A DNA stretch of 64,000 nucleotides from Cenarchaeum sp. (GTDB lineage: Archaea; Thermoproteota; Nitrososphaeria; Nitrososphaerales; Nitrosopumilaceae). Both the position numbers and the translations under genes were made by a program. The stretch's first letter is position 1, and each line of letters begins with the position of its first letter. Positions 1 to 64,000 of this stretch are shown here, in pieces. Where the stretch lies: the NCBI GenBank assembly GCA_965242695.1, contig CBDESU010000001.1, positions 1,440,001 to 1,504,000 on the forward strand, read 5' to 3'. Below the pieces are notes generated by a model. It had not been told where the DNA came from, did not search any database, and saw only the letters and a program-made list of their open reading frames with translations.

Positions 1-1
1 C

Positions 2-3000
2 GGGATCGGCCACGCCGAGGCAACGGGCCGCCTTGCCGCGCTTGCCGGCACGGTCATGAGATCCTGGGACGGCGGCGCGGAGAGGATCATCGGCGAGATC
101 GCGCGGGCCGCGACGACCTCTGATGGCTGCGACGATCGCAGGCCGCGGGAGCATGGCCCTGACGGCGGTTTCGACGGCGGAGGCGATGTGCACCGCAAGA
201 TGCTCGGAGCGATGGAGGCATACAGCAGGGGCACCCTGGCGTCGATCCCGTCAGACATCGGCGGCGTGGAGATACCGCGCCCGCAGGCGGCCGAGATCGC
301 CTCGCGGCTGGAGCGGGACGACAGGATCGTCCTGACGGGGGACAAGGGGTCGGGCAAGAGCGTGATCATGCGCCAGCTCTACGAGAGGCTCACGGGGGAG
401 GGACGCCGCGCCGTGATCATCAAGTGCGACGACCTCCTGCACATGGAATCGCCCGGCGGGCCGGACGGTCTGCTAGGCAGCGGGACGAGCATCCTCGGCT
501 TTGTAGAGGACGAGCAGGGCGGCTCCGAGACCGTATTCCTGTTCGACTCGCTCGACGCGGTGAGCAGGGACGCCGAGTCCATGTCGGCCTTTCGGAGGTT
601 CCTGAGGCGGCTGTGGGGGGCCGGCGGCGCCAGGACGGTCTGCTCTGTGAGGGCGTACGACTATGAGAACTCGCCGGACATTGCCCGCAACGACTGGGGA
701 ATGGAGGTGCGCGTCGGCGACCTGGAGGAAGAGGAAGTGGAAGAGGCGCTGGATAGGCTGGGAGGCCCCTCCGTGCCGGACGGCCTGAGAAAGATCCTTC
801 GCAACCCGCTCCGCCTGAGGCTGCTATACATGATCCTCGAAAAGAACCCAAAAGTCGACCTTTCCGCGGTCGCCGGCGAGTCCGAGCTGTACAGGGAGCA
901 CTGGAGCGAGTACGTCGACAGGGACGAGCGCGCGGACGTGGTCGAGCGCGCCCTCTTGGACATTGCGGGGGAGATGGTAGAGTCGCGCCGCACCCATGTC
1001 CCCGCGGGCCGAAGGGAGGGGATCGAGGACCTTCTCAGCCGCGGCATCGTGCAGGAGTCGCACGGCCGCCTGCGCTTCTTCCACCACGCCTACCTCGACT
1101 ATGCCGCGGCCAGGCGCGTGCTGCGCGACTACCCGTCCGTCAGGGACTATTTGGAGCGCGACGAGTACAACGTGTTCTTCAGGCCCGCCCTTGCGTTTGC
1201 CCTGTCGATGCTGCGCGACGGCAGCCGCCAGGAGCACCTGCGGGCCGTGGCGTCCATATGCGTGTCCGGCCTGAAGAACTACTGGAAGATATCCGCGCTA
1301 GAGTCGCTTGCCAAGGCGGACGGCCTTTCCGAGGAGGATTGCGAGCCGGTCGGCCGCATGCTCACTGAGGATGCCGACCTGCAGGTCCACTTTCTGTCGG
1401 AAGCGGCCCGCGCGCGCAACCCGTTCTGGTTCCGCGTATGGTCGGGGACGGTGATGGGGGAGTGGGCCGCGAGGGGGCGCAGCCCCGGGAGGGTCGCAGA
1501 GTACATCAGGTCGCTGGCCGGCCGCGCCGAGCTCCACGAGGAGATGGTGCGGATCGTCCGCCTGATCGTCGCCAGCGACCGGACAAGGAGGGGGGACCTC
1601 GAGTGGATCGTCGCGACGACCTCTGGAATGTCCGTCCCAGGCAAGGCAGCCTGGTACGCAGAGCTCTCGCGGGGCGGGGATGCGAGGCTGCGCGGCGGCG
1701 TCCTGCACTGCCTCGGCGACCTGCTGGGCGAGGATCCCGGCGCGGCGGCGGACGCGTTCAGGAACATCGCCACGCACGGCGGGAAGGACCGCCCCGCGCC
1801 GCACGGCTCCCGCGGCCCGCCCGACAGCGGCGAGCGGGAGAGGCAGAACGCGATGCTAAAGGCAAACGACATGTACGAAGGGCTGCTCTCGAAGAGTCCT
1901 GTCGCAATGGTAAGGGCCGCCGTCGAGTCGGTCGAGGCGCTGAGGGGTGAGGAGGGTTCGAAGTGCGGGGGCAGGGGCCGCATCGCAGGAGACCCCGACG
2001 AACTGTGGACCGGCTGGCGAGCGCCCTCGATCCACACGACCATGATGGCGGCAGTGGGAGAGGCACTCCCGCGCCTCCTGCTGGACGGCAACGCGCCCGC
2101 GTATGCCGCCATTCTTGCATCCTCAAGGATGGCCGTGTTCCACGGGATGCTGCTGCGCGCCCTGCTCGGGAATCCGGCCAGGTTCAAGGGCCTGATCTAC
2201 GGCGAGGTGTCGGATCCCGACGTCCTCGCCCTGCCGTCGCTGCGGTGGCACGTGCAGGCGGCGATCCGAAGCGTGTCGCCCCTCCTTTCTGGGTGGCAGA
2301 GGCAGGATCTGCTCGGCCGCATAATGGACATCGGGCAGGGCGGCGGGCGCGCGGCGAAGGAGGATCACTGCGCAGAACTAAAGTCGCGCTACCTGTCCGC
2401 GTTCGACCCCTCCTCGCTGTCTAGGGAGCACCTGGATTTTCTGGAGCGGTTTCCCGCGCCAGCGGCAGAGCGGGAGGAAGAAGAGGCGAGGGACGAGGCA
2501 TGGGCCGAGGTGGACGAGTGGGAGGCTGAAGACGAAGACGGGGCCGCGGCTGAGCCCGATCGTGTCGGGGCGCCGCACGAAGCAAGCAAAGAGTCACTGG
2601 GGGATGCGATCGAGGCCCTTTCGCAGGCCGTCAGTGACCACAGGGCAGAGCCAGCCATGATCGAGGGGATCGTCGGGTTCTTGGCGAGCGACGGCATCCC
2701 GCCGGACGCCGCGGCGGCGGGGCGCCTCCGGCGCCTGCTACTTGATCTGGCCTCCATGCAGGGCCCGGAAGAGGGCGCGCCGGGCGGCCTGGAGGCCGAT
2801 CCCGGTGCGCGCGCCAGGACGAGGATGCTGGCCGCAAGGGGGCTGGTCAGGCTGCACATCCGCTCGCCGGACGCATCGCTGTCGGCTACCATCGAGGAGA
2901 TCGCGGCGGATGGATCGGGCAGGGTGAGGGGCGGCGTGGCCAGGGAGCTGGAGGCGCTGTTCGGCGCAGACCCAGCCCTTGCCGGCAGGATAGCGGCCAG

Positions 3001-3757
3001 GTACAGCAGGGACAGGGATCGGCGCGTCCTGGACCACATGAAGGGCGCACTACTCGAGTTCGTGAAAGTCGACGAGTCCGCCGCGCTTGCCGCGGTCGAA
3101 AACATCCTCTCGCTGGCCGACTCGGATCCCGACGAGGCCGCGGATGCGGCGTGGCCGCTCCTCGTCCTGGCGCTCCGCATGCGGAGCCGCCAGGCCTTTG
3201 CCACGCTGCGCGGCGTGCTGGCCGACACGGGCCCGCCCGAGGTACGGGAAGCTGCCATGCACATGCTCGGGGGGTGCCTGTCCGAGCCGGACGCGCAGGA
3301 CGGGGCCCTAGAGGCATTTTCGCTCCTGCTCGACAGCGGGGACCACGGGACTAGGGCCGAGGCGGCGCGCTGCCTGGCGCTCGCGATCGACGACTACACG
3401 GGCGACATGGCGGTCCTTGTGGAAAGGACTCGGGGCCACCTGGACAAGATGGCGAGCAGGGCGGGAGGGGGCGACAGCGGCCACCGGATGCTGGGGGCGC
3501 TGACCGGCATCCTGAAGGGCCAATGGCAGTTGATGCCCGAGCGCGCCCTCGTGTACCTGGAGCGGGTTGCAGACCGGCCGGAGTCGCCGTACCAGCCGCT
3601 GATCATGGGGAATGCGGTCGAGATCCTGAACGGGCTGTTCCGCATGCAGCACAGCGAGGATAGCAGGCGCAGGTGCCTCTCCGTGCTAGACAGGTTCGTC
3701 GCGGCCGGGTGGCCGAGCGCGCTCGACCTTCTTCGCAAGATGGAGAGGTCGGACTAG
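2..3757 (+). CDS. AVAST/NACHT-like STAND NTPase with C-terminal HEAT/ARM-like helical repeats (probably 5'-partial)
   Basis: Walker A GDKGSGKS, Walker B VFLFDSLD, NPLRLRLL helical motif, FFHHAYLDY winged-helix motif, long helical C-terminus. The frame is open upstream of the ATG at 56 to the window edge. Confidence 0.75.
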   Translation, partial: GIGHAEATGRLAALAGTVMRSWDGGAERIIGEIARAATTSDGCDDRRPREHGPDGGFDGGGDVHRKMLGAMEAYSRGTLASIPSDIGGVEIPRPQAAEIASRLERDDRIVLTGDKGSGKSVIMRQLYERLTGEGRRAVIIKCDDLLHMESPGGPDGLLGSGTSILGFVEDEQGGSETVFLFDSLDAVSRDAESMSAFRRFLRRLWGAGGARTVCSVRAYDYENSPDIARNDWGMEVRVGDLEEEEVEEALDRLGGPSVPDGLRKILRNPLRLRLLYMILEKNPKVDLSAVAGESELYREHWSEYVDRDERADVVERALLDIAGEMVESRRTHVPAGRREGIEDLLSRGIVQESHGRLRFFHHAYLDYAAARRVLRDYPSVRDYLERDEYNVFFRPALAFALSMLRDGSRQEHLRAVASICVSGLKNYWKISALESLAKADGLSEEDCEPVGRMLTEDADLQVHFLSEAARARNPFWFRVWSGTVMGEWAARGRSPGRVAEYIRSLAGRAELHEEMVRIVRLIVASDRTRRGDLEWIVATTSGMSVPGKAAWYAELSRGGDARLRGGVLHCLGDLLGEDPGAAADAFRNIATHGGKDRPAPHGSRGPPDSGERERQNAMLKANDMYEGLLSKSPVAMVRAAVESVEALRGEEGSKCGGRGRIAGDPDELWTGWRAPSIHTTMMAAVGEALPRLLLDGNAPAYAAILASSRMAVFHGMLLRALLGNPARFKGLIYGEVSDPDVLALPSLRWHVQAAIRSVSPLLSGWQRQDLLGRIMDIGQGGGRAAKEDHCAELKSRYLSAFDPSSLSREHLDFLERFPAPAAEREEEEARDEAWAEVDEWEAEDEDGAAAEPDRVGAPHEASKESLGDAIEALSQAVSDHRAEPAMIEGIVGFLASDGIPPDAAAAGRLRRLLLDLASMQGPEEGAPGGLEADPGARARTRMLAARGLVRLHIRSPDASLSATIEEIAADGSGRVRGGVARELEALFGADPALAGRIAARYSRDRDRRVLDHMKGALLEFVKVDESAALAAVENILSLADSDPDEAADAAWPLLVLALRMRSRQAFATLRGVLADTGPPEVREAAMHMLGGCLSEPDAQDGALEAFSLLLDSGDHGTRAEAARCLALAIDDYTGDMAVLVERTRGHLDKMASRAGGGDSGHRMLGALTGILKGQWQLMPERALVYLERVADRPESPYQPLIMGNAVEILNGLFRMQHSEDSRRRCLSVLDRFVAAGWPSALDLLRKMERSD

Positions 3758-3779
3758 GGAGCTGTGGCAGGGCGAGGCG

Positions 3780-3925
3780 GGGCGCATGCGCACCGCGGCG
3801 GCGGCCGCGTCGGCCGGGGCGGCGACGTACATCCACATTGCGAGCAGTACGGCGGCAACGCCGTGCTCCGCGACGGACGCCTCCGAGCCGTGGTCGGCAA
3901 GCGCGGCGACCGAGAGCGCGTGCAA
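3780..3925 (-). pseudogene. Fragment of the CFI-box-CTERM membrane-anchor region
   Basis: Translates LHALSVAALADHGSEASVAEHGVAAVLLAMWMYVAAP, nearly identical to the C-terminus of 9912-11159; no N-terminus. Confidence 0.7.
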
Positions 3926-3990
3926 CGACCTGTGCGGTTCCGCAGCTGTTGCCTCCCAGTGCACGCCCCAAGCCTGCAAGACTACGCGCA

Positions 3991-5133
3991 TCAGTCGATC
4001 AGCGCACCGCGATTTGCCCCGCCCTGCACCCGCTGATCCTCCTCCCGCATGCCGCGGTTGAACGACCTCAAAAAGTCGAGGAGAATGCGTGCGCCTGCCC
4101 CTACGGTGAAGGATGAGCACCAGGCAGAGAACAGATCAGGCGACTGCGGCGGATGCAAGGCGAACGTGTCAGATGCCCTCTTGTACTGCTCCACGTAGTC
4201 CTTGATCGTGTCAAAGTAGGGCAAAAACGCGGGCGGCTCGAGCTTGCTAATGACCGGAAATGCATCCTCCGCGCACTCCGCCTTGAGGTCCTCGTCTGCG
4301 CCGTTCAGGAACCGCTCGTACGCGCACGCCAGCACCATCCGATCCCTGCTGGAAAGCGACGGAACCGCCTCGAATCTGTCCTGGATCCTGCGCAGGTGCA
4401 ACGCATCCCCGTCCAGTGCCGTCTTTGCATAGTGCTCGGTTGCCCGCCAGAGGGCGCGGTCGCAGTCGTCTGCAGGCGCGAATGCGGGTGATGCGATCCT
4501 GAAGCCCGACGACGGCCTTGGTTTCTTGCCGTGCGGATAGCACACTAGCCTACAGTGGCGGTGCCTGCTGACATCCACGGATACCGAGGAGAACTGCACG
4601 AGACGGGCCGACGGGGGAAGCAGGGACAGGATCCTCTGGGCCAGCGTCGGATCGTCAGACTCCACTGCGGCGCGCTCGCCGCTGAGCAGCAGCCACAGCA
4701 CGACGCGGAGCTCCGCCCCCACGCCGCGAGCGTCCGCGGCTGGAGGGCGCCGCATCGGATCGAGTTTCACTGGGGGGAGGATGCCGCGCATTTGCTTGTT
4801 CCCGGGATGCAGGACAGCAAACCCCCTCGTGTCGCATCCGCATCTTGCAAAGTCGTCCTTGTCGAGCACCACGACATGGCTGCATATTGTGTCCCGCCTG
4901 CCGTCGTACCCCGCCCCGATGTTTCTTGCATGGCAGTATGCGACCTTGCCGCCGGCTAGCTCCACGAGGGAATGCGACTCCCTGAAATCGTCTGGTCTGA
5001 TTCCGGGGGGGTGAAAGTGGTATCTAAGCGCAGACGCGATCTCTTCGGTAATGCCGCGGCTTTTCGCCACGATCTGATACCCTTTTCTTCCCCGTATGTT
5101 GCCCGTCGTGTAGACTAGCTGTTCCGCCTTCAT
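3991..5133 (-). CDS. GAP1-N2-like GTPase-associated protein
   Basis: N-terminal EQLVYTT..GRKGYQIVAKSRGI and YDGRRDTICSHVVVL resemble GAP1-N2 motifs. ATG lies 5 nt after the GTPase stop. Confidence 0.6.
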   Translation of the reverse strand: MKAEQLVYTTGNIRGRKGYQIVAKSRGITEEIASALRYHFHPPGIRPDDFRESHSLVELAGGKVAYCHARNIGAGYDGRRDTICSHVVVLDKDDFARCGCDTRGFAVLHPGNKQMRGILPPVKLDPMRRPPAADARGVGAELRVVLWLLLSGERAAVESDDPTLAQRILSLLPPSARLVQFSSVSVDVSRHRHCRLVCYPHGKKPRPSSGFRIASPAFAPADDCDRALWRATEHYAKTALDGDALHLRRIQDRFEAVPSLSSRDRMVLACAYERFLNGADEDLKAECAEDAFPVISKLEPPAFLPYFDTIKDYVEQYKRASDTFALHPPQSPDLFSAWCSSFTVGAGARILLDFLRSFNRGMREEDQRVQGGANRGALID

Positions 5134-5138
5134 CAATC

Positions 5139-6122
5139 TCACCTTGTAGATACAAGCCATGTGATGAGCCTTTCATACTCTTCGATTGAGTATTCGAGGG
5201 GAACGGCAAGGTATTCTCTAGGATCGTCCGACTCGCCGCCATCGTCTTCTTCGCCGCCATCGTCTTTGCCTTCCTCACCATCCTCGTACTTCTCGTCATC
5301 TACATCCTCATACCCCTCGTCATCGTCGCCTTCGGGCCGCTCTTCCGTTGTCTTTGCAGAGACCTTGAAGTAGGAGCGCTGGCCCGAGTGGGACACGCGA
5401 AGCCAAGACATCAGATCGTAGTACCCACTGGCAAGATCCTTGGCAGACTTTTTCGCGTGCTGTTCGGGAAGGGTGTCCGCCTTGGTGAATACGATCGCCA
5501 GCGGGTCGGTAAGGCGATCTCTCGAGTCGACGCGGCCGGCCCTCTTTTTGATTTCATGAATCTTTTTCATGGCGTTTACGGCCTTTGGCTCGTCCGTATC
5601 CCATTCGTCGATCCCCTCGCAGTCGATCATCAAGACGTACTTTGTTGCATGTATGAGGTACGCCCCGTCGCCCTGTAGCATCTCCACCACCTGCCCGTCA
5701 ATGTCGGCGTCGACGGACTCGGAGAGGTGACCCGAGTAGTCCTCGCCGGACATGTCACGCAGCACCATCTCTATCTTCGTCGTCATGCCCTTCATGCGGT
5801 GTATGTTGATCTTCAGGCTCGGATAGTCATTCTTCATGGTCGGCGGCGGGAACGACCCCCTCTTCATGCGGCGGATCGTCTTGTTTATCTCGTCGTGGCC
5901 CGAGACCATCTGGGCCTCCCACTTGCCCCTGCTGCGCGGCACCCACCGGGTCGAGAGCGTGTGCTTGACAAGCGCAGCGACCACCGTCTTGCCCGCGCCC
6001 ACTTCGCCCACGAATGCGATCGTGTCCCTGCCTTCGTACTCCTGCCGGGTATCGCGTATGAGCCGGTCGATGTCGGATGAGTCATACTCGGCACTCTCTG
6101 CATGCGGCTCTGGCGTCGACAC
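5139..6122 (-). CDS. TRAFAC-class GTPase (double-GTPase/GAP1-system type), copy 1
   Basis: G1 GEVGAGKT, G2 PPPT, G3 DMSG, G4 TKAD, G5 VSA; long Asp/Glu insert before the C-terminal helix. GTG start chosen ~25 nt downstream of a TTATAT box at ~6145-6150. Confidence 0.8.
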   Translation of the reverse strand: MSTPEPHAESAEYDSSDIDRLIRDTRQEYEGRDTIAFVGEVGAGKTVVAALVKHTLSTRWVPRSRGKWEAQMVSGHDEINKTIRRMKRGSFPPPTMKNDYPSLKINIHRMKGMTTKIEMVLRDMSGEDYSGHLSESVDADIDGQVVEMLQGDGAYLIHATKYVLMIDCEGIDEWDTDEPKAVNAMKKIHEIKKRAGRVDSRDRLTDPLAIVFTKADTLPEQHAKKSAKDLASGYYDLMSWLRVSHSGQRSYFKVSAKTTEERPEGDDDEGYEDVDDEKYEDGEEGKDDGGEEDDGGESDDPREYLAVPLEYSIEEYERLITWLVSTR

Positions 6123-6472
6123 GGCGGTAGGGCCCAAAATTAGCATATAAGCTATAGCACAGCCGCGGGCACGCGATACGTACATCGCCCGCATGCCGGC
6201 GCCTGTCGCGGGGCGGCGGCGAGCGTCCATAGGGCGGCCATCCTGCGCGCGGCCCGCGGCAGCTCGCCGCGGGCGCACCGGCACGGTATCTCCGCCCACG
6301 CTTGCGCTCAACGTGCCGGTACGGCGCTGATCAGGACAGTGTCGAACGCGGCTGTGCGGTGGTTCCCACGTGCAATTGATGCGATGGCAAGCAGGATCAG
6401 GAACCAGGCCGCTTCGCGTGGCGCTCGCCATGGGCCGCTCCGGACGAGCCCAGCGCGGCCACATGCCTGCCC

Positions 6473-7873
6473 CTAGTGCCTGAGCTTGCGCTCGAGGCGC
6501 CGCTTGAGCACTATGAACATCGATCCGAGCACGGGCAACGAGGCGATCCTGACTAGGTGGTCGTCCATGCCGCCCTTGCTCGTGTGCAAGAAGGCCGCAA
6601 ATGTGCGCTCGACCGCCGCCGCGGCCCGTGCCGCGTAGTCGCCCTGCGGGTCCACCATCCCCAAGTCTCCGAACAGGGCGTAGTATGCGGCGGATGCGGC
6701 AAACACGCCTCCCACCCAGGCAGACACCCTGCCAAAGCTCTCGCCGTACCTGCACAACACGTTGTAGCCGCTGGTGAGCGAAAGGTACCTGCGCCACCTA
6801 GGGCGCAGGGCCACCCCGCCCCCGGCGTCCGTCCTGTAGCAGCGCCGCATGTCCATCTCCCTCACGTAGAGCCGTCCCGCCTCCTCGTACATGAGCCAGT
6901 ACTCGTAGCACTCCCGGAGGCTTCGGTAGACCGCCAGTATGTCTGAAAGCGACAACGATGACGGATCGTCGGCAAGTCGGCGCTCGTCGAGTATGGCGTA
7001 CGGGTCGCCGTCGGCATTCCACACCGTGTCCGAGCGGAACCTGATCCGGGTCATGTTCGTGGTGAGGAACGAGACGTTCGAGAGCGATCGCCCAAAACGG
7101 ACCCGCTCCTCCTTGTCGAACCGCGTGTGCCTAAATCTGGCCGGCCCCTTGAAGACGGTGCCCCCTATTCCATCCTCGAACACGACCTCGCCGCCGAATG
7201 ATACCCCGTCGAACGCAGCATCGCCAAGACTGCTGTCGGCAAGGTCGGCCGCTCCGCCGAACTCGCAGCCGCTGACCTCTAGGCTCCCCAACTTCGCGTA
7301 TCGGAGCATCGCGCTTCCGATCTCGCAGTCCGCAATGCTTGCCGACGGGGCGAATGCGAGCGCCGCATCGCAGGACTCGAAGGCGCACCGCTCGAGCTCG
7401 ACGGCCGCCTCACCGTCCACGTCATCATGATCGTCGAGCCGCCCGCCGTTTTCGCCGCTCCCAAAGCCCGTCTTTCGGAGGGACAGGACGCCGGCCTTTA
7501 CAGCCACCATCGAGAGCCGCCCCGAGAATTTGGCTTCGGTAAAGACGACCGCCCCGCACGCCACGCCGTTAAACACCATGTCGCCTGTGAACCTTGCATC
7601 GGCAAAGTAGACGGGGCGCCTCGTGTCGATGTCCCTGACGGTGACGGATGGTATCCGACATCCGACGAACAGGATGGGATCGCTCCCGTCTGCGGCGAAC
7701 TCGGTTCGCAGCTCGTCAAGGAAGGCGGCCCTTGCCTCGTCGTCATACTCGCCGCCGGCGGCGTGTAGGATGCAGCTGCTTTTGCCGCGCCAGCGCGGCC
7801 TTGGGCAGTGGTACTCGCGGTCGACTCCGGTCCAAGCGTCGGTGTACGTGTGAGAGTATGTGCATGTCCGCAT
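6473..7873 (-). CDS. Pentapeptide-repeat protein with C-terminal transmembrane helices
   Basis: Repeated (A/V)xFxx pentapeptides, YRSLR..YE...AGRLYVREMDMRR and YGES motifs, hydrophobic helices near the C-terminus. Confidence 0.8.
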   Translation of the reverse strand: MRTCTYSHTYTDAWTGVDREYHCPRPRWRGKSSCILHAAGGEYDDEARAAFLDELRTEFAADGSDPILFVGCRIPSVTVRDIDTRRPVYFADARFTGDMVFNGVACGAVVFTEAKFSGRLSMVAVKAGVLSLRKTGFGSGENGGRLDDHDDVDGEAAVELERCAFESCDAALAFAPSASIADCEIGSAMLRYAKLGSLEVSGCEFGGAADLADSSLGDAAFDGVSFGGEVVFEDGIGGTVFKGPARFRHTRFDKEERVRFGRSLSNVSFLTTNMTRIRFRSDTVWNADGDPYAILDERRLADDPSSLSLSDILAVYRSLRECYEYWLMYEEAGRLYVREMDMRRCYRTDAGGGVALRPRWRRYLSLTSGYNVLCRYGESFGRVSAWVGGVFAASAAYYALFGDLGMVDPQGDYAARAAAAVERTFAAFLHTSKGGMDDHLVRIASLPVLGSMFIVLKRRLERKLRH

Positions 7874-8068
7874 CCGGCCCACGCCGGGCGGGCCGGCGGG
7901 CCGCTGTTAAGGGTTGCCTAGGCGCGATCGCGCGCGACCGGCGGGCGCCGGCCAGGCGACGCGACCCAGGTCGCCAAAGAGGCTCGAGTGTACGCGCACG
8001 GCCTGCGGCCGGCGCGGAAGGGTCAAATATTCCACCCTTCCCACGCCCGCCGGCAGGAGGACGGCAGG

Positions 8069-8563
8069 ATGAAGGATGCACAGCGGGCGCTGGATCGGTA
8101 CGAGCTTGCCGCCGTCCTCAACGACATTGGAAACTTCGACATGACCAGCTTCAAGGGGCGCCTGACCCTCCAGAAGACCGTCTACCTCCTCCAGTCGTTC
8201 GGGCTCGACCTGGGCTACGAGTTCACGTGGCACCTGCACGGCACGTACTGCATCGCGCTTGCCCGCGACGGCCTTGCCATCGAAGAGATCGCGCCAGGCA
8301 TGCCCAAGATACCCATAGAGCTGGAGGGCGACGGCATGCAGTGCCGCTACGCCGAGTTCAAGGAGTTCCTTGACGACAAAAAGCACGATCCTGCAATGCT
8401 CGAGATCGGCTCGTCGATATGCTACCTGGCCGGCATCGGGATGGAAAAGGGCGAAATCCTCAGGCTCGTCGAGGACAAGAAGCCTAGGTTCAGCGGAGAG
8501 CAGTGCAGGCGGGCATGGAACGACCTAGAAAGGTATGGCGTGGTGGGTGGCCGGCACGGATAG
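8069..8563 (+). CDS. YwgA/Panacea (DUF4065)-like protein
   Basis: GRLTLQKTVYLLQ..G...Y.F..HLHGTY motif. Confidence 0.6.
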   Translation: MKDAQRALDRYELAAVLNDIGNFDMTSFKGRLTLQKTVYLLQSFGLDLGYEFTWHLHGTYCIALARDGLAIEEIAPGMPKIPIELEGDGMQCRYAEFKEFLDDKKHDPAMLEIGSSICYLAGIGMEKGEILRLVEDKKPRFSGEQCRRAWNDLERYGVVGGRHG

Positions 8564-9294
8564 GAAGAGGACGGCCGACGAGAGGATCGGCGAGGACATG
8601 GCGGAGTATGCCGCCGACACGGAAAAAATGCCCGAGATGCTCAAGCGCATTCGGGAGTTCGGCCCACGTCGCGAGGACGGGCTTGCGTGGCCTCGGCAAG
8701 CAGTGGCCCTGCGGCTGGCGCCCGGCACCAGGACGCGCGTGAGGCGGTTCAGGCCAGGCCGCCGCGCCCGCGCCGTGAACGCGGCGCTGGGATCGGCCAT
8801 ATTCGCAGCCATGTCGGTCGGCTCGCTGGCCATCCTGGGATACCCGTACGGCTACATCTTTGCCGCCGGCACCGCGGCCCTTGCCGTTATACTGCCGGTG
8901 TGGGAACTGCGCGGCAATGTTTGATGTCAGGGCCGCCATGTCCGATCCCTGCCAGGTGTGCCGCGCAATAGTGCTGGTTTTAGTCGTCGCATCCATGGCG
9001 CAGCCCCTCCAGCTGGAGGGCGCCGACTTTTTCCACCTCCGCGCCCAGTTCGGGAGCGTTCCCCCTGCGGCAGACATTGTGATCATAATGGCGCTTGCGC
9101 TGGCGACATGGGTGGTGTGCGAGCGGGTCGTAGCAGGCAGGCTGCTCGGCGGGTGCAACGGGGACGGGGGGGGCGGCGCAAGGTCGGGCGCGCCCCTAGA
9201 CGGCCACCGGCGACCTACGGGAGGCAATGGATGCCGTCGGGGCGGCGTAAAGTGCAGGCGGCGCATGCGCGTCTGGCAGGATCGCCCGAACTAG
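8535..9294 (+). pseudogene. Frameshifted multi-pass membrane protein
   Basis: Hydrophobic segments continue from ORF 8535-8924 into another frame (8860-9294) across ~8920. Confidence 0.35.
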
Positions 9295-9564
9295 GCAACG
9301 GATGCAGCCAGGGCGGCGCATGGTACAGGGGCGGTGACGGCGGGCGCGCTGGCACGGCTTTTGCGCGCTGGCGGGCCGCGGCCCCGCGCCACCCGCCAGA
9401 TCTCAGCCGCCCTGTCGCGCCAGGCGGGCCGCATGCGGCAAAAACCGGGGCGCGGCCGGCCCGCATGCCGACATTTGGCCGTCTCTTTCCCAGCCGCGAC
9501 CAAAATCGCCGCCTATCCGGCCGCCGCCAAGATTTGCCCCCGCATACTCTCATCGCCTAACCCG

Positions 9565-9753
9565 CCTACTGCGCTCAGCGAGCAGAGGTTCTACAACATT
9601 GCATGCTACGCGTACGGGGCCGACCCGGGGTACAACGGCGACCGGCTCGGCTTCGACTGCCTCCCATGCGGCAGGGCAGTGACGTGCCAGTACGAGTGCG
9701 AGCGGATGTCGTCTAGCTGTGACCGGCTCTTGGAAGGGTGCCTGGTCGAGTAG
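9565..9753 (+). pseudogene. DUF4344 metallopeptidase C-terminal remnant
   Basis: LSEQRFYNIACYAYGADP...C..E motif with no upstream catalytic region. Confidence 0.55.
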
Positions 9754-9911
9754 GGGCGGCGCCTGCGCAGGGAATGCCGCCTTTGCGGCGGCGCGCGCGG
9801 CGCACCCTACGAGGCACCTACGTGCGGAGGCAGGCGGAGCCCTGCCGCAACTGAGCCCTGCGCAATCGCCACAGCCATCGAAAGAGGGCGCTGCGGGGGG
9901 TCGGCATCGGA

Positions 9912-11159
9912 TCACAGGCCGCGGATCCGCCGCCCCGGCCGGCTCCGCCCGCGCATCCAGCGCAGGGTCGCCGCGGCCGCCCCGGCCGGCGCGCCGACGT
10001 ACATCCCCATTGCGAGCAGTACGGCGGCAACGCCGTGCGCCGCGACGGACGCCTCCGAGTTTGGATCGGCAAGCGCGGCGACCGAGAGCGCGTGCAGCAT
10101 CGGCGCGATCAGCACCGCCGCGGCCTGCCGGAACGCGGGATGCTCGCGCTCAAGGTCGGACACGTAGGGCGAGAAGGAATAGTACGCGGCCGAGAATGCC
10201 GACATGAACGCCGAGCCCGATCCCGTCGCGAGCAGCGTCCCGTCCCTGTACTCGCGCAGCGCCTGCACCTGCGGGGCAAGCTCGGTCCCGTGCGCGGCCG
10301 TTGCGATCAGGCAGCCCGAGTCGTCCGCGGACGGCGGCTCTGGCGGCTGCGGCACGGAGACGATCCCGGCGACCTCGACGGCATAGGTGTTGCTCCTGGA
10401 CTTGCGCAGGCCCGGCTCGCCCTCGAACACGGCGTAAAAGTCCCAAGAGCCGCCGGACGGCCGCCGCTCCGCCGTCCATTCGGCGTAGAACTCGCCGTCG
10501 ATGTCGGTCGTCAGGATCGCGATCGTCTCGTCGGACCCGAGGTCGACGTCGTCCTTTACGTATATCGTGGCGCCCTGGACGGGAGACCCTGCGTCGTCGT
10601 ATAGCCAGCCGCTGAACCGCACCGCGTCGCCCACGCCCGCGGCGACGGGGAGCGGGTTCAGGTCGAGGCGGGTCCCCTGCGCGGCGTCCCCGTCGACGTC
10701 CATGCGGTAGGTCTCGCTTCTGGACCTGTCCAGGCCCGGCTCGCCCTCGAACACGGCGTAAAAGTCCCAAGAGCCGCCGGACGGCCGCCGCTCCGCCGTC
10801 CATTCGGCGTAGAACTCGCCGTCGATGTCGGTCGTCAGTATCGCGATCGTCTCGTCTGAGCCGAGGCCGACGTCGTCCTTTACGTACACGGTGGCGCCCT
10901 CCAAGAAAAACCCGTCGCCGTCGTGCAGCCAGCCGTAGAATACGACCGTGCTGCCCGGGGCGACGCTGGAAGGCAGCGGCTCGAGGTGGAGGTGCGTGTC
11001 CAGAGACTGCGCGTGCGCAGGGGGCGCCGCAACCGCGGCGGCAGACGCGGCGATCGCAACCGCAAGCAACGGCAGGGCTGGCCTCACGGGGCGCGGCACG
11101 GGAGGGGCTCTTAAGACGGTTTTGAGCGAGCGCCCGACGTCAAGGACTAGGAGGGTCAC
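9912..11159 (-). CDS. Surface protein: signal peptide, two Ig-like repeats, CFI-box-CTERM domain
   Basis: Signal-like AVAIAASAAAVAAPPAHAQ; two ~108-aa repeats (period 324 nt); GCLIATAAHGTELAPQVQALREYRD..YYSFSP motif plus TM anchor. Confidence 0.85.
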   Translation of the reverse strand: MTLLVLDVGRSLKTVLRAPPVPRPVRPALPLLAVAIAASAAAVAAPPAHAQSLDTHLHLEPLPSSVAPGSTVVFYGWLHDGDGFFLEGATVYVKDDVGLGSDETIAILTTDIDGEFYAEWTAERRPSGGSWDFYAVFEGEPGLDRSRSETYRMDVDGDAAQGTRLDLNPLPVAAGVGDAVRFSGWLYDDAGSPVQGATIYVKDDVDLGSDETIAILTTDIDGEFYAEWTAERRPSGGSWDFYAVFEGEPGLRKSRSNTYAVEVAGIVSVPQPPEPPSADDSGCLIATAAHGTELAPQVQALREYRDGTLLATGSGSAFMSAFSAAYYSFSPYVSDLEREHPAFRQAAAVLIAPMLHALSVAALADPNSEASVAAHGVAAVLLAMGMYVGAPAGAAAATLRWMRGRSRPGRRIRGL

Positions 11160-11362
11160 TCGCCGTCGTCGTCCGACCGGGTCAGTAGCTCCAAGGCAAG
11201 CCCCGCGGCCAGCCCCACAAAGGCACCGAGGGCAAGGCTGCCGACCCAGGAATAGTCTGGCTTTTCTCCATCCTTCCCCTCAGGTCCCTGAGCTTGTCGT
11301 ACTCGGTCTTTGGGATGCGAAGGCTGACGTACTTTGGCTCGTCGTCCTCTTCGCCGCTGCCA
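11156..11362 (-). pseudogene. Small RHH-like protein with TM helix, one frameshift at ~11262
   Basis: KYVSLRIPKTEYDKL continues after a 1-nt shift in an A-run as KPDYSWVGSLALGAFVGLAAGLALELL. Its stop overlaps the GTG of the CFI-box gene (GTGA). Confidence 0.45.
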
Positions 11363-11381
11363 CGAGGGCGGCGCGGCCGCC

Positions 11382-11675
11382 CTAGTCGGGCATCTCCATC
11401 GCGCGGAGAAGCTTGAGGGCCGGAGACCACCCCGCCGCGGCGAACCTGTCCAGGACGGAGAGGCACCTGCGCCTGTCGCCCTCCCCCGGCAAGGTCCGGA
11501 GCAGCCCGTTGAGTGCCTCGACGGAGTCCGTCATGACGTGTGGTAGGTGCGGCGACTCGGGCAGAGCCGCGACCCGCTCCAAGTGTCCCAGCGCCTGCTC
11601 CAGCATCCGATGCCAGTGGTCCCTCAGGAAGGCCGTCAGTATTTCCAGCGTCTCGCGGTCTCCCTCGCGATCGCT
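11382..11675 (-). pseudogene. Inverted paralogous remnant of the STAND ATPase C-terminus
   Basis: LERVAALPESP...RRRCLSVLDRFAAAGWSPALKLLRAME matches the end of the 2-3757 protein. Confidence 0.8.
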
Positions 11676-11865
11676 GCGCGTAAGGGGCGTGTGAGACCTA
11701 AAGTCGTACCCCGGACGGCGATGCCGTCGCGGCGCAGGCGCGGCGCCGTGCCACCTGTGGCGCATGGCGGAGGAGTAGGAACACTGGACGGACGGCGCGC
11801 GCCAGCCCCAAGTCCGATCCACAGGATCAAAAAACTTGCGTGCTGGCAGGGTGCTAGCCGTGCAG

Positions 11866-12123
11866 TCAGCACTGGAGCGTCCCGGCCCGCCTCTTTGCGT
11901 TGTTTTCCCACTGGAGTGGGCGCAGGTTGGGCAGATCCTCTCCACCCCCCTTCGATGCAGGGCAGATGTGATCTACGTTCCAGCCATTCTGCGTCTGCCG
12001 GCCGTACTCGGCCCACTTCATGACCGCACCGCATGCGTCGTGGCGCCAAACGTCGGCACTGTAGCCAGGAATCGGCCTGCCCTTTTCCCAGATCCTCCGC
12101 AGTTTTTCTGCCGCGTATCCCAT
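11866..12123 (-). CDS. Small HNH endonuclease
   Basis: WRHDACG...GWNVDHICPASKGG..LPNLRPLQWENN. Confidence 0.85.
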   Translation of the reverse strand: MGYAAEKLRRIWEKGRPIPGYSADVWRHDACGAVMKWAEYGRQTQNGWNVDHICPASKGGGEDLPNLRPLQWENNAKRRAGTLQC

Positions 12124-12599
12124 GCCGCTGGCGGGCTGAGCGGGTAGTTATAACGGTTTTGCGGCATCTGCAGCCGCGTCAGGATCAGTCGACCGGCTGT
12201 TTGAATAGCCAACATGTGCATGGCCGACGTACGGCTGCACATCTCATGGAAACTTGGCGGCAACCCGGCCAGCGGACGGCCGCCGAACCACCCGCCCACG
12301 CCTAGGCGTCAGACGGCGGCATACCCGCACCCGCACCCGCACGTTCCAAAGTCGGCATAGCGGCTGTAACCATGCCAAAAACCTTTGTGGTGCCTCCCGC
12401 GCGCATCGTACGTTTGGCTCCAGGTTGTGGCGGATTCGGACTGTCTAGGCAGTCGCCCACGGTTCACCGTTGCAAAGACAGCATGGCATTGCCAGGGCAC
12501 CGAGGCGGACGTATGGCTGGCGCAGTACTGTTCAGACGGGCTCGGAGCCGCGCCGCCGCCCGGTCGTACGGCCACTCGCACCCAGCACACGATCCCGCA

Positions 12600-13121
12600 T
12601 CATGTCATTCCCGACTCGGGAGATGCCTTGCTAGTGACCGCGATGGTGACAGACTGCTTTGTCTCTATGAGCGGATCCCCCAAGTGGTTGACAATGTCGT
12701 CATAGTAGATTACGTCGGTCAGTATCGTCCGTATGCGCAGCAAGTTGTCGTGACTGTCTTGGACTATGTACTCGTTCCACGGCTCATCGGTCTGCTCTTT
12801 GACGATGTAGTCTACAAGCCCCGTTTTTTTAGCAGAGTGGATTTGCTGGCGGTCGGGCGGAGTGGGCCGCTTTTTCGGATTTTTGTTTACAAATGCGACT
12901 ATATCAGTAGTGCCGACAATGTAACGGTTGTCGTCGGTGATTACAACGTCTGGCGGAAGCTTGTCGGTGACTGCGCTCAGGATGTTTACAGGTATGCTCG
13001 CGATGTTCAAGACCCCCTGAACGACAGGGTGGTCAATGTAGTACCGGTTGAACTCGAACGACTTTGTTCTGTACAGCAGAGATGGAAACTCCCACAACTC
13101 GGGGGATGGAATGTAGGACAT
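12600..13121 (-). CDS. Hypothetical protein with two related E.WN.Y-type subdomains
   Basis: Lower-GC ORF with normal composition; FEFNRYYI and EPWNEYIV...GDP segments; starts 4 nt after the zinc-ribbon gene stop. Confidence 0.65.
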   Translation of the reverse strand: MSYIPSPELWEFPSLLYRTKSFEFNRYYIDHPVVQGVLNIASIPVNILSAVTDKLPPDVVITDDNRYIVGTTDIVAFVNKNPKKRPTPPDRQQIHSAKKTGLVDYIVKEQTDEPWNEYIVQDSHDNLLRIRTILTDVIYYDDIVNHLGDPLIETKQSVTIAVTSKASPESGMT

Positions 13122-13125
13122 GATC

Positions 13126-13518
13126 CTAGGCGAGCCGGGCGGTGACGCGGCGGCTTCTTTGTATGACCATGATGGCCGGAGTCCGCATCTCCGACGGGGT
13201 AGAGGACACGGTCTTTTCGGCGCTCAGATCGCCCCGTGTGACTGGGGATGCGCGAGAGCCGCTCAAGACGTACGTTTCCGCAGCGTTGTCAAGCGGGTAC
13301 GACACCAGTGTGCGATCTAGTACCTCAAGCGCTCGGTCCTTGTCGCTACGCCCCTTCTCCGTCAACAGGCCATAGCCGCACATCTCGCATGCCATGCCGT
13401 CAAAGGCTCCTAGCTTGGTGCCGTCGTGGTAGACCGGAACCAAGCACGGCCCAAGAGGGTAGCGGCAATTGGGGCAACCAAGCTTGCCCGGTGCCAGCTC
13501 TATCGGCTTCCTCTTCAT
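13126..13518 (-). CDS. YgiT/MqsA-type zinc-ribbon protein, copy 1
   Basis: CPNC...CEMCG; TATA-like box at ~13541-13547 on the minus strand. Confidence 0.7.
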   Translation of the reverse strand: MKRKPIELAPGKLGCPNCRYPLGPCLVPVYHDGTKLGAFDGMACEMCGYGLLTEKGRSDKDRALEVLDRTLVSYPLDNAAETYVLSGSRASPVTRGDLSAEKTVSSTPSEMRTPAIMVIQRSRRVTARLA

Positions 13519-13829
13519 TGGCGCGGCGTCTTTTTAGTCCTATATAAACACAACTCGCGGCAGGGCCGGATCTGGGGCTGTGGGGGCCTGGCGCCCCCAC
13601 GCCTGAGCCGCCTTGGCCCGAGCCCGCCGGGGCGGTTTGCGCCGCCACAAGACCAGACCGGGGGCATGTTGCTAGCAACGGCCAGCAACCGAGCGACGCG
13701 TGCAAGATGCCCACTAGTCGGGCGACGGGGGCTGACGACGGCAAGGCGGCAAGGGGGGCAAGGCAGCGGCGGCACGCGGGCAAGGCAGCGGCGGCAGCCA
13801 CTCCGACCCCGCAGGGTAGCAGCGGTCGC

Positions 13830-13945
13830 TCTGGCAACCGGAGCGCGGCGTACAGCCCCGCCGCCAGCAGGATGACCGCAACGCCGTGCGCCACGACGGA
13901 CGCCTCCGAGCCCGGGTCGGCAAGGGCCGCGGCCCAGAGCGCATG
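13830..13945 (-). pseudogene. Second CFI-box-CTERM fragment
   Basis: AALADPGSEASVVAHGVAVILLAAGLY. Confidence 0.65.
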
Positions 13946-14012
13946 CCGCGGCCTGTACTCTTCCGCAGCTGCCGCCCCCCAGCGCGCGCCCAAGCCTGCG
14001 AGGCTACGCGCA

Positions 14013-14471
14013 TCATTCGATCCGTGCACCGCGATTCGCCCCGCCCCGCACCCGCTGATTCTCATCACGCATGCCGCGGGCGGGCGCCGCATTGGATCGA
14101 GTTTCACGGAGGGGGGAGGATGCCGCGCATTTGTCTGTCCCCGGGATGCAGGCCTGCAAATCCCCTCGTGTCGCATCCGCACCTTGCAAAGTCCTCCTTG
14201 TCGAGCACCACGACATGGCTGCACACCGTGTCCCTCCTGCCGTCGTACCCAGCCCCGATGTTCCTTGCGTGGCAGTATGCCAGCTTGCCTCCGGCTAGCT
14301 CCACGAGGGAATCTGACTCTTCGAAGTCGTCAGGCTTGATTTCGAGGGGACGAAAGTGGCATCTAGGTGCAGATGCAATCTCTTCGGCAATGCCGCGGCT
14401 TTTCGCCACGTCCTGGCACCCCTTTTTCCCCGCATGTTGCCCGTCGTGTGGGCTAGCTGTTCCGCCTTCAT
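14013..14471 (-). pseudogene. GAP1-N2-like gene copy 2, frameshifted and internally deleted
   Basis: Aligns to 3991-5133 but lacks ~4057-4740 (junction at CCGCGG microhomology) and has frameshifts near 14425 and 14105. Confidence 0.85.
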
Positions 14472-14476
14472 AAATT

Positions 14477-15535
14477 TCACCTTGTGGATACAAGCCATGT
14501 GATGAGCCTTTCGTATTCCTCGATCGAGTATTCGAGGGGAATCACCAGGTAGTCGCCAGGATCGGCAGGCTCGTCATCCTCGGCTGCCTCGGCATCATCA
14601 TCCTTGCTTTCCTCGTCATCTTCGTACTCTTCGCCGTCGCCATCTTCGTACTCTTCGTCATCATCATCGGGCCGCTCTTCCGTCGTCTTTGCAAACACCT
14701 TGAAGAAGGAGCGCGGGCCCGAGTGGGACACACGAAGGCACGACATCAAGTCTGGGTACTTGCCGGCAAGGTCCTTGGCCGACCTTTGCGCGTCCTGCTC
14801 GGGGAGGGCGTCTGTCTTGGTAAATACGATCGCCAGGGGATCAGTAAAGCGATTCGTCGAGTCGATACGGTCGATTCTCTCCTTGATTTTGCGAATCATT
14901 TTTATGGCGTTTACGGCCTTTGGCTTGTCCGTGTCCCAATCGCCGATCCCCTCGCAGTCGATCATCAAGACGTACTTTGTCGCGTGGACAAGGTACGCCC
15001 CGTTGCTATTTAGCATCTCCGCCACCTGCCCGTCAATGTCGTCGTCATCGTCGGCGGACTCGGAGAGGTGCCCCGAGCAGTCCTCGCCCGGCATGTCGCG
15101 CAGGACCATCTCCAGCGTTGCCGACATGCCCTTCATGCGGTGTATGTTGATCCTCAGGCTCGGATAGTCGTTCTTCACGGTCGGCGGCGGGAACGATCCC
15201 CGCTTCATGCGCCGGATCGTCTCGTTTATCTCGTCGTGGCCCGAGACCGTCTGGGCATCCCACCTGCCCCTGCTGCGCGGCACCCACCGGGTCGAGAGCG
15301 TATGCGTGACAAGCGCGGCGACCACCGTCTTGCCCGCGCCTACATCGCCCACGAATGCGATCGTGTCCCTGCCGTCGTACTCCTGAAGGGTCTCGCGTAT
15401 GAGACTGTCGACGCTGGATGCCCGCCGCACGGCTCCGGCCACCGCACCGAGTAGGCGCAGGGTCTCGCGTATGAGACTGTCGACGCTGGATGCGCCGTGC
15501 TCGGCTCCCTCCGCATGCTGTTCTGGCGTCGACAC
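14477..15535 (-). CDS. TRAFAC-class GTPase, copy 2 (carries an in-frame 72-bp insertion)
   Basis: GDVGAGKT, DMPG, TKTD; highly similar to 5139-6122. Confidence 0.8.
   Translation of the reverse strand: MSTPEQHAEGAEHGASSVDSLIRETLRLLGAVAGAVRRASSVDSLIRETLQEYDGRDTIAFVGDVGAGKTVVAALVTHTLSTRWVPRSRGRWDAQTVSGHDEINETIRRMKRGSFPPPTVKNDYPSLRINIHRMKGMSATLEMVLRDMPGEDCSGHLSESADDDDDIDGQVAEMLNSNGAYLVHATKYVLMIDCEGIGDWDTDKPKAVNAIKMIRKIKERIDRIDSTNRFTDPLAIVFTKTDALPEQDAQRSAKDLAGKYPDLMSCLRVSHSGPRSFFKVFAKTTEERPDDDDEEYEDGDGEEYEDDEESKDDDAEAAEDDEPADPGDYLVIPLEYSIEEYERLITWLVSTR
15387..15493. repeat. 35-bp direct repeat / 37-bp unique insert / repeat (period 72)
   Basis: AGGGTCTCGCGTATGAGACTGTCGACGCTGGATGC at 15387-15421 and 15459-15493. 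Confidence 0.95.
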
Positions 15536-15847
15536 GGCAGTGGGGTCCAAAATTGGCATATAATCTGTAGCATGGCCGCGGGTGCGGGATCCGTGCATCG
15601 CCCGCATGCCGGCGCCCGTCGCGGGGCGGCGGCCCGCGGCAAGAGAAGCCCCGAAGTCGGCCCGCGGCCATGGTGCGGTGGGCCTGCGCGCGGCAGCGTC
15701 GGTTTGCATGCCGCGCCGCCGATCCTTCGGAGTATGACGTAGGCGGGGATGCATCCCGCCGGCCCGCCAAGCCGCCTTCGTGCAACACCGAAGGATACCT
15801 CGACGTGATCGCATGGATTATAAAAACGGGCAACAGGTCGACGGACG

Positions 15848-16861
15848 TTGACAAAAAAGGCCATCCACTGCGACCACTTTGCGTTCGGATCGGCCCCGGC
15901 AGGCGGCAACAAGCCGTACGCGTACGGGATCGTCGCGAGGTCACCCGGCGTCGACGATCGCGTACTGCGCCTGCTCGATGGCCGCCTGTACCCTGTAGGG
16001 GTCGACCAGAGCAAGTTTGTCAGGTCGCTCTCGCTGCTTGTGCTCGACGAGGTGGTCGCGCTTACGCAGGCCAGGAACGCCGGCCACGACGGCGAGGGGC
16101 GGCCCAACTCGATATACAGCCACACCGTCCTGATCGACAGGCGCGACTTTGAGGCGATACGGTGCGACACGAGGGCGGTCACCATGCAGTGCCCGCAGGC
16201 GGAGCAGTCTGGCGACCTGCGGCCCCTCGAGATAAAGCCGCTCGACCTCGGCATGGACTTTGACAGCGCCCGGCGCCTCGGACTGGTAGGCCTGCGCCCG
16301 TTCCTAGAGGCCATGTTCTCCGGGCATAATGTGGCCATCAGGAATGCGGGCGGCGGAGCCCTGCTGCAGGGACTCCTCTCGCTGCTCCCAGACCCGCTTC
16401 GCATCGTGCCGTTCACCTCGCTGCTCCCGGACACGCCGCGCCGGCACCCCTACAGGCTGGTGCAGACGGACGCCCCGCGCCCGATGTTCGGCAGCCACAC
16501 CGTCATCAATATGGCCGGCATGTCCACCGCTACGCCCGCATCGACGATGCTGGCAAAGTGCGCCGGGCGCCTAGTGCGCATGATAGCGGACAGGGACGAA
16601 GAGGGCATAGAGTCGCTCTACGGCGACATCGGGGCCCTCTCGGGGCTAGACTACAAGGAGCGCCTCTGCGCCGCCGCAGGGGCAAGGATGTACAGCGAGG
16701 GGATGCTACGGTCGCCGGCATGGGCCGGCAGCATGGCCCGCATGCTCGACGCGGCTCCGGCAGGCCGCGCCGCGCCCTGCTTTGGGCGACTAGTGCGCTT
16801 TTTGTCGGACGGCGACCGCGCACGGTACTCGCAGAGGTACGGCGCGCCCTCCGGACCATGA
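15848..16861 (+). CDS. Divergent GAP1-N2-like protein
   Basis: YGIVARSPGV and GHDGEGRPNSIYSHTVLID parallel the motifs of 3991-5133; TTATAAAAA box at ~15818. Confidence 0.6.
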   Translation: MTKKAIHCDHFAFGSAPAGGNKPYAYGIVARSPGVDDRVLRLLDGRLYPVGVDQSKFVRSLSLLVLDEVVALTQARNAGHDGEGRPNSIYSHTVLIDRRDFEAIRCDTRAVTMQCPQAEQSGDLRPLEIKPLDLGMDFDSARRLGLVGLRPFLEAMFSGHNVAIRNAGGGALLQGLLSLLPDPLRIVPFTSLLPDTPRRHPYRLVQTDAPRPMFGSHTVINMAGMSTATPASTMLAKCAGRLVRMIADRDEEGIESLYGDIGALSGLDYKERLCAAAGARMYSEGMLRSPAWAGSMARMLDAAPAGRAAPCFGRLVRFLSDGDRARYSQRYGAPSGP

Positions 16862-17579
16862 AGCATGCCGGCCGCGCGCTCGACGCGGCAGCGTTTGAAG
16901 AGGTGCTCGGCGAGTGCGACGGCGAGCGGTGGGCAGACGCCAAGGGCCTCGTCGAGGCGCTGGTCGAAGAGAGGCCCGACGAGATGCAAGAGAATGGGAG
17001 TCAAATCCTGTCGCATGCGGCATCCCACAGAGCCGCCCAGGAAGTGGTGGACGCGTTTGCCGCATCGCACCAGCTGCGCCCTCTGATACTCGACGCGCTG
17101 AGCAGGATGCACTCCGACGATGCTTGGCAGTGCAGGGGCCTCTTCCCATGGCCTCCAAGTCGCTGCTTGCCGCCGACTCTGCGCACCTGAGGAGGCTCTT
17201 CGCAGCAGACGCGTGCGATCTGGGGTCGGACAGCGGCGCCCGCCGGTTCTGCCGCGCCGCATCCCTGGCGCTCTCGGACATCTCGATGGGATCGGACGTC
17301 GCGGCGCTGACGGATGCGGCCGAGGCGCTGCACGACAGGGTCGCGTCCGAGGCATCCCGCGCCGACGGCTCCTACGAGGAGCGGTTCCGCCACCTGCGCG
17401 TCGCGCTGGCCGGCGCCCACGACGCCCTGATCCGCAAGGTGTACGGCGCGCTGTTCCGCGGTGTGGCAGGAGGCGAGCCGGCGATCCAGAGGGCAGAGTC
17501 GACGGCAAGGAGTATTGCGGTCACCATCGACCGCATGCGCGCCCCCAGGTTCATGTCCATTCTGCCGTCCTTCCGGTGA
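16858..17579 (+). pseudogene. All-helical partner protein, frameshift near 17145
   Basis: ATGA overlap with the upstream stop; protein-like sequence continues from the frame of ORF 16558-17190 into that of 16914-17579. Confidence 0.5.
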
Positions 17580-17828
17580 ACCGCACGGCCGGTATGGCTC
17601 GCGCCAGGACTGCAGGCGGAGATTGGCCGCCAGGCGCGGCACGGCGCTGAACGCATGGCGGCCGTGGCGCATATCCCGGTGCGCGGGCTACGCTCGGGGG
17701 CGATTTCGTCGCCGCCGCGCCCTGCCGGTACGCAGGAATGCACGACGCTGCACCGGCGGGGCCCGAGTGGCCCTGTCCGGCGTGACGGCACAAGCTCAAG
17801 CTGGGAGGGACCGGCTCGGGATGCGGCC

Positions 17829-18221
17829 CTATGCGATCCGTGCTGTGACGCTGCTGGTTTTTTGCAGGATCGTGACGGCGGGTGGCTGCAGGTCCGTAGG
17901 AGTCGAACACATGGTCTTTTCGACGCTCAAGTCGCCCCGCGTGACGGGGGATGCGCGGGGGCTGCTCGCGGCGTACTTTTCCACGACCATGGCTGGAGGA
18001 TACGGCAACGGGATGTGATCGGGCGCCTCAAGCGCCCGCTCCCGGTCGCCGCGCCCCTTCTCCGTCAGCAAGCCATAGCCGCACATCTCGCAGGCCATGC
18101 CGTCAAAGGCGCCGAGCTTGACGCCGTCGTGGTACACGGGAACCAGGCGCGGCTCGAGCGGGTACCGGCACTCGGGGCAGCCGAGCGTGCCCGGCTCCAA
18201 CTCTATCGGATCCCTCTTCAT
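17829..18221 (-). CDS. YgiT/MqsA-type zinc-ribbon protein, copy 2
   Basis: CPEC...CEMCG; close paralog of 13126-13518 with a conserved promoter region. Confidence 0.7.
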   Translation of the reverse strand: MKRDPIELEPGTLGCPECRYPLEPRLVPVYHDGVKLGAFDGMACEMCGYGLLTEKGRGDRERALEAPDHIPLPYPPAMVVEKYAASSPRASPVTRGDLSVEKTMCSTPTDLQPPAVTILQKTSSVTARIA

Positions 18222-19690
18222 TGCCGCGGTGGATTTTTAGCCCCGTATAAGCATAGCTTGCGGCACTGTGCGAGGGCGCGGCATGCAAAGGCCCGGCTGG
18301 ATCGGGGCCCTGCCGCAGGTTGTATCGGCGGCTCTGTCCGTTCGGCCCGGCCCGCGCCGCTCGCGGCGGAAGATGGTGAAAGAGGGGGGCCTAGGAGGGG
18401 GCAAGGGCGCGCCCGCAAGAGTGCGAGCAGACGCCGTCGAGATCTGGCCGGCTCTTGCCGGGTACCGCATCGAGCAACGGAGTTGGCGGAGAGGGGGCGC
18501 CACACTGCCCCGTCCAAGGCCAGACGGTGGCAAGGCAGGGCGCTTGTCACCTGCGCGGCCTGCCCCGCCTCGGCCGGAGCGCGACCCGCCGGGCCATCCC
18601 GCCGCGCCCGCGGGCGCCCTGCGCACCCCCCCCCCCCTGCGGCACTCGCGCGGGCCATCGCCGCCGGCCTGCGCATGCGCGCCGGCAGACGGTCGCGCCT
18701 TCTTCAAATTCGGCGATGCGCGCCACGAACCGCGCGCACTGCGAACTGCGAGCCGGGCGCCAGAGGGGCCGCAGGGCGGCCGCACACTGCGCGCCGGGCG
18801 GCGTCCTACGCGCCCGCAGCCGCGTTTCTGCGCCCGCCGATCTGCCGCTCAACGTGCGCCGATCCAACGGGATGCGCCCGCAGGGCCGCGCGGCGGCCCG
18901 ATCTCGCCACGCCTTGGGCGCCGATGCCGCCGTGCGGCAAGCTGCCCCGCGCCGCCCCAGAGGCCCGAACATGCGCCGTGCGGCATCAGGGCTCTGGCGT
19001 GCCTTGCAAAGGATCTTGGGCCTGCCAAGCCCTTATATGCGCCCAAAGTGCGCCGGCATGCATGGGCAGATGGGAAATGCGCTGGGAGACCCGGCATGCA
19101 AACGCCGTCAAGGACTACGAACGAAAGGAGGAAGAGGGCAGGGTGCAGATGGTCGACTTGACGCAGAGGCTTGACGCCGCGGCCGGATCACGGCCCCAAG
19201 CGGAAGCCTCTTGAAGGCAAGAAGTCAGTCGACGGGCTCGATGCCGACGAAGAGCGGTATTTTTATCAACGCGAACCGCACGGGGCGCAGGACGGGCCCG
19301 CCCATCTGCGGCAGGCGGCAGCGTGCCGGCAAGCCATCCTGTGCGGAGGGCATCGCCATCCTGCTCCCTGCATCGACGGCGGCTTCGCCCTTGCAATGCA
19401 TGTCGAGTCGACTCCGAGCGCCGGCGATCTTGACCGAGCGGCGAGCTGCGCGGCATCCCGGACTTCAGAGATTCCCCCGCAGAGGCTCGCAGCCCCGGCG
19501 CGCTCGGGCCGGCCGGCCGGACGGCCGACCAGGCACGCCCGGCGCGCACTCTGCACGCAGGGGCGATCTGGACAGGGCGCAGTGCGATCGCATGCTCCCA
19601 TGCCGACATCCCGCCGCCGTGGCCGGCGCGCGGATCGCCCACGCGCCTGCGGCCGCGTCGAAAGTCATATATCACAGGGGCTGGGCGGCA

Positions 19691-20238
19691 ATGCCAGAGT
19701 ACGCAATGGACAGTCCCACCTTGGCGGAGATTTCGGACAGGGTCCCGGCGCTGGTAAAGGCCGGCATAAGGGGCCTGACCGACGACGAGAGGCTGGGCCT
19801 GGTGATAGCGCTCGCAGAGGGCGGGAGGATGACATTCTCCGAGATAAAGGCAAAGTACGGCCTCGACCCCAGCACGCTGGGCGGCCACCTGAGCGCGCTG
19901 CAGAGCGGAAACCTTGTGCGCAGCTACTACGAGAAGGGTTCGGAGGCGCATACTCGTACTACGAGGCGACCGAGCTGCCCGAGGCCGTCATAGGCGCGCT
20001 GCTCGCGTCCGTGTACGGGGCCGAGGCCGGCGAAGGGAGGCCTCCGCACCCCGGCGGTGGCTACCCGCGGGCGCTACTGGGTATGGAGGAGGGCGGCCCG
20101 AGCCGGCAGACACAAGTCGCCGCCGGGCTGCATGGTAAGAGCCACATGCAGGCTGCGGCGCGCCCGCCCCCGATCTCCATCCCTAACAACGACACGGGTG
20201 GAGAGGCGCAATTCCCAGGCCTCGTGTACAGGGTCTGA
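19691..20238 (+). pseudogene. ArsR-like winged-helix regulator, frameshift at ~19937
   Basis: ERLGLVIALAEGGRMTFSEIK...PSTLGGHLSALQSGNLV, then YSYYEATE in another frame; TATA-like box at ~19667. Confidence 0.7.
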
Positions 20239-21299
20239 AGCAGGGAGGCGGCGGAGCCATGGCGGCCGCGTGTGCGGCGCCCCTCTTGCGTGCGAGGTGC
20301 ACGGCAAGCAACAACAGGACGGACAGGGCAGGCAGGGACAAAGCAAAAAAATAAGTAAAAGGACGAAGTTAACCGACATTCGAATGAAGGCGTCCACTGG
20401 GAAAGCGGCGCCTTCGAGATGGCTCGCCACTGCGCGCATATAGGCACATCTCGCGGACGGGGCAGATCCTAGGCGCGGCCACCCGCCCCGCCCCCCGCCC
20501 CGCCCCGCACAGCCCCCCCCCCCACGCGGCGCAGCGGGGCGGGATGTCGGAGGGTTGCAAGCCGCGGCGCGGCCGCTCCGGCGGGGCCTCGTCATACCCG
20601 CCTCACATCGTCGCATCCGATGGCGGCATCGCCGACGGGGCGCCTGCACCGCGGCGCCGTCGGCTTCCCGCTGCGCACCGGGCTCGCGCCCCGGCCGGCT
20701 GACGCGCCGCGTAGGCCGAGCGCGCACGGCATGCGGGCTAGGCCAGGCCACCGCCCTTATAGCACGCCCCAGCGGCCTTGGCTGCGTGGAGTGTGTCGGG
20801 ATCGAGGAGTTTGACGGGCCAACGCGCGAGCAGGCGGACGGACTCGCAGGCCAGCCCAATGGGCGCCCGCTACGCGAATGCCCGTCCCCGGACGAGCCTA
20901 GAAAGGCGGCAGGGCCAAGCCATGGCGAGTGCGAACACTGCAGTCTCGGCAGGCTGTACCCCTCGCCCATGGCCTGGCCCCGCGGCGCGCCACGGGGCGG
21001 GGCTGCAGGGCGCACCGGCCTGCCCGCCGGCAGGCGGCAGGCGCATGCGGGCGCAGCCGAGGAGATGGGCGGTATGATAGCCCCTGGCAGGATGCAGGGA
21101 CGTCTGATGCCCTGCACGTCCAGGACGCGCAGTCACCCCCGCATGCGCGACATCTGCACACCCGCCGAGTTTGGGCAGGCCGCCGGAGAAACAGCACGGT
21201 GCACCCTGCGGACTACCCGGCCGACCGGGGCGCCTCGAACGATCCCGCCCGGGGCGCCGACAGGCAGATCAGGGCACAGGCGGGTGCGAAGAGTCCGGG

Positions 21300-21992
21300 A
21301 TGCCGGCAGATGGCATTGCCGGCGGCGCGGGCTGCCCGACCGCCCATATCTTCGAAATTCGGGAAAAAATTGTGGGAGTGGATCGCCCGTGCGTGGCCGC
21401 CATGCCGCTCCCCGCCCCGATGCTGGACGCGGCCCGGACGGTTCAGATCGCGCTGTGCCGCCTCTGCATTCGTACGGGAGGAAAGCGCCGCCGCCGATCT
21501 CGGTCTCGGGCCAGAGCCGGCCCCGCCCTGCGGAGGTGTTCCCGCCGCCGGATTTGTGCATGGACGAGAGGGCGGCGGACGCTGGAGGCAGGACCCTTGC
21601 ATAGCCTGGCGCCTCCGCCCCGGAAGGCCGCGGCAGGCGGCCCCGAGGGCGGGCTGTCCATCGATCCCGCTCTGGCGGCAAAGGCGCGCGCTGACAGCGC
21701 GTACGGCGGGTTCGTCGATGCGATAGCGTCGGCCTGCGCGTCGCCAGAGGCCGAGTCCCTGGAAATGGCAAGCTGTCGCCTTTTCGAAAAGAGGGACATC
21801 GAGCGCTACTCTTGGCTAAAGATGATACTGCACGTGGATTTTGTGGGCGGCGACTTTGGCAACAAGAGGGGGCGCCGAATAGCCCTGAGGCGGATCCTGG
21901 ACGAGCGCATCAGCGCGGCCGAGCGCGAGTCGGACGACCCAGAGCGCACCGGCGAGATAGACGGGCGGTTCTTCATAACGGTGAAGTGGTAG
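21300..21992 (+). CDS. Hypothetical protein (start uncertain)
   Basis: The C-terminal ~110 aa have protein-like composition; the N-terminal part may be frameshifted. Confidence 0.35.
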   Translation: MPADGIAGGAGCPTAHIFEIREKIVGVDRPCVAAMPLPAPMLDAARTVQIALCRLCIRTGGKRRRRSRSRARAGPALRRCSRRRICAWTRGRRTLEAGPLHSLAPPPRKAAAGGPEGGLSIDPALAAKARADSAYGGFVDAIASACASPEAESLEMASCRLFEKRDIERYSWLKMILHVDFVGGDFGNKRGRRIALRRILDERISAAERESDDPERTGEIDGRFFITVKW

Positions 21993-23539
21993 CAGGTAGT
22001 CCAGGCCCGAAGACTCCCCGACCTCGCGGCAAGCATTCGCGGCGGGCAGGGCACCCAGGGCCGCGCCGGCGCGCGGGCCGCGCCCGGACGCCGCTGCCAC
22101 GCTGTGCAGCCGGCGGCAAGATCCCCGCAGGGGCGCTTCGGCGGAACGCCACACGGGAACGGCTACGTTTGCGGGTGCGCCGCGCGCCCTGTCAGCAGGG
22201 CAGGACGCCGCGGCCGGCCGCCGCGGTGCGGCCAGCCCGCGCCCTCGTACCCGCACCCGGAACGGGAGATCTTGCAGGCGCCGCCTGCCGGGTCGAGCCG
22301 GTAGGCGCGGCTGTCCAGGCCGGCGCGGCCGCCCGCCCAGTGTGTTCTGCCATTGGCTCCAGCGGCCCCGCCCCCTGCAGGCAGTGCCAGCCGCGATCGG
22401 CCTGGACGCACGGCTTGCACGGGGCGGGTGGGCGCCGGTTCCCTGACTCGCACCTCCAGGCGGCACCGCCTGGCATCGCAAGCGACCGGCTTGTCGCCCT
22501 TGTCGATCGCCGAGGCTCCAGGCCCCGCACCGCCTCTGTTTCCGCGGGGCGTCGGGACGAGAACGCGGGCGGGATGATCGTCTTTGCCGTATGTGCATGA
22601 ACGGCATCAGTGCGGCCCACGGGGGGCGTTGCGGCAAGGGCGGCGCTCGAGTGCCCCGGCCCTCCGTGCGCCGATCTATGACCGTCGGCGCGGTCGAGAC
22701 TGCGCGCGGCGCAAGGCGGCGCAACGCGGCAGAGGTTGCGGCGCATGGGCGCCACGGCCACGCGTGCGGGGCGGACAGCCTGATGCGGGTTGCAGCAGTA
22801 TGCCCCCTCTGCAGGCGATCAGTTCGCAGCACCAGGCCGTCAAAACACAGGGGTTATATTGGGCGGCTAGGCGCCCGCCCCCGTGGGGGTGTCGCCTCTC
22901 CAGGCGGCATCACCGAGCGTCTTAAGTAACTAATTTGTTGCTTTTTTTGTCTTCTAGGCTCCAAGCCGTGCCCGCCCCTGCGCCCGCAGGGTGCGGGATA
23001 TCCGCGCCAGCCGCAGCCCGGACGTGTCCCATGTGGGCAAGGTGTCGTTGACGGGGACGGAACAGGCCCTCGCCAAGCTTGAAGATCGTCGGCGATTCCG
23101 ACGATCCCGGCTCCCTGCAAGCGGCAGCGCGCGAGTCGGGCCGCCCCATGGCCGCGTGGAGGTGAACCTGGCGTAGCAGGGCTTCGCCCGGCGATCCCGC
23201 CGCGGCCCCCTCCTTTCTCCATCCCCGCCGGCGCCGCGGCCCCCCCCCCCTCGCCGCTACTGCTTGGAGGCGTGCGATCGGCCGGCATCGGGCCCGACCG
23301 CCCCGGCCGCAGCTTCCGCGCATGCCGGCAGGTTTCCCCTTCCATCCTGCATCCGCAAGCCTGCGGCGGCATGCGAGCGCGGCAGGCGGAATGCCTCGCC
23401 CGCCGCGTCCCGGCGGGCGCAGGCGTCCGCAGGGAGCGCAGGCCATGCGCGCCCCTTCCCCGCCAAGCCGCAGCGCACGCCATGCGCCTTTTCGCCGCCC
23501 GGCGCCTCGCCGGGCCCGCCCCATTCCAGCCGCCTCCCC

Positions 23540-23785
23540 TCATCCTTTGGGGTCGTCCCCCAGGATCAGCGGCATGACTGCGGTGTAGCACTGCACCTTG
23601 TCGCACACTAGCGACGGCACCCCGGCGGTGAATTTTATGCACCCGGCATTGTCCAGCACGACCGTGTCGCCGCACACGGCGCACTTCATCTCGCCGTTCC
23701 TAAAGGCCTCGGCCTTTCCGAGCCTGCCAAGGGCGGCCTCCAGGTCCGCGACATGTATCGCCTTGATCTCCTTGAGGACTGGCAC
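23540..23785 (-). CDS. Small Cys-rich (CxxC...CxxxxC) hypothetical protein
   Basis: KAIHVADLEAALGRLG...CAVCG...VCDKVQC; TTATA box at ~23811-23815. Confidence 0.7.
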   Translation of the reverse strand: MPVLKEIKAIHVADLEAALGRLGKAEAFRNGEMKCAVCGDTVVLDNAGCIKFTAGVPSLVCDKVQCYTAVMPLILGDDPKG

Positions 23786-24133
23786 CGGGCTGGATCGCCT
23801 AGCGGGGCGCTATAACGCTTCCCGTGCCGGTACGGCCGCGCGCCGTGGGAGTGGGACTGCGGGACGCGCGCCCCTTCCCCAAGGCCCAGAACAGGCGGGT
23901 GCATCGTGGTATCCGCCGCCCCGCGCTGCCGGCCTCGCATTTCCGGGACCCGCCGGCCGGCCCGATGCCGCCGCTAGCCCCTAGGAAGCCTCTTGACATG
24001 CCACCTGCCGAGCCGCTTGACGGCGACATGGTGCGGAATACGGTTCTCGACGATCATCCCCGCCGCGGCCCCGACCGCCGCGCCGACCAGCGTTCCGGCG
24101 AGCACCGCGAACGCGCCGCGCCTGCCGACGCTC

Positions 24134-25264
24134 CTAGCCCCGGCGCCGCCGGCCGCGCGCGGCGCGCCGCCGGCCGCCCTGCCGATCCCCCTCGCCGCGC
24201 CGCTCCACGTCGAACCCGCCGGCCTCCAAGAAGCCGAGTATGTGCCGCACGGACAGGACGTCGTCGCGGTTGTACTCTAGGACGGACGGATCGATCGGGG
24301 TGCCGTCTGCGACGTGCCTCTCGAACGCGAGCGCCGCGTCCAGGCCGTCCATGCCAGAGTGTGCAAAGCCGTAACCGAGCACGGACCCGAGCGTCTTGAG
24401 AGCGTACGACTGGCACGGGACGGCGAATGCGCGCCGGACGAGCGAGCATGCGTCGATGTGCCGCATCGATGCAAACGCGCCCGGCTCGATGCCGTTGCGC
24501 GCCATTGCCGCCGCAGTCACCCTCTTGTCAAAGCCCGTCCCAGAGTATGCGACTAGCGCCGAGCACCCGTCGGACTGGATCGACCCGAGGTGGTCGACAA
24601 ACTCGGAGAGCAGGCGCCGCGCGCCGCGCTCCCGGCGGCTGCGAAACGCAGACCAGCCGGCTCCCCCGCCTCCCCCGCCGGCGCCCATGTCGACCATGAA
24701 CTGCTCTATCCTGCCGCGGTGCAGCACGCCGATCAGCCAGACCGCCGTCGATGCCGTGTCCGTCTCGATGTCGAATATGGCCATCTCCTCGTCCGGCGGC
24801 AGGACCATGTGGGACCGCTGTATGACGCGGTTCTCGGCGGCGGCGCGCGCCTTTGTCCGGGTGCGCTCGATGAACGACGCGGGCAGGCCCGACAGGGAGG
24901 CGGCGGCCCGCACGTCGGGCACGCGGGCCATGTCGTCGACCGTGCGGATGTCGGCCCTGTGCAGTCCGTACTCGCGCGAGTAGCCGACCCCGTGCAGCCA
25001 CGTGACGGGCCACGAGCCGAGCGAGCCCGGGTCGCCGAGGGGCCTGACAGGGAACGGATGGCTGCCGTCCGGCGGCGCCCGGGTCGTCCGGCGGACGATG
25101 CGCGCAGGCGGGCCGTCGTCATCCTTGGAGCGGCCGGCCGCGCCGCCTTTCGCTGCCGATGGCTGGTCGGGCGCGTCAGCGACGGGGGTTCCGAGGATGC
25201 TAAGGTGGCTGTAGGATGCGGGGGGCACATAGGGCGCCACGCCGCGCCGCCTCGGTGCGGGCAA
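24134..25264 (-). CDS. RNase_H_2 (YprB/TM0106-like) DEDD exonuclease with HhH-like N-terminal part
   Basis: IFDIETD, YSGTGFD, ID..SLVRR, SYALKTLG, YNRDDV motifs; start uncertain. Confidence 0.8.
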   Translation of the reverse strand: MPAPRRRGVAPYVPPASYSHLSILGTPVADAPDQPSAAKGGAAGRSKDDDGPPARIVRRTTRAPPDGSHPFPVRPLGDPGSLGSWPVTWLHGVGYSREYGLHRADIRTVDDMARVPDVRAAASLSGLPASFIERTRTKARAAAENRVIQRSHMVLPPDEEMAIFDIETDTASTAVWLIGVLHRGRIEQFMVDMGAGGGGGGAGWSAFRSRRERGARRLLSEFVDHLGSIQSDGCSALVAYSGTGFDKRVTAAAMARNGIEPGAFASMRHIDACSLVRRAFAVPCQSYALKTLGSVLGYGFAHSGMDGLDAALAFERHVADGTPIDPSVLEYNRDDVLSVRHILGFLEAGGFDVERRGEGDRQGGRRRAARGRRRRG

Positions 25265-25289
25265 TTAACCCGTTGCGGCGGCTGCAGGG

Positions 25290-25395
25290 CGGACGGCAGT
25301 GGCGGCAGGGCCACAAGGGGTAAACAGGATGGCGGCGCTGGCCGCGGGATCTGGCCGAGTCGGGCGGCAGTGGCGGCAGGGCCACAATGGGCAAA
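25290..25395. repeat. 35-bp direct repeat (3 mismatches) / 36-bp insert / repeat (period 71)
   Basis: CGGACGGCAGTGGCGGCAGGGCCACAAGGGGTAAA (25290-25324) vs CGGGCGGCAGTGGCGGCAGGGCCACAATGGGCAAA (25361-25395). Confidence 0.85.
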
Positions 25396-25663
25396 GGCGG
25401 CGCGCAGATGACGGGCGGCAGGGCGTGTTCGAGGCGACGGGGCGGAGAAGAGGGCGCACATGTGCCTCAAGCCTGCCAGTAGACGAGCAGTCAGGCGTGG
25501 CACGAAGGCGTGGGCCGCAGGCGTGGACATACGCCTCGATCATACGTTGCGATCGCAGGCAGTGAAACCTAGGCACTTGTAACTATACGATCACATCTGA
25601 TCTTATAATCAGGCGTCAAATTCAGTGATTAACATATATAATCACCGTGTCCGATCGGAAAGC

Positions 25664-27625
25664 GTGAGTAAGACCACCACGGTGGATATAACGCCCGACA
25701 AGAGCCTCATGCAAAAGATAGGCGCGGTCGGCTACAGGACGGAGCAGGCCATCTCCGAGTTCATCGACAACGCCATCGATGCGCGCCTGCCAGGCGAGGC
25801 CGAGCGGGTCAACGTGTCGCTGGACTTTGTAAACCGTACTATTACCATCTCCGACGACGGAAGGGGCATGACGCTCGAAGAGCTGCAACGGGGCCTCACC
25901 ATAGCAAAGGGCAAGGGCGGCCCTGCGCTGGCTGCCGCAGGCCTGGGAACGTTCGGCATCGGCCTCAAGAGCGCCTGCGCCGCCCTAGGCAAGTCGTTTA
26001 CGATAGTGACCTCGACCGAGGGATCGAAGGCAGAGTACGTCGTCGAGTACGACGAGGACAGATGGCTGCGCGACGGAGATCTCGGCTGGGGCAACTTCGA
26101 GGTGTCGACGAGGCCCCGCACCAGTGCCCACCGCGGCACGGCCGTCTCGATCTCGCGCCTAAAGGTGCCGCTGTACCCGAACCAGACGACCACCTTCAAA
26201 AAGAGCTTTGGTGTGAGGTACGGCGCATACCTGAGTTCCGGCCAAGTACGGTTGTACGTGAATTCTAGGCCCTGCAAAGCGGCCGAACCCGACATCAAGG
26301 ACGGGAGCCGCAGGGACCTGAAGATTCCGCTGAGTAACAGGAAATCCATGCGCGGGTGGATTGGACTCCTCGAAAAGAGGTCGATCAAGGGCGACTATGG
26401 AATGCACCTGTACAAGGACGGTCGCCTGATAAGGGCGTTCGACAAGTTCGGGATGCGCAGACATCCCGAGGTGGCCAAGGTGATTGGCGAGTTGCATATG
26501 GATCACGTACCGGTCAACTTTCACAAGTCCGGGTTCCTGACGGAGTCGTCCGAGTATGCAGAGTGCGTCGATGCGTTCAGAATGCATCCAGAGGTGGGGC
26601 ACATCATGCGGAGTGCCTCGTCGAGAGCGGAGTCGCAACAGCCAGACTCCCTAGTGCAGTCCATCCTAGACCATACCAGTGGGGGTGCCGCAGGGATTCC
26701 ACTGGGACGCGTTGGACGGGACCGGGCAGGGCGCATCATGAAAGAGTTCACTGGGCCGTACATGACAACTGGCGCAGCAGGTGCATTTGAGGTCGTATTC
26801 AGGGACGGCGCCGACGACGACCTATATGAGATAAACATGCCAGAGTCAAGAGTCGGATCGCCGTATAGGATAGCCATCAACAGGAAGAGCCCCGTGTTCA
26901 GGACGGCCAGCAACCCGCTGTTCCTAGTCGGCATGATCAGGGCAGAGGCCGAAATGCTCGCATCTGCTGGCGACGGCGCCGGCGACATGGCAAATATGGT
27001 AAAGAGGCGCAATGTGCTCTGGTGCAAGTTTGCCAAGGACTGGTCGGCTCCGGCCACGCCGCGCCGCAAGACGGACTTTGTCACACGGAAACGACAGCAA
27101 CCACGACTTCCAGGCTACGGACTGGTCAGCGAGCTTGTCGAGATGCACGACCTAGTCTACGAGAAGTTTGCCGATCCATTCCAATTCACTGCGCTCAGCA
27201 CGCTAGCGAGGTTCCTGCACAACGAGTATACAATAGTGCCGTACCACATAGTCACGGAGAAGGGCATGGGCGAGCGCCTGTGCGATCTTGTAAAAAAGTA
27301 TTGGGGCGGCGAAGTCGTAGCACTACTGAACCCCGGCGAGGTCGAGGCGCGCACCGCAATGGATATCTCGGACAAAGGCAGACTCATCGTGGTCAGGGAA
27401 TACGCAGGACCGGCATCCGGAACATGGGCCAGCCCTGCAAAGGCATGGCTGGACCTAGCGTCGGAGTGCAAGAAGGCATGGATGTCAGGGTACAGAGACG
27501 AGCTTGCAGGGATACTTGGGCGGTTGCTCGAGGACAACCTAGTCGAGGTGTCCGCGATCAGATCCGCCGCCAAGAACAGAAGAATGGCAGGCATAGTAGA
27601 CGACTGCATAGGTGGGACATATTGA
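25664..27625 (+). CDS. GHKL (HATPase_c_3/MORC-like) ATPase with a C-terminal AbiEi-antitoxin-like domain
   Basis: EFIDNAIDA, DDGRGM, GTFGIGLKSA, GTAV motifs; C-terminal FTALSTL...ASPAKAWLDL; TATATAA at ~25635. Confidence 0.75.
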   Translation: MSKTTTVDITPDKSLMQKIGAVGYRTEQAISEFIDNAIDARLPGEAERVNVSLDFVNRTITISDDGRGMTLEELQRGLTIAKGKGGPALAAAGLGTFGIGLKSACAALGKSFTIVTSTEGSKAEYVVEYDEDRWLRDGDLGWGNFEVSTRPRTSAHRGTAVSISRLKVPLYPNQTTTFKKSFGVRYGAYLSSGQVRLYVNSRPCKAAEPDIKDGSRRDLKIPLSNRKSMRGWIGLLEKRSIKGDYGMHLYKDGRLIRAFDKFGMRRHPEVAKVIGELHMDHVPVNFHKSGFLTESSEYAECVDAFRMHPEVGHIMRSASSRAESQQPDSLVQSILDHTSGGAAGIPLGRVGRDRAGRIMKEFTGPYMTTGAAGAFEVVFRDGADDDLYEINMPESRVGSPYRIAINRKSPVFRTASNPLFLVGMIRAEAEMLASAGDGAGDMANMVKRRNVLWCKFAKDWSAPATPRRKTDFVTRKRQQPRLPGYGLVSELVEMHDLVYEKFADPFQFTALSTLARFLHNEYTIVPYHIVTEKGMGERLCDLVKKYWGGEVVALLNPGEVEARTAMDISDKGRLIVVREYAGPASGTWASPAKAWLDLASECKKAWMSGYRDELAGILGRLLEDNLVEVSAIRSAAKNRRMAGIVDDCIGGTY

Positions 27626-28754
27626 AGTCCAACCTACTCGAAGGAATAGAGAGGGCGACGATCATGCAGATCGCCGAACGCACGGTTTTCGCGATCCGCA
27701 TGTCATAGAACAACTATTCGTCGATTTTGCCGCCCACGAGCATGTGTCAGCGCGCCTTCCCTGCACCGTCTTCGGCGGCATGTGCATGCACCTGCATGCA
27801 GAGGGAACGGCACAGAGGCTCAGTCGCGATGTAGACATCATGACAACGGCGTCCGTAGACGACGTCAGCAGGGCTGTGCAAGACGAATTTGATCCGATAC
27901 CAGACTGCCAGATAAGTTCGGTCTCTCCTCGACACCCCCACCCGGTGAAAAATCTCCAATCACACCACATCCATTACGAATCGTGTCTAGGAGGGGAAGG
28001 AGAGGTGAAGATGGATTTTTTGTGCGAGTTCGCGAACAGCTTGCCTACTGAAGTGGTATACGTGCCACATGTGCTCGGAACCGAGCGGCCTTTCAAGGCG
28101 CAAGTGCTGACAAAGGGCGCCTTGCTTGTAGACAAGTCCACCACGCTCGCGCTAGGCGGGATAGGGCTTCCCGAGTGACGCCTCCGCGAAGCGCCAAAAC
28201 AGGTGTACGACATAGCAACGCTGATCCGTATGGTGGATGAAAACGAGCTAGGCTCCGCCCTAGGCATGCTAGACAATGCAATTACATCACGGATCAGCAT
28301 ACACAAACTCACCGAAAACATTACCGTGCCGAGCACTATTGCATCCATCCAAAGATCTTTAGAAAGCTTCCTCGATTTCAAATCCGCCGCCATCATGTCA
28401 AAGCAGTACAAACAAAATCTTGGGAATTTTAGGAGCAAGTATCTACGCAACGGCGGGGATCAATATCAGAAGCACGAAAGAATAGACGACCTTTTCACCG
28501 CGATGTTGTTTAGCGTAAGTGCAGGCAATGTAGTAAGCGGCGCCATGTCTGCCAACGAAGCCGCAAAAGAAGTGTCAAGTCGCATGGCAGAGGCACGTAA
28601 CCCTCCGCAAGACGCAAGTCCAAGTTCGGTGAACGCCATGAGGCATAGCTTACGGAGCATCTTGTCGCACAAGGACGTGAGCAAGGGGTTTCTTTCTAGC
28701 CTATCACAGAGTCAGCTAGCTATGCTAGAAGCCGCATATACAGCCACGTCATAG
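27622..28754 (+). pseudogene. AbiEii/DUF1814-like nucleotidyltransferase toxin, disrupted
   Basis: FGGMCM..RLSRDVD, DK..TL and KQVYDI motifs. TTG overlaps the upstream stop; frameshift at ~27685 and in-frame TGA at 28176-28178. Confidence 0.75.
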
Positions 28755-28828
28755 CAAGTCATGATGGTTAAGCTAACATCCTAATCGCCGGTGAATCCGC
28801 ATGGGGCAGTTCAACGTCCATGCGCCGC

Positions 28829-29350
28829 TCAGCGGCGCAGCGAGCCGTCGACGTCCCTGCCGAGCTCGCGCATGACCCTGGCAAAGTCGGACGCATTCTC
28901 GCCCGTGTGCCGGAGCGAGCCGGACTGTATGTCGTACAGCCGCTCCACCTTGCAGAGGCCGTCGCGTATGGAGGCTGCAAGGCGCTTGCCCCGGCCGCCG
29001 AACCCCGCGGCCAGCTCGCTCGCCTCGGCGTAGCAGTTGCGTATCTCGTGCAGGACTGCGAGCGTCTCGACGTCGGTCGGGCGCGGCAGGGTCGCGACCA
29101 GGAACGTGATGCGGGCCGTCATGTGCTCTAGGCGCCGCAGGCGGATCTCGTCCCTGCGCGAGCGCACTGCCAGGACGACGGCCGCAATCCCGATCGCCCC
29201 GATTGCGGCCGCTGCGACGGGCCACGTGCCGGGATCGGATGCGGCGATCAGTGCAGTCGACAGGACCATGATCAGGCAGCCCGCAACGAACAGCACGCCC
29301 CACCGCGGCGCGCGCCGGCGGCGCGGCCTTGGCCCATCGTCGCCGTTCAC
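28829..29350 (-). CDS. Hypothetical membrane protein (2 TM helices + helical tail)
   Basis: WGVLFVAGCLIMVLSTALIAA and WPVAAAAIGAIGIAAVVLAV segments. Confidence 0.6.
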   Translation of the reverse strand: MNGDDGPRPRRRRAPRWGVLFVAGCLIMVLSTALIAASDPGTWPVAAAAIGAIGIAAVVLAVRSRRDEIRLRRLEHMTARITFLVATLPRPTDVETLAVLHEIRNCYAEASELAAGFGGRGKRLAASIRDGLCKVERLYDIQSGSLRHTGENASDFARVMRELGRDVDGSLRR

Positions 29351-29522
29351 GGGACTGCACCGGCATGCGGCCGCTAAAAACGGTTGCACGGCCCTGCCCG
29401 TCCGCCCCCGCGAGGGGTCGTTTTGCATCCGTCCCCTGCCGCGGCGCGGACGGAGGCGCATCGGAGGGCAGGGATGGATGTATGATCCCGCATCTGGTGC
29501 GATCGAAGCGAGCGCCGGCGAT

Positions 29523-29632
29523 CGCGGCGCATGGGAAAGGGAGCCATGGCCTCTGCCAGTGCGCCTGTCGTCGGCGATTGCGACGAAGTGATCGCGCGGC
29601 GCATGGGAAAGGGAGCCATGGCCTCTGCCAGT
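29523..29632. repeat. 38-bp direct repeat / 34-bp insert / repeat (period 72)
   Basis: CGCGGCGCATGGGAAAGGGAGCCATGGCCTCTGCCAGT at 29523-29560 and 29595-29632. Confidence 0.95.
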
Positions 29633-30044
29633 CTGAGCGCCCTCGAAGCGTGGACCGGGCCTGCAGCGGGCGCCGCGGTGCGGACATGGCCCCCGTGCAT
29701 GCGGCGCCGGGAGGCGAGGCGGACCGCCGGCGGATCCGCCCCCCGGCGCCACGGTTTGATCAGCCGCCGGGCAGGTCGATTGAATATCCCCCGATCTCGC
29801 CCGCGCCCCATCCCGCCGCCTGTCGCAGGCGGCAGGCGGATCCCCGCACCGCCCCGGTTCGGAGAGGCCAATCCCTGTCGCGCGTGCGCCGGCGTTTGGC
29901 ACGGCGGCCCTGCCGCCTCGTACCCGTCGCTCTGCCGCCGCGGCGGCCTCGCCCGCCTAAAGTTGCCCCCTGCGCGACCTCTGCTCATGGTCGTCCCCAT
30001 TGCACGCCAACAAGTCCTGCGCGTCCAGTAGTACTGACATAGAG

Positions 30045-30139
30045 GGCAGCGTAGTGGCCTCAAAGTGCGCATTTGTCGGCAGCGTAGTGGCCTCAAAGTG
30101 CGCATTTGTCGGCAGCGTAGTGGCCTCAAAGTGCGCATT
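30045..30139. repeat. Perfect 33-bp tandem repeat x ~2.9
   Basis: Unit GGCAGCGTAGTGGCCTCAAAGTGCGCATTTGTC, no spacers. Confidence 0.95.
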
Positions 30140-30190
30140 CGGATGCGAGATGTGCAACTATACATAGAACGCATCCCCCAAGCGCACCCG

Positions 30191-31663
30191 ATGGCCGCCG
30201 TGGGCATTCCGGACGACGACGGCCTGTACAGGATCATGGAGCTGTCCAACCCGTGGTGGACGGGCGGGCGGGTTCAGGGCGGGCGCGTGCGCAAGTTCAG
30301 GCGGCCCGAGCATGCCGAACTGATGCGGCGCATGGCGGAGCATCCGGTGCAGGCCGTGCTCGGCGCGCGGCAGGTAGGCAAGACGGCCATGCTGTACCAG
30401 ATCGCAGCGGATCTTGTCGCCGCCAACGATCCCAGGCGGGTGATGTTCCTATCGCTCGACGAGCTCGGCCTGTTCCCGAGCGCCGACAACCTGCGCCGCA
30501 TGCTGGACCTGTACTGCCTCCGCACGCTAGGCGAGTCCGTGCACGGCCTGGAGGGGGAGACTTACGTCATCCTAGACGAGGTACAGGCCGTCCCCAACTG
30601 GCAGCAGGCGGCAAAGCCCGTCGTCGGCCGCGGCGGCCCGCTCAGGCTCATCGTGGCGGGATCGTCAAGCGCCGGCATGTTCGGAAGCCCCGAGCCGCTG
30701 GCGGGGCGGATGCGGCGCCAGGCAATGGCGCCGATGAGCTTTTGCGAGACCCTCGCGTTCAGGAACCATCCGCATGCAGAGGCGGCCGCCGAGGCGGGGG
30801 AGGGCCTGCGCGGGGCGCTTGCGGCGTCCGTCGAGGAAAAGGATCCGGCGGCGTTCCACGACCGAGCAAGAAACGCGATGCTGGAGCTCGCCCAGGCTCG
30901 GGACGGCCTCAGGGTGCGCCTCTACGAGTACATGGTGTACGGGGGATGCCCCGGCATCGCGGCAAGCAGGGACCCCGTGTACAAGGCATGCGAGCTGAGG
31001 CGGGCGGTGAAGTTGTCCATGTACGACGTCGTAAAGGCGGGCGGCGTAAGAAACCCGCGCGCGCTGGAGGGCCTGCTCTACATGCTAGCAGAGGGATCGC
31101 CCCGCCTGATCGACAAGGGCAGGTTGCAAAGGACGCTCGGGATGCACAAGGCCACGCTCGACGCATACCTCTACCTGCTGGAGGCGACGCACCTGCTCTC
31201 GTACTCGCACGCATACTCTTCGAGGACATCGGGCAGTACCCGCGCGCGGAGAAAGGCGCACGTATGCGACGTCGGCGTACGCAACGCCGTCCTGTCGATG
31301 AGCGATGCGAGCATACTCTCCGACCCGGCCGAGGCTGGCAGGCTGGCCGAGACGGTCGCATGCACCCACACGAGGCGGCTGTGGGAGTCGCTCGACCACA
31401 CAGCGATGCCGCACATGCCGCACTACTGGCGTACCGGCAGGGGAGACGAGGTCGACTTGGTGATGAGCATCCGCCGCAGTCCCGTCCCGATCGGGGTCAA
31501 GTACCGCCAGCATGTGGAGTCATCCGACCTCAAGGGCCTGTCGCACTTTGTCGACAAGTTCAAGCCCGGGGTGGCGCTGGCGCTGGTGCAGGACAGGGTG
31601 CGGCTCGTCGGCGATTCCACAGTAGCGATCCCGCTGTGGCTGTACCTGGTCATGTGCGGGTGA
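30191..31663 (+). CDS. AAA_14 ATPase with DUF4143 domain
   Basis: NPWW, GARQVGKT, ILDEVQ, AGSS, LAGR, YGGCP, DVGVRN, YWR...EVD; the usual ExK reads GVK. Confidence 0.9.
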   Translation: MAAVGIPDDDGLYRIMELSNPWWTGGRVQGGRVRKFRRPEHAELMRRMAEHPVQAVLGARQVGKTAMLYQIAADLVAANDPRRVMFLSLDELGLFPSADNLRRMLDLYCLRTLGESVHGLEGETYVILDEVQAVPNWQQAAKPVVGRGGPLRLIVAGSSSAGMFGSPEPLAGRMRRQAMAPMSFCETLAFRNHPHAEAAAEAGEGLRGALAASVEEKDPAAFHDRARNAMLELAQARDGLRVRLYEYMVYGGCPGIAASRDPVYKACELRRAVKLSMYDVVKAGGVRNPRALEGLLYMLAEGSPRLIDKGRLQRTLGMHKATLDAYLYLLEATHLLSYSHAYSSRTSGSTRARRKAHVCDVGVRNAVLSMSDASILSDPAEAGRLAETVACTHTRRLWESLDHTAMPHMPHYWRTGRGDEVDLVMSIRRSPVPIGVKYRQHVESSDLKGLSHFVDKFKPGVALALVQDRVRLVGDSTVAIPLWLYLVMCG

Positions 31664-31771
31664 CTGGCCTCCGGGAGGCGGCGCATCGCGCGCGATCCGC
31701 TCCATCCCCCCCCACCACCAGCTCCCGCCGCGAGGAGCAAGGGATAAAGCGCCGCGTTCCGGCCCCGCCCC

Positions 31772-32665
31772 GTGCAGGGAGGCGTCGGAGAGGGCAAGAT
31801 CGAGGCGTATGCGCGCGCCTTTGACAGGTTCTTTGCCAGGCCGCGCATGTCGAGCACGTACAAGCCGGTGTTCGTCGGCGCCCTGGTCGACGTTGGCCGC
31901 TGGGAAGAGGACGATCGCCTCGAGGGGCGGCGGTGGATACGCAGGGAGTCCGACGGGCGCATAAGCGTCGGCCTGGACTTTGTCGCCGCCCGGTTTGCAA
32001 AGTTCTACTGGGACATGGCCGCCGGCTTTGGCGCAAGGCACGCGCCCGAGCGCATGGCAGACGCCGACGACCCCTCGAGGGACGTCCTGAACATCGTAAA
32101 GGTGATCAACGAAGAGATCGAGAAGAGGGAGAGGGCCGAGGTCCGCCGGGCCGCAATGTCGGCCGGCTCGGATCCAAGGGACATCGCCGAGGCGGCGTCC
32201 GACGCGGCCAGGAGGGCGCGCGCCGGCGCCGGCGGCGCCGGCGGCCCGCCGACGCTTGCCGAGCTAGCGTCAGACGAGATGGCCGCGTTCAGGCAGAGGG
32301 TGGTTGCAAGGGCCATCAAGCCAGAGGTGCTGCGCCACCTGCAGGAGGGCATGCCCGAGCTGTACGAGCGCGACGGGGACCGCATCATCCTGGACGCAGA
32401 GGCCGTCAGGTACATTGGGATGGCCGGCGCGGCCCTCAAGGCCGGCCTGTCCCACGTGATCGCCGTGCTGCTCGAAGAGGTCAACCCGTCGATGCGGCAT
32501 GCCGCATCCAAGGCAAGGCAGGACGTGCCGTACGAGGAGAGGCTCAAGAAGGTCGTGAGGCTGGAGGCCAGGGCCATGGAGCAGAGAGCCGACGTAGAGT
32601 CGCTCTACAGGATATCGTCGGACCTGACGGCCGGCCTAGAGAGGCTCGCTGCGCTCAAGACGTAG
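31772..32665 (+). CDS. Hypothetical protein, possible sulfur-binding-domain (SBD)-like fold without HNH
   Basis: MSSTYKPVFVGALVD...FAKFYWD resembles N-terminal domains of HNH/PT-reader proteins; immediately upstream of dndB. Confidence 0.5.
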   Translation: MQGGVGEGKIEAYARAFDRFFARPRMSSTYKPVFVGALVDVGRWEEDDRLEGRRWIRRESDGRISVGLDFVAARFAKFYWDMAAGFGARHAPERMADADDPSRDVLNIVKVINEEIEKRERAEVRRAAMSAGSDPRDIAEAASDAARRARAGAGGAGGPPTLAELASDEMAAFRQRVVARAIKPEVLRHLQEGMPELYERDGDRIILDAEAVRYIGMAGAALKAGLSHVIAVLLEEVNPSMRHAASKARQDVPYEERLKKVVRLEARAMEQRADVESLYRISSDLTAGLERLAALKT

Positions 32666-32763
32666 GCGGGCTGTACGGGGCGGACCCCGGCAGCAGGGCG
32701 GCGGCATGCCGCCGGCGACTCGGCATCCCGCTCCCCCCCCCACCCTCTCCCGCTCCGCTGCGC

Positions 32764-32859
32764 GCCCGGCGCGATCGCCTGCACTCCGCCTCCGCCCGCC
32801 CCTACCTCCGCCCCCGCGCCGCCCCTGCCCGGCGCGATCGCCTGCACTCCGCCTCCGCC
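32764..32859. repeat. 33-bp direct repeat pair (period 63) upstream of dndB copy 1
   Basis: GCCCGGCGCGATCGCCTGCACTCCGCCTCCGCC at 32764-32796 and 32827-32859. Confidence 0.9.
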
Positions 32860-32985
32860 GTCCCCCTGTCCGCCCTTGCCCCCTCAAGCCGCGCCCCGCG
32901 CACGCCCCGCCGCGCCTGCAACGTGCGTCCAAGCGGTACGGCGCACGCCGAAGCATTTATCAACACGCCCCCTGCGCGCCAAATC

Positions 32986-34062
32986 ATGATGGGGGGGGGG
33001 GCGGATCCTGAGGGCACCATGGGCTTTGACGCCATCCGCGGGGTCCAGGCCAAGCGCGAGTTCTACACCATCATGTGCACGTTCGCGACCATCACAAAGC
33101 ACTTCGAGTTCGACAACGACCCCCGCATAGCCCCCGAGCAGAGGGCCCAGCGCAAGCTGCGCGAGTCGCGCGTGCCCGACATTGCAAGCTACATCCTAGA
33201 GAACCGCGACACGTACGTCTTTTCGTCGATTACCGTCTCGGTCGGCGGCCGCGTAAAGTTCATCCCGAGCCCCGGCCAGGGGTCCGACGCGCGCCTCGGC
33301 AAGCTGTACATACCGCTCGACGCGCCGATCCTCATAAACGACGGCCAGCACAGGTGCGCCGCCATCAGGGCCGCGTTCGAGAAGGATCCGACGCTAGAGG
33401 TCGAGCGGGTCTCGGTCGTCGTCTTCGAGGACAGGGGCCTCAAGCGCAGCCAGCAGATGTTCGCCGACCTCAACAAGCACGCCGTAAAGCCGACGCGCTC
33501 GCTCGGGCTCCTGTACGACCACAGGGACACGTACGCGCGGTTCATCGTGACGATGATCAAGGACATCGAGGCGTTCGCCGGCCGGATAGAGATGGAGCGG
33601 ACCAACATATCGCACCGCTCCAAGAACCTGTTCACGCTCAACGGGGTCGCCGATGCGACGCGCTACCTTCTCAGGATGAGGGCAAAGACAAAGTCGATCG
33701 CGTCCGAGAAGCAAAAGCTCGCCGTAGAGTTCTGGAACAGGGCGGCCGGGAACATACCCGAGTGGAGCCTGCTCATGGAGGGGAGGATCACGACGGCCGA
33801 GATGAGAAAGGGGTACGTCCACGCCCACACGAACATGCTCAACGCTCTGGGGATTGCGGGCCACGTCATTACGAGGAGGGACGACTGGCGCGACGTGCTG
33901 AAGGGGCTGCAAAAGGTGGACTGGCGCAAGGACAGCCCCGTGTGGCGCGACAAGATCGTAATGGACGGGCGCATGCTAAAGAACCGCCTCGGCATAAAGC
34001 GCGCGGCCAACGCGCTGCTCGCCGAGCTCGGCCTAGACGAGAGGGTCGAGGAGGCGGTGTGA
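32986..34062 (+). CDS. dndB: DNA sulfur modification protein DndB, copy 1
   Basis: AIRGVQA, RAQR, INDGQHR, SQQMFADLN motifs. Confidence 0.93.
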   Translation: MMGGGADPEGTMGFDAIRGVQAKREFYTIMCTFATITKHFEFDNDPRIAPEQRAQRKLRESRVPDIASYILENRDTYVFSSITVSVGGRVKFIPSPGQGSDARLGKLYIPLDAPILINDGQHRCAAIRAAFEKDPTLEVERVSVVVFEDRGLKRSQQMFADLNKHAVKPTRSLGLLYDHRDTYARFIVTMIKDIEAFAGRIEMERTNISHRSKNLFTLNGVADATRYLLRMRAKTKSIASEKQKLAVEFWNRAAGNIPEWSLLMEGRITTAEMRKGYVHAHTNMLNALGIAGHVITRRDDWRDVLKGLQKVDWRKDSPVWRDKIVMDGRMLKNRLGIKRAANALLAELGLDERVEEAV

Positions 34063-34063
34063 C

Positions 34064-35602
34064 ATGGGGGCCGCGTCGGTCTTTGACTCGCGCACGCTCG
34101 GGGACGTGTACGAGGAGATCCGCGGGGTGTACGCGGGCGACCCCAGGCCGTGGATACTCGGGTTCAGCGGCGGCAAGGACTCTACGTGCATGGTGCAGCT
34201 CGTGTGGAACGCCCTGTCGGCCCTGCCCCCCGAGAAGCTGCTCAAGCGGCTGCACGTCATATCGTCGGACACGCGCGTCGAGTCGCCGACGGTGGCCGAG
34301 CAGATCAGGCGCTCGCATGCGATGATCGATGCGGCGGCGGCCAGGTCGGGCCTGCCCATATCGACGAGTATAGTCAGGCCGCCGACCGAGGAGACGTTCT
34401 GGGTGTGCCTGCTCGGGAGGGGGTACCCTGCGCCGACGAACCTGTTCCGGTGGTGCACCGACAGGCTAAAGGTGTCCAATGCGGACAGGTTCGTGCGCGA
34501 GCAGGTCTCTAGGTACGGCGAGGCCGTCGCCGTGCTCGGCACGCGCAAGGACGAGAGCGGCTCGAGGGGGCAGCTGATGAACCTGTACGAGATCGAGGGC
34601 AGCCGCCTGTCCAGGCACTCGAAGCTGGCGCAGACGTACGTGTACACGCCGCTGCGCGACTTTACGTCGAGGGACGTGTGGAACTATCTGCTGCAGCACA
34701 AGAACCCGTGGGGGGCGAGCAACCGCGACCTGCTGGCCATGTACAAGGACGCCAACGCGGCCGAGTGCCCGCTGGTCGTCGATACGAGCACGCCCTCGTG
34801 CGGGGGGACGAGGTTCGGGTGCTGGACGTGCACCGTCGTCGAGAGCGACTCGTCCCTGAGGAACACCGTGGACAACGGGGCCGAGTGGATGGAGCCGCTG
34901 CTCGAGCTGCGCGAGGAGCTAAAGGCCACGCAGGATCCGGCGCGGCGGCGCGAGGTGAGGTCGCTCAAGCGGAGGCTGGGGCAGATGAAGCTGATCGACG
35001 ATGCGCGCAGGGATACGTTCGAGAAAAAGATGCGCGAGTCCGAAGAGGCAAGGGCGGCGGCATCGGCATCGGAGGGAGGCGGCAGGGATGCGTCCGGTGC
35101 GGGCGACGACCCGTACTCCAAGCTGGTGCCGGGCCCGTACACGTTCGAGTTCTGCGTGCACTTTCTAGAGAGGCTTCTGGCGGCGCAGGAGAGGGTCAGG
35201 CGGGACGGGCCCGACCCCGGCATCGTCCTGATAGGCGACGACGAGGTGCACGAGATACAGAGGATATGGAGGGCAGAGCGCGGCGACTGGCGCGACACCG
35301 CGTACCGGACGTACGAGAGGGCGACGGGGAGGGCCCTGGCCGCGCCGGGCGAGGACATGGGCGGGCCCGGGGCGGCCGAGCAGGAAGTGTTGGAGGAGGT
35401 CTGCGCCGGCAGGGGCGTGCCGGCGCTGCTCGTCTCAAAGCTGCTCAACGCCGAGCACGAGTCGCGGGGGATGGCGCGGCGATCGGGCGTGTACCGGAGG
35501 ATCAACGCGGTCCTCTCCGAGGAGTGGCGCGAGGACATGGGCGAGGTCATCGGCGACCTTGAGCGCAAAAAGGCCGCAAGGGAGGAGCTTGGAGGGGTTT
35601 GA
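34064..35602 (+). CDS. dndC: Phosphorothioation sulfurtransferase DndC, copy 1
   Basis: FSGGKDS, GYPAP, RWCTDRLK, ECPLVVD, CGGTRFGCWTCTVV. Confidence 0.95.
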   Translation: MGAASVFDSRTLGDVYEEIRGVYAGDPRPWILGFSGGKDSTCMVQLVWNALSALPPEKLLKRLHVISSDTRVESPTVAEQIRRSHAMIDAAAARSGLPISTSIVRPPTEETFWVCLLGRGYPAPTNLFRWCTDRLKVSNADRFVREQVSRYGEAVAVLGTRKDESGSRGQLMNLYEIEGSRLSRHSKLAQTYVYTPLRDFTSRDVWNYLLQHKNPWGASNRDLLAMYKDANAAECPLVVDTSTPSCGGTRFGCWTCTVVESDSSLRNTVDNGAEWMEPLLELREELKATQDPARRREVRSLKRRLGQMKLIDDARRDTFEKKMRESEEARAAASASEGGGRDASGAGDDPYSKLVPGPYTFEFCVHFLERLLAAQERVRRDGPDPGIVLIGDDEVHEIQRIWRAERGDWRDTAYRTYERATGRALAAPGEDMGGPGAAEQEVLEEVCAGRGVPALLVSKLLNAEHESRGMARRSGVYRRINAVLSEEWREDMGEVIGDLERKKAAREELGGV

Positions 35603-37671
35603 TGCTGACCGGGATCGTCCTGACGGACTATGGGCTGTACCGCGGGCGCAACGAGATCGACCTGTCGTGCGCGGCCGACAGGCCGGTCGTGCTCGTCGGC
35701 GGGCTCAACGGGGCCGGAAAAACGACGCTGTTCGAGGCCGTCAGGCTGTGCCTGTACGGCGGCGCGGCGCTGGTCGGGAGGGGGGCGCGGCGGGGAGGCA
35801 GGAAGGCGTACGAGGAGTTTCTGGCGCGCAGGGTGCACAGGCCGACGGGAGAAGGCATGAGGGAGGAGGATCGGCGCGCATCCGTGGCGGTTACATTCGG
35901 GTTCTTCCATGGAGGGAAGGAGTCCGAGTACAGGGTCGAGAGGTCTTGGTCGTCGGGTGCCGGCGGCGGCGGGGGAGTCGACGAGCGGCTAGAGGTCGGC
36001 AGGCGCAGCCCCGGCGATACAGAGTTTGCGCCGCTCGATGCCGTCGAGAGGCCCCACTGGCAGCAGTTCATCGAGGGGATCATACCGCGCGGGATAATGC
36101 AGCTGTTCTTTTTTGACGGGGAAAAGGTAGCAAGGATGGCCGGCGGGGACGAGGGCGCCGGAGCGGCCGAGGGCGAGGCCGTGCGCGAGGCGTTCGGGGC
36201 CCTGCTCGGCCTGGACACGGTCGAGCAGCTCCAGGCCGACCTAGAGGTCAACCTGGCGCGCAACCTGACGGGGGGCGGGGCGGCGCTGCGCGCCGAGTAC
36301 GAGAGGGTCAGGGAGGAGAGGGACGAGAACGACGCCGGCTCGGCGCGCCTGCGCGAGAGGCTGGCCCAAAAGGCTACCGAGCTGGATGCCGTGCGAGCCC
36401 AGACCGAGGCCGCCGAGGCTAGGATAGCCAGGGTGGGAGGCGGCTTTGCGGCAAGGCGGGAAGAGGCAAAGGCCGAGCTTGCAGCGGCGCGGTCCGAGCA
36501 CGAGGCCTCCTGCCAGCGCCTGCGCGAGATGTGCTCCGGCGCCCTCCCGTTCGCGCTCGTGCCGGCCAGGCTGGCGCGGATGCGCGACTCCATACTGGAG
36601 GATCAAAAGGCGCAGCGCCGGCGGGCCGGGCAGGCCGAGCTGAGTGCGAGCATCGGCAGGATGCTATCCAGGCTCGACGCGGACGGGTTTCGGACAGGCG
36701 CGGCCCTTGACGGCGAGGGGGCAAAGAGGGCCGCGATGCTGGTCGCAAGGGCCGCGGCCGGCGAGTCTGGCGGCGCGGACGTGCCCGAGCCGCCCATGGG
36801 CCTGTCCGAGTCGCAGGTGGCCGTACTGGTGCGGGCGATCGACGAGGCCGACAGGGCCGCCGAGGGCCTGGCCGAGCATGCCGATGCGGCGGCCGCATCT
36901 GCCGAGAGGATCGCCGGCATCGAGTCGTCGCTGGCAAAGGCGCCGCGCGACGACGAGATCGGCCCGCTCGTCTCCGAGGTCGGCAGGCTTCGGGCCGAGG
37001 AGGGCAGGCTCAAGGCCGAGTCGGACCACATAGAGGGGAGGATATCGAGCAGCGCGGCGCTGCGGCAGCACCTCAACGCAAAGCTGCGCGAGACGATGTC
37101 CCGCATATACAAGGCCGAGGGATCCCAGAGGAGGGCCGAGCTTACCAGGCGCGTGCAGGGCGTCCTGGAAGAGTACGCCGGCAGGCTCAGGGCAAGGAAG
37201 GTGCGCGAGCTAGAGAGGCACCTGCTAGAGTCGGCCCGCACGCTGCTGCACAAGGGCGACCTGATCGGCGGCGCAAGCGTGGACCCCGAGACGTTTCGGG
37301 TGTCGCTGTCCAGGCCCGGCGGCTCCGAGCTGCGCAGGGACGAGCTGTCCGAGGGCGAGAAGCAGATGCTGGCGACGGCCCTGCTGTGGGCGCTGGCCAG
37401 GGCGTCGGGCAGGGCCCTGCCGTTCATGATCGACACGCCGCTCGCAAGGCTCGACAGGAGCCACCGCGACAGCATGGTCGACAGGTTCCTGCCTGCCGCC
37501 TCGCACCAGGTCATCGTCCTCTCGACGGACGAGGAGATCGACCAGAGGCGGCGCGCCAGGCTCGAGCCGCACCTGAGCCGGACGTACCTTGTGGAGTACG
37601 GGGGCGGCGCGACGAGGTGCCGCGAGGGGTACTTTGAGCCGGAGGAGGCTGGAAGGGTTGCCGCGGTTTAG
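35602..37671 (+). CDS. dndD: DndD SMC-like ATPase, copy 1
   Basis: GLNGAGKTT, FFFDGEK, LSEGEKQM, IDTPLARLD, SHQVIVLSTDEEI. Confidence 0.95.
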   Translation: MLTGIVLTDYGLYRGRNEIDLSCAADRPVVLVGGLNGAGKTTLFEAVRLCLYGGAALVGRGARRGGRKAYEEFLARRVHRPTGEGMREEDRRASVAVTFGFFHGGKESEYRVERSWSSGAGGGGGVDERLEVGRRSPGDTEFAPLDAVERPHWQQFIEGIIPRGIMQLFFFDGEKVARMAGGDEGAGAAEGEAVREAFGALLGLDTVEQLQADLEVNLARNLTGGGAALRAEYERVREERDENDAGSARLRERLAQKATELDAVRAQTEAAEARIARVGGGFAARREEAKAELAAARSEHEASCQRLREMCSGALPFALVPARLARMRDSILEDQKAQRRRAGQAELSASIGRMLSRLDADGFRTGAALDGEGAKRAAMLVARAAAGESGGADVPEPPMGLSESQVAVLVRAIDEADRAAEGLAEHADAAAASAERIAGIESSLAKAPRDDEIGPLVSEVGRLRAEEGRLKAESDHIEGRISSSAALRQHLNAKLRETMSRIYKAEGSQRRAELTRRVQGVLEEYAGRLRARKVRELERHLLESARTLLHKGDLIGGASVDPETFRVSLSRPGGSELRRDELSEGEKQMLATALLWALARASGRALPFMIDTPLARLDRSHRDSMVDRFLPAASHQVIVLSTDEEIDQRRRARLEPHLSRTYLVEYGGGATRCREGYFEPEEAGRVAAV

Positions 37672-38044
37672 CAGGCTGCGGATGAGCCTGCGCTCGCAGA
37701 ACCTCATGGCGCAGCTAAAGGCGCGCACCGGCATGACGCCGAACGTGACCGGCAGGCTCGCCATATGCATCTCGCTCGGCGACCCGTCGCCGCCAAACCC
37801 CGACGAGTTCGACGAGAGGGGCTCCGAGATCTACCCGTCGGCGATGTTCGGCGAGCACGAGGAGATGTTCATGGCGCTCATGCTCCAGCGGCTAGAGGAG
37901 GACGGCCTCGACCCCGACGTATACCTCAACCGCATGGTCAGGGCCCACTTCAACAGGGGGACGATCGCGCTGTTCGCAAGGGTGCACCACATAGCCGACA
38001 TCGGCAGGGTCGTGGCCGAGGAGCGGGAGGCGCAGGGGTATTGA
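37658..38044 (+). CDS. dndE: DndE, copy 1
   Basis: QLKARTGMTPNV..RLAICISL...RAHFNRG; position after dndD. Confidence 0.9.
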   Translation: MPRFSRLRMSLRSQNLMAQLKARTGMTPNVTGRLAICISLGDPSPPNPDEFDERGSEIYPSAMFGEHEEMFMALMLQRLEEDGLDPDVYLNRMVRAHFNRGTIALFARVHHIADIGRVVAEEREAQGY

Positions 38045-39264
38045 CGGCGCAGGGGCGGGCGGCTGCCCCGAAGGAGGGAAGCGGCGATCGGCCGGTGTAC
38101 CTCGACAGCCACGCCACGACGCGGCCCGACCCGCTCGTAGTGGAGGCTATGATGCCGTACCTGACCGAGCGCTTTGGAAACGCGTCAAGTACGGACCATA
38201 CGTACGGGCGCGACGCCTCGGAGGCCGTGGAAGAGGCCCGCCGGCAGGTGGCTACGCTCGTCAACGCAAGGCCCAACGAGATCGTATTCACGTCGGGCGC
38301 GACCGAGTCGGACAACATGGCCATCGTGGGAGCCATGGAAAGGTACAGGGACAGGGGCGACCACATGGTAACCTGCGAGACCGAGCACAGGGCTGTCCTC
38401 GACACGGCGCGGCACATGGAGAAAAAGGGCAGGCGCGTAACATACCTACCCGTCGATGAGTTCGGGATCGTAGAGCCCGGCGCCGTGCGCGATGCCATCG
38501 GCGACAGGACCATACTAGTCTCTATCATGGCGGCAAACAATGAGATCGGGACCATACCCGACATAGGGGCCATCGGCCGCGCAACGCGCGAGGCAGGCGT
38601 GCTGTTCCACACGGATGCTGCGCAGGCTGCCGGCCACATCCCGATCGATGTGCAGTCCATGAACATCGACCTCATGTCGCTCTCGGCCCACAAGATGCAC
38701 GGCCCAAAGGGGGCAGGGGCGCTGTACGTCAGGGGCACGTCCCCAAGGGTCGTACTCGAGCCCATACTGCACGGCGGCGGGCAGGAGCGCGGCCTGCGGT
38801 CGGGGACGCTTAACGTGCCGGCCATAGTCGGGTTCGGCAGGGCTACCGAGCTTGCTCGGGCCCGCATGCGGGACGATGCGGGGAGGCTTGCCAAATGGTC
38901 GTCAATGATGCGAAAGGATTTCGAGGCGGTCGGCGGCAGGATCATGGGCCACCCCGACCGGCGGCTTGCTCACAACGTCTGCGTGCGGTTCCCAGGCATC
39001 GACGGCAAGGCGATAATCAACACCGTGTCCGAATCGCTGGCGATATCGGCAGGCTCGGCCTGCACCGCGCAGGCGGTCGAGCCATCACACGTCCTGCTTG
39101 CCACGGGGTTGTCAGAAGAGGAGGCGCACTCGGCCGTGCGCATAGGGCTCGACAGGTTCAACACGGATGCCGACGTCGACCTGCTCGTCTCGACAGCGTC
39201 TGCCGCCGTACATCAGCTGCTAGGCATGGGGGGAGGAGGGCGCGAGGAGTACAAAGGGGTGTAG
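38041..39264 (+). CDS. dndA: Cysteine desulfurase DndA/IscS, copy 1
   Basis: YLDSHATT, FTSGATES, HTDAAQ, SAHKMHGPKG, RSGT, SAGSAC; TTG overlaps the dndE stop. Confidence 0.92.
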   Translation: MTAQGRAAAPKEGSGDRPVYLDSHATTRPDPLVVEAMMPYLTERFGNASSTDHTYGRDASEAVEEARRQVATLVNARPNEIVFTSGATESDNMAIVGAMERYRDRGDHMVTCETEHRAVLDTARHMEKKGRRVTYLPVDEFGIVEPGAVRDAIGDRTILVSIMAANNEIGTIPDIGAIGRATREAGVLFHTDAAQAAGHIPIDVQSMNIDLMSLSAHKMHGPKGAGALYVRGTSPRVVLEPILHGGGQERGLRSGTLNVPAIVGFGRATELARARMRDDAGRLAKWSSMMRKDFEAVGGRIMGHPDRRLAHNVCVRFPGIDGKAIINTVSESLAISAGSACTAQAVEPSHVLLATGLSEEEAHSAVRIGLDRFNTDADVDLLVSTASAAVHQLLGMGGGGREEYKGV

Positions 39265-39270
39265 CCGGCA

Positions 39271-40152
39271 GTGTCCAAGGACTTTGTGATGATCGTCAGC
39301 GGACGCGATGCGGAGAGGTTCAGGCGGTTCTGCACGGGCGAAGACGGCGCAGCGGCGCTCCCACTGGGCGCAGAGGGCGATGCCGTCAACCTTTGGGCGG
39401 TGTCAGCACCGTCCGGTGGCAACGTGTGGGACAAGGTTGAAAGTGGAGACAGGGTGTTCTTCGCCGAGTTCGGGTCGCGGTTTGTCGCATGCGGCACCGT
39501 GTCTGGCACAGCGCAAGACGGATCGACGGCGGTTCGTACGTGGGGCGACACGCCGCGCATGCGCATGCTCGATCGATTCATACTGTTTTCCAAAGTGCGC
39601 GAAGTGTCCGAGCCGTTCGGCAGGACATGCAGGAAGGCTGGCATCGAGCCGTCCGAGTTCACCGCCCTGTACGAAGCGGCGGGGCACATCGACTCATTGC
39701 CGCGCGGCCCCGGCTCGCAGGCCTACGAGATGCCCATACCGCGCGGCATGATCGCAATTCCGGCCGACGGGGACGGTCCACCCGAAAAGGTAGCAGGGCC
39801 CGTGACCCGGTTTATCAGGGATGCGGAAAAGGCTCAGAAGATCAAGCGCCTGTACCTCGACAGGTGCCAGGTCTGCGGCATTGCGATAGAGATGCCGGGC
39901 GGCATGAAGTATAGCGAGGTCCACCACCTCCGTCCCCTCAAGGAGGGCGGGGATGACAACTATGGCAACATGATCGTCCTGTGCCCCAACCACCACGCAA
40001 GGTTTGACTGCGGGGCCGTAGGAATATCCAAGGACGGCTCGACGGTCATCGACTGGCGAGGCAGAAAGGTAGGGAGAGTCACCATTGCAGGTGGCCACTC
40101 GATCGACCGGAAGAACATCACATATCACGCGGAGGCGATGCGGCGGGTATGA
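39271..40152 (+). CDS. HNH endonuclease with N-terminal EVE/PUA-like domain
   Basis: W......W.KVESGDRVFF N-terminus; CQVCG, EVHHLRPL, NMIVLCPNHHARFD. Confidence 0.8.
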   Translation: MSKDFVMIVSGRDAERFRRFCTGEDGAAALPLGAEGDAVNLWAVSAPSGGNVWDKVESGDRVFFAEFGSRFVACGTVSGTAQDGSTAVRTWGDTPRMRMLDRFILFSKVREVSEPFGRTCRKAGIEPSEFTALYEAAGHIDSLPRGPGSQAYEMPIPRGMIAIPADGDGPPEKVAGPVTRFIRDAEKAQKIKRLYLDRCQVCGIAIEMPGGMKYSEVHHLRPLKEGGDDNYGNMIVLCPNHHARFDCGAVGISKDGSTVIDWRGRKVGRVTIAGGHSIDRKNITYHAEAMRRV

Positions 40153-42209
40153 ACCTAAGAGACGCAGATGTCAGACCGCAGTACGATTCCATATTCGACG
40201 ACGTATACGGGGATTTTTTCAACCCTGTGTTCAAACGCTCACGACGCTGCAGTCGGGCAGGCGGAAGGTTCACGTCCAAGAACCTCGCAGCCTGCGCCGA
40301 GGGCATGCAGGAATTTATCCAAAACGACGGAAGGATGGAACTGGCCATGCTCCCCGAGCTCAGCGAAGAGGACGTAGAGGCGATCAGGCGCGGCATCCGC
40401 AACGAAAGCGACGTGTTGTCAGAAGGGTGGATAAAGGACATGTCGGAAATAAGAGAAAAGTTCGTGGAGGACCACGTCAAGGCTCTGTCGTGGATGCTGG
40501 CCAACGGCAACTTAGAGATAAAAATAGTCATGCCGAGGGACTGCGAAGGGAAGATTGTCAAATATTCAGCACTTCAAGAAAGCCAAGTGTTCAAGAAAAA
40601 AACGGGGCTTTTTTGGAGCTCGGGAAATGACGTGCTGACGTTTTCTGGCAACATAGAATACGACGACAAAATGATGGGCGAATATTACCATTTTCGTACA
40701 TATCGCAGTTGGGTGCCGGACGAAAAAAAGTACGTCGAACAAGACTACGATGAATTCATGCGGTACTGGGACGGCCAGGCAGAAGCGGGAAAAATGCGGT
40801 TGGAGGCCGTGCAGCTGCCCGACGCCATCAGGGACAGCCTAATCAGGATCGCGCCAAGCTCAAAGTCTGAAATATCCCTGCAAGTGGCGCCGCGGCTCCG
40901 TCCATACCAGAAGGAGGCTGTACAGAGGTGGGCGGGCGCGGGCGGGCGCGGAGTGCTGGAAATGGCCACGGGCACAGGCAAGACGTTTGCCGCCATAGGA
41001 TGCATGGACGAGATCCGCAAGAGGTGCAAGAAAGTGCTGGTTGTAGTAGCTTGCCCCTTCGACAACCTAGAGCGCCAGTGGAAGTCCGAGCTGGAACGGT
41101 GGGGCATCCAATCGCAGATAACCTCGCACAACACGCAATGGTACACCGCCATGAAGGATGGCATATCCGCCCTAAGGGCGTCTAATCAGGAACACATGCT
41201 GGTGATCATAACATCCTACAACACTTTTCACAGCGAAAAATTTACAAGTGTGATAAGGGATTTCGGAATGGAGACGATGCTGGTGGCGGACGAAGTCCAT
41301 AATGCAGGGTCGCCCACACGCCTTGCCGGACTAACCGACGCTTACGTATACAGGCTGGGTCTGTCAGCCACGCTAGAAAGATACTTCGATGAGCAGGGAA
41401 CAGCCGCGCTGCAAAGGTTCTTTGGAGACACCGTATTTGCGCTGGACCTAGAGCAGGCAATAGCACACAAGTTCCTCGTCGGTTACAACTACCATCCAAT
41501 ATATACAGACCTGACAGAGGACGAGTACGAGGAATACAGGAGGAGGACGAAGTTGATCGCCATGCTCTGGCGGTCAAAAAAGGCAGAGGATAGAGAACGC
41601 CTAGAAAGAGAACTAGACATTCGTTCACGCATAATACTCAACGCAGAGTCAAAAATCGAGAGGTTTGCCGAGTGGGCAAGGGCGCACGAGGGTCGAATAA
41701 AACACACCCTAGTGTACTGCTCCGAGGTCCAGATGCCCAGAGTCAAGCAAATACTAACCGAGTGTGGCGCAGTCAACAGGGAAATCACTGCAAAGAATCC
41801 AAGTAATGTATGCGATCGCACATCAATACTGCAAGAATTCGCCAACGGCACCTATGATGCAATAGTGGCCAACAAGGTGCTCGACGAAGGGGCAGACATA
41901 CCGGCCGCCAACACCTGCGTTATGCTAGCCAGTACAGGTAACCCCAAACAGTTCATACAGCGGCGCGGCAGGGTGCTAAGGAGGCTCCCCCAAGGATACA
42001 GCGACGGAAGACAAAAGGAGCATGCCGACATATACGACATAATCGTGATGCCGGATGGCGGGGAAGGGTATACAGTGGCAGAAGCACAGGTTGAAAGGCA
42101 GATCACATCTTCACAGATATGCAGACAAGAGATGATGGCAGAAGTGGCCCTCAACAAGGATGCGTGCATGAAGGAGTTATCCACCATCAAGGCAAAGTTT
42201 GCCCTGTAG
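40149..42209 (+). CDS. pbeA: PbeA-like PLD-like + SF2 (ResIII/DEAD) helicase
   Basis: RPYQ, ATGTGKT, DEVH, LSAT, LDEGADIP, QRRGRVLR; degenerate N-terminal PLD-like region. Confidence 0.75.
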   Translation: MNLRDADVRPQYDSIFDDVYGDFFNPVFKRSRRCSRAGGRFTSKNLAACAEGMQEFIQNDGRMELAMLPELSEEDVEAIRRGIRNESDVLSEGWIKDMSEIREKFVEDHVKALSWMLANGNLEIKIVMPRDCEGKIVKYSALQESQVFKKKTGLFWSSGNDVLTFSGNIEYDDKMMGEYYHFRTYRSWVPDEKKYVEQDYDEFMRYWDGQAEAGKMRLEAVQLPDAIRDSLIRIAPSSKSEISLQVAPRLRPYQKEAVQRWAGAGGRGVLEMATGTGKTFAAIGCMDEIRKRCKKVLVVVACPFDNLERQWKSELERWGIQSQITSHNTQWYTAMKDGISALRASNQEHMLVIITSYNTFHSEKFTSVIRDFGMETMLVADEVHNAGSPTRLAGLTDAYVYRLGLSATLERYFDEQGTAALQRFFGDTVFALDLEQAIAHKFLVGYNYHPIYTDLTEDEYEEYRRRTKLIAMLWRSKKAEDRERLERELDIRSRIILNAESKIERFAEWARAHEGRIKHTLVYCSEVQMPRVKQILTECGAVNREITAKNPSNVCDRTSILQEFANGTYDAIVANKVLDEGADIPAANTCVMLASTGNPKQFIQRRGRVLRRLPQGYSDGRQKEHADIYDIIVMPDGGEGYTVAEAQVERQITSSQICRQEMMAEVALNKDACMKELSTIKAKFAL

Positions 42210-42592
42210 GATCGACGCGGCGCAGGACATCAGCCAGAACGAGAATGAGAGAGGCATGCAGAGTCACCTACTCCGATTCACCGGTGCGCGATGGGACGGG
42301 TTGCCCCGTCGTTGGTGATCAGCCACTTACCTAGCGCAACCAGTCGATCAAACCCCGCCATTGCTGACAGCGACATGGGCGATGAATGACGTCGTTTGAT
42401 CACTGTCCAGCGTGGTCATATTCATTGTTATAACATGCGTCCTTTTCAAGTAGAACGTCCCCCACTGAATGATCTATCCTCTGCCATGATCGGGATTTAA
42501 GATCAATATTCCGAATGGAGTCACATGATCACGCTCAGGTGCACGTTCAACAAACCCCAATGTTTTTAATATACGCCGTATCGCGCCCGGGC

Positions 42593-42799
42593 GTGACGAT
42601 AAACCCGCTGATTGTCAAAGGGATCGACGCTCTGGATGCGCCCGACAGTGTAAAGCGGGTGTTGCACGAGATAATTGAAGTTGAAAACAGTATCACGGTA
42701 GGGAGCGATCGACACGCTCCAAGCACGGCGATAAAGAGGATACTTGAGGAGTGTGCAGGGAACGATGAGGTGGTGAAATTTTGTGGTAGGCATGGTTGA
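42593..42799 (+). CDS. Small helical protein, PbeB-like by position
   Basis: 68 aa; GTG ~20 nt after a TTTTTAATATA box; overlaps the downstream ATPase. Confidence 0.6.
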   Translation: MTINPLIVKGIDALDAPDSVKRVLHEIIEVENSITVGSDRHAPSTAIKRILEECAGNDEVVKFCGRHG

Positions 42800-44897
42800 A
42801 GACAAGGCCAGACTCCAGCTTGGCAAGGTGTCCATGAAGAACTACAAGTCGTACTACGGGTTGATGGACGTAGAGCTGTCACGCGATCCCAGTAAGACCA
42901 TCACCGTGATAGAAGGCGGCATGGGCAAGGGGAAGACTACGTTTCTTGGTGCAATATACTGGTGCCTATACGGCAAGGAAAAGCCGGGTGCAACCACAAA
43001 CACCGATGAGACGATCATAAGCAACGACATTGTCAGGCGTCTAAATGTCGGAGACAACGACACTCTGCATGTGGAATTGTCTCTCTACGAGGACAGAGAA
43101 CTACGCTACAAAATAAAACGTTCGCTCTCGTTTACTAAAAAAAGCGAGTCGGATGGCTCTAAGCACCACATAGCGGTGAGTGGGCGATTGCCTCACGGGA
43201 TATCGGTAGAAGAAAGGGTAGAATACAAGGAACTGCCCAAGGGGGAAAGCGACTGGTTGACATCCAGCGATCCGTCAAGGGTCAGATACATGATAGAGCG
43301 ACTATTTCCGGAATCGCTTTCGTCGTACTTCCTGTTTGACGCGGAATTGCTAGACAGCTTTTTCCGTCATGGTAGGGAAAACCACGTAAAAAACGGCATT
43401 GAGGAAATATCAGGGCTTCCACTGGTTGAAAGTGCAATTCAACACGTCTCAAAGACGAGAAACAATGTAATGGATGGGATTAAGAGCGTCGAGACAGACC
43501 AAATAAAAAATGACTTGCACCATTATCGAAAAGAAGTAGAAGAATGCGAGGATGTAATCGAAAAATCCTCAGCAGAAATAGACAGGCTTGAGACTGAGAT
43601 AGAAGCAATCGACTCGTACCTCAGGGACCACAGCGAGCCCGCAATCAGTGCAATCCAGGGCCAAAGAGACGAGATCGGCAGAGCAAGGCAAGAGATATCG
43701 CAGAAAATAAAAGAACATCGCGTCAGGATGAACACCTGGCTGCTGTATTCCAATATAGTCGGCAATGTGAGCGGAGCAATGTCGGCCAGCATCAACATGT
43801 GCGACACGTGGGAAAAAGAGGGAAAGATACCCATAGCCGTAAGCAGCCTTGCGCTAAAGAACATACTAGCCGGTGACCCACCCCGGTGCATCTGCGGTGC
43901 GCTCCTAGATGAGGGGAGTGGCGGGAGGAAGCATGTGGAGGAAATCCTCAGCGAGGGGTTGTCCGAGTCGGCCGTCATACAGAGTATCGCCACAGGGCGC
44001 GGGCACTGGGCAGGCATGATCGCCGAGTACAGTGAGCAATCTAAAGATCTAGACAGGCAGCGCACCGAGCGCCATAATCTGAGAATCGCGCACGGTGCGA
44101 AGGATCTAGAATACAAGGATCTGTCGAGAAATCTCGAAGTGCACGACTTGGATGTCGTTAGGGAAAAGTCGGCGCGGCGCAGAGACCTCATGGACAGGCT
44201 TCACGAGTGCGGGAGTGAGAAGAAAGGGGCGGAGAACAAGGTGGTCGAATCGCGTAGAAAGCTTGTCGAAAAAGAGCAGGGCCTAGAAAAGGCCATGGCG
44301 AAAGAAAAAAAGTATACTGTACAAAAGAATATGATGACAATTGCGGGCGCAATCAACAGATTGCTGTCACAGTGCAAGGCTGACCTTATTGAAAACATGC
44401 GCGACACGGTGGCAAGGACAACTACAGACTATTTTCTCAAGCTTGTGCCCAGTGATGATTTTTCAAAGGTAGAAATATCCAACAGATACGAAACATCTGC
44501 CTTGGGCAATGATAAAAAAACAAAATCTTTATCTGCAGGCCAAAATTGCTGCCTTGCATTGTCATATATAGCCGCCATTCGTGAAATAGCTGATCGTAAC
44601 TATTTCATGGTAATCGACTCCCCGCTACACAACATATCGCAAGCGGAACGCGTAGGAATCGCCAAAAACCTACCAAGATTCCTACAGGGCACTCAAATCA
44701 CGATGCTAGTCCAAGATCAAGAATATGTAGGAAAGGTCGTAAGAGGTGCGGAAACACCTGGCATTGAGTCCGTCCAAAAGACCTTGATCGACGCAGGGTG
44801 CCTGTGGCGAGAGTATATCATAGAACAGTCCAAGAAATCGCCAGACGACGTATCCACTCATAGCAAGATCAGGGAGAGGAGGAACGGGGAGGAATGA
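42792..44897 (+). CDS. pbeC: PbeC-like SMC/Rad50-type CxC ATPase
   Basis: GGMGKGKTT, YFLFDAE, coiled coil with CICG, LSAGQ, VIDSPL. Confidence 0.7.
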   Translation: MVEDKARLQLGKVSMKNYKSYYGLMDVELSRDPSKTITVIEGGMGKGKTTFLGAIYWCLYGKEKPGATTNTDETIISNDIVRRLNVGDNDTLHVELSLYEDRELRYKIKRSLSFTKKSESDGSKHHIAVSGRLPHGISVEERVEYKELPKGESDWLTSSDPSRVRYMIERLFPESLSSYFLFDAELLDSFFRHGRENHVKNGIEEISGLPLVESAIQHVSKTRNNVMDGIKSVETDQIKNDLHHYRKEVEECEDVIEKSSAEIDRLETEIEAIDSYLRDHSEPAISAIQGQRDEIGRARQEISQKIKEHRVRMNTWLLYSNIVGNVSGAMSASINMCDTWEKEGKIPIAVSSLALKNILAGDPPRCICGALLDEGSGGRKHVEEILSEGLSESAVIQSIATGRGHWAGMIAEYSEQSKDLDRQRTERHNLRIAHGAKDLEYKDLSRNLEVHDLDVVREKSARRRDLMDRLHECGSEKKGAENKVVESRRKLVEKEQGLEKAMAKEKKYTVQKNMMTIAGAINRLLSQCKADLIENMRDTVARTTTDYFLKLVPSDDFSKVEISNRYETSALGNDKKTKSLSAGQNCCLALSYIAAIREIADRNYFMVIDSPLHNISQAERVGIAKNLPRFLQGTQITMLVQDQEYVGKVVRGAETPGIESVQKTLIDAGCLWREYIIEQSKKSPDDVSTHSKIRERRNGEE

Positions 44898-45352
44898 CCA
44901 ACAAAAAAATCGCCATGCGCTTGCAGTCAGACTGGCCACACGACATGTCGTACGACAAGGAAAATGCCGATGCGGGCAGGTTTTACGGAGTCTCAGGGGG
45001 CGACGGGGCCGTAGGCGACGATACATCCATATTCCACAAGAAGCGGCAGGTCGACATATTCCTCCTCGCCATGTCTATAGGATACGCAAAGAAAACCCGC
45101 AAAAAAGTGGCTCGGCCGTCAATGTCTATACGCCGCGACGCCCTCACCGAGAAGGAGACGTGGATCATGTGCAGCGTGGCACTTGCGTCCGAAGAGCGCT
45201 TAGAGGTGCTCGCAGACCCGGCCCGAGTGGTCAAGATATGCGAGGAATATGCCAACGGGGGCATAGACGAGCTCATCAAGATGGACAAGTCTGGGAGGGG
45301 ATCAGAGAAGTATGAAGACGTAATAGACAGGCTAGCGCGCGACGCCTCGTGA
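44894..45352 (+). CDS. PbeD-like / Dnd-associated small protein
   Basis: DIFLLAMSIGY...EEYANGGI motif; ATGA overlap with the ATPase. Confidence 0.7.
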   Translation: MTNKKIAMRLQSDWPHDMSYDKENADAGRFYGVSGGDGAVGDDTSIFHKKRQVDIFLLAMSIGYAKKTRKKVARPSMSIRRDALTEKETWIMCSVALASEERLEVLADPARVVKICEEYANGGIDELIKMDKSGRGSEKYEDVIDRLARDAS

Positions 45353-45371
45353 TCAGAGGCGGTGCGGCCGC

Positions 45372-47468
45372 TTGCCATGCATAGACGACTTTGCTGAGTG
45401 GTGCGAGCCCGTCGTTCGCGGTATGAATGCCAGGGACATGGTCATGACGGACAGCCTGATCGCGCTAGTGTCGAAGGTGGCCAAGAGGCACCCCCTGCTG
45501 TTCCTCCCAGACTTCGTAGACGATGTGGTGGGCGGTCTGCAGACGAGGGAGATAATGGCCGCGCACTGCATAGCGTCACAGCCAGACTACTACAACCTCG
45601 TGAACACTACCATAAAGCTAAAAGGATCGCGCTCCAAGGGCAAACCGGACAGCAGGGAGAAGAATCTGGCCAACGACGGGTGGCGCGAACGGTACGACGC
45701 AATCATGCTTCCGTCTGCTGCGATATACGACCTGCTGGTGGAGCTCCACCGATGCAACACGCTGGCGGCGGCAGTCGCAGACGCCATCCTCAGGGACCAA
45801 TACATCTCGAGCGCCAACCTGCTGCCGGCAGTTCTCAAGTCGTACAGCAGCGTCAAAGCCCGCATTCACGCCCCACGCGCGGCGCATGCGAGGGCTGGAC
45901 AGACAGAGTGCGACGGAGATAGGATGCATGCGAGGGTGAGGCAGGTAGTGTCCCGCCTGTCCGCACAGGGCCACGTCACCTATATTGACGACAACGTTTC
46001 CGCACCCGAAAAGTACTCGCGGATCGACGGCGCGGTTTACGAGATCCTGGACAGCAAGAAAGACGGCATGTCATACCAAGCCCTCATGTCTGCGACCATG
46101 CAGGAACTGCACCTGCTGAGGCTAGTGCCCGGTGCCGATGTCTTCGACGACTGCCTGTCCAGGCTGGAAGACGGAGGCCTCATAGTGCACAAGCGATCGG
46201 GATCAAGCTACGCAACCCATAGCAGGCAGCTCTTCACCAAGGAAACATACGATCGCCGTATGAACGAGGCAAAGAGCGCTGTCATGTCAACGAAAATCAA
46301 GTTCTTTGGCAGAAGGACAACGCCAAACCAGTTTGTCAACGAGCTGCGCCGGCTAGATCCAGGTGACCTAGACGACAGGGACGATCAAGTTACCCGAATC
46401 GCGGGGCTGGTGATGAGCGACGCGGCCGTGCCGCAGGGGCCAAGGGATCCTACGGGCGTGTTCGACTTTGTGGTCGACATATCAAACTACAAGTTCAGGC
46501 CAGAGCAGGTGGACCTCATGGAGCGCATTGACTTCAAGGCGACGTCCACGGTATTCCACTGCAAGGTCATGATAGACGAGACGGTCACCATGTCTGTGCT
46601 AGCTGGGCTCAGTGACGCACTGCCCAAAGGCGAACAGGGCGTGGTCTTTACGTGCAGGAACGTTCCGCCTGCGGTCGCCGCCGCGACCAAAAAGGACAGG
46701 AGCGTCCAGGTGATAAGTGAGCGAGGTATATTGGAGTGGTGCTCCATCACACCCGTAATGCCGTGCAGGAAAAACTCGGTGGTCGTCGTAAAATATGGAA
46801 ACTCCATAGGCAGGGTGGCCATGGTGTACGCGCTCAACTACGAGTCCGGCATGGCCACTGCGATTCTCGCCCCGGATCGGGCAGAGGTGACCCTGCCCAT
46901 CGGATCCCTAAAGGAGGTTGGGCCCGATGCGCACTCCACCAGCGAAGAGTTTGCAGAGGTGTCCGAGTCGTTCTTTCGCCTAGTCTGCTCGTTGGACAAG
47001 ATTGCGCCGGACGGATTCGAGGACGGGATCTGCGAATGTGATGCTCCGGTCTACGGGAGCCGCATGGAGATGATGGTGGGCACCAAGCCCGACCTGTTCA
47101 CCGACTCGGCGCATCCGCCCTATCCCGTAGAGCCCGATGCGTCCAAGTTTGTTCGCTACGTGGCGTTCGAGGGAGACACGCATGTGGAGATCACCCCCGC
47201 GTTAGGATCTACGCTGGCGTGCACGTGCCTACACAGCGTCAACGAGGAGTACCGGACGACGTTGTGCAGGCACATGGTGGCCGCAATACCCGCGGCCATA
47301 GCGCAGGAGTCCGACCCGTCTAGGGCCATAGCCCGCATGGAGAGAAAACTAGCAAGGATCAAGGAAGGGAATGTCAGGCGTACAGCTCTGGCGGTGGGCT
47401 ATGCGCTCGGCACCAAGCGCGTGGGTATTCTCCAAAGATACCTGCGGGCACGAGCCGATGACGCCTAG
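45372..47468 (+). CDS. Multidomain protein: wHTH-like / Mrr-like nuclease fold / KOW-SH3-like / SWIM zinc finger, copy 1
   Basis: FDFVV...FHCK...GVVFT...VQVI; VVVKYGNSIGRVAMVYALNYE..EVTLPIGSLKEV; CTC-x11-CRH. Confidence 0.7.
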   Translation: MPCIDDFAEWCEPVVRGMNARDMVMTDSLIALVSKVAKRHPLLFLPDFVDDVVGGLQTREIMAAHCIASQPDYYNLVNTTIKLKGSRSKGKPDSREKNLANDGWRERYDAIMLPSAAIYDLLVELHRCNTLAAAVADAILRDQYISSANLLPAVLKSYSSVKARIHAPRAAHARAGQTECDGDRMHARVRQVVSRLSAQGHVTYIDDNVSAPEKYSRIDGAVYEILDSKKDGMSYQALMSATMQELHLLRLVPGADVFDDCLSRLEDGGLIVHKRSGSSYATHSRQLFTKETYDRRMNEAKSAVMSTKIKFFGRRTTPNQFVNELRRLDPGDLDDRDDQVTRIAGLVMSDAAVPQGPRDPTGVFDFVVDISNYKFRPEQVDLMERIDFKATSTVFHCKVMIDETVTMSVLAGLSDALPKGEQGVVFTCRNVPPAVAAATKKDRSVQVISERGILEWCSITPVMPCRKNSVVVVKYGNSIGRVAMVYALNYESGMATAILAPDRAEVTLPIGSLKEVGPDAHSTSEEFAEVSESFFRLVCSLDKIAPDGFEDGICECDAPVYGSRMEMMVGTKPDLFTDSAHPPYPVEPDASKFVRYVAFEGDTHVEITPALGSTLACTCLHSVNEEYRTTLCRHMVAAIPAAIAQESDPSRAIARMERKLARIKEGNVRRTALAVGYALGTKRVGILQRYLRARADDA

Positions 47469-48379
47469 TCTGATACAACATCATCGGCCAGCTGGCGCAG
47501 TATGGCAGGATCTACATCATCTATGTCAGATTCCAGCATCTCAAATATTTTAAGTGCATCTTGATCACACTCTAGGATATCTCGTATCTTTTCTCTAAGC
47601 GTCGCTATGTTGTCGTGATCAGTATTGTCATCATAGGCAGAATCGTTTGCATCCCCCCGCCCGTCCGCCTCTATTGCAGGTTGCTTGTCCTTCCCGTCGC
47701 CCCCACCCGTGGCGTCTGCGTGTTTGTACCACGGATCGTGTCCCAGCTTGTCAAGAAAATTCTCCCACGAGTCGAACTCGATGTCGTATGCACCAACGCT
47801 CAGCGGCGAGTGCCTTTCAAATTCCTCCTTGGTCGGAACCCTGTCTAGGTTCCACTTGACCCTCTCAAATTCGATCAGCATTGATATTTTGTTCGGCGGG
47901 TCGATGTTGTATGCAAGATCCAAGAGCGCACTTGTGTCGCCAAATTCTTCCCTCAAGTGGTAGATCATCTCAGTGGGGAAGTAGCCTACTCCCGATCCCT
48001 CTATATCTTCCCTGCTCTCCGGCAGAACGGCGGCCATCCTCTGGAGCAGGTCGGCCCGCACCCGGCTAAAGTACGACAAATCAACGTTTGATGCGCCTCC
48101 ATCTTCCACACCCGTACCAACACGCCCGGCGGCTCCAGACCGTGACTTGTACCGGACGTTGCGCATCCTCGCCCGTAGCTTGCACTTGCAGCACCGGCAG
48201 TGCCAGCCAACAGTGCCTGCCGTCGCAATCGCGCCGCCCTCTAGAAGCGCCCCCTTTGCATCTAGCCAGACGTTGCACATTCGGCACCGCGCCTGTCCTT
48301 CTCCATACCGCCCCATCCCCGCTCGCTCGCCCACTGCGTATTTTTGGCACGCCCCACGGCAAAACGACCTAGGGTTCAT
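47465..48379 (-). CDS. Thaumarchaeal-type Cys-rich zinc ribbon fused to a homing-endonuclease-associated (HNH) repeat, copy 1
   Basis: CRGAC..RY..GQARCRMC..WHCRCC..LR..RN..YK; LDRVPT..EF.....Y..EFDSWENFL..LG; TTTATATA box at ~48401-48408. Confidence 0.7.
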   Translation of the reverse strand: MNPRSFCRGACQKYAVGERAGMGRYGEGQARCRMCNVWLDAKGALLEGGAIATAGTVGWHCRCCKCKLRARMRNVRYKSRSGAAGRVGTGVEDGGASNVDLSYFSRVRADLLQRMAAVLPESREDIEGSGVGYFPTEMIYHLREEFGDTSALLDLAYNIDPPNKISMLIEFERVKWNLDRVPTKEEFERHSPLSVGAYDIEFDSWENFLDKLGHDPWYKHADATGGGDGKDKQPAIEADGRGDANDSAYDDNTDHDNIATLREKIRDILECDQDALKIFEMLESDIDDVDPAILRQLADDVVSD

Positions 48380-48586
48380 GCTGGAAACGGCCAAGTGGCA
48401 TATATAAAGAACATGGCAGTCTGTTCATGGCGCCTTCACTCCGCAGAGCGCGCGTGCAGAGTGCCGCAGAGCGCGCGTCCACCCCCCCCCCCCCCCCCCC
48501 CCTCCCCCCCCTCCAAGGGGCAGGCGACAGGGGCACAGCATAGGCAGTATCCGCGACATAGCGCCTGACATACTCGTCTGCTGCGC

Positions 48587-49136
48587 CTAGTCGGGGAGAA
48601 CTGGCGCACATCGTGCGGCGCCGATCGGCTCGGGGCGATACGGCGCGCCCCGCCTTGTAGAGTCCACCATGTCGCAGGATCGCATTTCGAACCCGTGCCG
48701 CTCGCCGCCGCGGGCGCTGTGAACCGTCACGGTGTCGGCTATGGAGAACGGTGAGAGCTTTCCAATCCCGTTCCGCCCCATGACAAGCCGCCCCTTCTTC
48801 GGCGTCCTGCCGCTCGTCCTGCTTGTACGAGCCGTTATCGATGTCGCCCCCATGACAAGCCGCCCCTTCTTCGGCGTCCTGCCGCCCCCTTCCTTGCGGC
48901 GCTCGCATCCGACGCGCAGGTACTTTTCGTTGACGTCGGCTGCGGTCATGCCGCATCCGTCGTCCTCGACGGCGATCCTGCCGCCGCCGATCGATATGTC
49001 ACGCGGCCGGCATCGGCATCCCACGCGTTGGCCACCGCCTCCGACAGGCATCCGGCGCGCCGCCGTGCAGTCTGATCCAGAGGTGCCTCAATGCGGCAAG
49101 ATCCAGCGCCATTTTGTACTCGTCAGTAGCCGGCAT
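48587..49136 (-). pseudogene. Truncated, frameshifted HATPase_c_3 (GHKL) gene
   Basis: ANAWDADA, EDDGCGM, YLRVG, MGRNGIGKLS pieces spread over several frames. Confidence 0.8.
48776..48885. repeat. 38-bp direct repeat / 34-bp insert / repeat (period 72)
   Basis: CCCCATGACAAGCCGCCCCTTCTTCGGCGTCCTGCCGC at 48776-48813 and 48848-48885. Confidence 0.95.
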
Positions 49137-49929
49137 CACAACACCCGCTGCTCCGCGCATGCTCCCAGAGGCCGCGCGCCCTATAAACCGCCCGCAGGGT
49201 TTGGAGCCATTCCCGGACAAGGTGAATGTGCCGGCGCCGCCGTCCCGCTACGCGGATGCGGTGCGCCCGATCCCGCCATGTTCGATGCGCCGTGCAGGCG
49301 CAGTCCCCCGGCCGCCGCCGGGCGGCGGCGTCCTGCACAGCGCACTCGGCCGTGTACATGACGTACCGGGCAAGCTCGCCGCCGTCACGCTGTCGTATCC
49401 GATCAGGTTCAGCGCAAACCACAGCGGCGCCGCCCTGCCGGGCCGCGTCAGAGTAGGCGCCGGCGCTAGCCCTCACCCCAGGTCGGGCGAGGCGAAGCGC
49501 ACCAAGCATTAGCGTCCGTCGGGCTGCGGCGTACCATGTTCGAACAGGGCGATGTTGAACCGCGTCAAGTGGTACGTGTAGATCACCTTTTCGCCCCCCG
49601 CCGCTGTGTCGAGCTGGATGTGCACCCTCTGTGCATCGTCTGCCGCGCACCTCCCGTCGATCGCCTCGGCCGCACCGGCGCCGGCCGATGCGCGGCCGCC
49701 GGCCTGCCCAGCCAGCAGTATGCGCACGAGCTTGTCGAATGCGACGGCGCCCGCTCGCCGCCTGCCTCTACCACGGTCCGCAGGACGAGCCGGCCAGTGC
49801 CAGGATAGTCAGAGTGATGAAGGGCGCGCGGGCCGGGAGTATCTTGGACCGGCCGCCCTGCCAGCCGTCCCCGTGCTCGCATATGCCGCCCTTGGCAGGC
49901 GGCATTGCCGGGTTTTCTCTCAGGCCGTC

Positions 49930-50123
49930 CGTGATGCATGCGGCCGTGGCACTTGCGGCCGAGGGGCGCTTGGAAGTACTCGCCGACCCGGCCCACGTGG
50001 TCAAGATATACGAAGAATGTGCCAACGGTGGACATAGACGAGCTCGCCAAGATGGGCAAGTCTGGCAGGGGATCGGAGAGGTGCGAAGGCTCAATAGACA
50101 GGCTAGCGCGCGGCGCCGCGTGA
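49930..50123 (+). pseudogene. 3' fragment of the PbeD-like gene
   Basis: VALAAEGRLEVLADPAHVVKIYEECANG / IDELAKMGKSGRGSE, frameshifted copy of ~45165-45352. Confidence 0.85.
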
Positions 50124-50142
50124 TCAGAGGCGGCGAGGCGGC

Positions 50143-52227
50143 ATGTCATGCATAGACGACTTTGCAGAGTGGTGCAAGCCCGTCGTTCGCAAGATGAGCG
50201 TCAAGGACAGGATCATGGCAGAGGGCCTGATCATGCTGGTGTCGAAGGTGGCAAAAAGGCACCCCTTCCTGTTCCTCCCAGACTTCGTAGACGATGTGGT
50301 GGGCGGACTGCAGACGAGGGACATAATGGCCGCGCATCGCATAGCGTCACAGGGCGACTACTACAGCATTGTGAACGACACCGTAAAGCTGAGGGGATCG
50401 CGCTCCAAGGGCAGGGCGAGCAGCAGGGAGAAGAACCTGGCCAACGACGGGTGGCGCGAGCGGTACGACGCAATCATGCTTCCGTCCGCTACGCTGTACG
50501 ACCTGCTAGCGGATCTTTATCGATGCAACACGCTGGCAGCGGCAGTCGCTGACGCCGTCCTCAGGGAACGATACATCCCGGGCGCCGGCCTGCTGCCGGC
50601 AGTCCTCAAGTCGTACGACGGAGTCAAGGCCCGCATCCACGCGCCGCGCGCAATGCATGCGAGAGTCGAACGGGAAGAATGCGACGACGACAGGGTGCGG
50701 CACGTGGTGTCCCGCCTTGCCGCACAGGGCCACGTCACCTATATCGACGGCAACGTTTCCGTGCCCGAAAAGTACTCGCGGATCGACAGCGTGGTTTACG
50801 AGATCCTGGGCAGGAAGGAGGATGGCGTATCGTACCAGGCCCTCATGTCGGCAGCCATGCAAAAGCTGCACCTCCTAAAGCTGGTGCCCGGCACAGGCAT
50901 CATCGACGACTGCCTGACCAGGCTGGAGGACAAGGGCCTCATAGTGCACAGGCGAACTACTTCAGGCCATACCGGCCAAAGCGTGCAGATCTTCGCCAAG
51001 GGAATATACGATCGCCGTATGGAGGAAGCAAGGAGCGCCGCCGTATCGACGAAGATCAAGTTCTTTGGCAGAAGGACATCGCCGGACCAGTTCGTCAGCG
51101 AGCTGCGCCGGCTAGATCCGGGCGGCCTGGACGACAGGGACTGCCAAGTCGCCCGAATTGCCGGGCTGATGATGAGCGACGTGGCCGCACCGCAGGGGCC
51201 AAGGGACCCTACGGGCGCGTTCGACTTCGTGGTCGACGTGTCAGACTACGAGTTCAGGCCGGAGCAGGTGGGCCTCATGAGGCGCCTCGACTTTGAGGCT
51301 GCGTCCACGGTACTCCACTGCAAGGTTATGATAGACGAGACGGTCACTGCGTCAGTGCTGGCCAGGCTCGCCTACGCGCTGCCCGAGGGGGAGCAGGGAG
51401 TGGTCTTCACGTGCAGGAAGGTTCCGCCCGCGGTGGCCGCCGCGGCCAAAAAGGACAGGAGCATCCAGGTGATAGACAAGCGCGGCATACTCGAGTGGTG
51501 CTCGATCGCTCCCGTGACGCCGTGCAGGAAAGGCTCGGCGGTTCTTGTAAAGTACGGAAGCGCCGTAGGCCGGGCGGCCATTGTGAGCGCGCTCAACTAC
51601 GAGTCGGGCATGGCCACCGTGATCCTCGCCCCGGATCGGGCGGAGGCAACCCTTCCCATCGGGTCCCTAAAGGAGGTCGGGCCCGACGCGCACTCTGCCG
51701 GCGGCGAGTTTGCCGAGGTCTCTGAGGCGTTCTTTCGCCTGGTCTGCTCGCTGGACAGGATTGCGCCCGGCGCCTTTGAGGACGGCATCGGCGAATGCGA
51801 TGCGCAGGTATACGGGAGCCGCAGGGAGATGATGGAGGGCACGAGGCCCGAGCTGTTCAACGACCCGACGCACCCGCCCTATCCCGTAGAGCCCGATGCG
51901 TCCGAGTTTGTCCGCTACGTGTCGTTCGAGGGGGACACGCACGTGGAGATCACCCCCGTGTCCGGGTCCACGCTGGCGTGCACGTGCCTCCACAGCGTCA
52001 ACGAGGAGTACAGGACGACGCTGTGCAGGCACATGGTGGCCGCAATACCCGCGGCCATAGCGCAGGAGCCGGACCCGCTGGGAGCCATAGCATGGATGGA
52101 GGAAAGACTGGCAAGGATCAAGGAGGAGAACGTCAGGCGCACGTCGCTGGCCGTGGGCTATGCGCTCGGCGCCAGGCGCGTGGGTATCCTCCAAAGGTAC
52201 CTGCGGGCGCGAGCCGACGAGGGCTAG
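50143..52227 (+). CDS. wHTH-like / Mrr-like / KOW-SH3-like / SWIM protein, copy 2
   Basis: Full-length colinear paralog of 45372-47468. Confidence 0.7.
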   Translation: MSCIDDFAEWCKPVVRKMSVKDRIMAEGLIMLVSKVAKRHPFLFLPDFVDDVVGGLQTRDIMAAHRIASQGDYYSIVNDTVKLRGSRSKGRASSREKNLANDGWRERYDAIMLPSATLYDLLADLYRCNTLAAAVADAVLRERYIPGAGLLPAVLKSYDGVKARIHAPRAMHARVEREECDDDRVRHVVSRLAAQGHVTYIDGNVSVPEKYSRIDSVVYEILGRKEDGVSYQALMSAAMQKLHLLKLVPGTGIIDDCLTRLEDKGLIVHRRTTSGHTGQSVQIFAKGIYDRRMEEARSAAVSTKIKFFGRRTSPDQFVSELRRLDPGGLDDRDCQVARIAGLMMSDVAAPQGPRDPTGAFDFVVDVSDYEFRPEQVGLMRRLDFEAASTVLHCKVMIDETVTASVLARLAYALPEGEQGVVFTCRKVPPAVAAAAKKDRSIQVIDKRGILEWCSIAPVTPCRKGSAVLVKYGSAVGRAAIVSALNYESGMATVILAPDRAEATLPIGSLKEVGPDAHSAGGEFAEVSEAFFRLVCSLDRIAPGAFEDGIGECDAQVYGSRREMMEGTRPELFNDPTHPPYPVEPDASEFVRYVSFEGDTHVEITPVSGSTLACTCLHSVNEEYRTTLCRHMVAAIPAAIAQEPDPLGAIAWMEERLARIKEENVRRTSLAVGYALGARRVGILQRYLRARADEG

Positions 52228-53129
52228 TCCGCCTCGACCTCGTCCGCCAGCTGGCGCAGGACGTCGGGGTCCACGTCGCCGATGTCAGACTCTAGCATCT
52301 CGAATATCTTGAGGGCATCGGGATCGCTCTCCAAGATGCCCCGTATCTTTTCCCCAAGCGCGGAGGAGTTGTCATGGCCGCCGCCGCCAGAGTCGGGCAC
52401 GTCTACCTGCCCGTCCGCCTGCGCTGCGGGTTGCTCGCCCTGTCCGGCATCCCCGGCCGCGGATCCGGCGCTCCTGTACCACGGGTCGTGCCCAAGCTTG
52501 TCGAGAAAATTCTCCCACGAGTCGAATTCGTCGTCGTATGCTCCGGCGCCTACCGGCGAGGCTTTTTCAAACTCGGCCTTGGTCGGCACCCTGTCCAGGT
52601 TCCATTTGACCTTCTCAAACTCGATCAGCAGCGATATCTTGTTCGGCGGATCGATGTCGTATGCAAGGTCCAAGAGCTCGCTCACGTCGCCGAACTCCTC
52701 CCGTAGGCTGCTGATCATGCCGGCAGGGAGGTAGCCGGCGCCCGCCCCCACTACGTCGTCCCGGCTCTCAGGCATGGCGGCGGCCAGTCCCTGGAGCAGG
52801 CCGGCGCGCTGCCGGTTAAAGTAAGACAGATCGACGCTGGATGCGCCATGGTTTTTCTGTCCTGCGCCGGCACGGCGCGCCGCCCCAGGCCGCGGCTTGT
52901 ACCGGACGATGCGCCGCCTCGCCTGCAGCTTGTGCTTGCAGCACCGGCAATGCCAGCCAACCGTGCCGGCCGCCGCAATCGTGCCGTCCTCTAGGCGGGC
53001 CCCCTTTGCATCGACCCAGACGTCGCATATCTGGCACCGCGCCTGCCCTTCTCCGTACTGGCCCGTCCCCGCAGGCTTGTCCGCTGCGTATTTTCGGCAC
53101 GTTCTGCGGCAAACCGGCCTGCGGCCCAT
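52224..53129 (-). CDS. Zinc-ribbon + HNH-associated-repeat protein, copy 2
   Basis: Paralog of 47465-48379; TTTATA box at ~53153-53158. Confidence 0.7.
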   Translation of the reverse strand: MGRRPVCRRTCRKYAADKPAGTGQYGEGQARCQICDVWVDAKGARLEDGTIAAAGTVGWHCRCCKHKLQARRRIVRYKPRPGAARRAGAGQKNHGASSVDLSYFNRQRAGLLQGLAAAMPESRDDVVGAGAGYLPAGMISSLREEFGDVSELLDLAYDIDPPNKISLLIEFEKVKWNLDRVPTKAEFEKASPVGAGAYDDEFDSWENFLDKLGHDPWYRSAGSAAGDAGQGEQPAAQADGQVDVPDSGGGGHDNSSALGEKIRGILESDPDALKIFEMLESDIGDVDPDVLRQLADEVEAD

Positions 53130-53521
53130 GCGGGAAGCGGCCAGGCGGCGCGTATAAAGAGCATTCTGGACGGTCAGGGCGGCGACCGTTCGGGGGTGGG
53201 GCGGCCTGCGGGCGCCCCAAGGCGGCGGCAATGTCCCCGCCCGCCCCTGTCGGGCCGAGTTGACGGCCACCACCTCGAGCCCGCCGTCGCCCCTATGGCG
53301 CCGAACCTGCTGGCAAGCGCCCTCCCGAACGGAGTTCCGCAGACGGCGCGCCGCAGATCCGCACATGCCCCCGCAGAGGCCGCGCGCCCTGCAAGGCGCC
53401 CGCAGTGTCGGTCGCCGCTGCCGGACAAGGGGATGCGTCGCGCCGGCGTCCCGCTGTGCCGATGCGTCGCGCCAGAACTGCCATGTGCGTCGCGCGTGCA
53501 GGGCGCCGGCCCCCCGGCCGC

Positions 53522-54700
53522 CTACCCGCCCAAGAACCGGCCGAGCGATGCGACGGCGCCTGCGACCAGGTCGGCGGCCCTGCCCGCATCCTCGTCCGTG
53601 GTGAACCTGCCGAGGCCCACCCGTATCGACGAATGGGCTCGCGCCTCGCCTAGGCCCATCGCCAAGAGGACGTGCGACGGCTCTACGGACTGCGCCGTGC
53701 AGGCAGAGCCGGCCGATATGGCCAGATCCTCGGACACCGAGTTTATGACGGCGCGGCTCTCTATTCCCGGAAAGCACACGCTGACGTTGCGCGCAAGGCG
53801 CCGCGTGCGGTGGCCGTTGAGCAGGCCGCCGGCGGCCTCGAACGCCTTGATCATGCGCGAGGCCTGCGCGGCATGCCGCCTGTTCTCGGACTCCATCTCT
53901 TGCGCCGCAATCCGCGCGGCCGCCCCAAACCCCACTATTCCCGGCACGTTGAGCGTGCCGGATCGTATCCCGCGCTCCTGCCCGCCGCCGCGCAGCAGCG
54001 GCCTTGCCGCCACGCGCGGCCGCAGCCCCCTCACGTACAGCGCGCCGATCCCCTTTGGCCCGTACATCTTGTGCGCCGATAGCGACATCATGCCGACTCC
54101 CGCCCGCTCCGCATCGACGGGCATGTGGCCTGCCGCCTGCGCCGCGTCCGTGTGGAACGCCACGCTGTGGTCGCGCGCGATCCGGCCGATCGCCGCAATG
54201 TCGTGAACCGTTCCAACCTCGTTGTTGGCCGCCATTATGGAGATCAGCGAGGTCCGGCTGGTAACGGCCGCCTCTACGCCGGCAGGATCGGCAAGGCCGT
54301 CCTCGTCGACTGGCACGCGCGTCACGTCGGCCGCGCCGGACGCCTCTAGGTGGGCCGCCACGTCGAGGACCGCGCTGTGCTCGGTCGCGCAGGTTATGAT
54401 GTGGGGACGGGCCGCATCGCCCCCTCTGCCGTCCGCGCCCTGCACCGCCCCGACAAGGGCCGTGTTGTTCGACTCTGTCGCCCCGCTCGTGAATACGATC
54501 TCGGTCGCGCTCCTGGCCCCGACCAGTTCCGCGACCTGCTCGCGCGCCCTTTCGACGGCTTCGGCCGCTGCCGCCCCGTACGCGTGGTCGGCGCTCGACG
54601 CGTTGCCAAACTCGTCGCCAAAGTACGGCAGCATCTCTTCTAGGACGCGCGGGTCGACGGGGGTCGTCGCGTGCGAGTCGAGGTAGATCGGGCGCGTCAT
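53522..54700 (-). CDS. dndA: Cysteine desulfurase DndA/IscS, copy 2
   Basis: YLDSHATT, SAHKMYGPKG, SAGSAC. Confidence 0.92.
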   Translation of the reverse strand: MTRPIYLDSHATTPVDPRVLEEMLPYFGDEFGNASSADHAYGAAAAEAVERAREQVAELVGARSATEIVFTSGATESNNTALVGAVQGADGRGGDAARPHIITCATEHSAVLDVAAHLEASGAADVTRVPVDEDGLADPAGVEAAVTSRTSLISIMAANNEVGTVHDIAAIGRIARDHSVAFHTDAAQAAGHMPVDAERAGVGMMSLSAHKMYGPKGIGALYVRGLRPRVAARPLLRGGGQERGIRSGTLNVPGIVGFGAAARIAAQEMESENRRHAAQASRMIKAFEAAGGLLNGHRTRRLARNVSVCFPGIESRAVINSVSEDLAISAGSACTAQSVEPSHVLLAMGLGEARAHSSIRVGLGRFTTDEDAGRAADLVAGAVASLGRFLGG

Positions 54701-55160
54701 GGATCGCCGCCGCCCTTGCCGCCCCCCGGCGCCCCGTCTCCCGCCCCCGGCGCAACATCGGCGTCCTCCCCGCCCGCCGCCGCCGCCGCCGCATCCTCGC
54801 AGCCGAGCAGCCTCGCAAAGTCGCCGAGACCCCGCACGCGCGGGAACAGCATCCCGGCGCCCCTGTTCAGGTGCGCGCGCATCATGCGGTCGGCGTACAT
54901 TGCAAGGTCAAGCCCGTCCTCGTCGAGGCGGCACCGCAGGGCCGCCGCGTACGCGGCCTCGTGCTCGCCGAACAGGATATGCGGGAGCAGCTCCATGCCC
55001 TTTTCGTCGTACAGGTCGGGGTTTGGCACGGTCTCGTCTGCGAGCGACATGCAGATGCCGAACCTGGCAAGGACGTTTATCGGCAGGCCGGTGCGCGACT
55101 TTAGCTGGCCTAGCTGGCTCTGCGAACGCATCGACATGCGGACGCGGTCTAGCCGGTACA
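54697..55160 (-). CDS. dndE: DndE, copy 2 (start uncertain)
   Basis: QLKSRTGLPINVLARFGICMSL...RAHLNRG. Confidence 0.85.
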
Positions 55161-55162
55161 GC

Positions 55163-57345
55163 CTAGGCCCCCTCCCCCTCTCTCGGCCCTGCCCTGCCGC
55201 CGCCCCTGCCGGCCCCGCCCCCGCCGTCCCCTGCTCTGAGGGGGCCGGCCCCGGAGACATGGGCAAAGCCGCCGCCCCTGCCGGCCCCGCCCCCGCCGTC
55301 CCCAAAGTACCCCTCCCGGACGGCGCTCCGGCGCCCGTCCCCGTCGAACTCGATCACGTACGCCCTCGCCACGCGCGGCCTCAGCCGCGCGTACTCGGCG
55401 GGCCCGATCTCGCGGTCCGTCGAGAGCAGGACGGTCTGGTGCGAGGCCGACGGGTAGAACCTGTCGACCAGGTTCGAGAGGTGCGCGCCGTCGAGCCGGC
55501 CGAGCGGCGTGTCGATCACGAACGGCAGCGGCCGCCCGCTCGTCTTTGCAATGGCCCACAGCAGGGCCGTCCCGATCATCTGCTGCTCGCCCATGGACCG
55601 GAGCGGGACGGGCTCGTCGATGCCCTCTTCGTACGCGCCGACCTCTAGCGTCTCCGGGTCGACTACGATGCGCTCGACGCCGCCCTTGTGGAGCAGGACG
55701 GAGGCGACGGCGAGCAGGTTCTCCTCCAGCTCGCGCATCTTGCGGGCAAGCAGGCCGCCGCGGTACGTCGCCAGCGCGGCCTTCATCCGGCCGGCGAGTG
55801 CGACGCCCTTGTCGGCGCGCTCGTCGCGGCGCATCTCGTCGAGCAGCTTCTTGAGGCGGTTTCTGACGACCTTTAGGTTGGCCTGCCTTGCCGACAGGCG
55901 CTGCCCCATGTGATCGATCTCGGCGCGCAGCGTGCCGATCTCGCGGTGCGCGTCCCGTATGCCCCGCACGCGGGCGGCCATCTCGTCGTCCGACGGGGCC
56001 CGCGCAAGGCCCTCGACCACCTCCTCTAGGCGCGCCTCGGCGGCGGCAAGCCCTGCAAGCTCGCCGCGCAGCGACGGCGGGGGAAACGAGGCGGCCGCGG
56101 CGGCCGCAGTGCGCACGGCGGCCGCCTCTTCCTCGGACACGTCGAACAGGGGCGGCGCAGAGTCGCCCGGGTCGTGCCGGAACATCTCTTCCAGGCGCCG
56201 CGCGATCAGGTCGGCCGCCCTGTCGTCGGCCCTCCCGCCGGGCCAGAACGAGTCTGATCCCATCTCGCGGCGGAGCGCGTCGATCTTTGGGATCGCATCG
56301 GCCGCGGCCGCTGCCGATCGGGCGGCGCCGGCGTCCGCATCGATGCGCGAGACGGCGCGGCCGAGCAGGTCCGATGCCAGCGCCAGCGGGGCCGCCCCCG
56401 ACAGGGCCTCGCGTACGGCCCGCTCGTGCCCGCGCAGGCGCTCCTCAATGGCGGCCTTTTCTGCCAGCAGGCCGGCGCGCAGGTCGGCGTACCCGCCGCC
56501 GGCGCCCCTGATCTTTTGCTCCTCCTCTGCCACATGCGCCTCGGCGGCCTCCAGCTGCCCCCTCTTTGATTGCACCTCGGCCTCGAGCGACTCGACGCCG
56601 GCCACGAGCGCGTCGCGCTCGGCCATCATGTCCTGGTACTGCCTGTACGCGGGGCCCTGTTCGCCGCCGCTGTCGCCGCCGCTGCGCCCCGCCCTCCGCG
56701 CCACGTACAGGTCGAGGTCGGCAGAGAGCCTGTCGACCAGCTCGGCGCCGAGCAGCACGTCGAGCGACTCGCGCATCGGGTTGGGGCCCGCGCCGCCGCT
56801 GCTCCCGCCGGCCGCATCCGCGGCCCCGACGATCTTTTCGCCGTCAAAAAAGAACAGCCGCGCGATGCCGAGCGGTACGAGGCCCTCGACGAACGCCTGC
56901 CACTGCGACTCGTCCGTGTCGGCCAGCACCCAGCCGTTCCTCTCGACGCGCAGCGACTCGGAGACCGCGCGGCCTCCTCCCCCTCCGTCCGAGGGATCGG
57001 CCGCCTCCCAGCTCCGCACCACCCTGTACAGGTCCTCGCTGCCCGCATGCCGGAACCTAAACGACAGTGCTACCGAGGCCGCGCGCGCCCGTTTTCCGCC
57101 CCCCCCCCCCGTGATTTATGGATGCGCGATAGTACGAACGCCTCGTACTCCTTTGCCGTCGTGCGCCTGCCCAGGTGCGCCCGGCCGTACAGGGCGACCA
57201 TCATCGACTCTAGTACGGTCGTCTTGCCGGCGCCGTTGAGCCCGCCGATCAGCACTATCGGGCGGCCCGGCCGCACCGACAGGTCGAACCGGTTCGTTCC
57301 GGCGTACGCGCCGTAGTTTTCGATCTCTAGTCCCTCGAGGAGCGT
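55163..57345 (-). pseudogene. dndD: DndD copy 2: ACG at the expected start, frameshift in a G12 run
   Basis: ACG-LLEGLEIENYGAYAG...GLNGAGKTT, shift at 57099-57110, then FFFDGEK and IDTPLGRLD. Confidence 0.85.
55196..55303. repeat. 36-bp direct repeat / 36-bp insert / repeat (period 72)
   Basis: GCCGCCGCCCCTGCCGGCCCCGCCCCCGCCGTCCCC at 55196-55231 and 55268-55303. Confidence 0.95.
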
Positions 57346-57346
57346 C

Positions 57347-58756
57347 TTAGATCTCCCCCGCCTGCCGCCGCCGCTCGGCCTCTACCTCGGCGGCGGCATC
57401 CATGTCGTCGGCCCACTCCTCGTCGAGCAGGCCGGCGATCCTGCCGTGTATGCCGTGCCTCTTGGCCATGCCCTGCGCGCCGGCCTCGGCCTCTAGCGCC
57501 CTTGCAAGCAGCGGGTACGGCAGGCCGTGCAGGCCGCACGCCGCCTCTAGCTCGGACTGCTCGACGCCGCCGAACGCGCCGAGGTCGTCCCCTCCATCCT
57601 CCAGGTCGACGCCGGCGACGTCCCTGTACAGCTGGAATGCGGAATTGTGCCAGTCGCCCTGCTCGACGCGCCATATGCGCTGTATCTCGCGCACCTCGTC
57701 CTCGCCGATGAGGCTGATGGACGGGTCGGGCCCAGACGAGCGCACCTTGTTCTGCGCCTCGAGGAGCTGCCCGAGCACCTCCTTGCGGAACTTGAACGTG
57801 TACGGGCCGCGCGTGATCCTGTCGTTCCAGAATACGAGCCGGCCGTTGCGGTGCTTGAGGTCACGGAACTCGGCCTTGCGGGCGGGGTCCTGCGTGTCCT
57901 TTAGCACCTGGCGCAGCTCGAGCAGCGGCAGCATCCACTCCTCGCCGTTGTCGATCATGTTCTCCATCGATCGGTCGCGGTCGACGACGGTGCACGTCCA
58001 GCACCCGAACCGGCTGCCGCCGCACGAGGCCGTCTTGGTGTCGACTACGAGGGGGCATTCGCCGGCCTTTGCGTTGCGGTACAGCGAGAGGAGGCCGCGG
58101 TTGTCGCCGCCCCAGGGGCTTGTATTCTGGAGCAGGTAATTCCACACGTCCTTGTCGGTAAAGTCTCGTATGGGCATGTACACGAACGCCTGCGCGAGCG
58201 TGCTGTGGTGCGAGAGGTTGCTGCCGCCGAGCCGGTGCGCGTCGATGACCTGCGCGCGCGTGCTGCTCTCGGCCCTGCGGCTGCCCAGGACGACGACGAC
58301 CTCGCCGTGCTCGGAGACGCGCTCCTCTATGAAGCGGTTGGCGTTCTTGATCTTTAGGCGGTCCGTGCACCAGCGTATGGTGTTTGACGGCGCGGGGTAC
58401 CCCTTGCCGATGAGGCACACCCAGAACGTGTCGGACAGGACGGGCCTGACCAGGCCGGTCTCTAGCGGCAGCGGGCTCGAAGCGGCCGCCTTTTCCATGG
58501 CCTCTAGCGAGCCCGTCACGGTCTCCACTATGCGCGGCTGCTCGACTAGCGTGTCCGACGATATGACGTACACCCTCTTTGAGAGGGCGTCTGCGGGCAG
58601 CTTTGAGAGGGCCGACCAGACGAGCTGCACCGTGCACGTAGAGTCCTTGCCGCCGCTGAACCCGATGATCCACGGCCGGCCGTCGGCCAGGTACGTCTCG
58701 CGCACCTCGTCCTCGATCGCCTCGAGGGTCGTCCCGTCGAACACGGACGCGGCCAT
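57347..58756 (-). CDS. dndC: DndC, copy 2
   Basis: FSGGKDS, RWCTDRLK, CGGSRFGCWTCTVV. Confidence 0.95.
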   Translation of the reverse strand: MAASVFDGTTLEAIEDEVRETYLADGRPWIIGFSGGKDSTCTVQLVWSALSKLPADALSKRVYVISSDTLVEQPRIVETVTGSLEAMEKAAASSPLPLETGLVRPVLSDTFWVCLIGKGYPAPSNTIRWCTDRLKIKNANRFIEERVSEHGEVVVVLGSRRAESSTRAQVIDAHRLGGSNLSHHSTLAQAFVYMPIRDFTDKDVWNYLLQNTSPWGGDNRGLLSLYRNAKAGECPLVVDTKTASCGGSRFGCWTCTVVDRDRSMENMIDNGEEWMLPLLELRQVLKDTQDPARKAEFRDLKHRNGRLVFWNDRITRGPYTFKFRKEVLGQLLEAQNKVRSSGPDPSISLIGEDEVREIQRIWRVEQGDWHNSAFQLYRDVAGVDLEDGGDDLGAFGGVEQSELEAACGLHGLPYPLLARALEAEAGAQGMAKRHGIHGRIAGLLDEEWADDMDAAAEVEAERRRQAGEI

Positions 58757-59781
58757 CAGGCGCCGGCCTCGCAGTGCTCTACAATAATCTTGGCGGCGTT
58801 GTTCATGCCCGCCTTGGTCTTTGTCATCTTGCCTCGTATGATGACCTTGCCGTCCCAGACAGGGTTCGTCCTAGTCCAGTCGATCGTCCGCAGGGCCGGC
58901 AGCATTGCGAGCCACCGGTCGGGGTGCCGCTTGCGGAGCTGGCCGCCCGCTAGCCCGATCGCCTCTAGCATGTTCGTGTTGGCGTGGACGTACTCCTTGC
59001 GCAGCTCGTACGCCGAGACCTTGCCCTCCTCGAGCAGGACCCACTCGGGCACGTTCGACGAGACGGCCTTCCAGAACTCTAGGGCGTCGCGCCTGTCCTG
59101 GTCGGTCAGCCCCTTGGACTTGCCGAGCAGGTTGGCCGTGGCCATGCGCAGGCCGCTTAGCGTAAAAAACTTGACGGAGCGGTTTGAAAGGGTCGTCTTT
59201 TCCATCTCTATGCGGCCCCGAAACACGTCGACCTTGCCGGCCATGTCGACGACGAACTGCGAGAGCGGGTTGCGGCGGTCGTACAGTATGCTGAGGGACT
59301 TTGTCGGCTTGACGGCGTTCTTGTTCAGGTCGGCGAACATCTGCTGGCTCTTCTCTAGGCCGGGGTCTTGGAAGAAGACGACCGAGATCTTGTCGCGGCC
59401 TAGCTGCGGCGACTCCCTGACGGCGTCCTTGATGCCGGCCACGCGGTGCTGTCCGTCGTTGATGAGGATGGCCGCGTCCTGGGACATGCGGATGGTCCCG
59501 AGGTTGGCGCCGGCCGAGACGGGCTCGAAGTCGATCTTGCCGTCGACCGAGACCGTCAGCGACGAGAAGGTGTAGTCCTTTTCGTTCTGGAGGATGTAGT
59601 CGCGGATGCGCGGCACCCTGGACTTGCGCAGGACTCGCTGGGCCCGCTGGAGGGGCGGTATGTCGGCGTCCTGGAAGGTGAAGAGCTTGGCGACGGCCTT
59701 TAGCGTGCACATGGCGATGTAGAAGTCCGAGCCGGCCTGTGAGCCCCTTATGGCCTCAAAGGAGTGTGTGTTTGTGGGCAT
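58756..59781 (-). CDS. dndB: DndB, copy 2
   Basis: AIRGSQA, RAQR, INDGQHR, SQQMFADLN. Confidence 0.93.
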   Translation of the reverse strand: MPTNTHSFEAIRGSQAGSDFYIAMCTLKAVAKLFTFQDADIPPLQRAQRVLRKSRVPRIRDYILQNEKDYTFSSLTVSVDGKIDFEPVSAGANLGTIRMSQDAAILINDGQHRVAGIKDAVRESPQLGRDKISVVFFQDPGLEKSQQMFADLNKNAVKPTKSLSILYDRRNPLSQFVVDMAGKVDVFRGRIEMEKTTLSNRSVKFFTLSGLRMATANLLGKSKGLTDQDRRDALEFWKAVSSNVPEWVLLEEGKVSAYELRKEYVHANTNMLEAIGLAGGQLRKRHPDRWLAMLPALRTIDWTRTNPVWDGKVIIRGKMTKTKAGMNNAAKIIVEHCEAGA

Positions 59782-59797
59782 TCTTGGCGAACGGCCA

Positions 59798-59863
59798 TAT
59801 GGGAAGTATATTATGCTTGTGCCGGACGCCGATACGATAAAGATTATTTATGGGAAGTATATT
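59798..59863. promoter_or_regulatory. 15-bp direct repeats over the dndB2 promoter (candidate operator)
   Basis: TATGGGAAGTATATT at 59798-59812 and 59849-59863. Confidence 0.5.
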
Positions 59864-60047
59864 TTTAGTGCAAACAAGCCATTTCGGCGTCGATTTCGCC
59901 AGCCGCGGCCAGATACAGGCGTCAAAAAGTCGTGCCGACGCCCCCTCAGAGGACTAATCGCGCAAATCAAGGGTGGTGGAGATACCCCATGCGTGCCGCT
60001 GACCACAACCGAGTTAACCTTATGAACCGTCAAGATCCAGGTGGCGC

Positions 60048-60239
60048 GTGCCCAGTGCGAGGGAGGAAATTGCAAGGATTCTCGCAGAGGTCGAAAGTGA
60101 CAGTGCGCTGCCCCGCGGCATGCTGAAGAGGGTATACGACATGGAGGCAGGCGTCGTTCACCTGCGATCGCGCGAGCGCATCTACAGCGACCTCAGGGAG
60201 ATGATAGCCGACGCGGCGGCTGAAAGCAAGGAGGCGTAG
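60048..60239 (+). CDS. Small helical protein, PbeB-like by position
   Basis: 63 aa directly upstream of a CxC ATPase; its 3' end carries a GGAGG site for the next gene. Confidence 0.6.
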   Translation: MPSAREEIARILAEVESDSALPRGMLKRVYDMEAGVVHLRSRERIYSDLREMIADAAAESKEA

Positions 60240-60242
60240 CGC

Positions 60243-62180
60243 ATGCTGTTCAAGAGGATCGAGATGTACAACTTTGGTAGGTATGCGGGAAAAAACACCT
60301 TCGACACGACAGTGACGCGCGAGCGGAACGTTATACTCGTGAGGGCTCCCAACGACAGGGGGAAGACTACGCTGTTCAAGGCCATCAAGTTCGCCCTCTA
60401 CGGTGACAAGGACGCTCCGGCGAGCAGCTGGATCAACTTCCAGGCAGCGGCCGAGGGCGACGGGGAGATGTACGTTGAGATAGTGTTCGACGATGGAGGC
60501 GAAGAGTACCGGTTGAGGCGATCTGCGGCGTTCAAGAAGACGCCCCGAGGCGAGGAGATAAACACGAAAGGGATCCCCAAGTTCGAGCTGTTCAGCGGGG
60601 ACGGCGAGGTGGCGACTGGAGCCTCCGAGAGTGAAGGCAGGGACAAAGTCGATGCGATGCTCCCAAGGGATGCTAGCCAGTTCTTCTTCTTTGACGGCGA
60701 GGAGATTCAAGGGTACATAAAAAACCAAAGCTCGCACGTGAAGCTTGCGATAGAGAAGATCCTTGGCATAAAGGAGATGTTTAATGCTGCGGATGATCTG
60801 TTTCACATCAAGGGCGGCCTGGACGCAGAGTACACCCGAATCGCAAAGAGCCACACCAAAAGCCAAAGGGACAAGGGAAAGCTCGAAGGGGTAGAGCGGG
60901 ATCTGTCCGAGATCCAAGACAGCATAGACGCGAACGAGACCCTACTGAAAGGCGCTGCAAGTAGGCATAGAGAGCTCAAGGAGGCCCTTGCTCAGTACGA
61001 GTCGATAAAAAGCGTCGTGGAGGAGAGGGACCGGGCCGAGGCAGAGTGCGCCAGGATCGAGGGGGGGATCAAGGAGGTCGACAAGGCGCTTGCCAAGCAG
61101 TGGGGAGACCTAGGCATAAGCATGCTTGTCGGACTCCTTTACATCATTGACAGTGGGGGGGAGGCGGGTGCAATGGCCGACGAGTGTGAGTCAAAGATCG
61201 TACAGCGCATGGTCGAAGGGCATGCAAAGACCTGCATCTGTGGTAGGCCCATAGACGACAAGTCGTACAGGGTGCTAGAGTCAAGGGCACGCCGCGTCGA
61301 GCCACCAGTTGCCCTGTTGCTCAAGCGCTTTGTAGAGAGGATGCTCATTGACCTTCGGCCCGGCCAGCGCGCAACCGACCTGAGGCAATCCGTCGAAAAG
61401 CGATCCTCGTATGTAAAGGACATGGACGCGCAAAAGAGTGCCATACAGAGGTGCATGTCAGAGATCAAAAAGGCGCCAGTCGAGGGCGTGGCAAGGCTAG
61501 AGAGCGAGTACGAAGAGTCGGCCAGGGACATGGGCAAGTACGAGCGCGACATCCAGGCACTGTTCATTGCAAAGCGGAAAAAAGAGGCAGACAGAGAGAA
61601 GATCGAGTGGAAGATAGAGGCAAGCACCGACGATGTGCAGCTCCAACAGGCCAAGAACAGAAAGACCGTGTGCGACGCTGTTATAGGCGGAATCGAGCAG
61701 GCCATCGAACTGTTTTATCAAAATCGGAAGCCCGAGCTGGAGGGTCACGTGTCAAGGATATTCACGCGGCTGACGAACAACCCCGGCCTCTACAAGGGGA
61801 TCAAGATCGATCGGGAGTTCAACTTAGTCGTCGTCCGTCACGACGGCACCGAGCTTCCGACAGACACGTACAGTCCGAGCCCGGGGGCTTCGCAGACGGT
61901 GGCGACCGCGATGATCGGCGGGATGAACAGGTTTGCGACAAGAGATGCTCCCATCGTAATAGACACGCCACTCGGAAGGCTCGACGACATCCACAGGGCC
62001 AACGTCATGAGGTATTACTCCGAAATGGGCAGGCAGGTCATCATACTTTATCAACCCAGTGAGATCGGCGGGGAGGACATGGAAGGCATCAGGGATCAGT
62101 TGGCCTCTGAGTGGGACATAGAATTGCTAACGGACAAGCCAGACTTGTCGCGGATCACAAGAAAGGTGACGTATATATGA
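60243..62180 (+). CDS. Second SMC/Rad50-type CxC ATPase (PbeC/DndD-like)
   Basis: APNDRGKTT, FFFFDGE, CICG, atypical signature SPGA, IDTPLGRLD. Confidence 0.8.
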   Translation: MLFKRIEMYNFGRYAGKNTFDTTVTRERNVILVRAPNDRGKTTLFKAIKFALYGDKDAPASSWINFQAAAEGDGEMYVEIVFDDGGEEYRLRRSAAFKKTPRGEEINTKGIPKFELFSGDGEVATGASESEGRDKVDAMLPRDASQFFFFDGEEIQGYIKNQSSHVKLAIEKILGIKEMFNAADDLFHIKGGLDAEYTRIAKSHTKSQRDKGKLEGVERDLSEIQDSIDANETLLKGAASRHRELKEALAQYESIKSVVEERDRAEAECARIEGGIKEVDKALAKQWGDLGISMLVGLLYIIDSGGEAGAMADECESKIVQRMVEGHAKTCICGRPIDDKSYRVLESRARRVEPPVALLLKRFVERMLIDLRPGQRATDLRQSVEKRSSYVKDMDAQKSAIQRCMSEIKKAPVEGVARLESEYEESARDMGKYERDIQALFIAKRKKEADREKIEWKIEASTDDVQLQQAKNRKTVCDAVIGGIEQAIELFYQNRKPELEGHVSRIFTRLTNNPGLYKGIKIDREFNLVVVRHDGTELPTDTYSPSPGASQTVATAMIGGMNRFATRDAPIVIDTPLGRLDDIHRANVMRYYSEMGRQVIILYQPSEIGGEDMEGIRDQLASEWDIELLTDKPDLSRITRKVTYI

Positions 62181-62647
62181 CCGAGATAAGGCGCATAACA
62201 ACCGAAAAGTGGGAGATACTCACATCACACAACGACGACTATGAAAAGCTTGTCACAAGGGGAAAACTCTTCCCTACAAAGCACCACCTCTTTGCAGCAG
62301 GGCTAGTGTACGGATTGCTACACGACAAGCGGTACGACAAAAAGCCCACGGTTGCGATTACAAAACTTTTTTCGATCGGCGACAAAACGACAACTGGTGT
62401 CATTGACATGGTATTCTGGGTTTTGAACAACGAAAAAGATGATAAAAAAGTGTGGGCAGAAATGCTCCACATTGCGGACGGAGGAGTCATGGCACTGAGC
62501 GAGATGTATGATTCAGGAGGAGGCAACATTGACATATCGCGCCTGTTGGACGACGCCAAAGCGTTGTGGCCAAGACGGGCCAATGGCCTTTACAACATAG
62601 GCACGGCGACAAGCAAGCAGGGCAGGACGGCAACACTGCCAGAATGA
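62177..62647 (+). CDS. PbeD-like / Dnd-associated small protein
   Basis: HLFAAGLVYG...IADGGV motif parallel to 44894-45352; ATGA overlap. Confidence 0.6.
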   Translation: MTEIRRITTEKWEILTSHNDDYEKLVTRGKLFPTKHHLFAAGLVYGLLHDKRYDKKPTVAITKLFSIGDKTTTGVIDMVFWVLNNEKDDKKVWAEMLHIADGGVMALSEMYDSGGGNIDISRLLDDAKALWPRRANGLYNIGTATSKQGRTATLPE

Positions 62648-63073
62648 CGATCTATTTTGGGAGCCTCGACAGAGGCCGTCCAGGAGCGCACGAGTACACA
62701 AGGAAACTAAAGATCATGGGGGCATTTTGAGCGGGCGCATGCAACCAATCCCGACACGGCCTGCGACATCACCACGACATCGAAAAGTGATGTCCATATC
62801 AGCGTGTGTAATAGTCAAGAGGTGTGTTTGAGACATATCAAACGCGGATGCTAGGATTACACATGATAGAAGTCTATTTTTAATGCAAACACTAAAAGAG
62901 TAAATTAAACCTATACACCTAGAAATATACCGACAATTGCTTACGGCTGAAAAGCAAACAAACATGAGTGACTACTACGATATTTGCCAAGGAAGTCAAT
63001 TTTAAACGCTGTACAGTATTTGGGCAGAATCACTACATATAATAACCCACGCAGGGACGGGCCAGACGTGACG

Positions 63074-64000
63074 ATGAAGGGGAAGTTTGATGAAACGCAT
63101 GCTGAGCGCATAAGTGCCCTTTTAACCTCACAAGACATCCCGATGCAGTCGTTTGTCGTACCAAGGTTTCAACGAAACTACGCGTGGAGGCATGACAGAG
63201 AAGCAGGGAAGTTGTGGGAGGATGTATATGACAACTACGTAGAGTACAAAGAAAATATTCCCGAGAACATTATCGATGGGCAGTACATGCTCGGTCCGCT
63301 GGTACTGTTAGAAGACAAGAAAGAAGAATTTGAATGGCAAGTGATTGATGGACAACAGCGTCTAGCCACATTAACCACACTTTTTTGTGTAATAAGAGAC
63401 ATATTCTTTGTCCTAAGAGAGCATTTGACCAACGATGAGGGTTACAAGTTATCCAAATCACTCATTGAAAAAGAGAGGTTCGATGAAGATGATATCGAGT
63501 CAAAGCTAGAGCCAAAGCTACAACTAAATCATATCGATAGGGGCTTCTTTTTCGAAATGATTCAAAAAGAAGGCGATCCTGACGCTAAACTTTCTGCGTG
63601 GGTCAGCAAGGCAAAAGGCCAAAAAAAGACGATCCCAACATCCCATAAACTACTTATGAAATGCTATGAAGAATTCTACGATGAGGTTGAAAGGGCCTTG
63701 CTGACAGGGTTTGTTGATCGAAATGAAGCTGAAAGTAGGTTAAAAGAAAAAGAAGAACAAATTGAAAAAGATTTGACAAGAGACATGGCAGCAAACCCTG
63801 AAAAATACGGTTTTGAGGGTGGCTTTTTTTTGAGGCATTGGGATGGAGAAAAATTTGTGCAAGATGGCAAAATAGATGAAAATGAGCGTGCAGATTATGA
63901 GCGAATAAAGGCGATGCCAAGTGGCAGAAGGCACCAAGACGCTAGTGAGTACGTAAGATACATTGTTAGTCAAAAAGAAAAAAAATTCAGAAAGCGACTC
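63074..64000 (+). CDS. DUF262 (GmrSD/SspE-type N-terminal) protein, 3'-partial
   Basis: Frame open to the window end; VPRFQRNYAW, YMLGPLVL, IDGQQRLATL; markedly AT-rich. Absent from the ORF track because it has no stop in the window. Confidence 0.9.
   Translation, partial: MKGKFDETHAERISALLTSQDIPMQSFVVPRFQRNYAWRHDREAGKLWEDVYDNYVEYKENIPENIIDGQYMLGPLVLLEDKKEEFEWQVIDGQQRLATLTTLFCVIRDIFFVLREHLTNDEGYKLSKSLIEKERFDEDDIESKLEPKLQLNHIDRGFFFEMIQKEGDPDAKLSAWVSKAKGQKKTIPTSHKLLMKCYEEFYDEVERALLTGFVDRNEAESRLKEKEEQIEKDLTRDMAANPEKYGFEGGFFLRHWDGEKFVQDGKIDENERADYERIKAMPSGRRHQDASEYVRYIVSQKEKKFRKRL

What the first reader, a model, noticed from the sequence alone, without database searches (positions are those of the whole stretch)
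15387..55303. Five dispersed repeat-spacer-repeat scars of fixed 71-72 bp period: candidate ectopic spacer-integration process
Seen: five loci with unrelated sequences share one geometry, a local duplication flanking a unique insert: 15387 (35+37), 25290 (35+36, diverged), 29523 (38+34), 48776 (38+34), 55196 (36+36). Several duplicated segments contain short inverted repeats (GTCTC-N6-GAGAC, GTGGC-N6-GCCAC, CATGG-N9-CCATG). Known: Cas1-Cas2 inserts a spacer by staggered attack across a repeat-length target and so duplicates it, and off-target integration has been shown experimentally. Inference: these are natural off-target integrations by Cas1-Cas2 or another fixed-ruler integrase, at about one per 13 kb. 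Because 72 nt is 24 codons, hits in genes (GTPase, dndD2, GHKL remnant) stay in frame and add peptide sequence. Simple slippage would not insert unrelated DNA of constant length. No cas genes are in this window, so the enzyme is unidentified.
Basis: partly seen in the sequence, partly recalled or inferred. Interest (0 to 1): 0.92.

Follow-up and report, generated by a model that had tools for sequence, protein, structure and literature searches.

The report
Stray CRISPR spacer insertions genome-wide
The five repeat-insert-repeat scars are real and belong to about a hundred such scars across this sponge-associated archaeal genome, best explained by its CRISPR spacer-inserting enzyme repeatedly hitting the wrong places in the chromosome.

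Summary
All five loci are confirmed: a 35-38 nt duplication flanks a unique 34-37 nt insert, with a period of 71-72. They are not a local oddity. Outside the native CRISPR array, gapped direct repeats peak at periods 70/71/72/73 (10/28/55/10), against 0-4 at nearby periods that are not multiples of 3.

The genome has one type I-G system: a Cas4/Cas1 fusion, Cas2 and a 330-repeat array with a 36-nt repeat and 34-38 nt spacers, the same 72-nt geometry.

- **Source of inserts:** 11 of 90 curated inserts copy DNA from elsewhere in the genome, including window locus 5 (36/36 identical).
- **Empty sites:** these exist for loci 1 and 4.
- **Position:** scars avoid genes, and those inside genes keep the reading frame (11 of 12).
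- **Relatives:** two congeneric genomes with Cas4/Cas1 show the same spike. A Cas1-less congener does not, and neither does a low-GC relative that has Cas4/Cas1.

Verdict: natural off-target spacer integration by Cas4/1-Cas2. The process is known from E. coli experiments, but the natural scale here appears new.

The parts
15387..15493 (.). Scar 1: copy 15387-15421 (35 nt), insert 15422-15458 (37 nt), copy 15459-15493. Period 72. It lies in frame in a Double-GTPase-2 gene (14480-15817, minus strand), at residues 109-144.
   Evidence: for the repeat; for the gene (PF19993, E 9.3e-12). An empty site is seen: one 1063-nt contig of sponge metagenome run X1 (about 2.6% diverged) joins 15383 to 15456, skipping exactly 72 nt.
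25290..25395 (.). Scar 2: copy 25290-25324, insert 25325-25360 (36 nt), copy 25361-25395. The copies differ at 3 of 35 positions, so this is an older event. Period 71. No predicted gene covers it.
   Evidence: A contig of run X5 covers 24935-29552 with 0 differences. X5 may be the source sample, so this is not independent support.
29523..29632 (.). Scar 3: copy 29523-29560 (38 nt), insert 29561-29594 (34 nt), copy 29595-29632. Identical copies, period 72. Coding status is unclear.
   Evidence: (only weak Pfam hits below cut-off). The X5 contig ends inside the first copy at 29552, as expected for k=31 unitigs at an exact repeat.
48776..48885 (.). Scar 4: copy 48776-48813 (38 nt), insert 48814-48847 (34 nt), copy 48848-48885. 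Identical copies, period 72. It lies in frame inside the GHKL ATPase domain of a short remnant ORF (48590-49087, minus strand), at residues 68-104.
   Evidence: (PF13589, 96 residues aligned to 66 profile positions). An empty site is seen: the homologous stretch of G002 (flanks about 81% identical) has a single 38-nt segment where this genome has 38+34+38.
55196..55303 (.). Scar 5: copy 55196-55231 (36 nt), insert 55232-55267 (36 nt), copy 55268-55303. Identical copies, period 72. It lies in frame at the C-terminal tail of a DndD gene (55166-57115, minus strand), at residues 605-640, just after DndD homology ends at residue 604.
   Evidence: PADLOC DndD, E 3.6e-115. The insert is 36/36 identical to C2:1313517-1313552 on the other contig, in an intergenic stretch beside an ArsR-type gene.

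Best explanation
The scars are full-site, off-target spacer integrations by the genome's own type I-G adaptation module, a Cas4/Cas1 fusion with Cas2.

Proposed mechanism: the integrase, loaded with a fragment of about 36 nt, makes two staggered attacks about 36 bp apart on chromosomal DNA outside the CRISPR array. Gap repair then duplicates the stretch between the two attacks, leaving copy-insert-copy with the native 72-nt unit length.

Target choice is loose but not random. Targets are G+C-rich, usually carry a G at each attacked position, and in about a quarter of sites have a leader-like AGG just upstream.

The scars cannot be processed as CRISPR units because their 'repeats' are unrelated to the native one. 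They therefore escape autoimmunity selection and accumulate where they do little harm: intergenic DNA, gene ends, and in-frame positions.

Shown: the geometry, the enzyme genes, the sources of inserts, the empty sites, the selection pattern and the spread in the genus. Inferred: that Cas4/1-Cas2 is the catalyst, and that the scars are not expressed.
For: - **Geometry.** The native array (C1:1072723-1096404) has 330 repeats of 36 nt and spacers of 34-38 nt (mode 36), giving periods 70-74 with mode 72. Ectopic periods are 72 (42), 71 (25), 73 (8), 70 (8), 68 (6), 69 (5) and 75 (2) in 96 curated sites. Duplication length has its mode at 36.
- **Enzyme.** The genome has one Cas1 match. It is a Cas4g/Cas1g fusion (NCBIfam 688 bits, cut-off 560) beside Cas2 and the leader. 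Cas3g, Cas8g2, Cas7g and Csb2 lie on the other side of the array. Cas4 and Cas1 motif residues are invariant across 7 relatives.
- **Captured DNA.** 11 of 90 inserts match another place in the genome over nearly their whole length. Five match at 97-100%, four at 94% and two at 89-91%.
- **Self-derived spacers.** They are 11 of 90 at ectopic sites against 2 of 329 in the native array (Fisher p=1.4e-6), as expected if only the array is censored by autoimmunity.
- **Empty sites.** Locus 1 is empty in run X1, which skips exactly 72 nt. Locus 4 is empty in the G002 homologue.
- **Selection.** 71 of 90 sites are intergenic, although only about 24% of the genome is (p=3e-28). 11 of 12 sites inside genes are in frame, against 30 of 71 intergenic ones (p=0.0016).
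- **Target preference.** The first base of the duplicated segment is G in 58% of 180 ends, against a 34% background. A GG|G junction occurs 25 times against 4.5 expected. A leader-like AGG junction occurs at 21 of 90 sites against 7.4% at random (p=2e-6), replicated in G002 at 7 of 28 (p=0.0016). The native leaders end in CAGG or GAGG.
- **Re-use.** There are three-copy units with two inserts at C2:173431 and in G002, and short-range clustering of 9 pairs within 500 bp against 1.1-2.8 expected.
- **Lineage.** In 400-kb samples, G002 has 28 curated sites and G004 has 15, and both carry Cas4/1. G001, without Cas1, has 0.
Against: - Cas4/1 is not sufficient. G017 has the fusion gene and an array with 36-nt repeats but 0 sites in 400 kb (GC 39%).
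- Readable source sites do not carry the TTN PAM reported for this subtype: 1 of 9 in either orientation (PAM from PMC6547450, passages read).
- Intergenic scars are on average 0.74 nt shorter than native units (71.24 against 71.98, p=7e-5). Some exact duplications are only 30-35 nt, so the ruler is looser than in the array, or the ends have mutated.
- Targets barely resemble the native leader plus repeat (16.9 against 16.5 matches of 45, p=0.04).
- At locus 1, the three bases before the single copy in X1 read like those before our second copy, not our first. Also, 10 of the first 15 insert bases match the right flank. The exact junctions of that event are therefore unresolved.
- 79 of 90 inserts have no source in this genome.
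- Only contigs, not raw reads, could be laid.
- The gene calls come from a crude codon-usage finder of my own.
Confidence: 0.9

Rival explanations
1. Ordinary tandem duplications or slippage of 72-nt (24-codon) units, whose second halves have since diverged.
For: Periods that are multiples of 3 have a real background of gapped repeats in this genome (60:19, 63:10, 66:6, 69:10, 75:6, 78:5). A few of the period-72 cases are therefore probably ordinary coding repeats. I dropped 6 such families or duplicates before the counts. At locus 1 the start of the insert resembles the right flank in 10 of 15 bases.
Against: - Periods 70, 71 and 73 are not multiples of 3 and are also strongly enriched.
- In 47 of 96 sites the copies are identical, while the insert shows only chance-level likeness to the sequence after the second copy.
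- 11 inserts come from other places, including the other contig.
- The spike coincides with the native CRISPR unit length.
- The spike is missing in G001 and G017.
Confidence: 0.03
2. Another integrase or repair process with a fixed ruler, not Cas1-Cas2, makes the scars. The match to the CRISPR unit length is coincidental.
For: No catalysis was observed. G017 has Cas4/1 but no scars. The sources lack the subtype's PAM.
Against: - Only one Cas1-family gene is present and no second candidate was seen.
- Both the duplication length (mode 36) and the insert length (34-37) match the native repeat and spacers.
- The junction preference mirrors the native leader end.
- In the genus, the three genomes with scars all carry Cas4/1. 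Of the two without Cas1, the one sampled (G001) has no scars; G003 was not sampled.
Confidence: 0.03
3. Assembly or consensus artefacts of one long-read assembly.
For: The strain's own short-read unitigs stop inside the exact repeats, so loci 1 and 3 are not bridged by an independent contig.
Against: - The same pattern occurs in two other species' assemblies.
- Scars avoid genes and stay in frame within them, which an artefact would not do.
- Inserts match distant genomic sources exactly.
- Locus 2 is covered without a difference by an X5 contig, though that run is possibly the source sample.
Confidence: 0.01
4. Remnants of ordinary CRISPR arrays, or mini-arrays brought in by mobile elements.
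For: One two-copy unit at C2:312248 does carry a CRISPR-like repeat ending in the native 3' motif. I excluded it from the set.
Against: The duplicated segments are unrelated to one another and to the native repeat. They are local sequence: the flanks of loci 1 and 4 continue into homologous DNA that holds a single copy.
Confidence: 0.02

Closest known systems
Off-target ('non-canonical') spacer integration that makes neo-CRISPR loci in E. coli type I-E (Nivala, Shipman and Church 2018, Nat Microbiol 3:310). The paper is not held; I know it only through citing passages in PMC7054753, bioRxiv 10.1101/148544 and PMC6698737.
   Same: A Cas1-Cas2-type integration outside the array that duplicates a repeat-length target around a spacer-length insert and can seed a new array. 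The three-copy units seen here fit that picture.
   Different: That case needed overproduced Cas1-Cas2 and gave rare events detected by deep sequencing. Per the citing preprint, it offered only 'circumstantial evidence' in two other species. Here the events are fixed in natural genomes, number about 90-140 per genome, occur in three species of one archaeal genus, involve a type I-G Cas4/Cas1 fusion, and show visible selection (intergenic bias, in-frame bias).
In vitro off-target full-site integration by Pyrococcus furiosus Cas1-Cas2 (PMC6698737; abstract and passages read).
   Same: Paired attacks one repeat-length apart at non-CRISPR DNA, with a strong preference for guanine at the attacked nucleotide. 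Here G is the first base at 58% of the ends, about 36 bp apart.
   Different: That work used an in vitro plasmid assay with 30-bp spacing, and its preferred sites resembled the repeat. Here the sites are natural and chromosomal, and their resemblance to the native repeat is marginal.
Type I-U (now I-G) adaptation module of Geobacter sulfurreducens, Cas4/1-Cas2 (PMC6547450; abstract and passages read).
   Same: Same gene set and order (cas4/1, cas2, leader, array), spacers predominantly 36 bp, and a repeat ending in AGC.
   Different: That study reports TTN-selected spacers entering the array. Off-target integration is not mentioned (0 occurrences of 'off-target'). Here the self-sourced ectopic inserts lack TTN (1 of 9).
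'Ectopic spacer acquisition' in Streptococcus thermophilus (PMC7999890, PMC5338259; search listing and abstract start only).
   Same: Spacer insertion away from the leader-proximal repeat.
   Different: Those events are inside the CRISPR array at genuine repeats, not at unrelated chromosomal sequence.

Membership tests
Off-target Cas1-Cas2 spacer integration (neo-CRISPR) | A direct duplication of repeat length flanks a unique insert of spacer length. | tested here: met
   Five of five window loci. The genome-wide mode is 36 for the duplication and 72 for the period, against a native 36-nt repeat and 34-38 nt spacers.
Off-target Cas1-Cas2 spacer integration (neo-CRISPR) | An apparently intact Cas1-Cas2 integrase is encoded in the same genome. 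| tested here: met
   There is one Cas1 match with no internal stops, a Cas4g/Cas1g fusion scoring 688 bits, with Cas2 adjacent. Motif residues are conserved.
Off-target Cas1-Cas2 spacer integration (neo-CRISPR) | The insert is a captured fragment with a source (protospacer) elsewhere. | tested here: met
   11 of 90 inserts have near-full-length sources in the same genome, including window locus 5 at 36/36. The other 79 of 90 have none.
Off-target Cas1-Cas2 spacer integration (neo-CRISPR) | The unoccupied target holds a single copy of the duplicated segment. | tested here: met
   Locus 1: an X1 contig skips exactly 72 nt. Locus 4: the G002 homologue holds one 38-nt segment. Loci 2, 3 and 5 had no informative relative.
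Off-target Cas1-Cas2 spacer integration (neo-CRISPR) | The reaction is catalysed by Cas1-Cas2. | not testable with these tools
   This needs biochemistry or genetics. The only support is correlative: G002 and G004 have Cas4/1 and scars, and G001 has neither. G017 has Cas4/1 but no scars.
Type I-G (formerly I-U) CRISPR-Cas | The signature genes Cas3g, Cas8g, Cas7g/Csb1, Csb2 (Cas5-Cas6) and the Cas4/Cas1 fusion are present. | tested here: met
   NCBIfam scores: Cas3g 602.7 (cut-off 400), Csb1 142 (38), Csb2 219.6 (45), Cas4g/Cas1g 688.3 (560). Cas8g2 scores 111.2, below its cut-off of 125.
Type I-G (formerly I-U) CRISPR-Cas | A TTN PAM lies upstream of protospacers. | tested here: inconclusive
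   Only 2 native spacers have matches. Both are self-matches with TAA downstream, which is TTA on the other strand, meaning flipped orientation. No foreign protospacers were found: one 902-nt piece of the array had no hit in the phage collection.
Genuine CRISPR mini-array | Repeats belong to a repeat family shared between units or with an array, and a leader is present. | tested here: not met
   The duplicated segments are unrelated to each other and to the native repeat. They are host gene or intergenic sequence.
Tandem duplication / slippage | The sequence after the second copy resembles the insert (unit-unit structure). | tested here: not met
   The curated sites all have insert-to-flank identity below 0.45, mostly 0.2-0.4, which is chance level at this G+C content. 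Locus 1 is the highest of the five at 0.43.

The most novel reading that the evidence does not exclude
In this genus of sponge-associated ammonia-oxidising archaea, the type I-G integrase acts as a chronic genome-wide mutator. Its fixed scars would then be three things:
- a largely uncensored natural log of what Cas4/1-Cas2 captures (at least 12% self DNA, without PAM selection);
- a source of 24-residue in-frame insertions in proteins;
- the observed first steps of de novo CRISPR array birth, as three-copy, two-insert units at sites with a leader-like AGG.

The accumulation would reflect both a loosened target specificity in G+C-rich DNA and weak purifying selection in expanded symbiont genomes.
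Probability: 0.45. Interest if true: 0.88.

Novelty: new variant of a known kind. Interest (0 to 1): 0.8.

Why it matters
Off-target integration by Cas1-Cas2 has been shown in the laboratory. Whether it matters in nature, how often it happens, what it costs and whether it seeds new arrays have remained open. In the papers I could read, the natural evidence is described only as circumstantial.

These genomes offer roughly a hundred fixed events each, in at least three species. Sources, empty sites and selection footprints are all visible. That makes several questions directly testable:
- the in vivo target rules of a Cas4/Cas1 integrase (G at both cut sites, a leader-like AGG, a ruler of about 36 bp with some slack);
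- the share of self DNA captured when autoimmunity does not censor the record;
- the fitness filter on such insertions;
- the earliest stages of array birth.

There is also a practical point. Two-copy 'CRISPR-like' hits in genomes that carry active adaptation modules may be scars, not arrays.

Tried and rejected
- **Inverted repeats as a target feature.** Tested and rejected: 34% against 31% with stems of at least 5 bp.
- **Resemblance of targets to the native leader plus repeat.** Marginal: 16.9 against 16.5 matches, p=0.04.
- **A common PAM at the sources.** Not found: 1 of 9.
- **Cas4 inactivation as the cause of promiscuity.** Rejected: motif residues are invariant in 7 of 7 aligned proteins.
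- **Empty-site search by DNA for locus 3 in 30 relatives.** Only two short weak matches, so uninformative.
- **Orthologue comparison for the scar at C1:1645958.** The G004 protein lacks about 28 residues there, but the DNA alignment loses homology at the first copy. I do not count it.
- **G004 site 154940 against G000.** G000 lacks a larger 137-nt block, so it is uninformative. G002 site 359635 against G000 looks empty, but the alignment is fuzzy. I do not count either as an exact empty site.
- **Other G000 sites against the G004 and G002 samples** (844270, 861308, 785889, 895908, 1136762). Flanks align, but the length differences are not 70-73 or one flank is missing.
- **Phage collection search** with 902 nt of the native array: no match.
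- **Parts of the 20-kb stretch without cover in runs X1 and X4** (about 25.7-29.0 kb). I make nothing of these.
- **Nivala et al. 2018** could not be read.
- **Claim that such large natural sets are not in print.** This rests only on the searches.
- **Rows dropped before the counts of 90:** three units of one repetitive ORF (C1:1840307, 1840671, 1840980), one paralogous copy (C2:22547), one coding tandem repeat (C2:265845) and the CRISPR-like relic (C2:312248).

Full report
**Observation.** The repeat finder returns all five loci at the coordinates given (sequences read).
- 15387/15459: 35 nt identical, period 72.
- 25290/25361: 35 nt at 91%, period 71.
- 29523/29595: 38 nt identical, period 72.
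- 48776/48848: 38 nt identical, period 72.
- 55196/55268: 36 nt identical, period 72.

The duplicated segments have nothing in common with each other. The inserts of 34-37 nt are unique within the window.

**Is it more than chance?** The window is G000:C1:1440001-1504000 in a 3.89-Mb genome of two contigs with 67-68% G+C. A scan of the whole genome for local direct repeats shows a large spike at periods 70-74.

Most of that spike is one giant CRISPR array. After removing the array, repeats of at least 28 nt separated by at least 10 unique bases still count 10, 28, 55 and 10 at periods 70, 71, 72 and 73. Periods 61, 62, 64, 65, 76, 77 and 79 give 0-2, and periods 67, 68 and 80 give 3-8. Other multiples of three between 63 and 78 give 5-10.

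With looser identity (at least 26 of 34), the excess over these backgrounds is roughly 130-140 events spread over periods 67-74.

I curated 96 two-copy units: duplication 30-44 nt, period 68-75, at most 4 mismatches, and an insert unlike its flanks. In 47 of them the copies are identical. After I dropped six that were paralogous copies, coding tandem repeats or a CRISPR-like relic, 90 remained.

**The native system.** The array at C1:1072723-1096404 has 330 copies of a 36-nt repeat. Its spacers are 34-38 nt (36: 121, 35: 77, 37: 66, 34: 30, 38: 28 of 329), which gives periods 70-74 with the mode at 72.

The leader end abuts cas2 and a 653-codon ORF that is a Cas4/Cas1 fusion. This is the only Cas1 match in the genome. 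On the other side of the array lie Cas3g, Cas8g2, Csb1/Cas7g and Csb2. NCBIfam places them in type I-G with scores above cut-off, except Cas8g2.

The published type I-U/I-G module of Geobacter sulfurreducens has the same gene order. Its spacers are predominantly 36 bp, its repeat ends in AGC, and its PAM is an upstream TTN (PMC6547450, passages read).

The ectopic units therefore have the length of one native repeat plus one native spacer.

**The inserts are captured DNA.** Eleven of the 90 inserts match another place in the genome over nearly their whole length. Five are 97-100% identical, four are 94% and two are 89-91%.

The insert of window locus 5 is 36/36 identical to C2:1313517-1313552, an intergenic stretch on the other contig. 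Three sources are multi-copy elements. Two pairs of sources lie within a few kilobases of each other: C1:1523.6 and 1526.9 kb, and C2:698.8 and 706.0 kb. The second pair lies beside a cdc6/orc1 gene and includes the target of a native spacer.

Self-derived spacers are 11 of 90 at ectopic sites but 2 of 329 in the native array (Fisher p=1.4e-6). This fits a view in which only the array is purged by autoimmunity.

The two native self-matching spacers both have TAA just downstream. That is TTA on the other strand, so they look like flipped, harmless insertions. This reading rests on only two cases.

**Empty sites.**
- *Locus 1.* In sponge-metagenome run X1, which holds a strain about 2.6% diverged, one 1063-nt contig joins window position 15383 directly to 15456. 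It skips exactly 72 nt and keeps one copy of the segment.
- *Locus 4.* The homologous stretch in the congeneric genome G002, with flanks about 81% identical, has one 38-nt segment where this genome has 38+34+38.
- *Loci 2, 3 and 5.* No informative relative was found.

One wrinkle at locus 1: the three bases before the single copy in X1 match those before our second copy, not those before our first. The exact junction history there is not resolved.

**Selection footprint.** I built a crude codon-usage gene finder. It predicts 2742 genes and 76% coding, which is rough. By its calls, 71 of 90 scars are intergenic, 7 straddle a gene end and 12 are inside genes. About 24% of the genome is intergenic (p=3e-28).

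Inside genes, 11 of 12 periods are divisible by three (ten of 72, one of 69). Among intergenic sites the figure is 30 of 71, and in the native array 126 of 329 (p=0.0016 and 0.0002). Most genic scars lie within about 50 residues of a protein end.

In the window:
- Locus 1 adds 24 residues just before the Double-GTPase-2 domain.
- Locus 4 sits inside a GHKL ATPase remnant, where 96 residues align to 66 profile positions.
- Locus 5 follows the end of DndD homology at residue 604.
- Loci 2 and 3 are not in a predicted gene.

**Target choice.** The duplicated segments are 77% G+C, against 67.5% for the genome. The first base at each end, which is the attacked nucleotide on each strand, is G in 58% of 180 ends against a 34% background. 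A GG|G junction occurs 25 times against 4.5 expected.

An AGG ending at or one base into the junction is present on at least one side at 21 of 90 sites, against 7.4% of random positions (p=2e-6). In G002 it is 7 of 28 (p=0.0016). In G004 it is 1 of 15, which is not significant. The native leaders end in CAGG (G000, G004, G017) or GAGG (G002).

P. furiosus Cas1-Cas2 shows a similar guanine preference and repeat-length pairing at off-target sites in vitro (PMC6698737).

Two proposed features do not hold. Inverted repeats are not enriched, and overall likeness to the native repeat is marginal.

Sites cluster at short range: 9 pairs within 500 bp, against 1.1 expected if uniform and 2.8 if restricted to intergenic DNA. 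At C2:173431 one segment occurs three times with two different inserts, and an overlapping further event lies next to it. G002 has a similar three-copy unit. These look like re-use of a site, the first step of a new array.

**Spread.** The organism is an archaeon. It has Cdc6/Orc1 and PcrB and archaeal AmoA at E=2e-118. The runs holding the sequence carry sponge labels.

| Genome | Relation | Size | G+C | Cas4/Cas1 | Curated scars in 400 kb |
|---|---|---|---|---|---|
| G002 | same genus | 3.2 Mb | 71% | yes, with the same 36-nt repeat array beside cas2 | 28 |
| G004 | same genus | 3.7 Mb | 68% | yes, with the same 36-nt repeat array beside cas2 | 15 |
| G001 | same genus | 2.0 Mb | 57% | no Cas1 | 0 at periods 70-74 |
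| G017 | same family, another genus | 4.3 Mb | 39% | yes, with a similar array | 0 |

So the integrase appears necessary but not sufficient. G+C-rich DNA, host factors or weak selection in expanded genomes must also matter. This last step is inference.

**Points against, or unexplained.**
- The readable sources lack TTN (1 of 9).
- Intergenic scars are on average 0.74 nt shorter than native units.
- Some exact duplications are only 30-35 nt.
- 79 of 90 inserts have no source in the genome.
- Only contigs could be laid. They break in exact repeats, and the best-matching runs may be the source sample.

**Comparison and novelty.** The process matches off-target Cas1-Cas2 integration as shown in E. 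coli with overproduced proteins (Nivala et al. 2018). I could not read that paper and know it only from citing passages. One of those passages says natural evidence was circumstantial in two species.

My four literature searches found no report of large natural sets of such scars. 'Ectopic acquisition' in streptococci refers to events inside arrays (listing only).

I therefore file this as a new variant of a known kind. It has the same chemistry, but it is natural, heritable, lineage-wide, in archaea, with a type I-G Cas4/Cas1 fusion, and on a scale that leaves a readable evolutionary record.

Noticed in passing
G000:C1:975632-975669 and G000:C2:698844-698878 (outside the window): Two native array spacers (10th and 84th from the leader) match the host genome perfectly. 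Both protospacers are followed by TAA, which is TTA on the other strand. They therefore look like spacers inserted in the flipped, non-interfering orientation.
   Followed up: partly
G000:C2:173431-174025 (L077:610-1230): A hot spot. One 36-nt segment is present three times with two different inserts. An overlapping further duplication-plus-insert and another unit lie 300 bp on, next to a 52-nt tandem array.
   Followed up: partly
G000:C2:312248-312355: Two copies, period 68, of a CRISPR-like repeat that shares the native 3' end (...GCGGCCCCATTGAAG) but has a different stem. Probably a relic of another array.
   Followed up: no
G000:C2:330949-332011: About 15 head-to-tail copies of a 72-nt unit with no unique spacers. 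The period equals the CRISPR unit length. Whether it arose by amplification of a scar is untested.
   Followed up: no
L013:3020-3290 (G004, leader-proximal end of its array): The first repeats of the G004 array are irregular: a truncated repeat copy and 'spacers' of only 6-8 nt. This suggests aberrant integrations in the array itself.
   Followed up: no
window 30045-30143 and 32764-32865: There is a perfect 33-nt tandem repeat (2.9 copies) and a 39-nt duplication at period 63. In the contigs of run X1 the second locus differs, skipping 87 nt with 18 other letters in between.
   Followed up: no
window 48482-48511: A run of about 30 C residues lies 265 nt before scar 4.
   Followed up: no
whole genome and genus (G000-G004): The organism is an ammonia-oxidising archaeon (AmoA, Cdc6/Orc1, PcrB). 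The three Cas4/1-bearing genomes of the genus are 3.2-3.9 Mb with 68-71% G+C. The two without Cas1 are 1.8-2.0 Mb, and the one sampled has 57% G+C. My rough estimate of coding density in G000 is only about 76%.
   Followed up: partly
G000:C1:1064465-1065820 (L001:10465-11820): A DDE transposase ORF lies directly beside csb2, at the end of the cas operon.
   Followed up: no
G000:C1:1523600-1526905 and G000:C2:698844-706077: Two short regions each gave rise to two independent spacers. The first region includes an arginyl-tRNA synthetase gene. The second lies beside cdc6/orc1 and may be a replication origin. These could be hot spots of fragment capture.
   Followed up: partly
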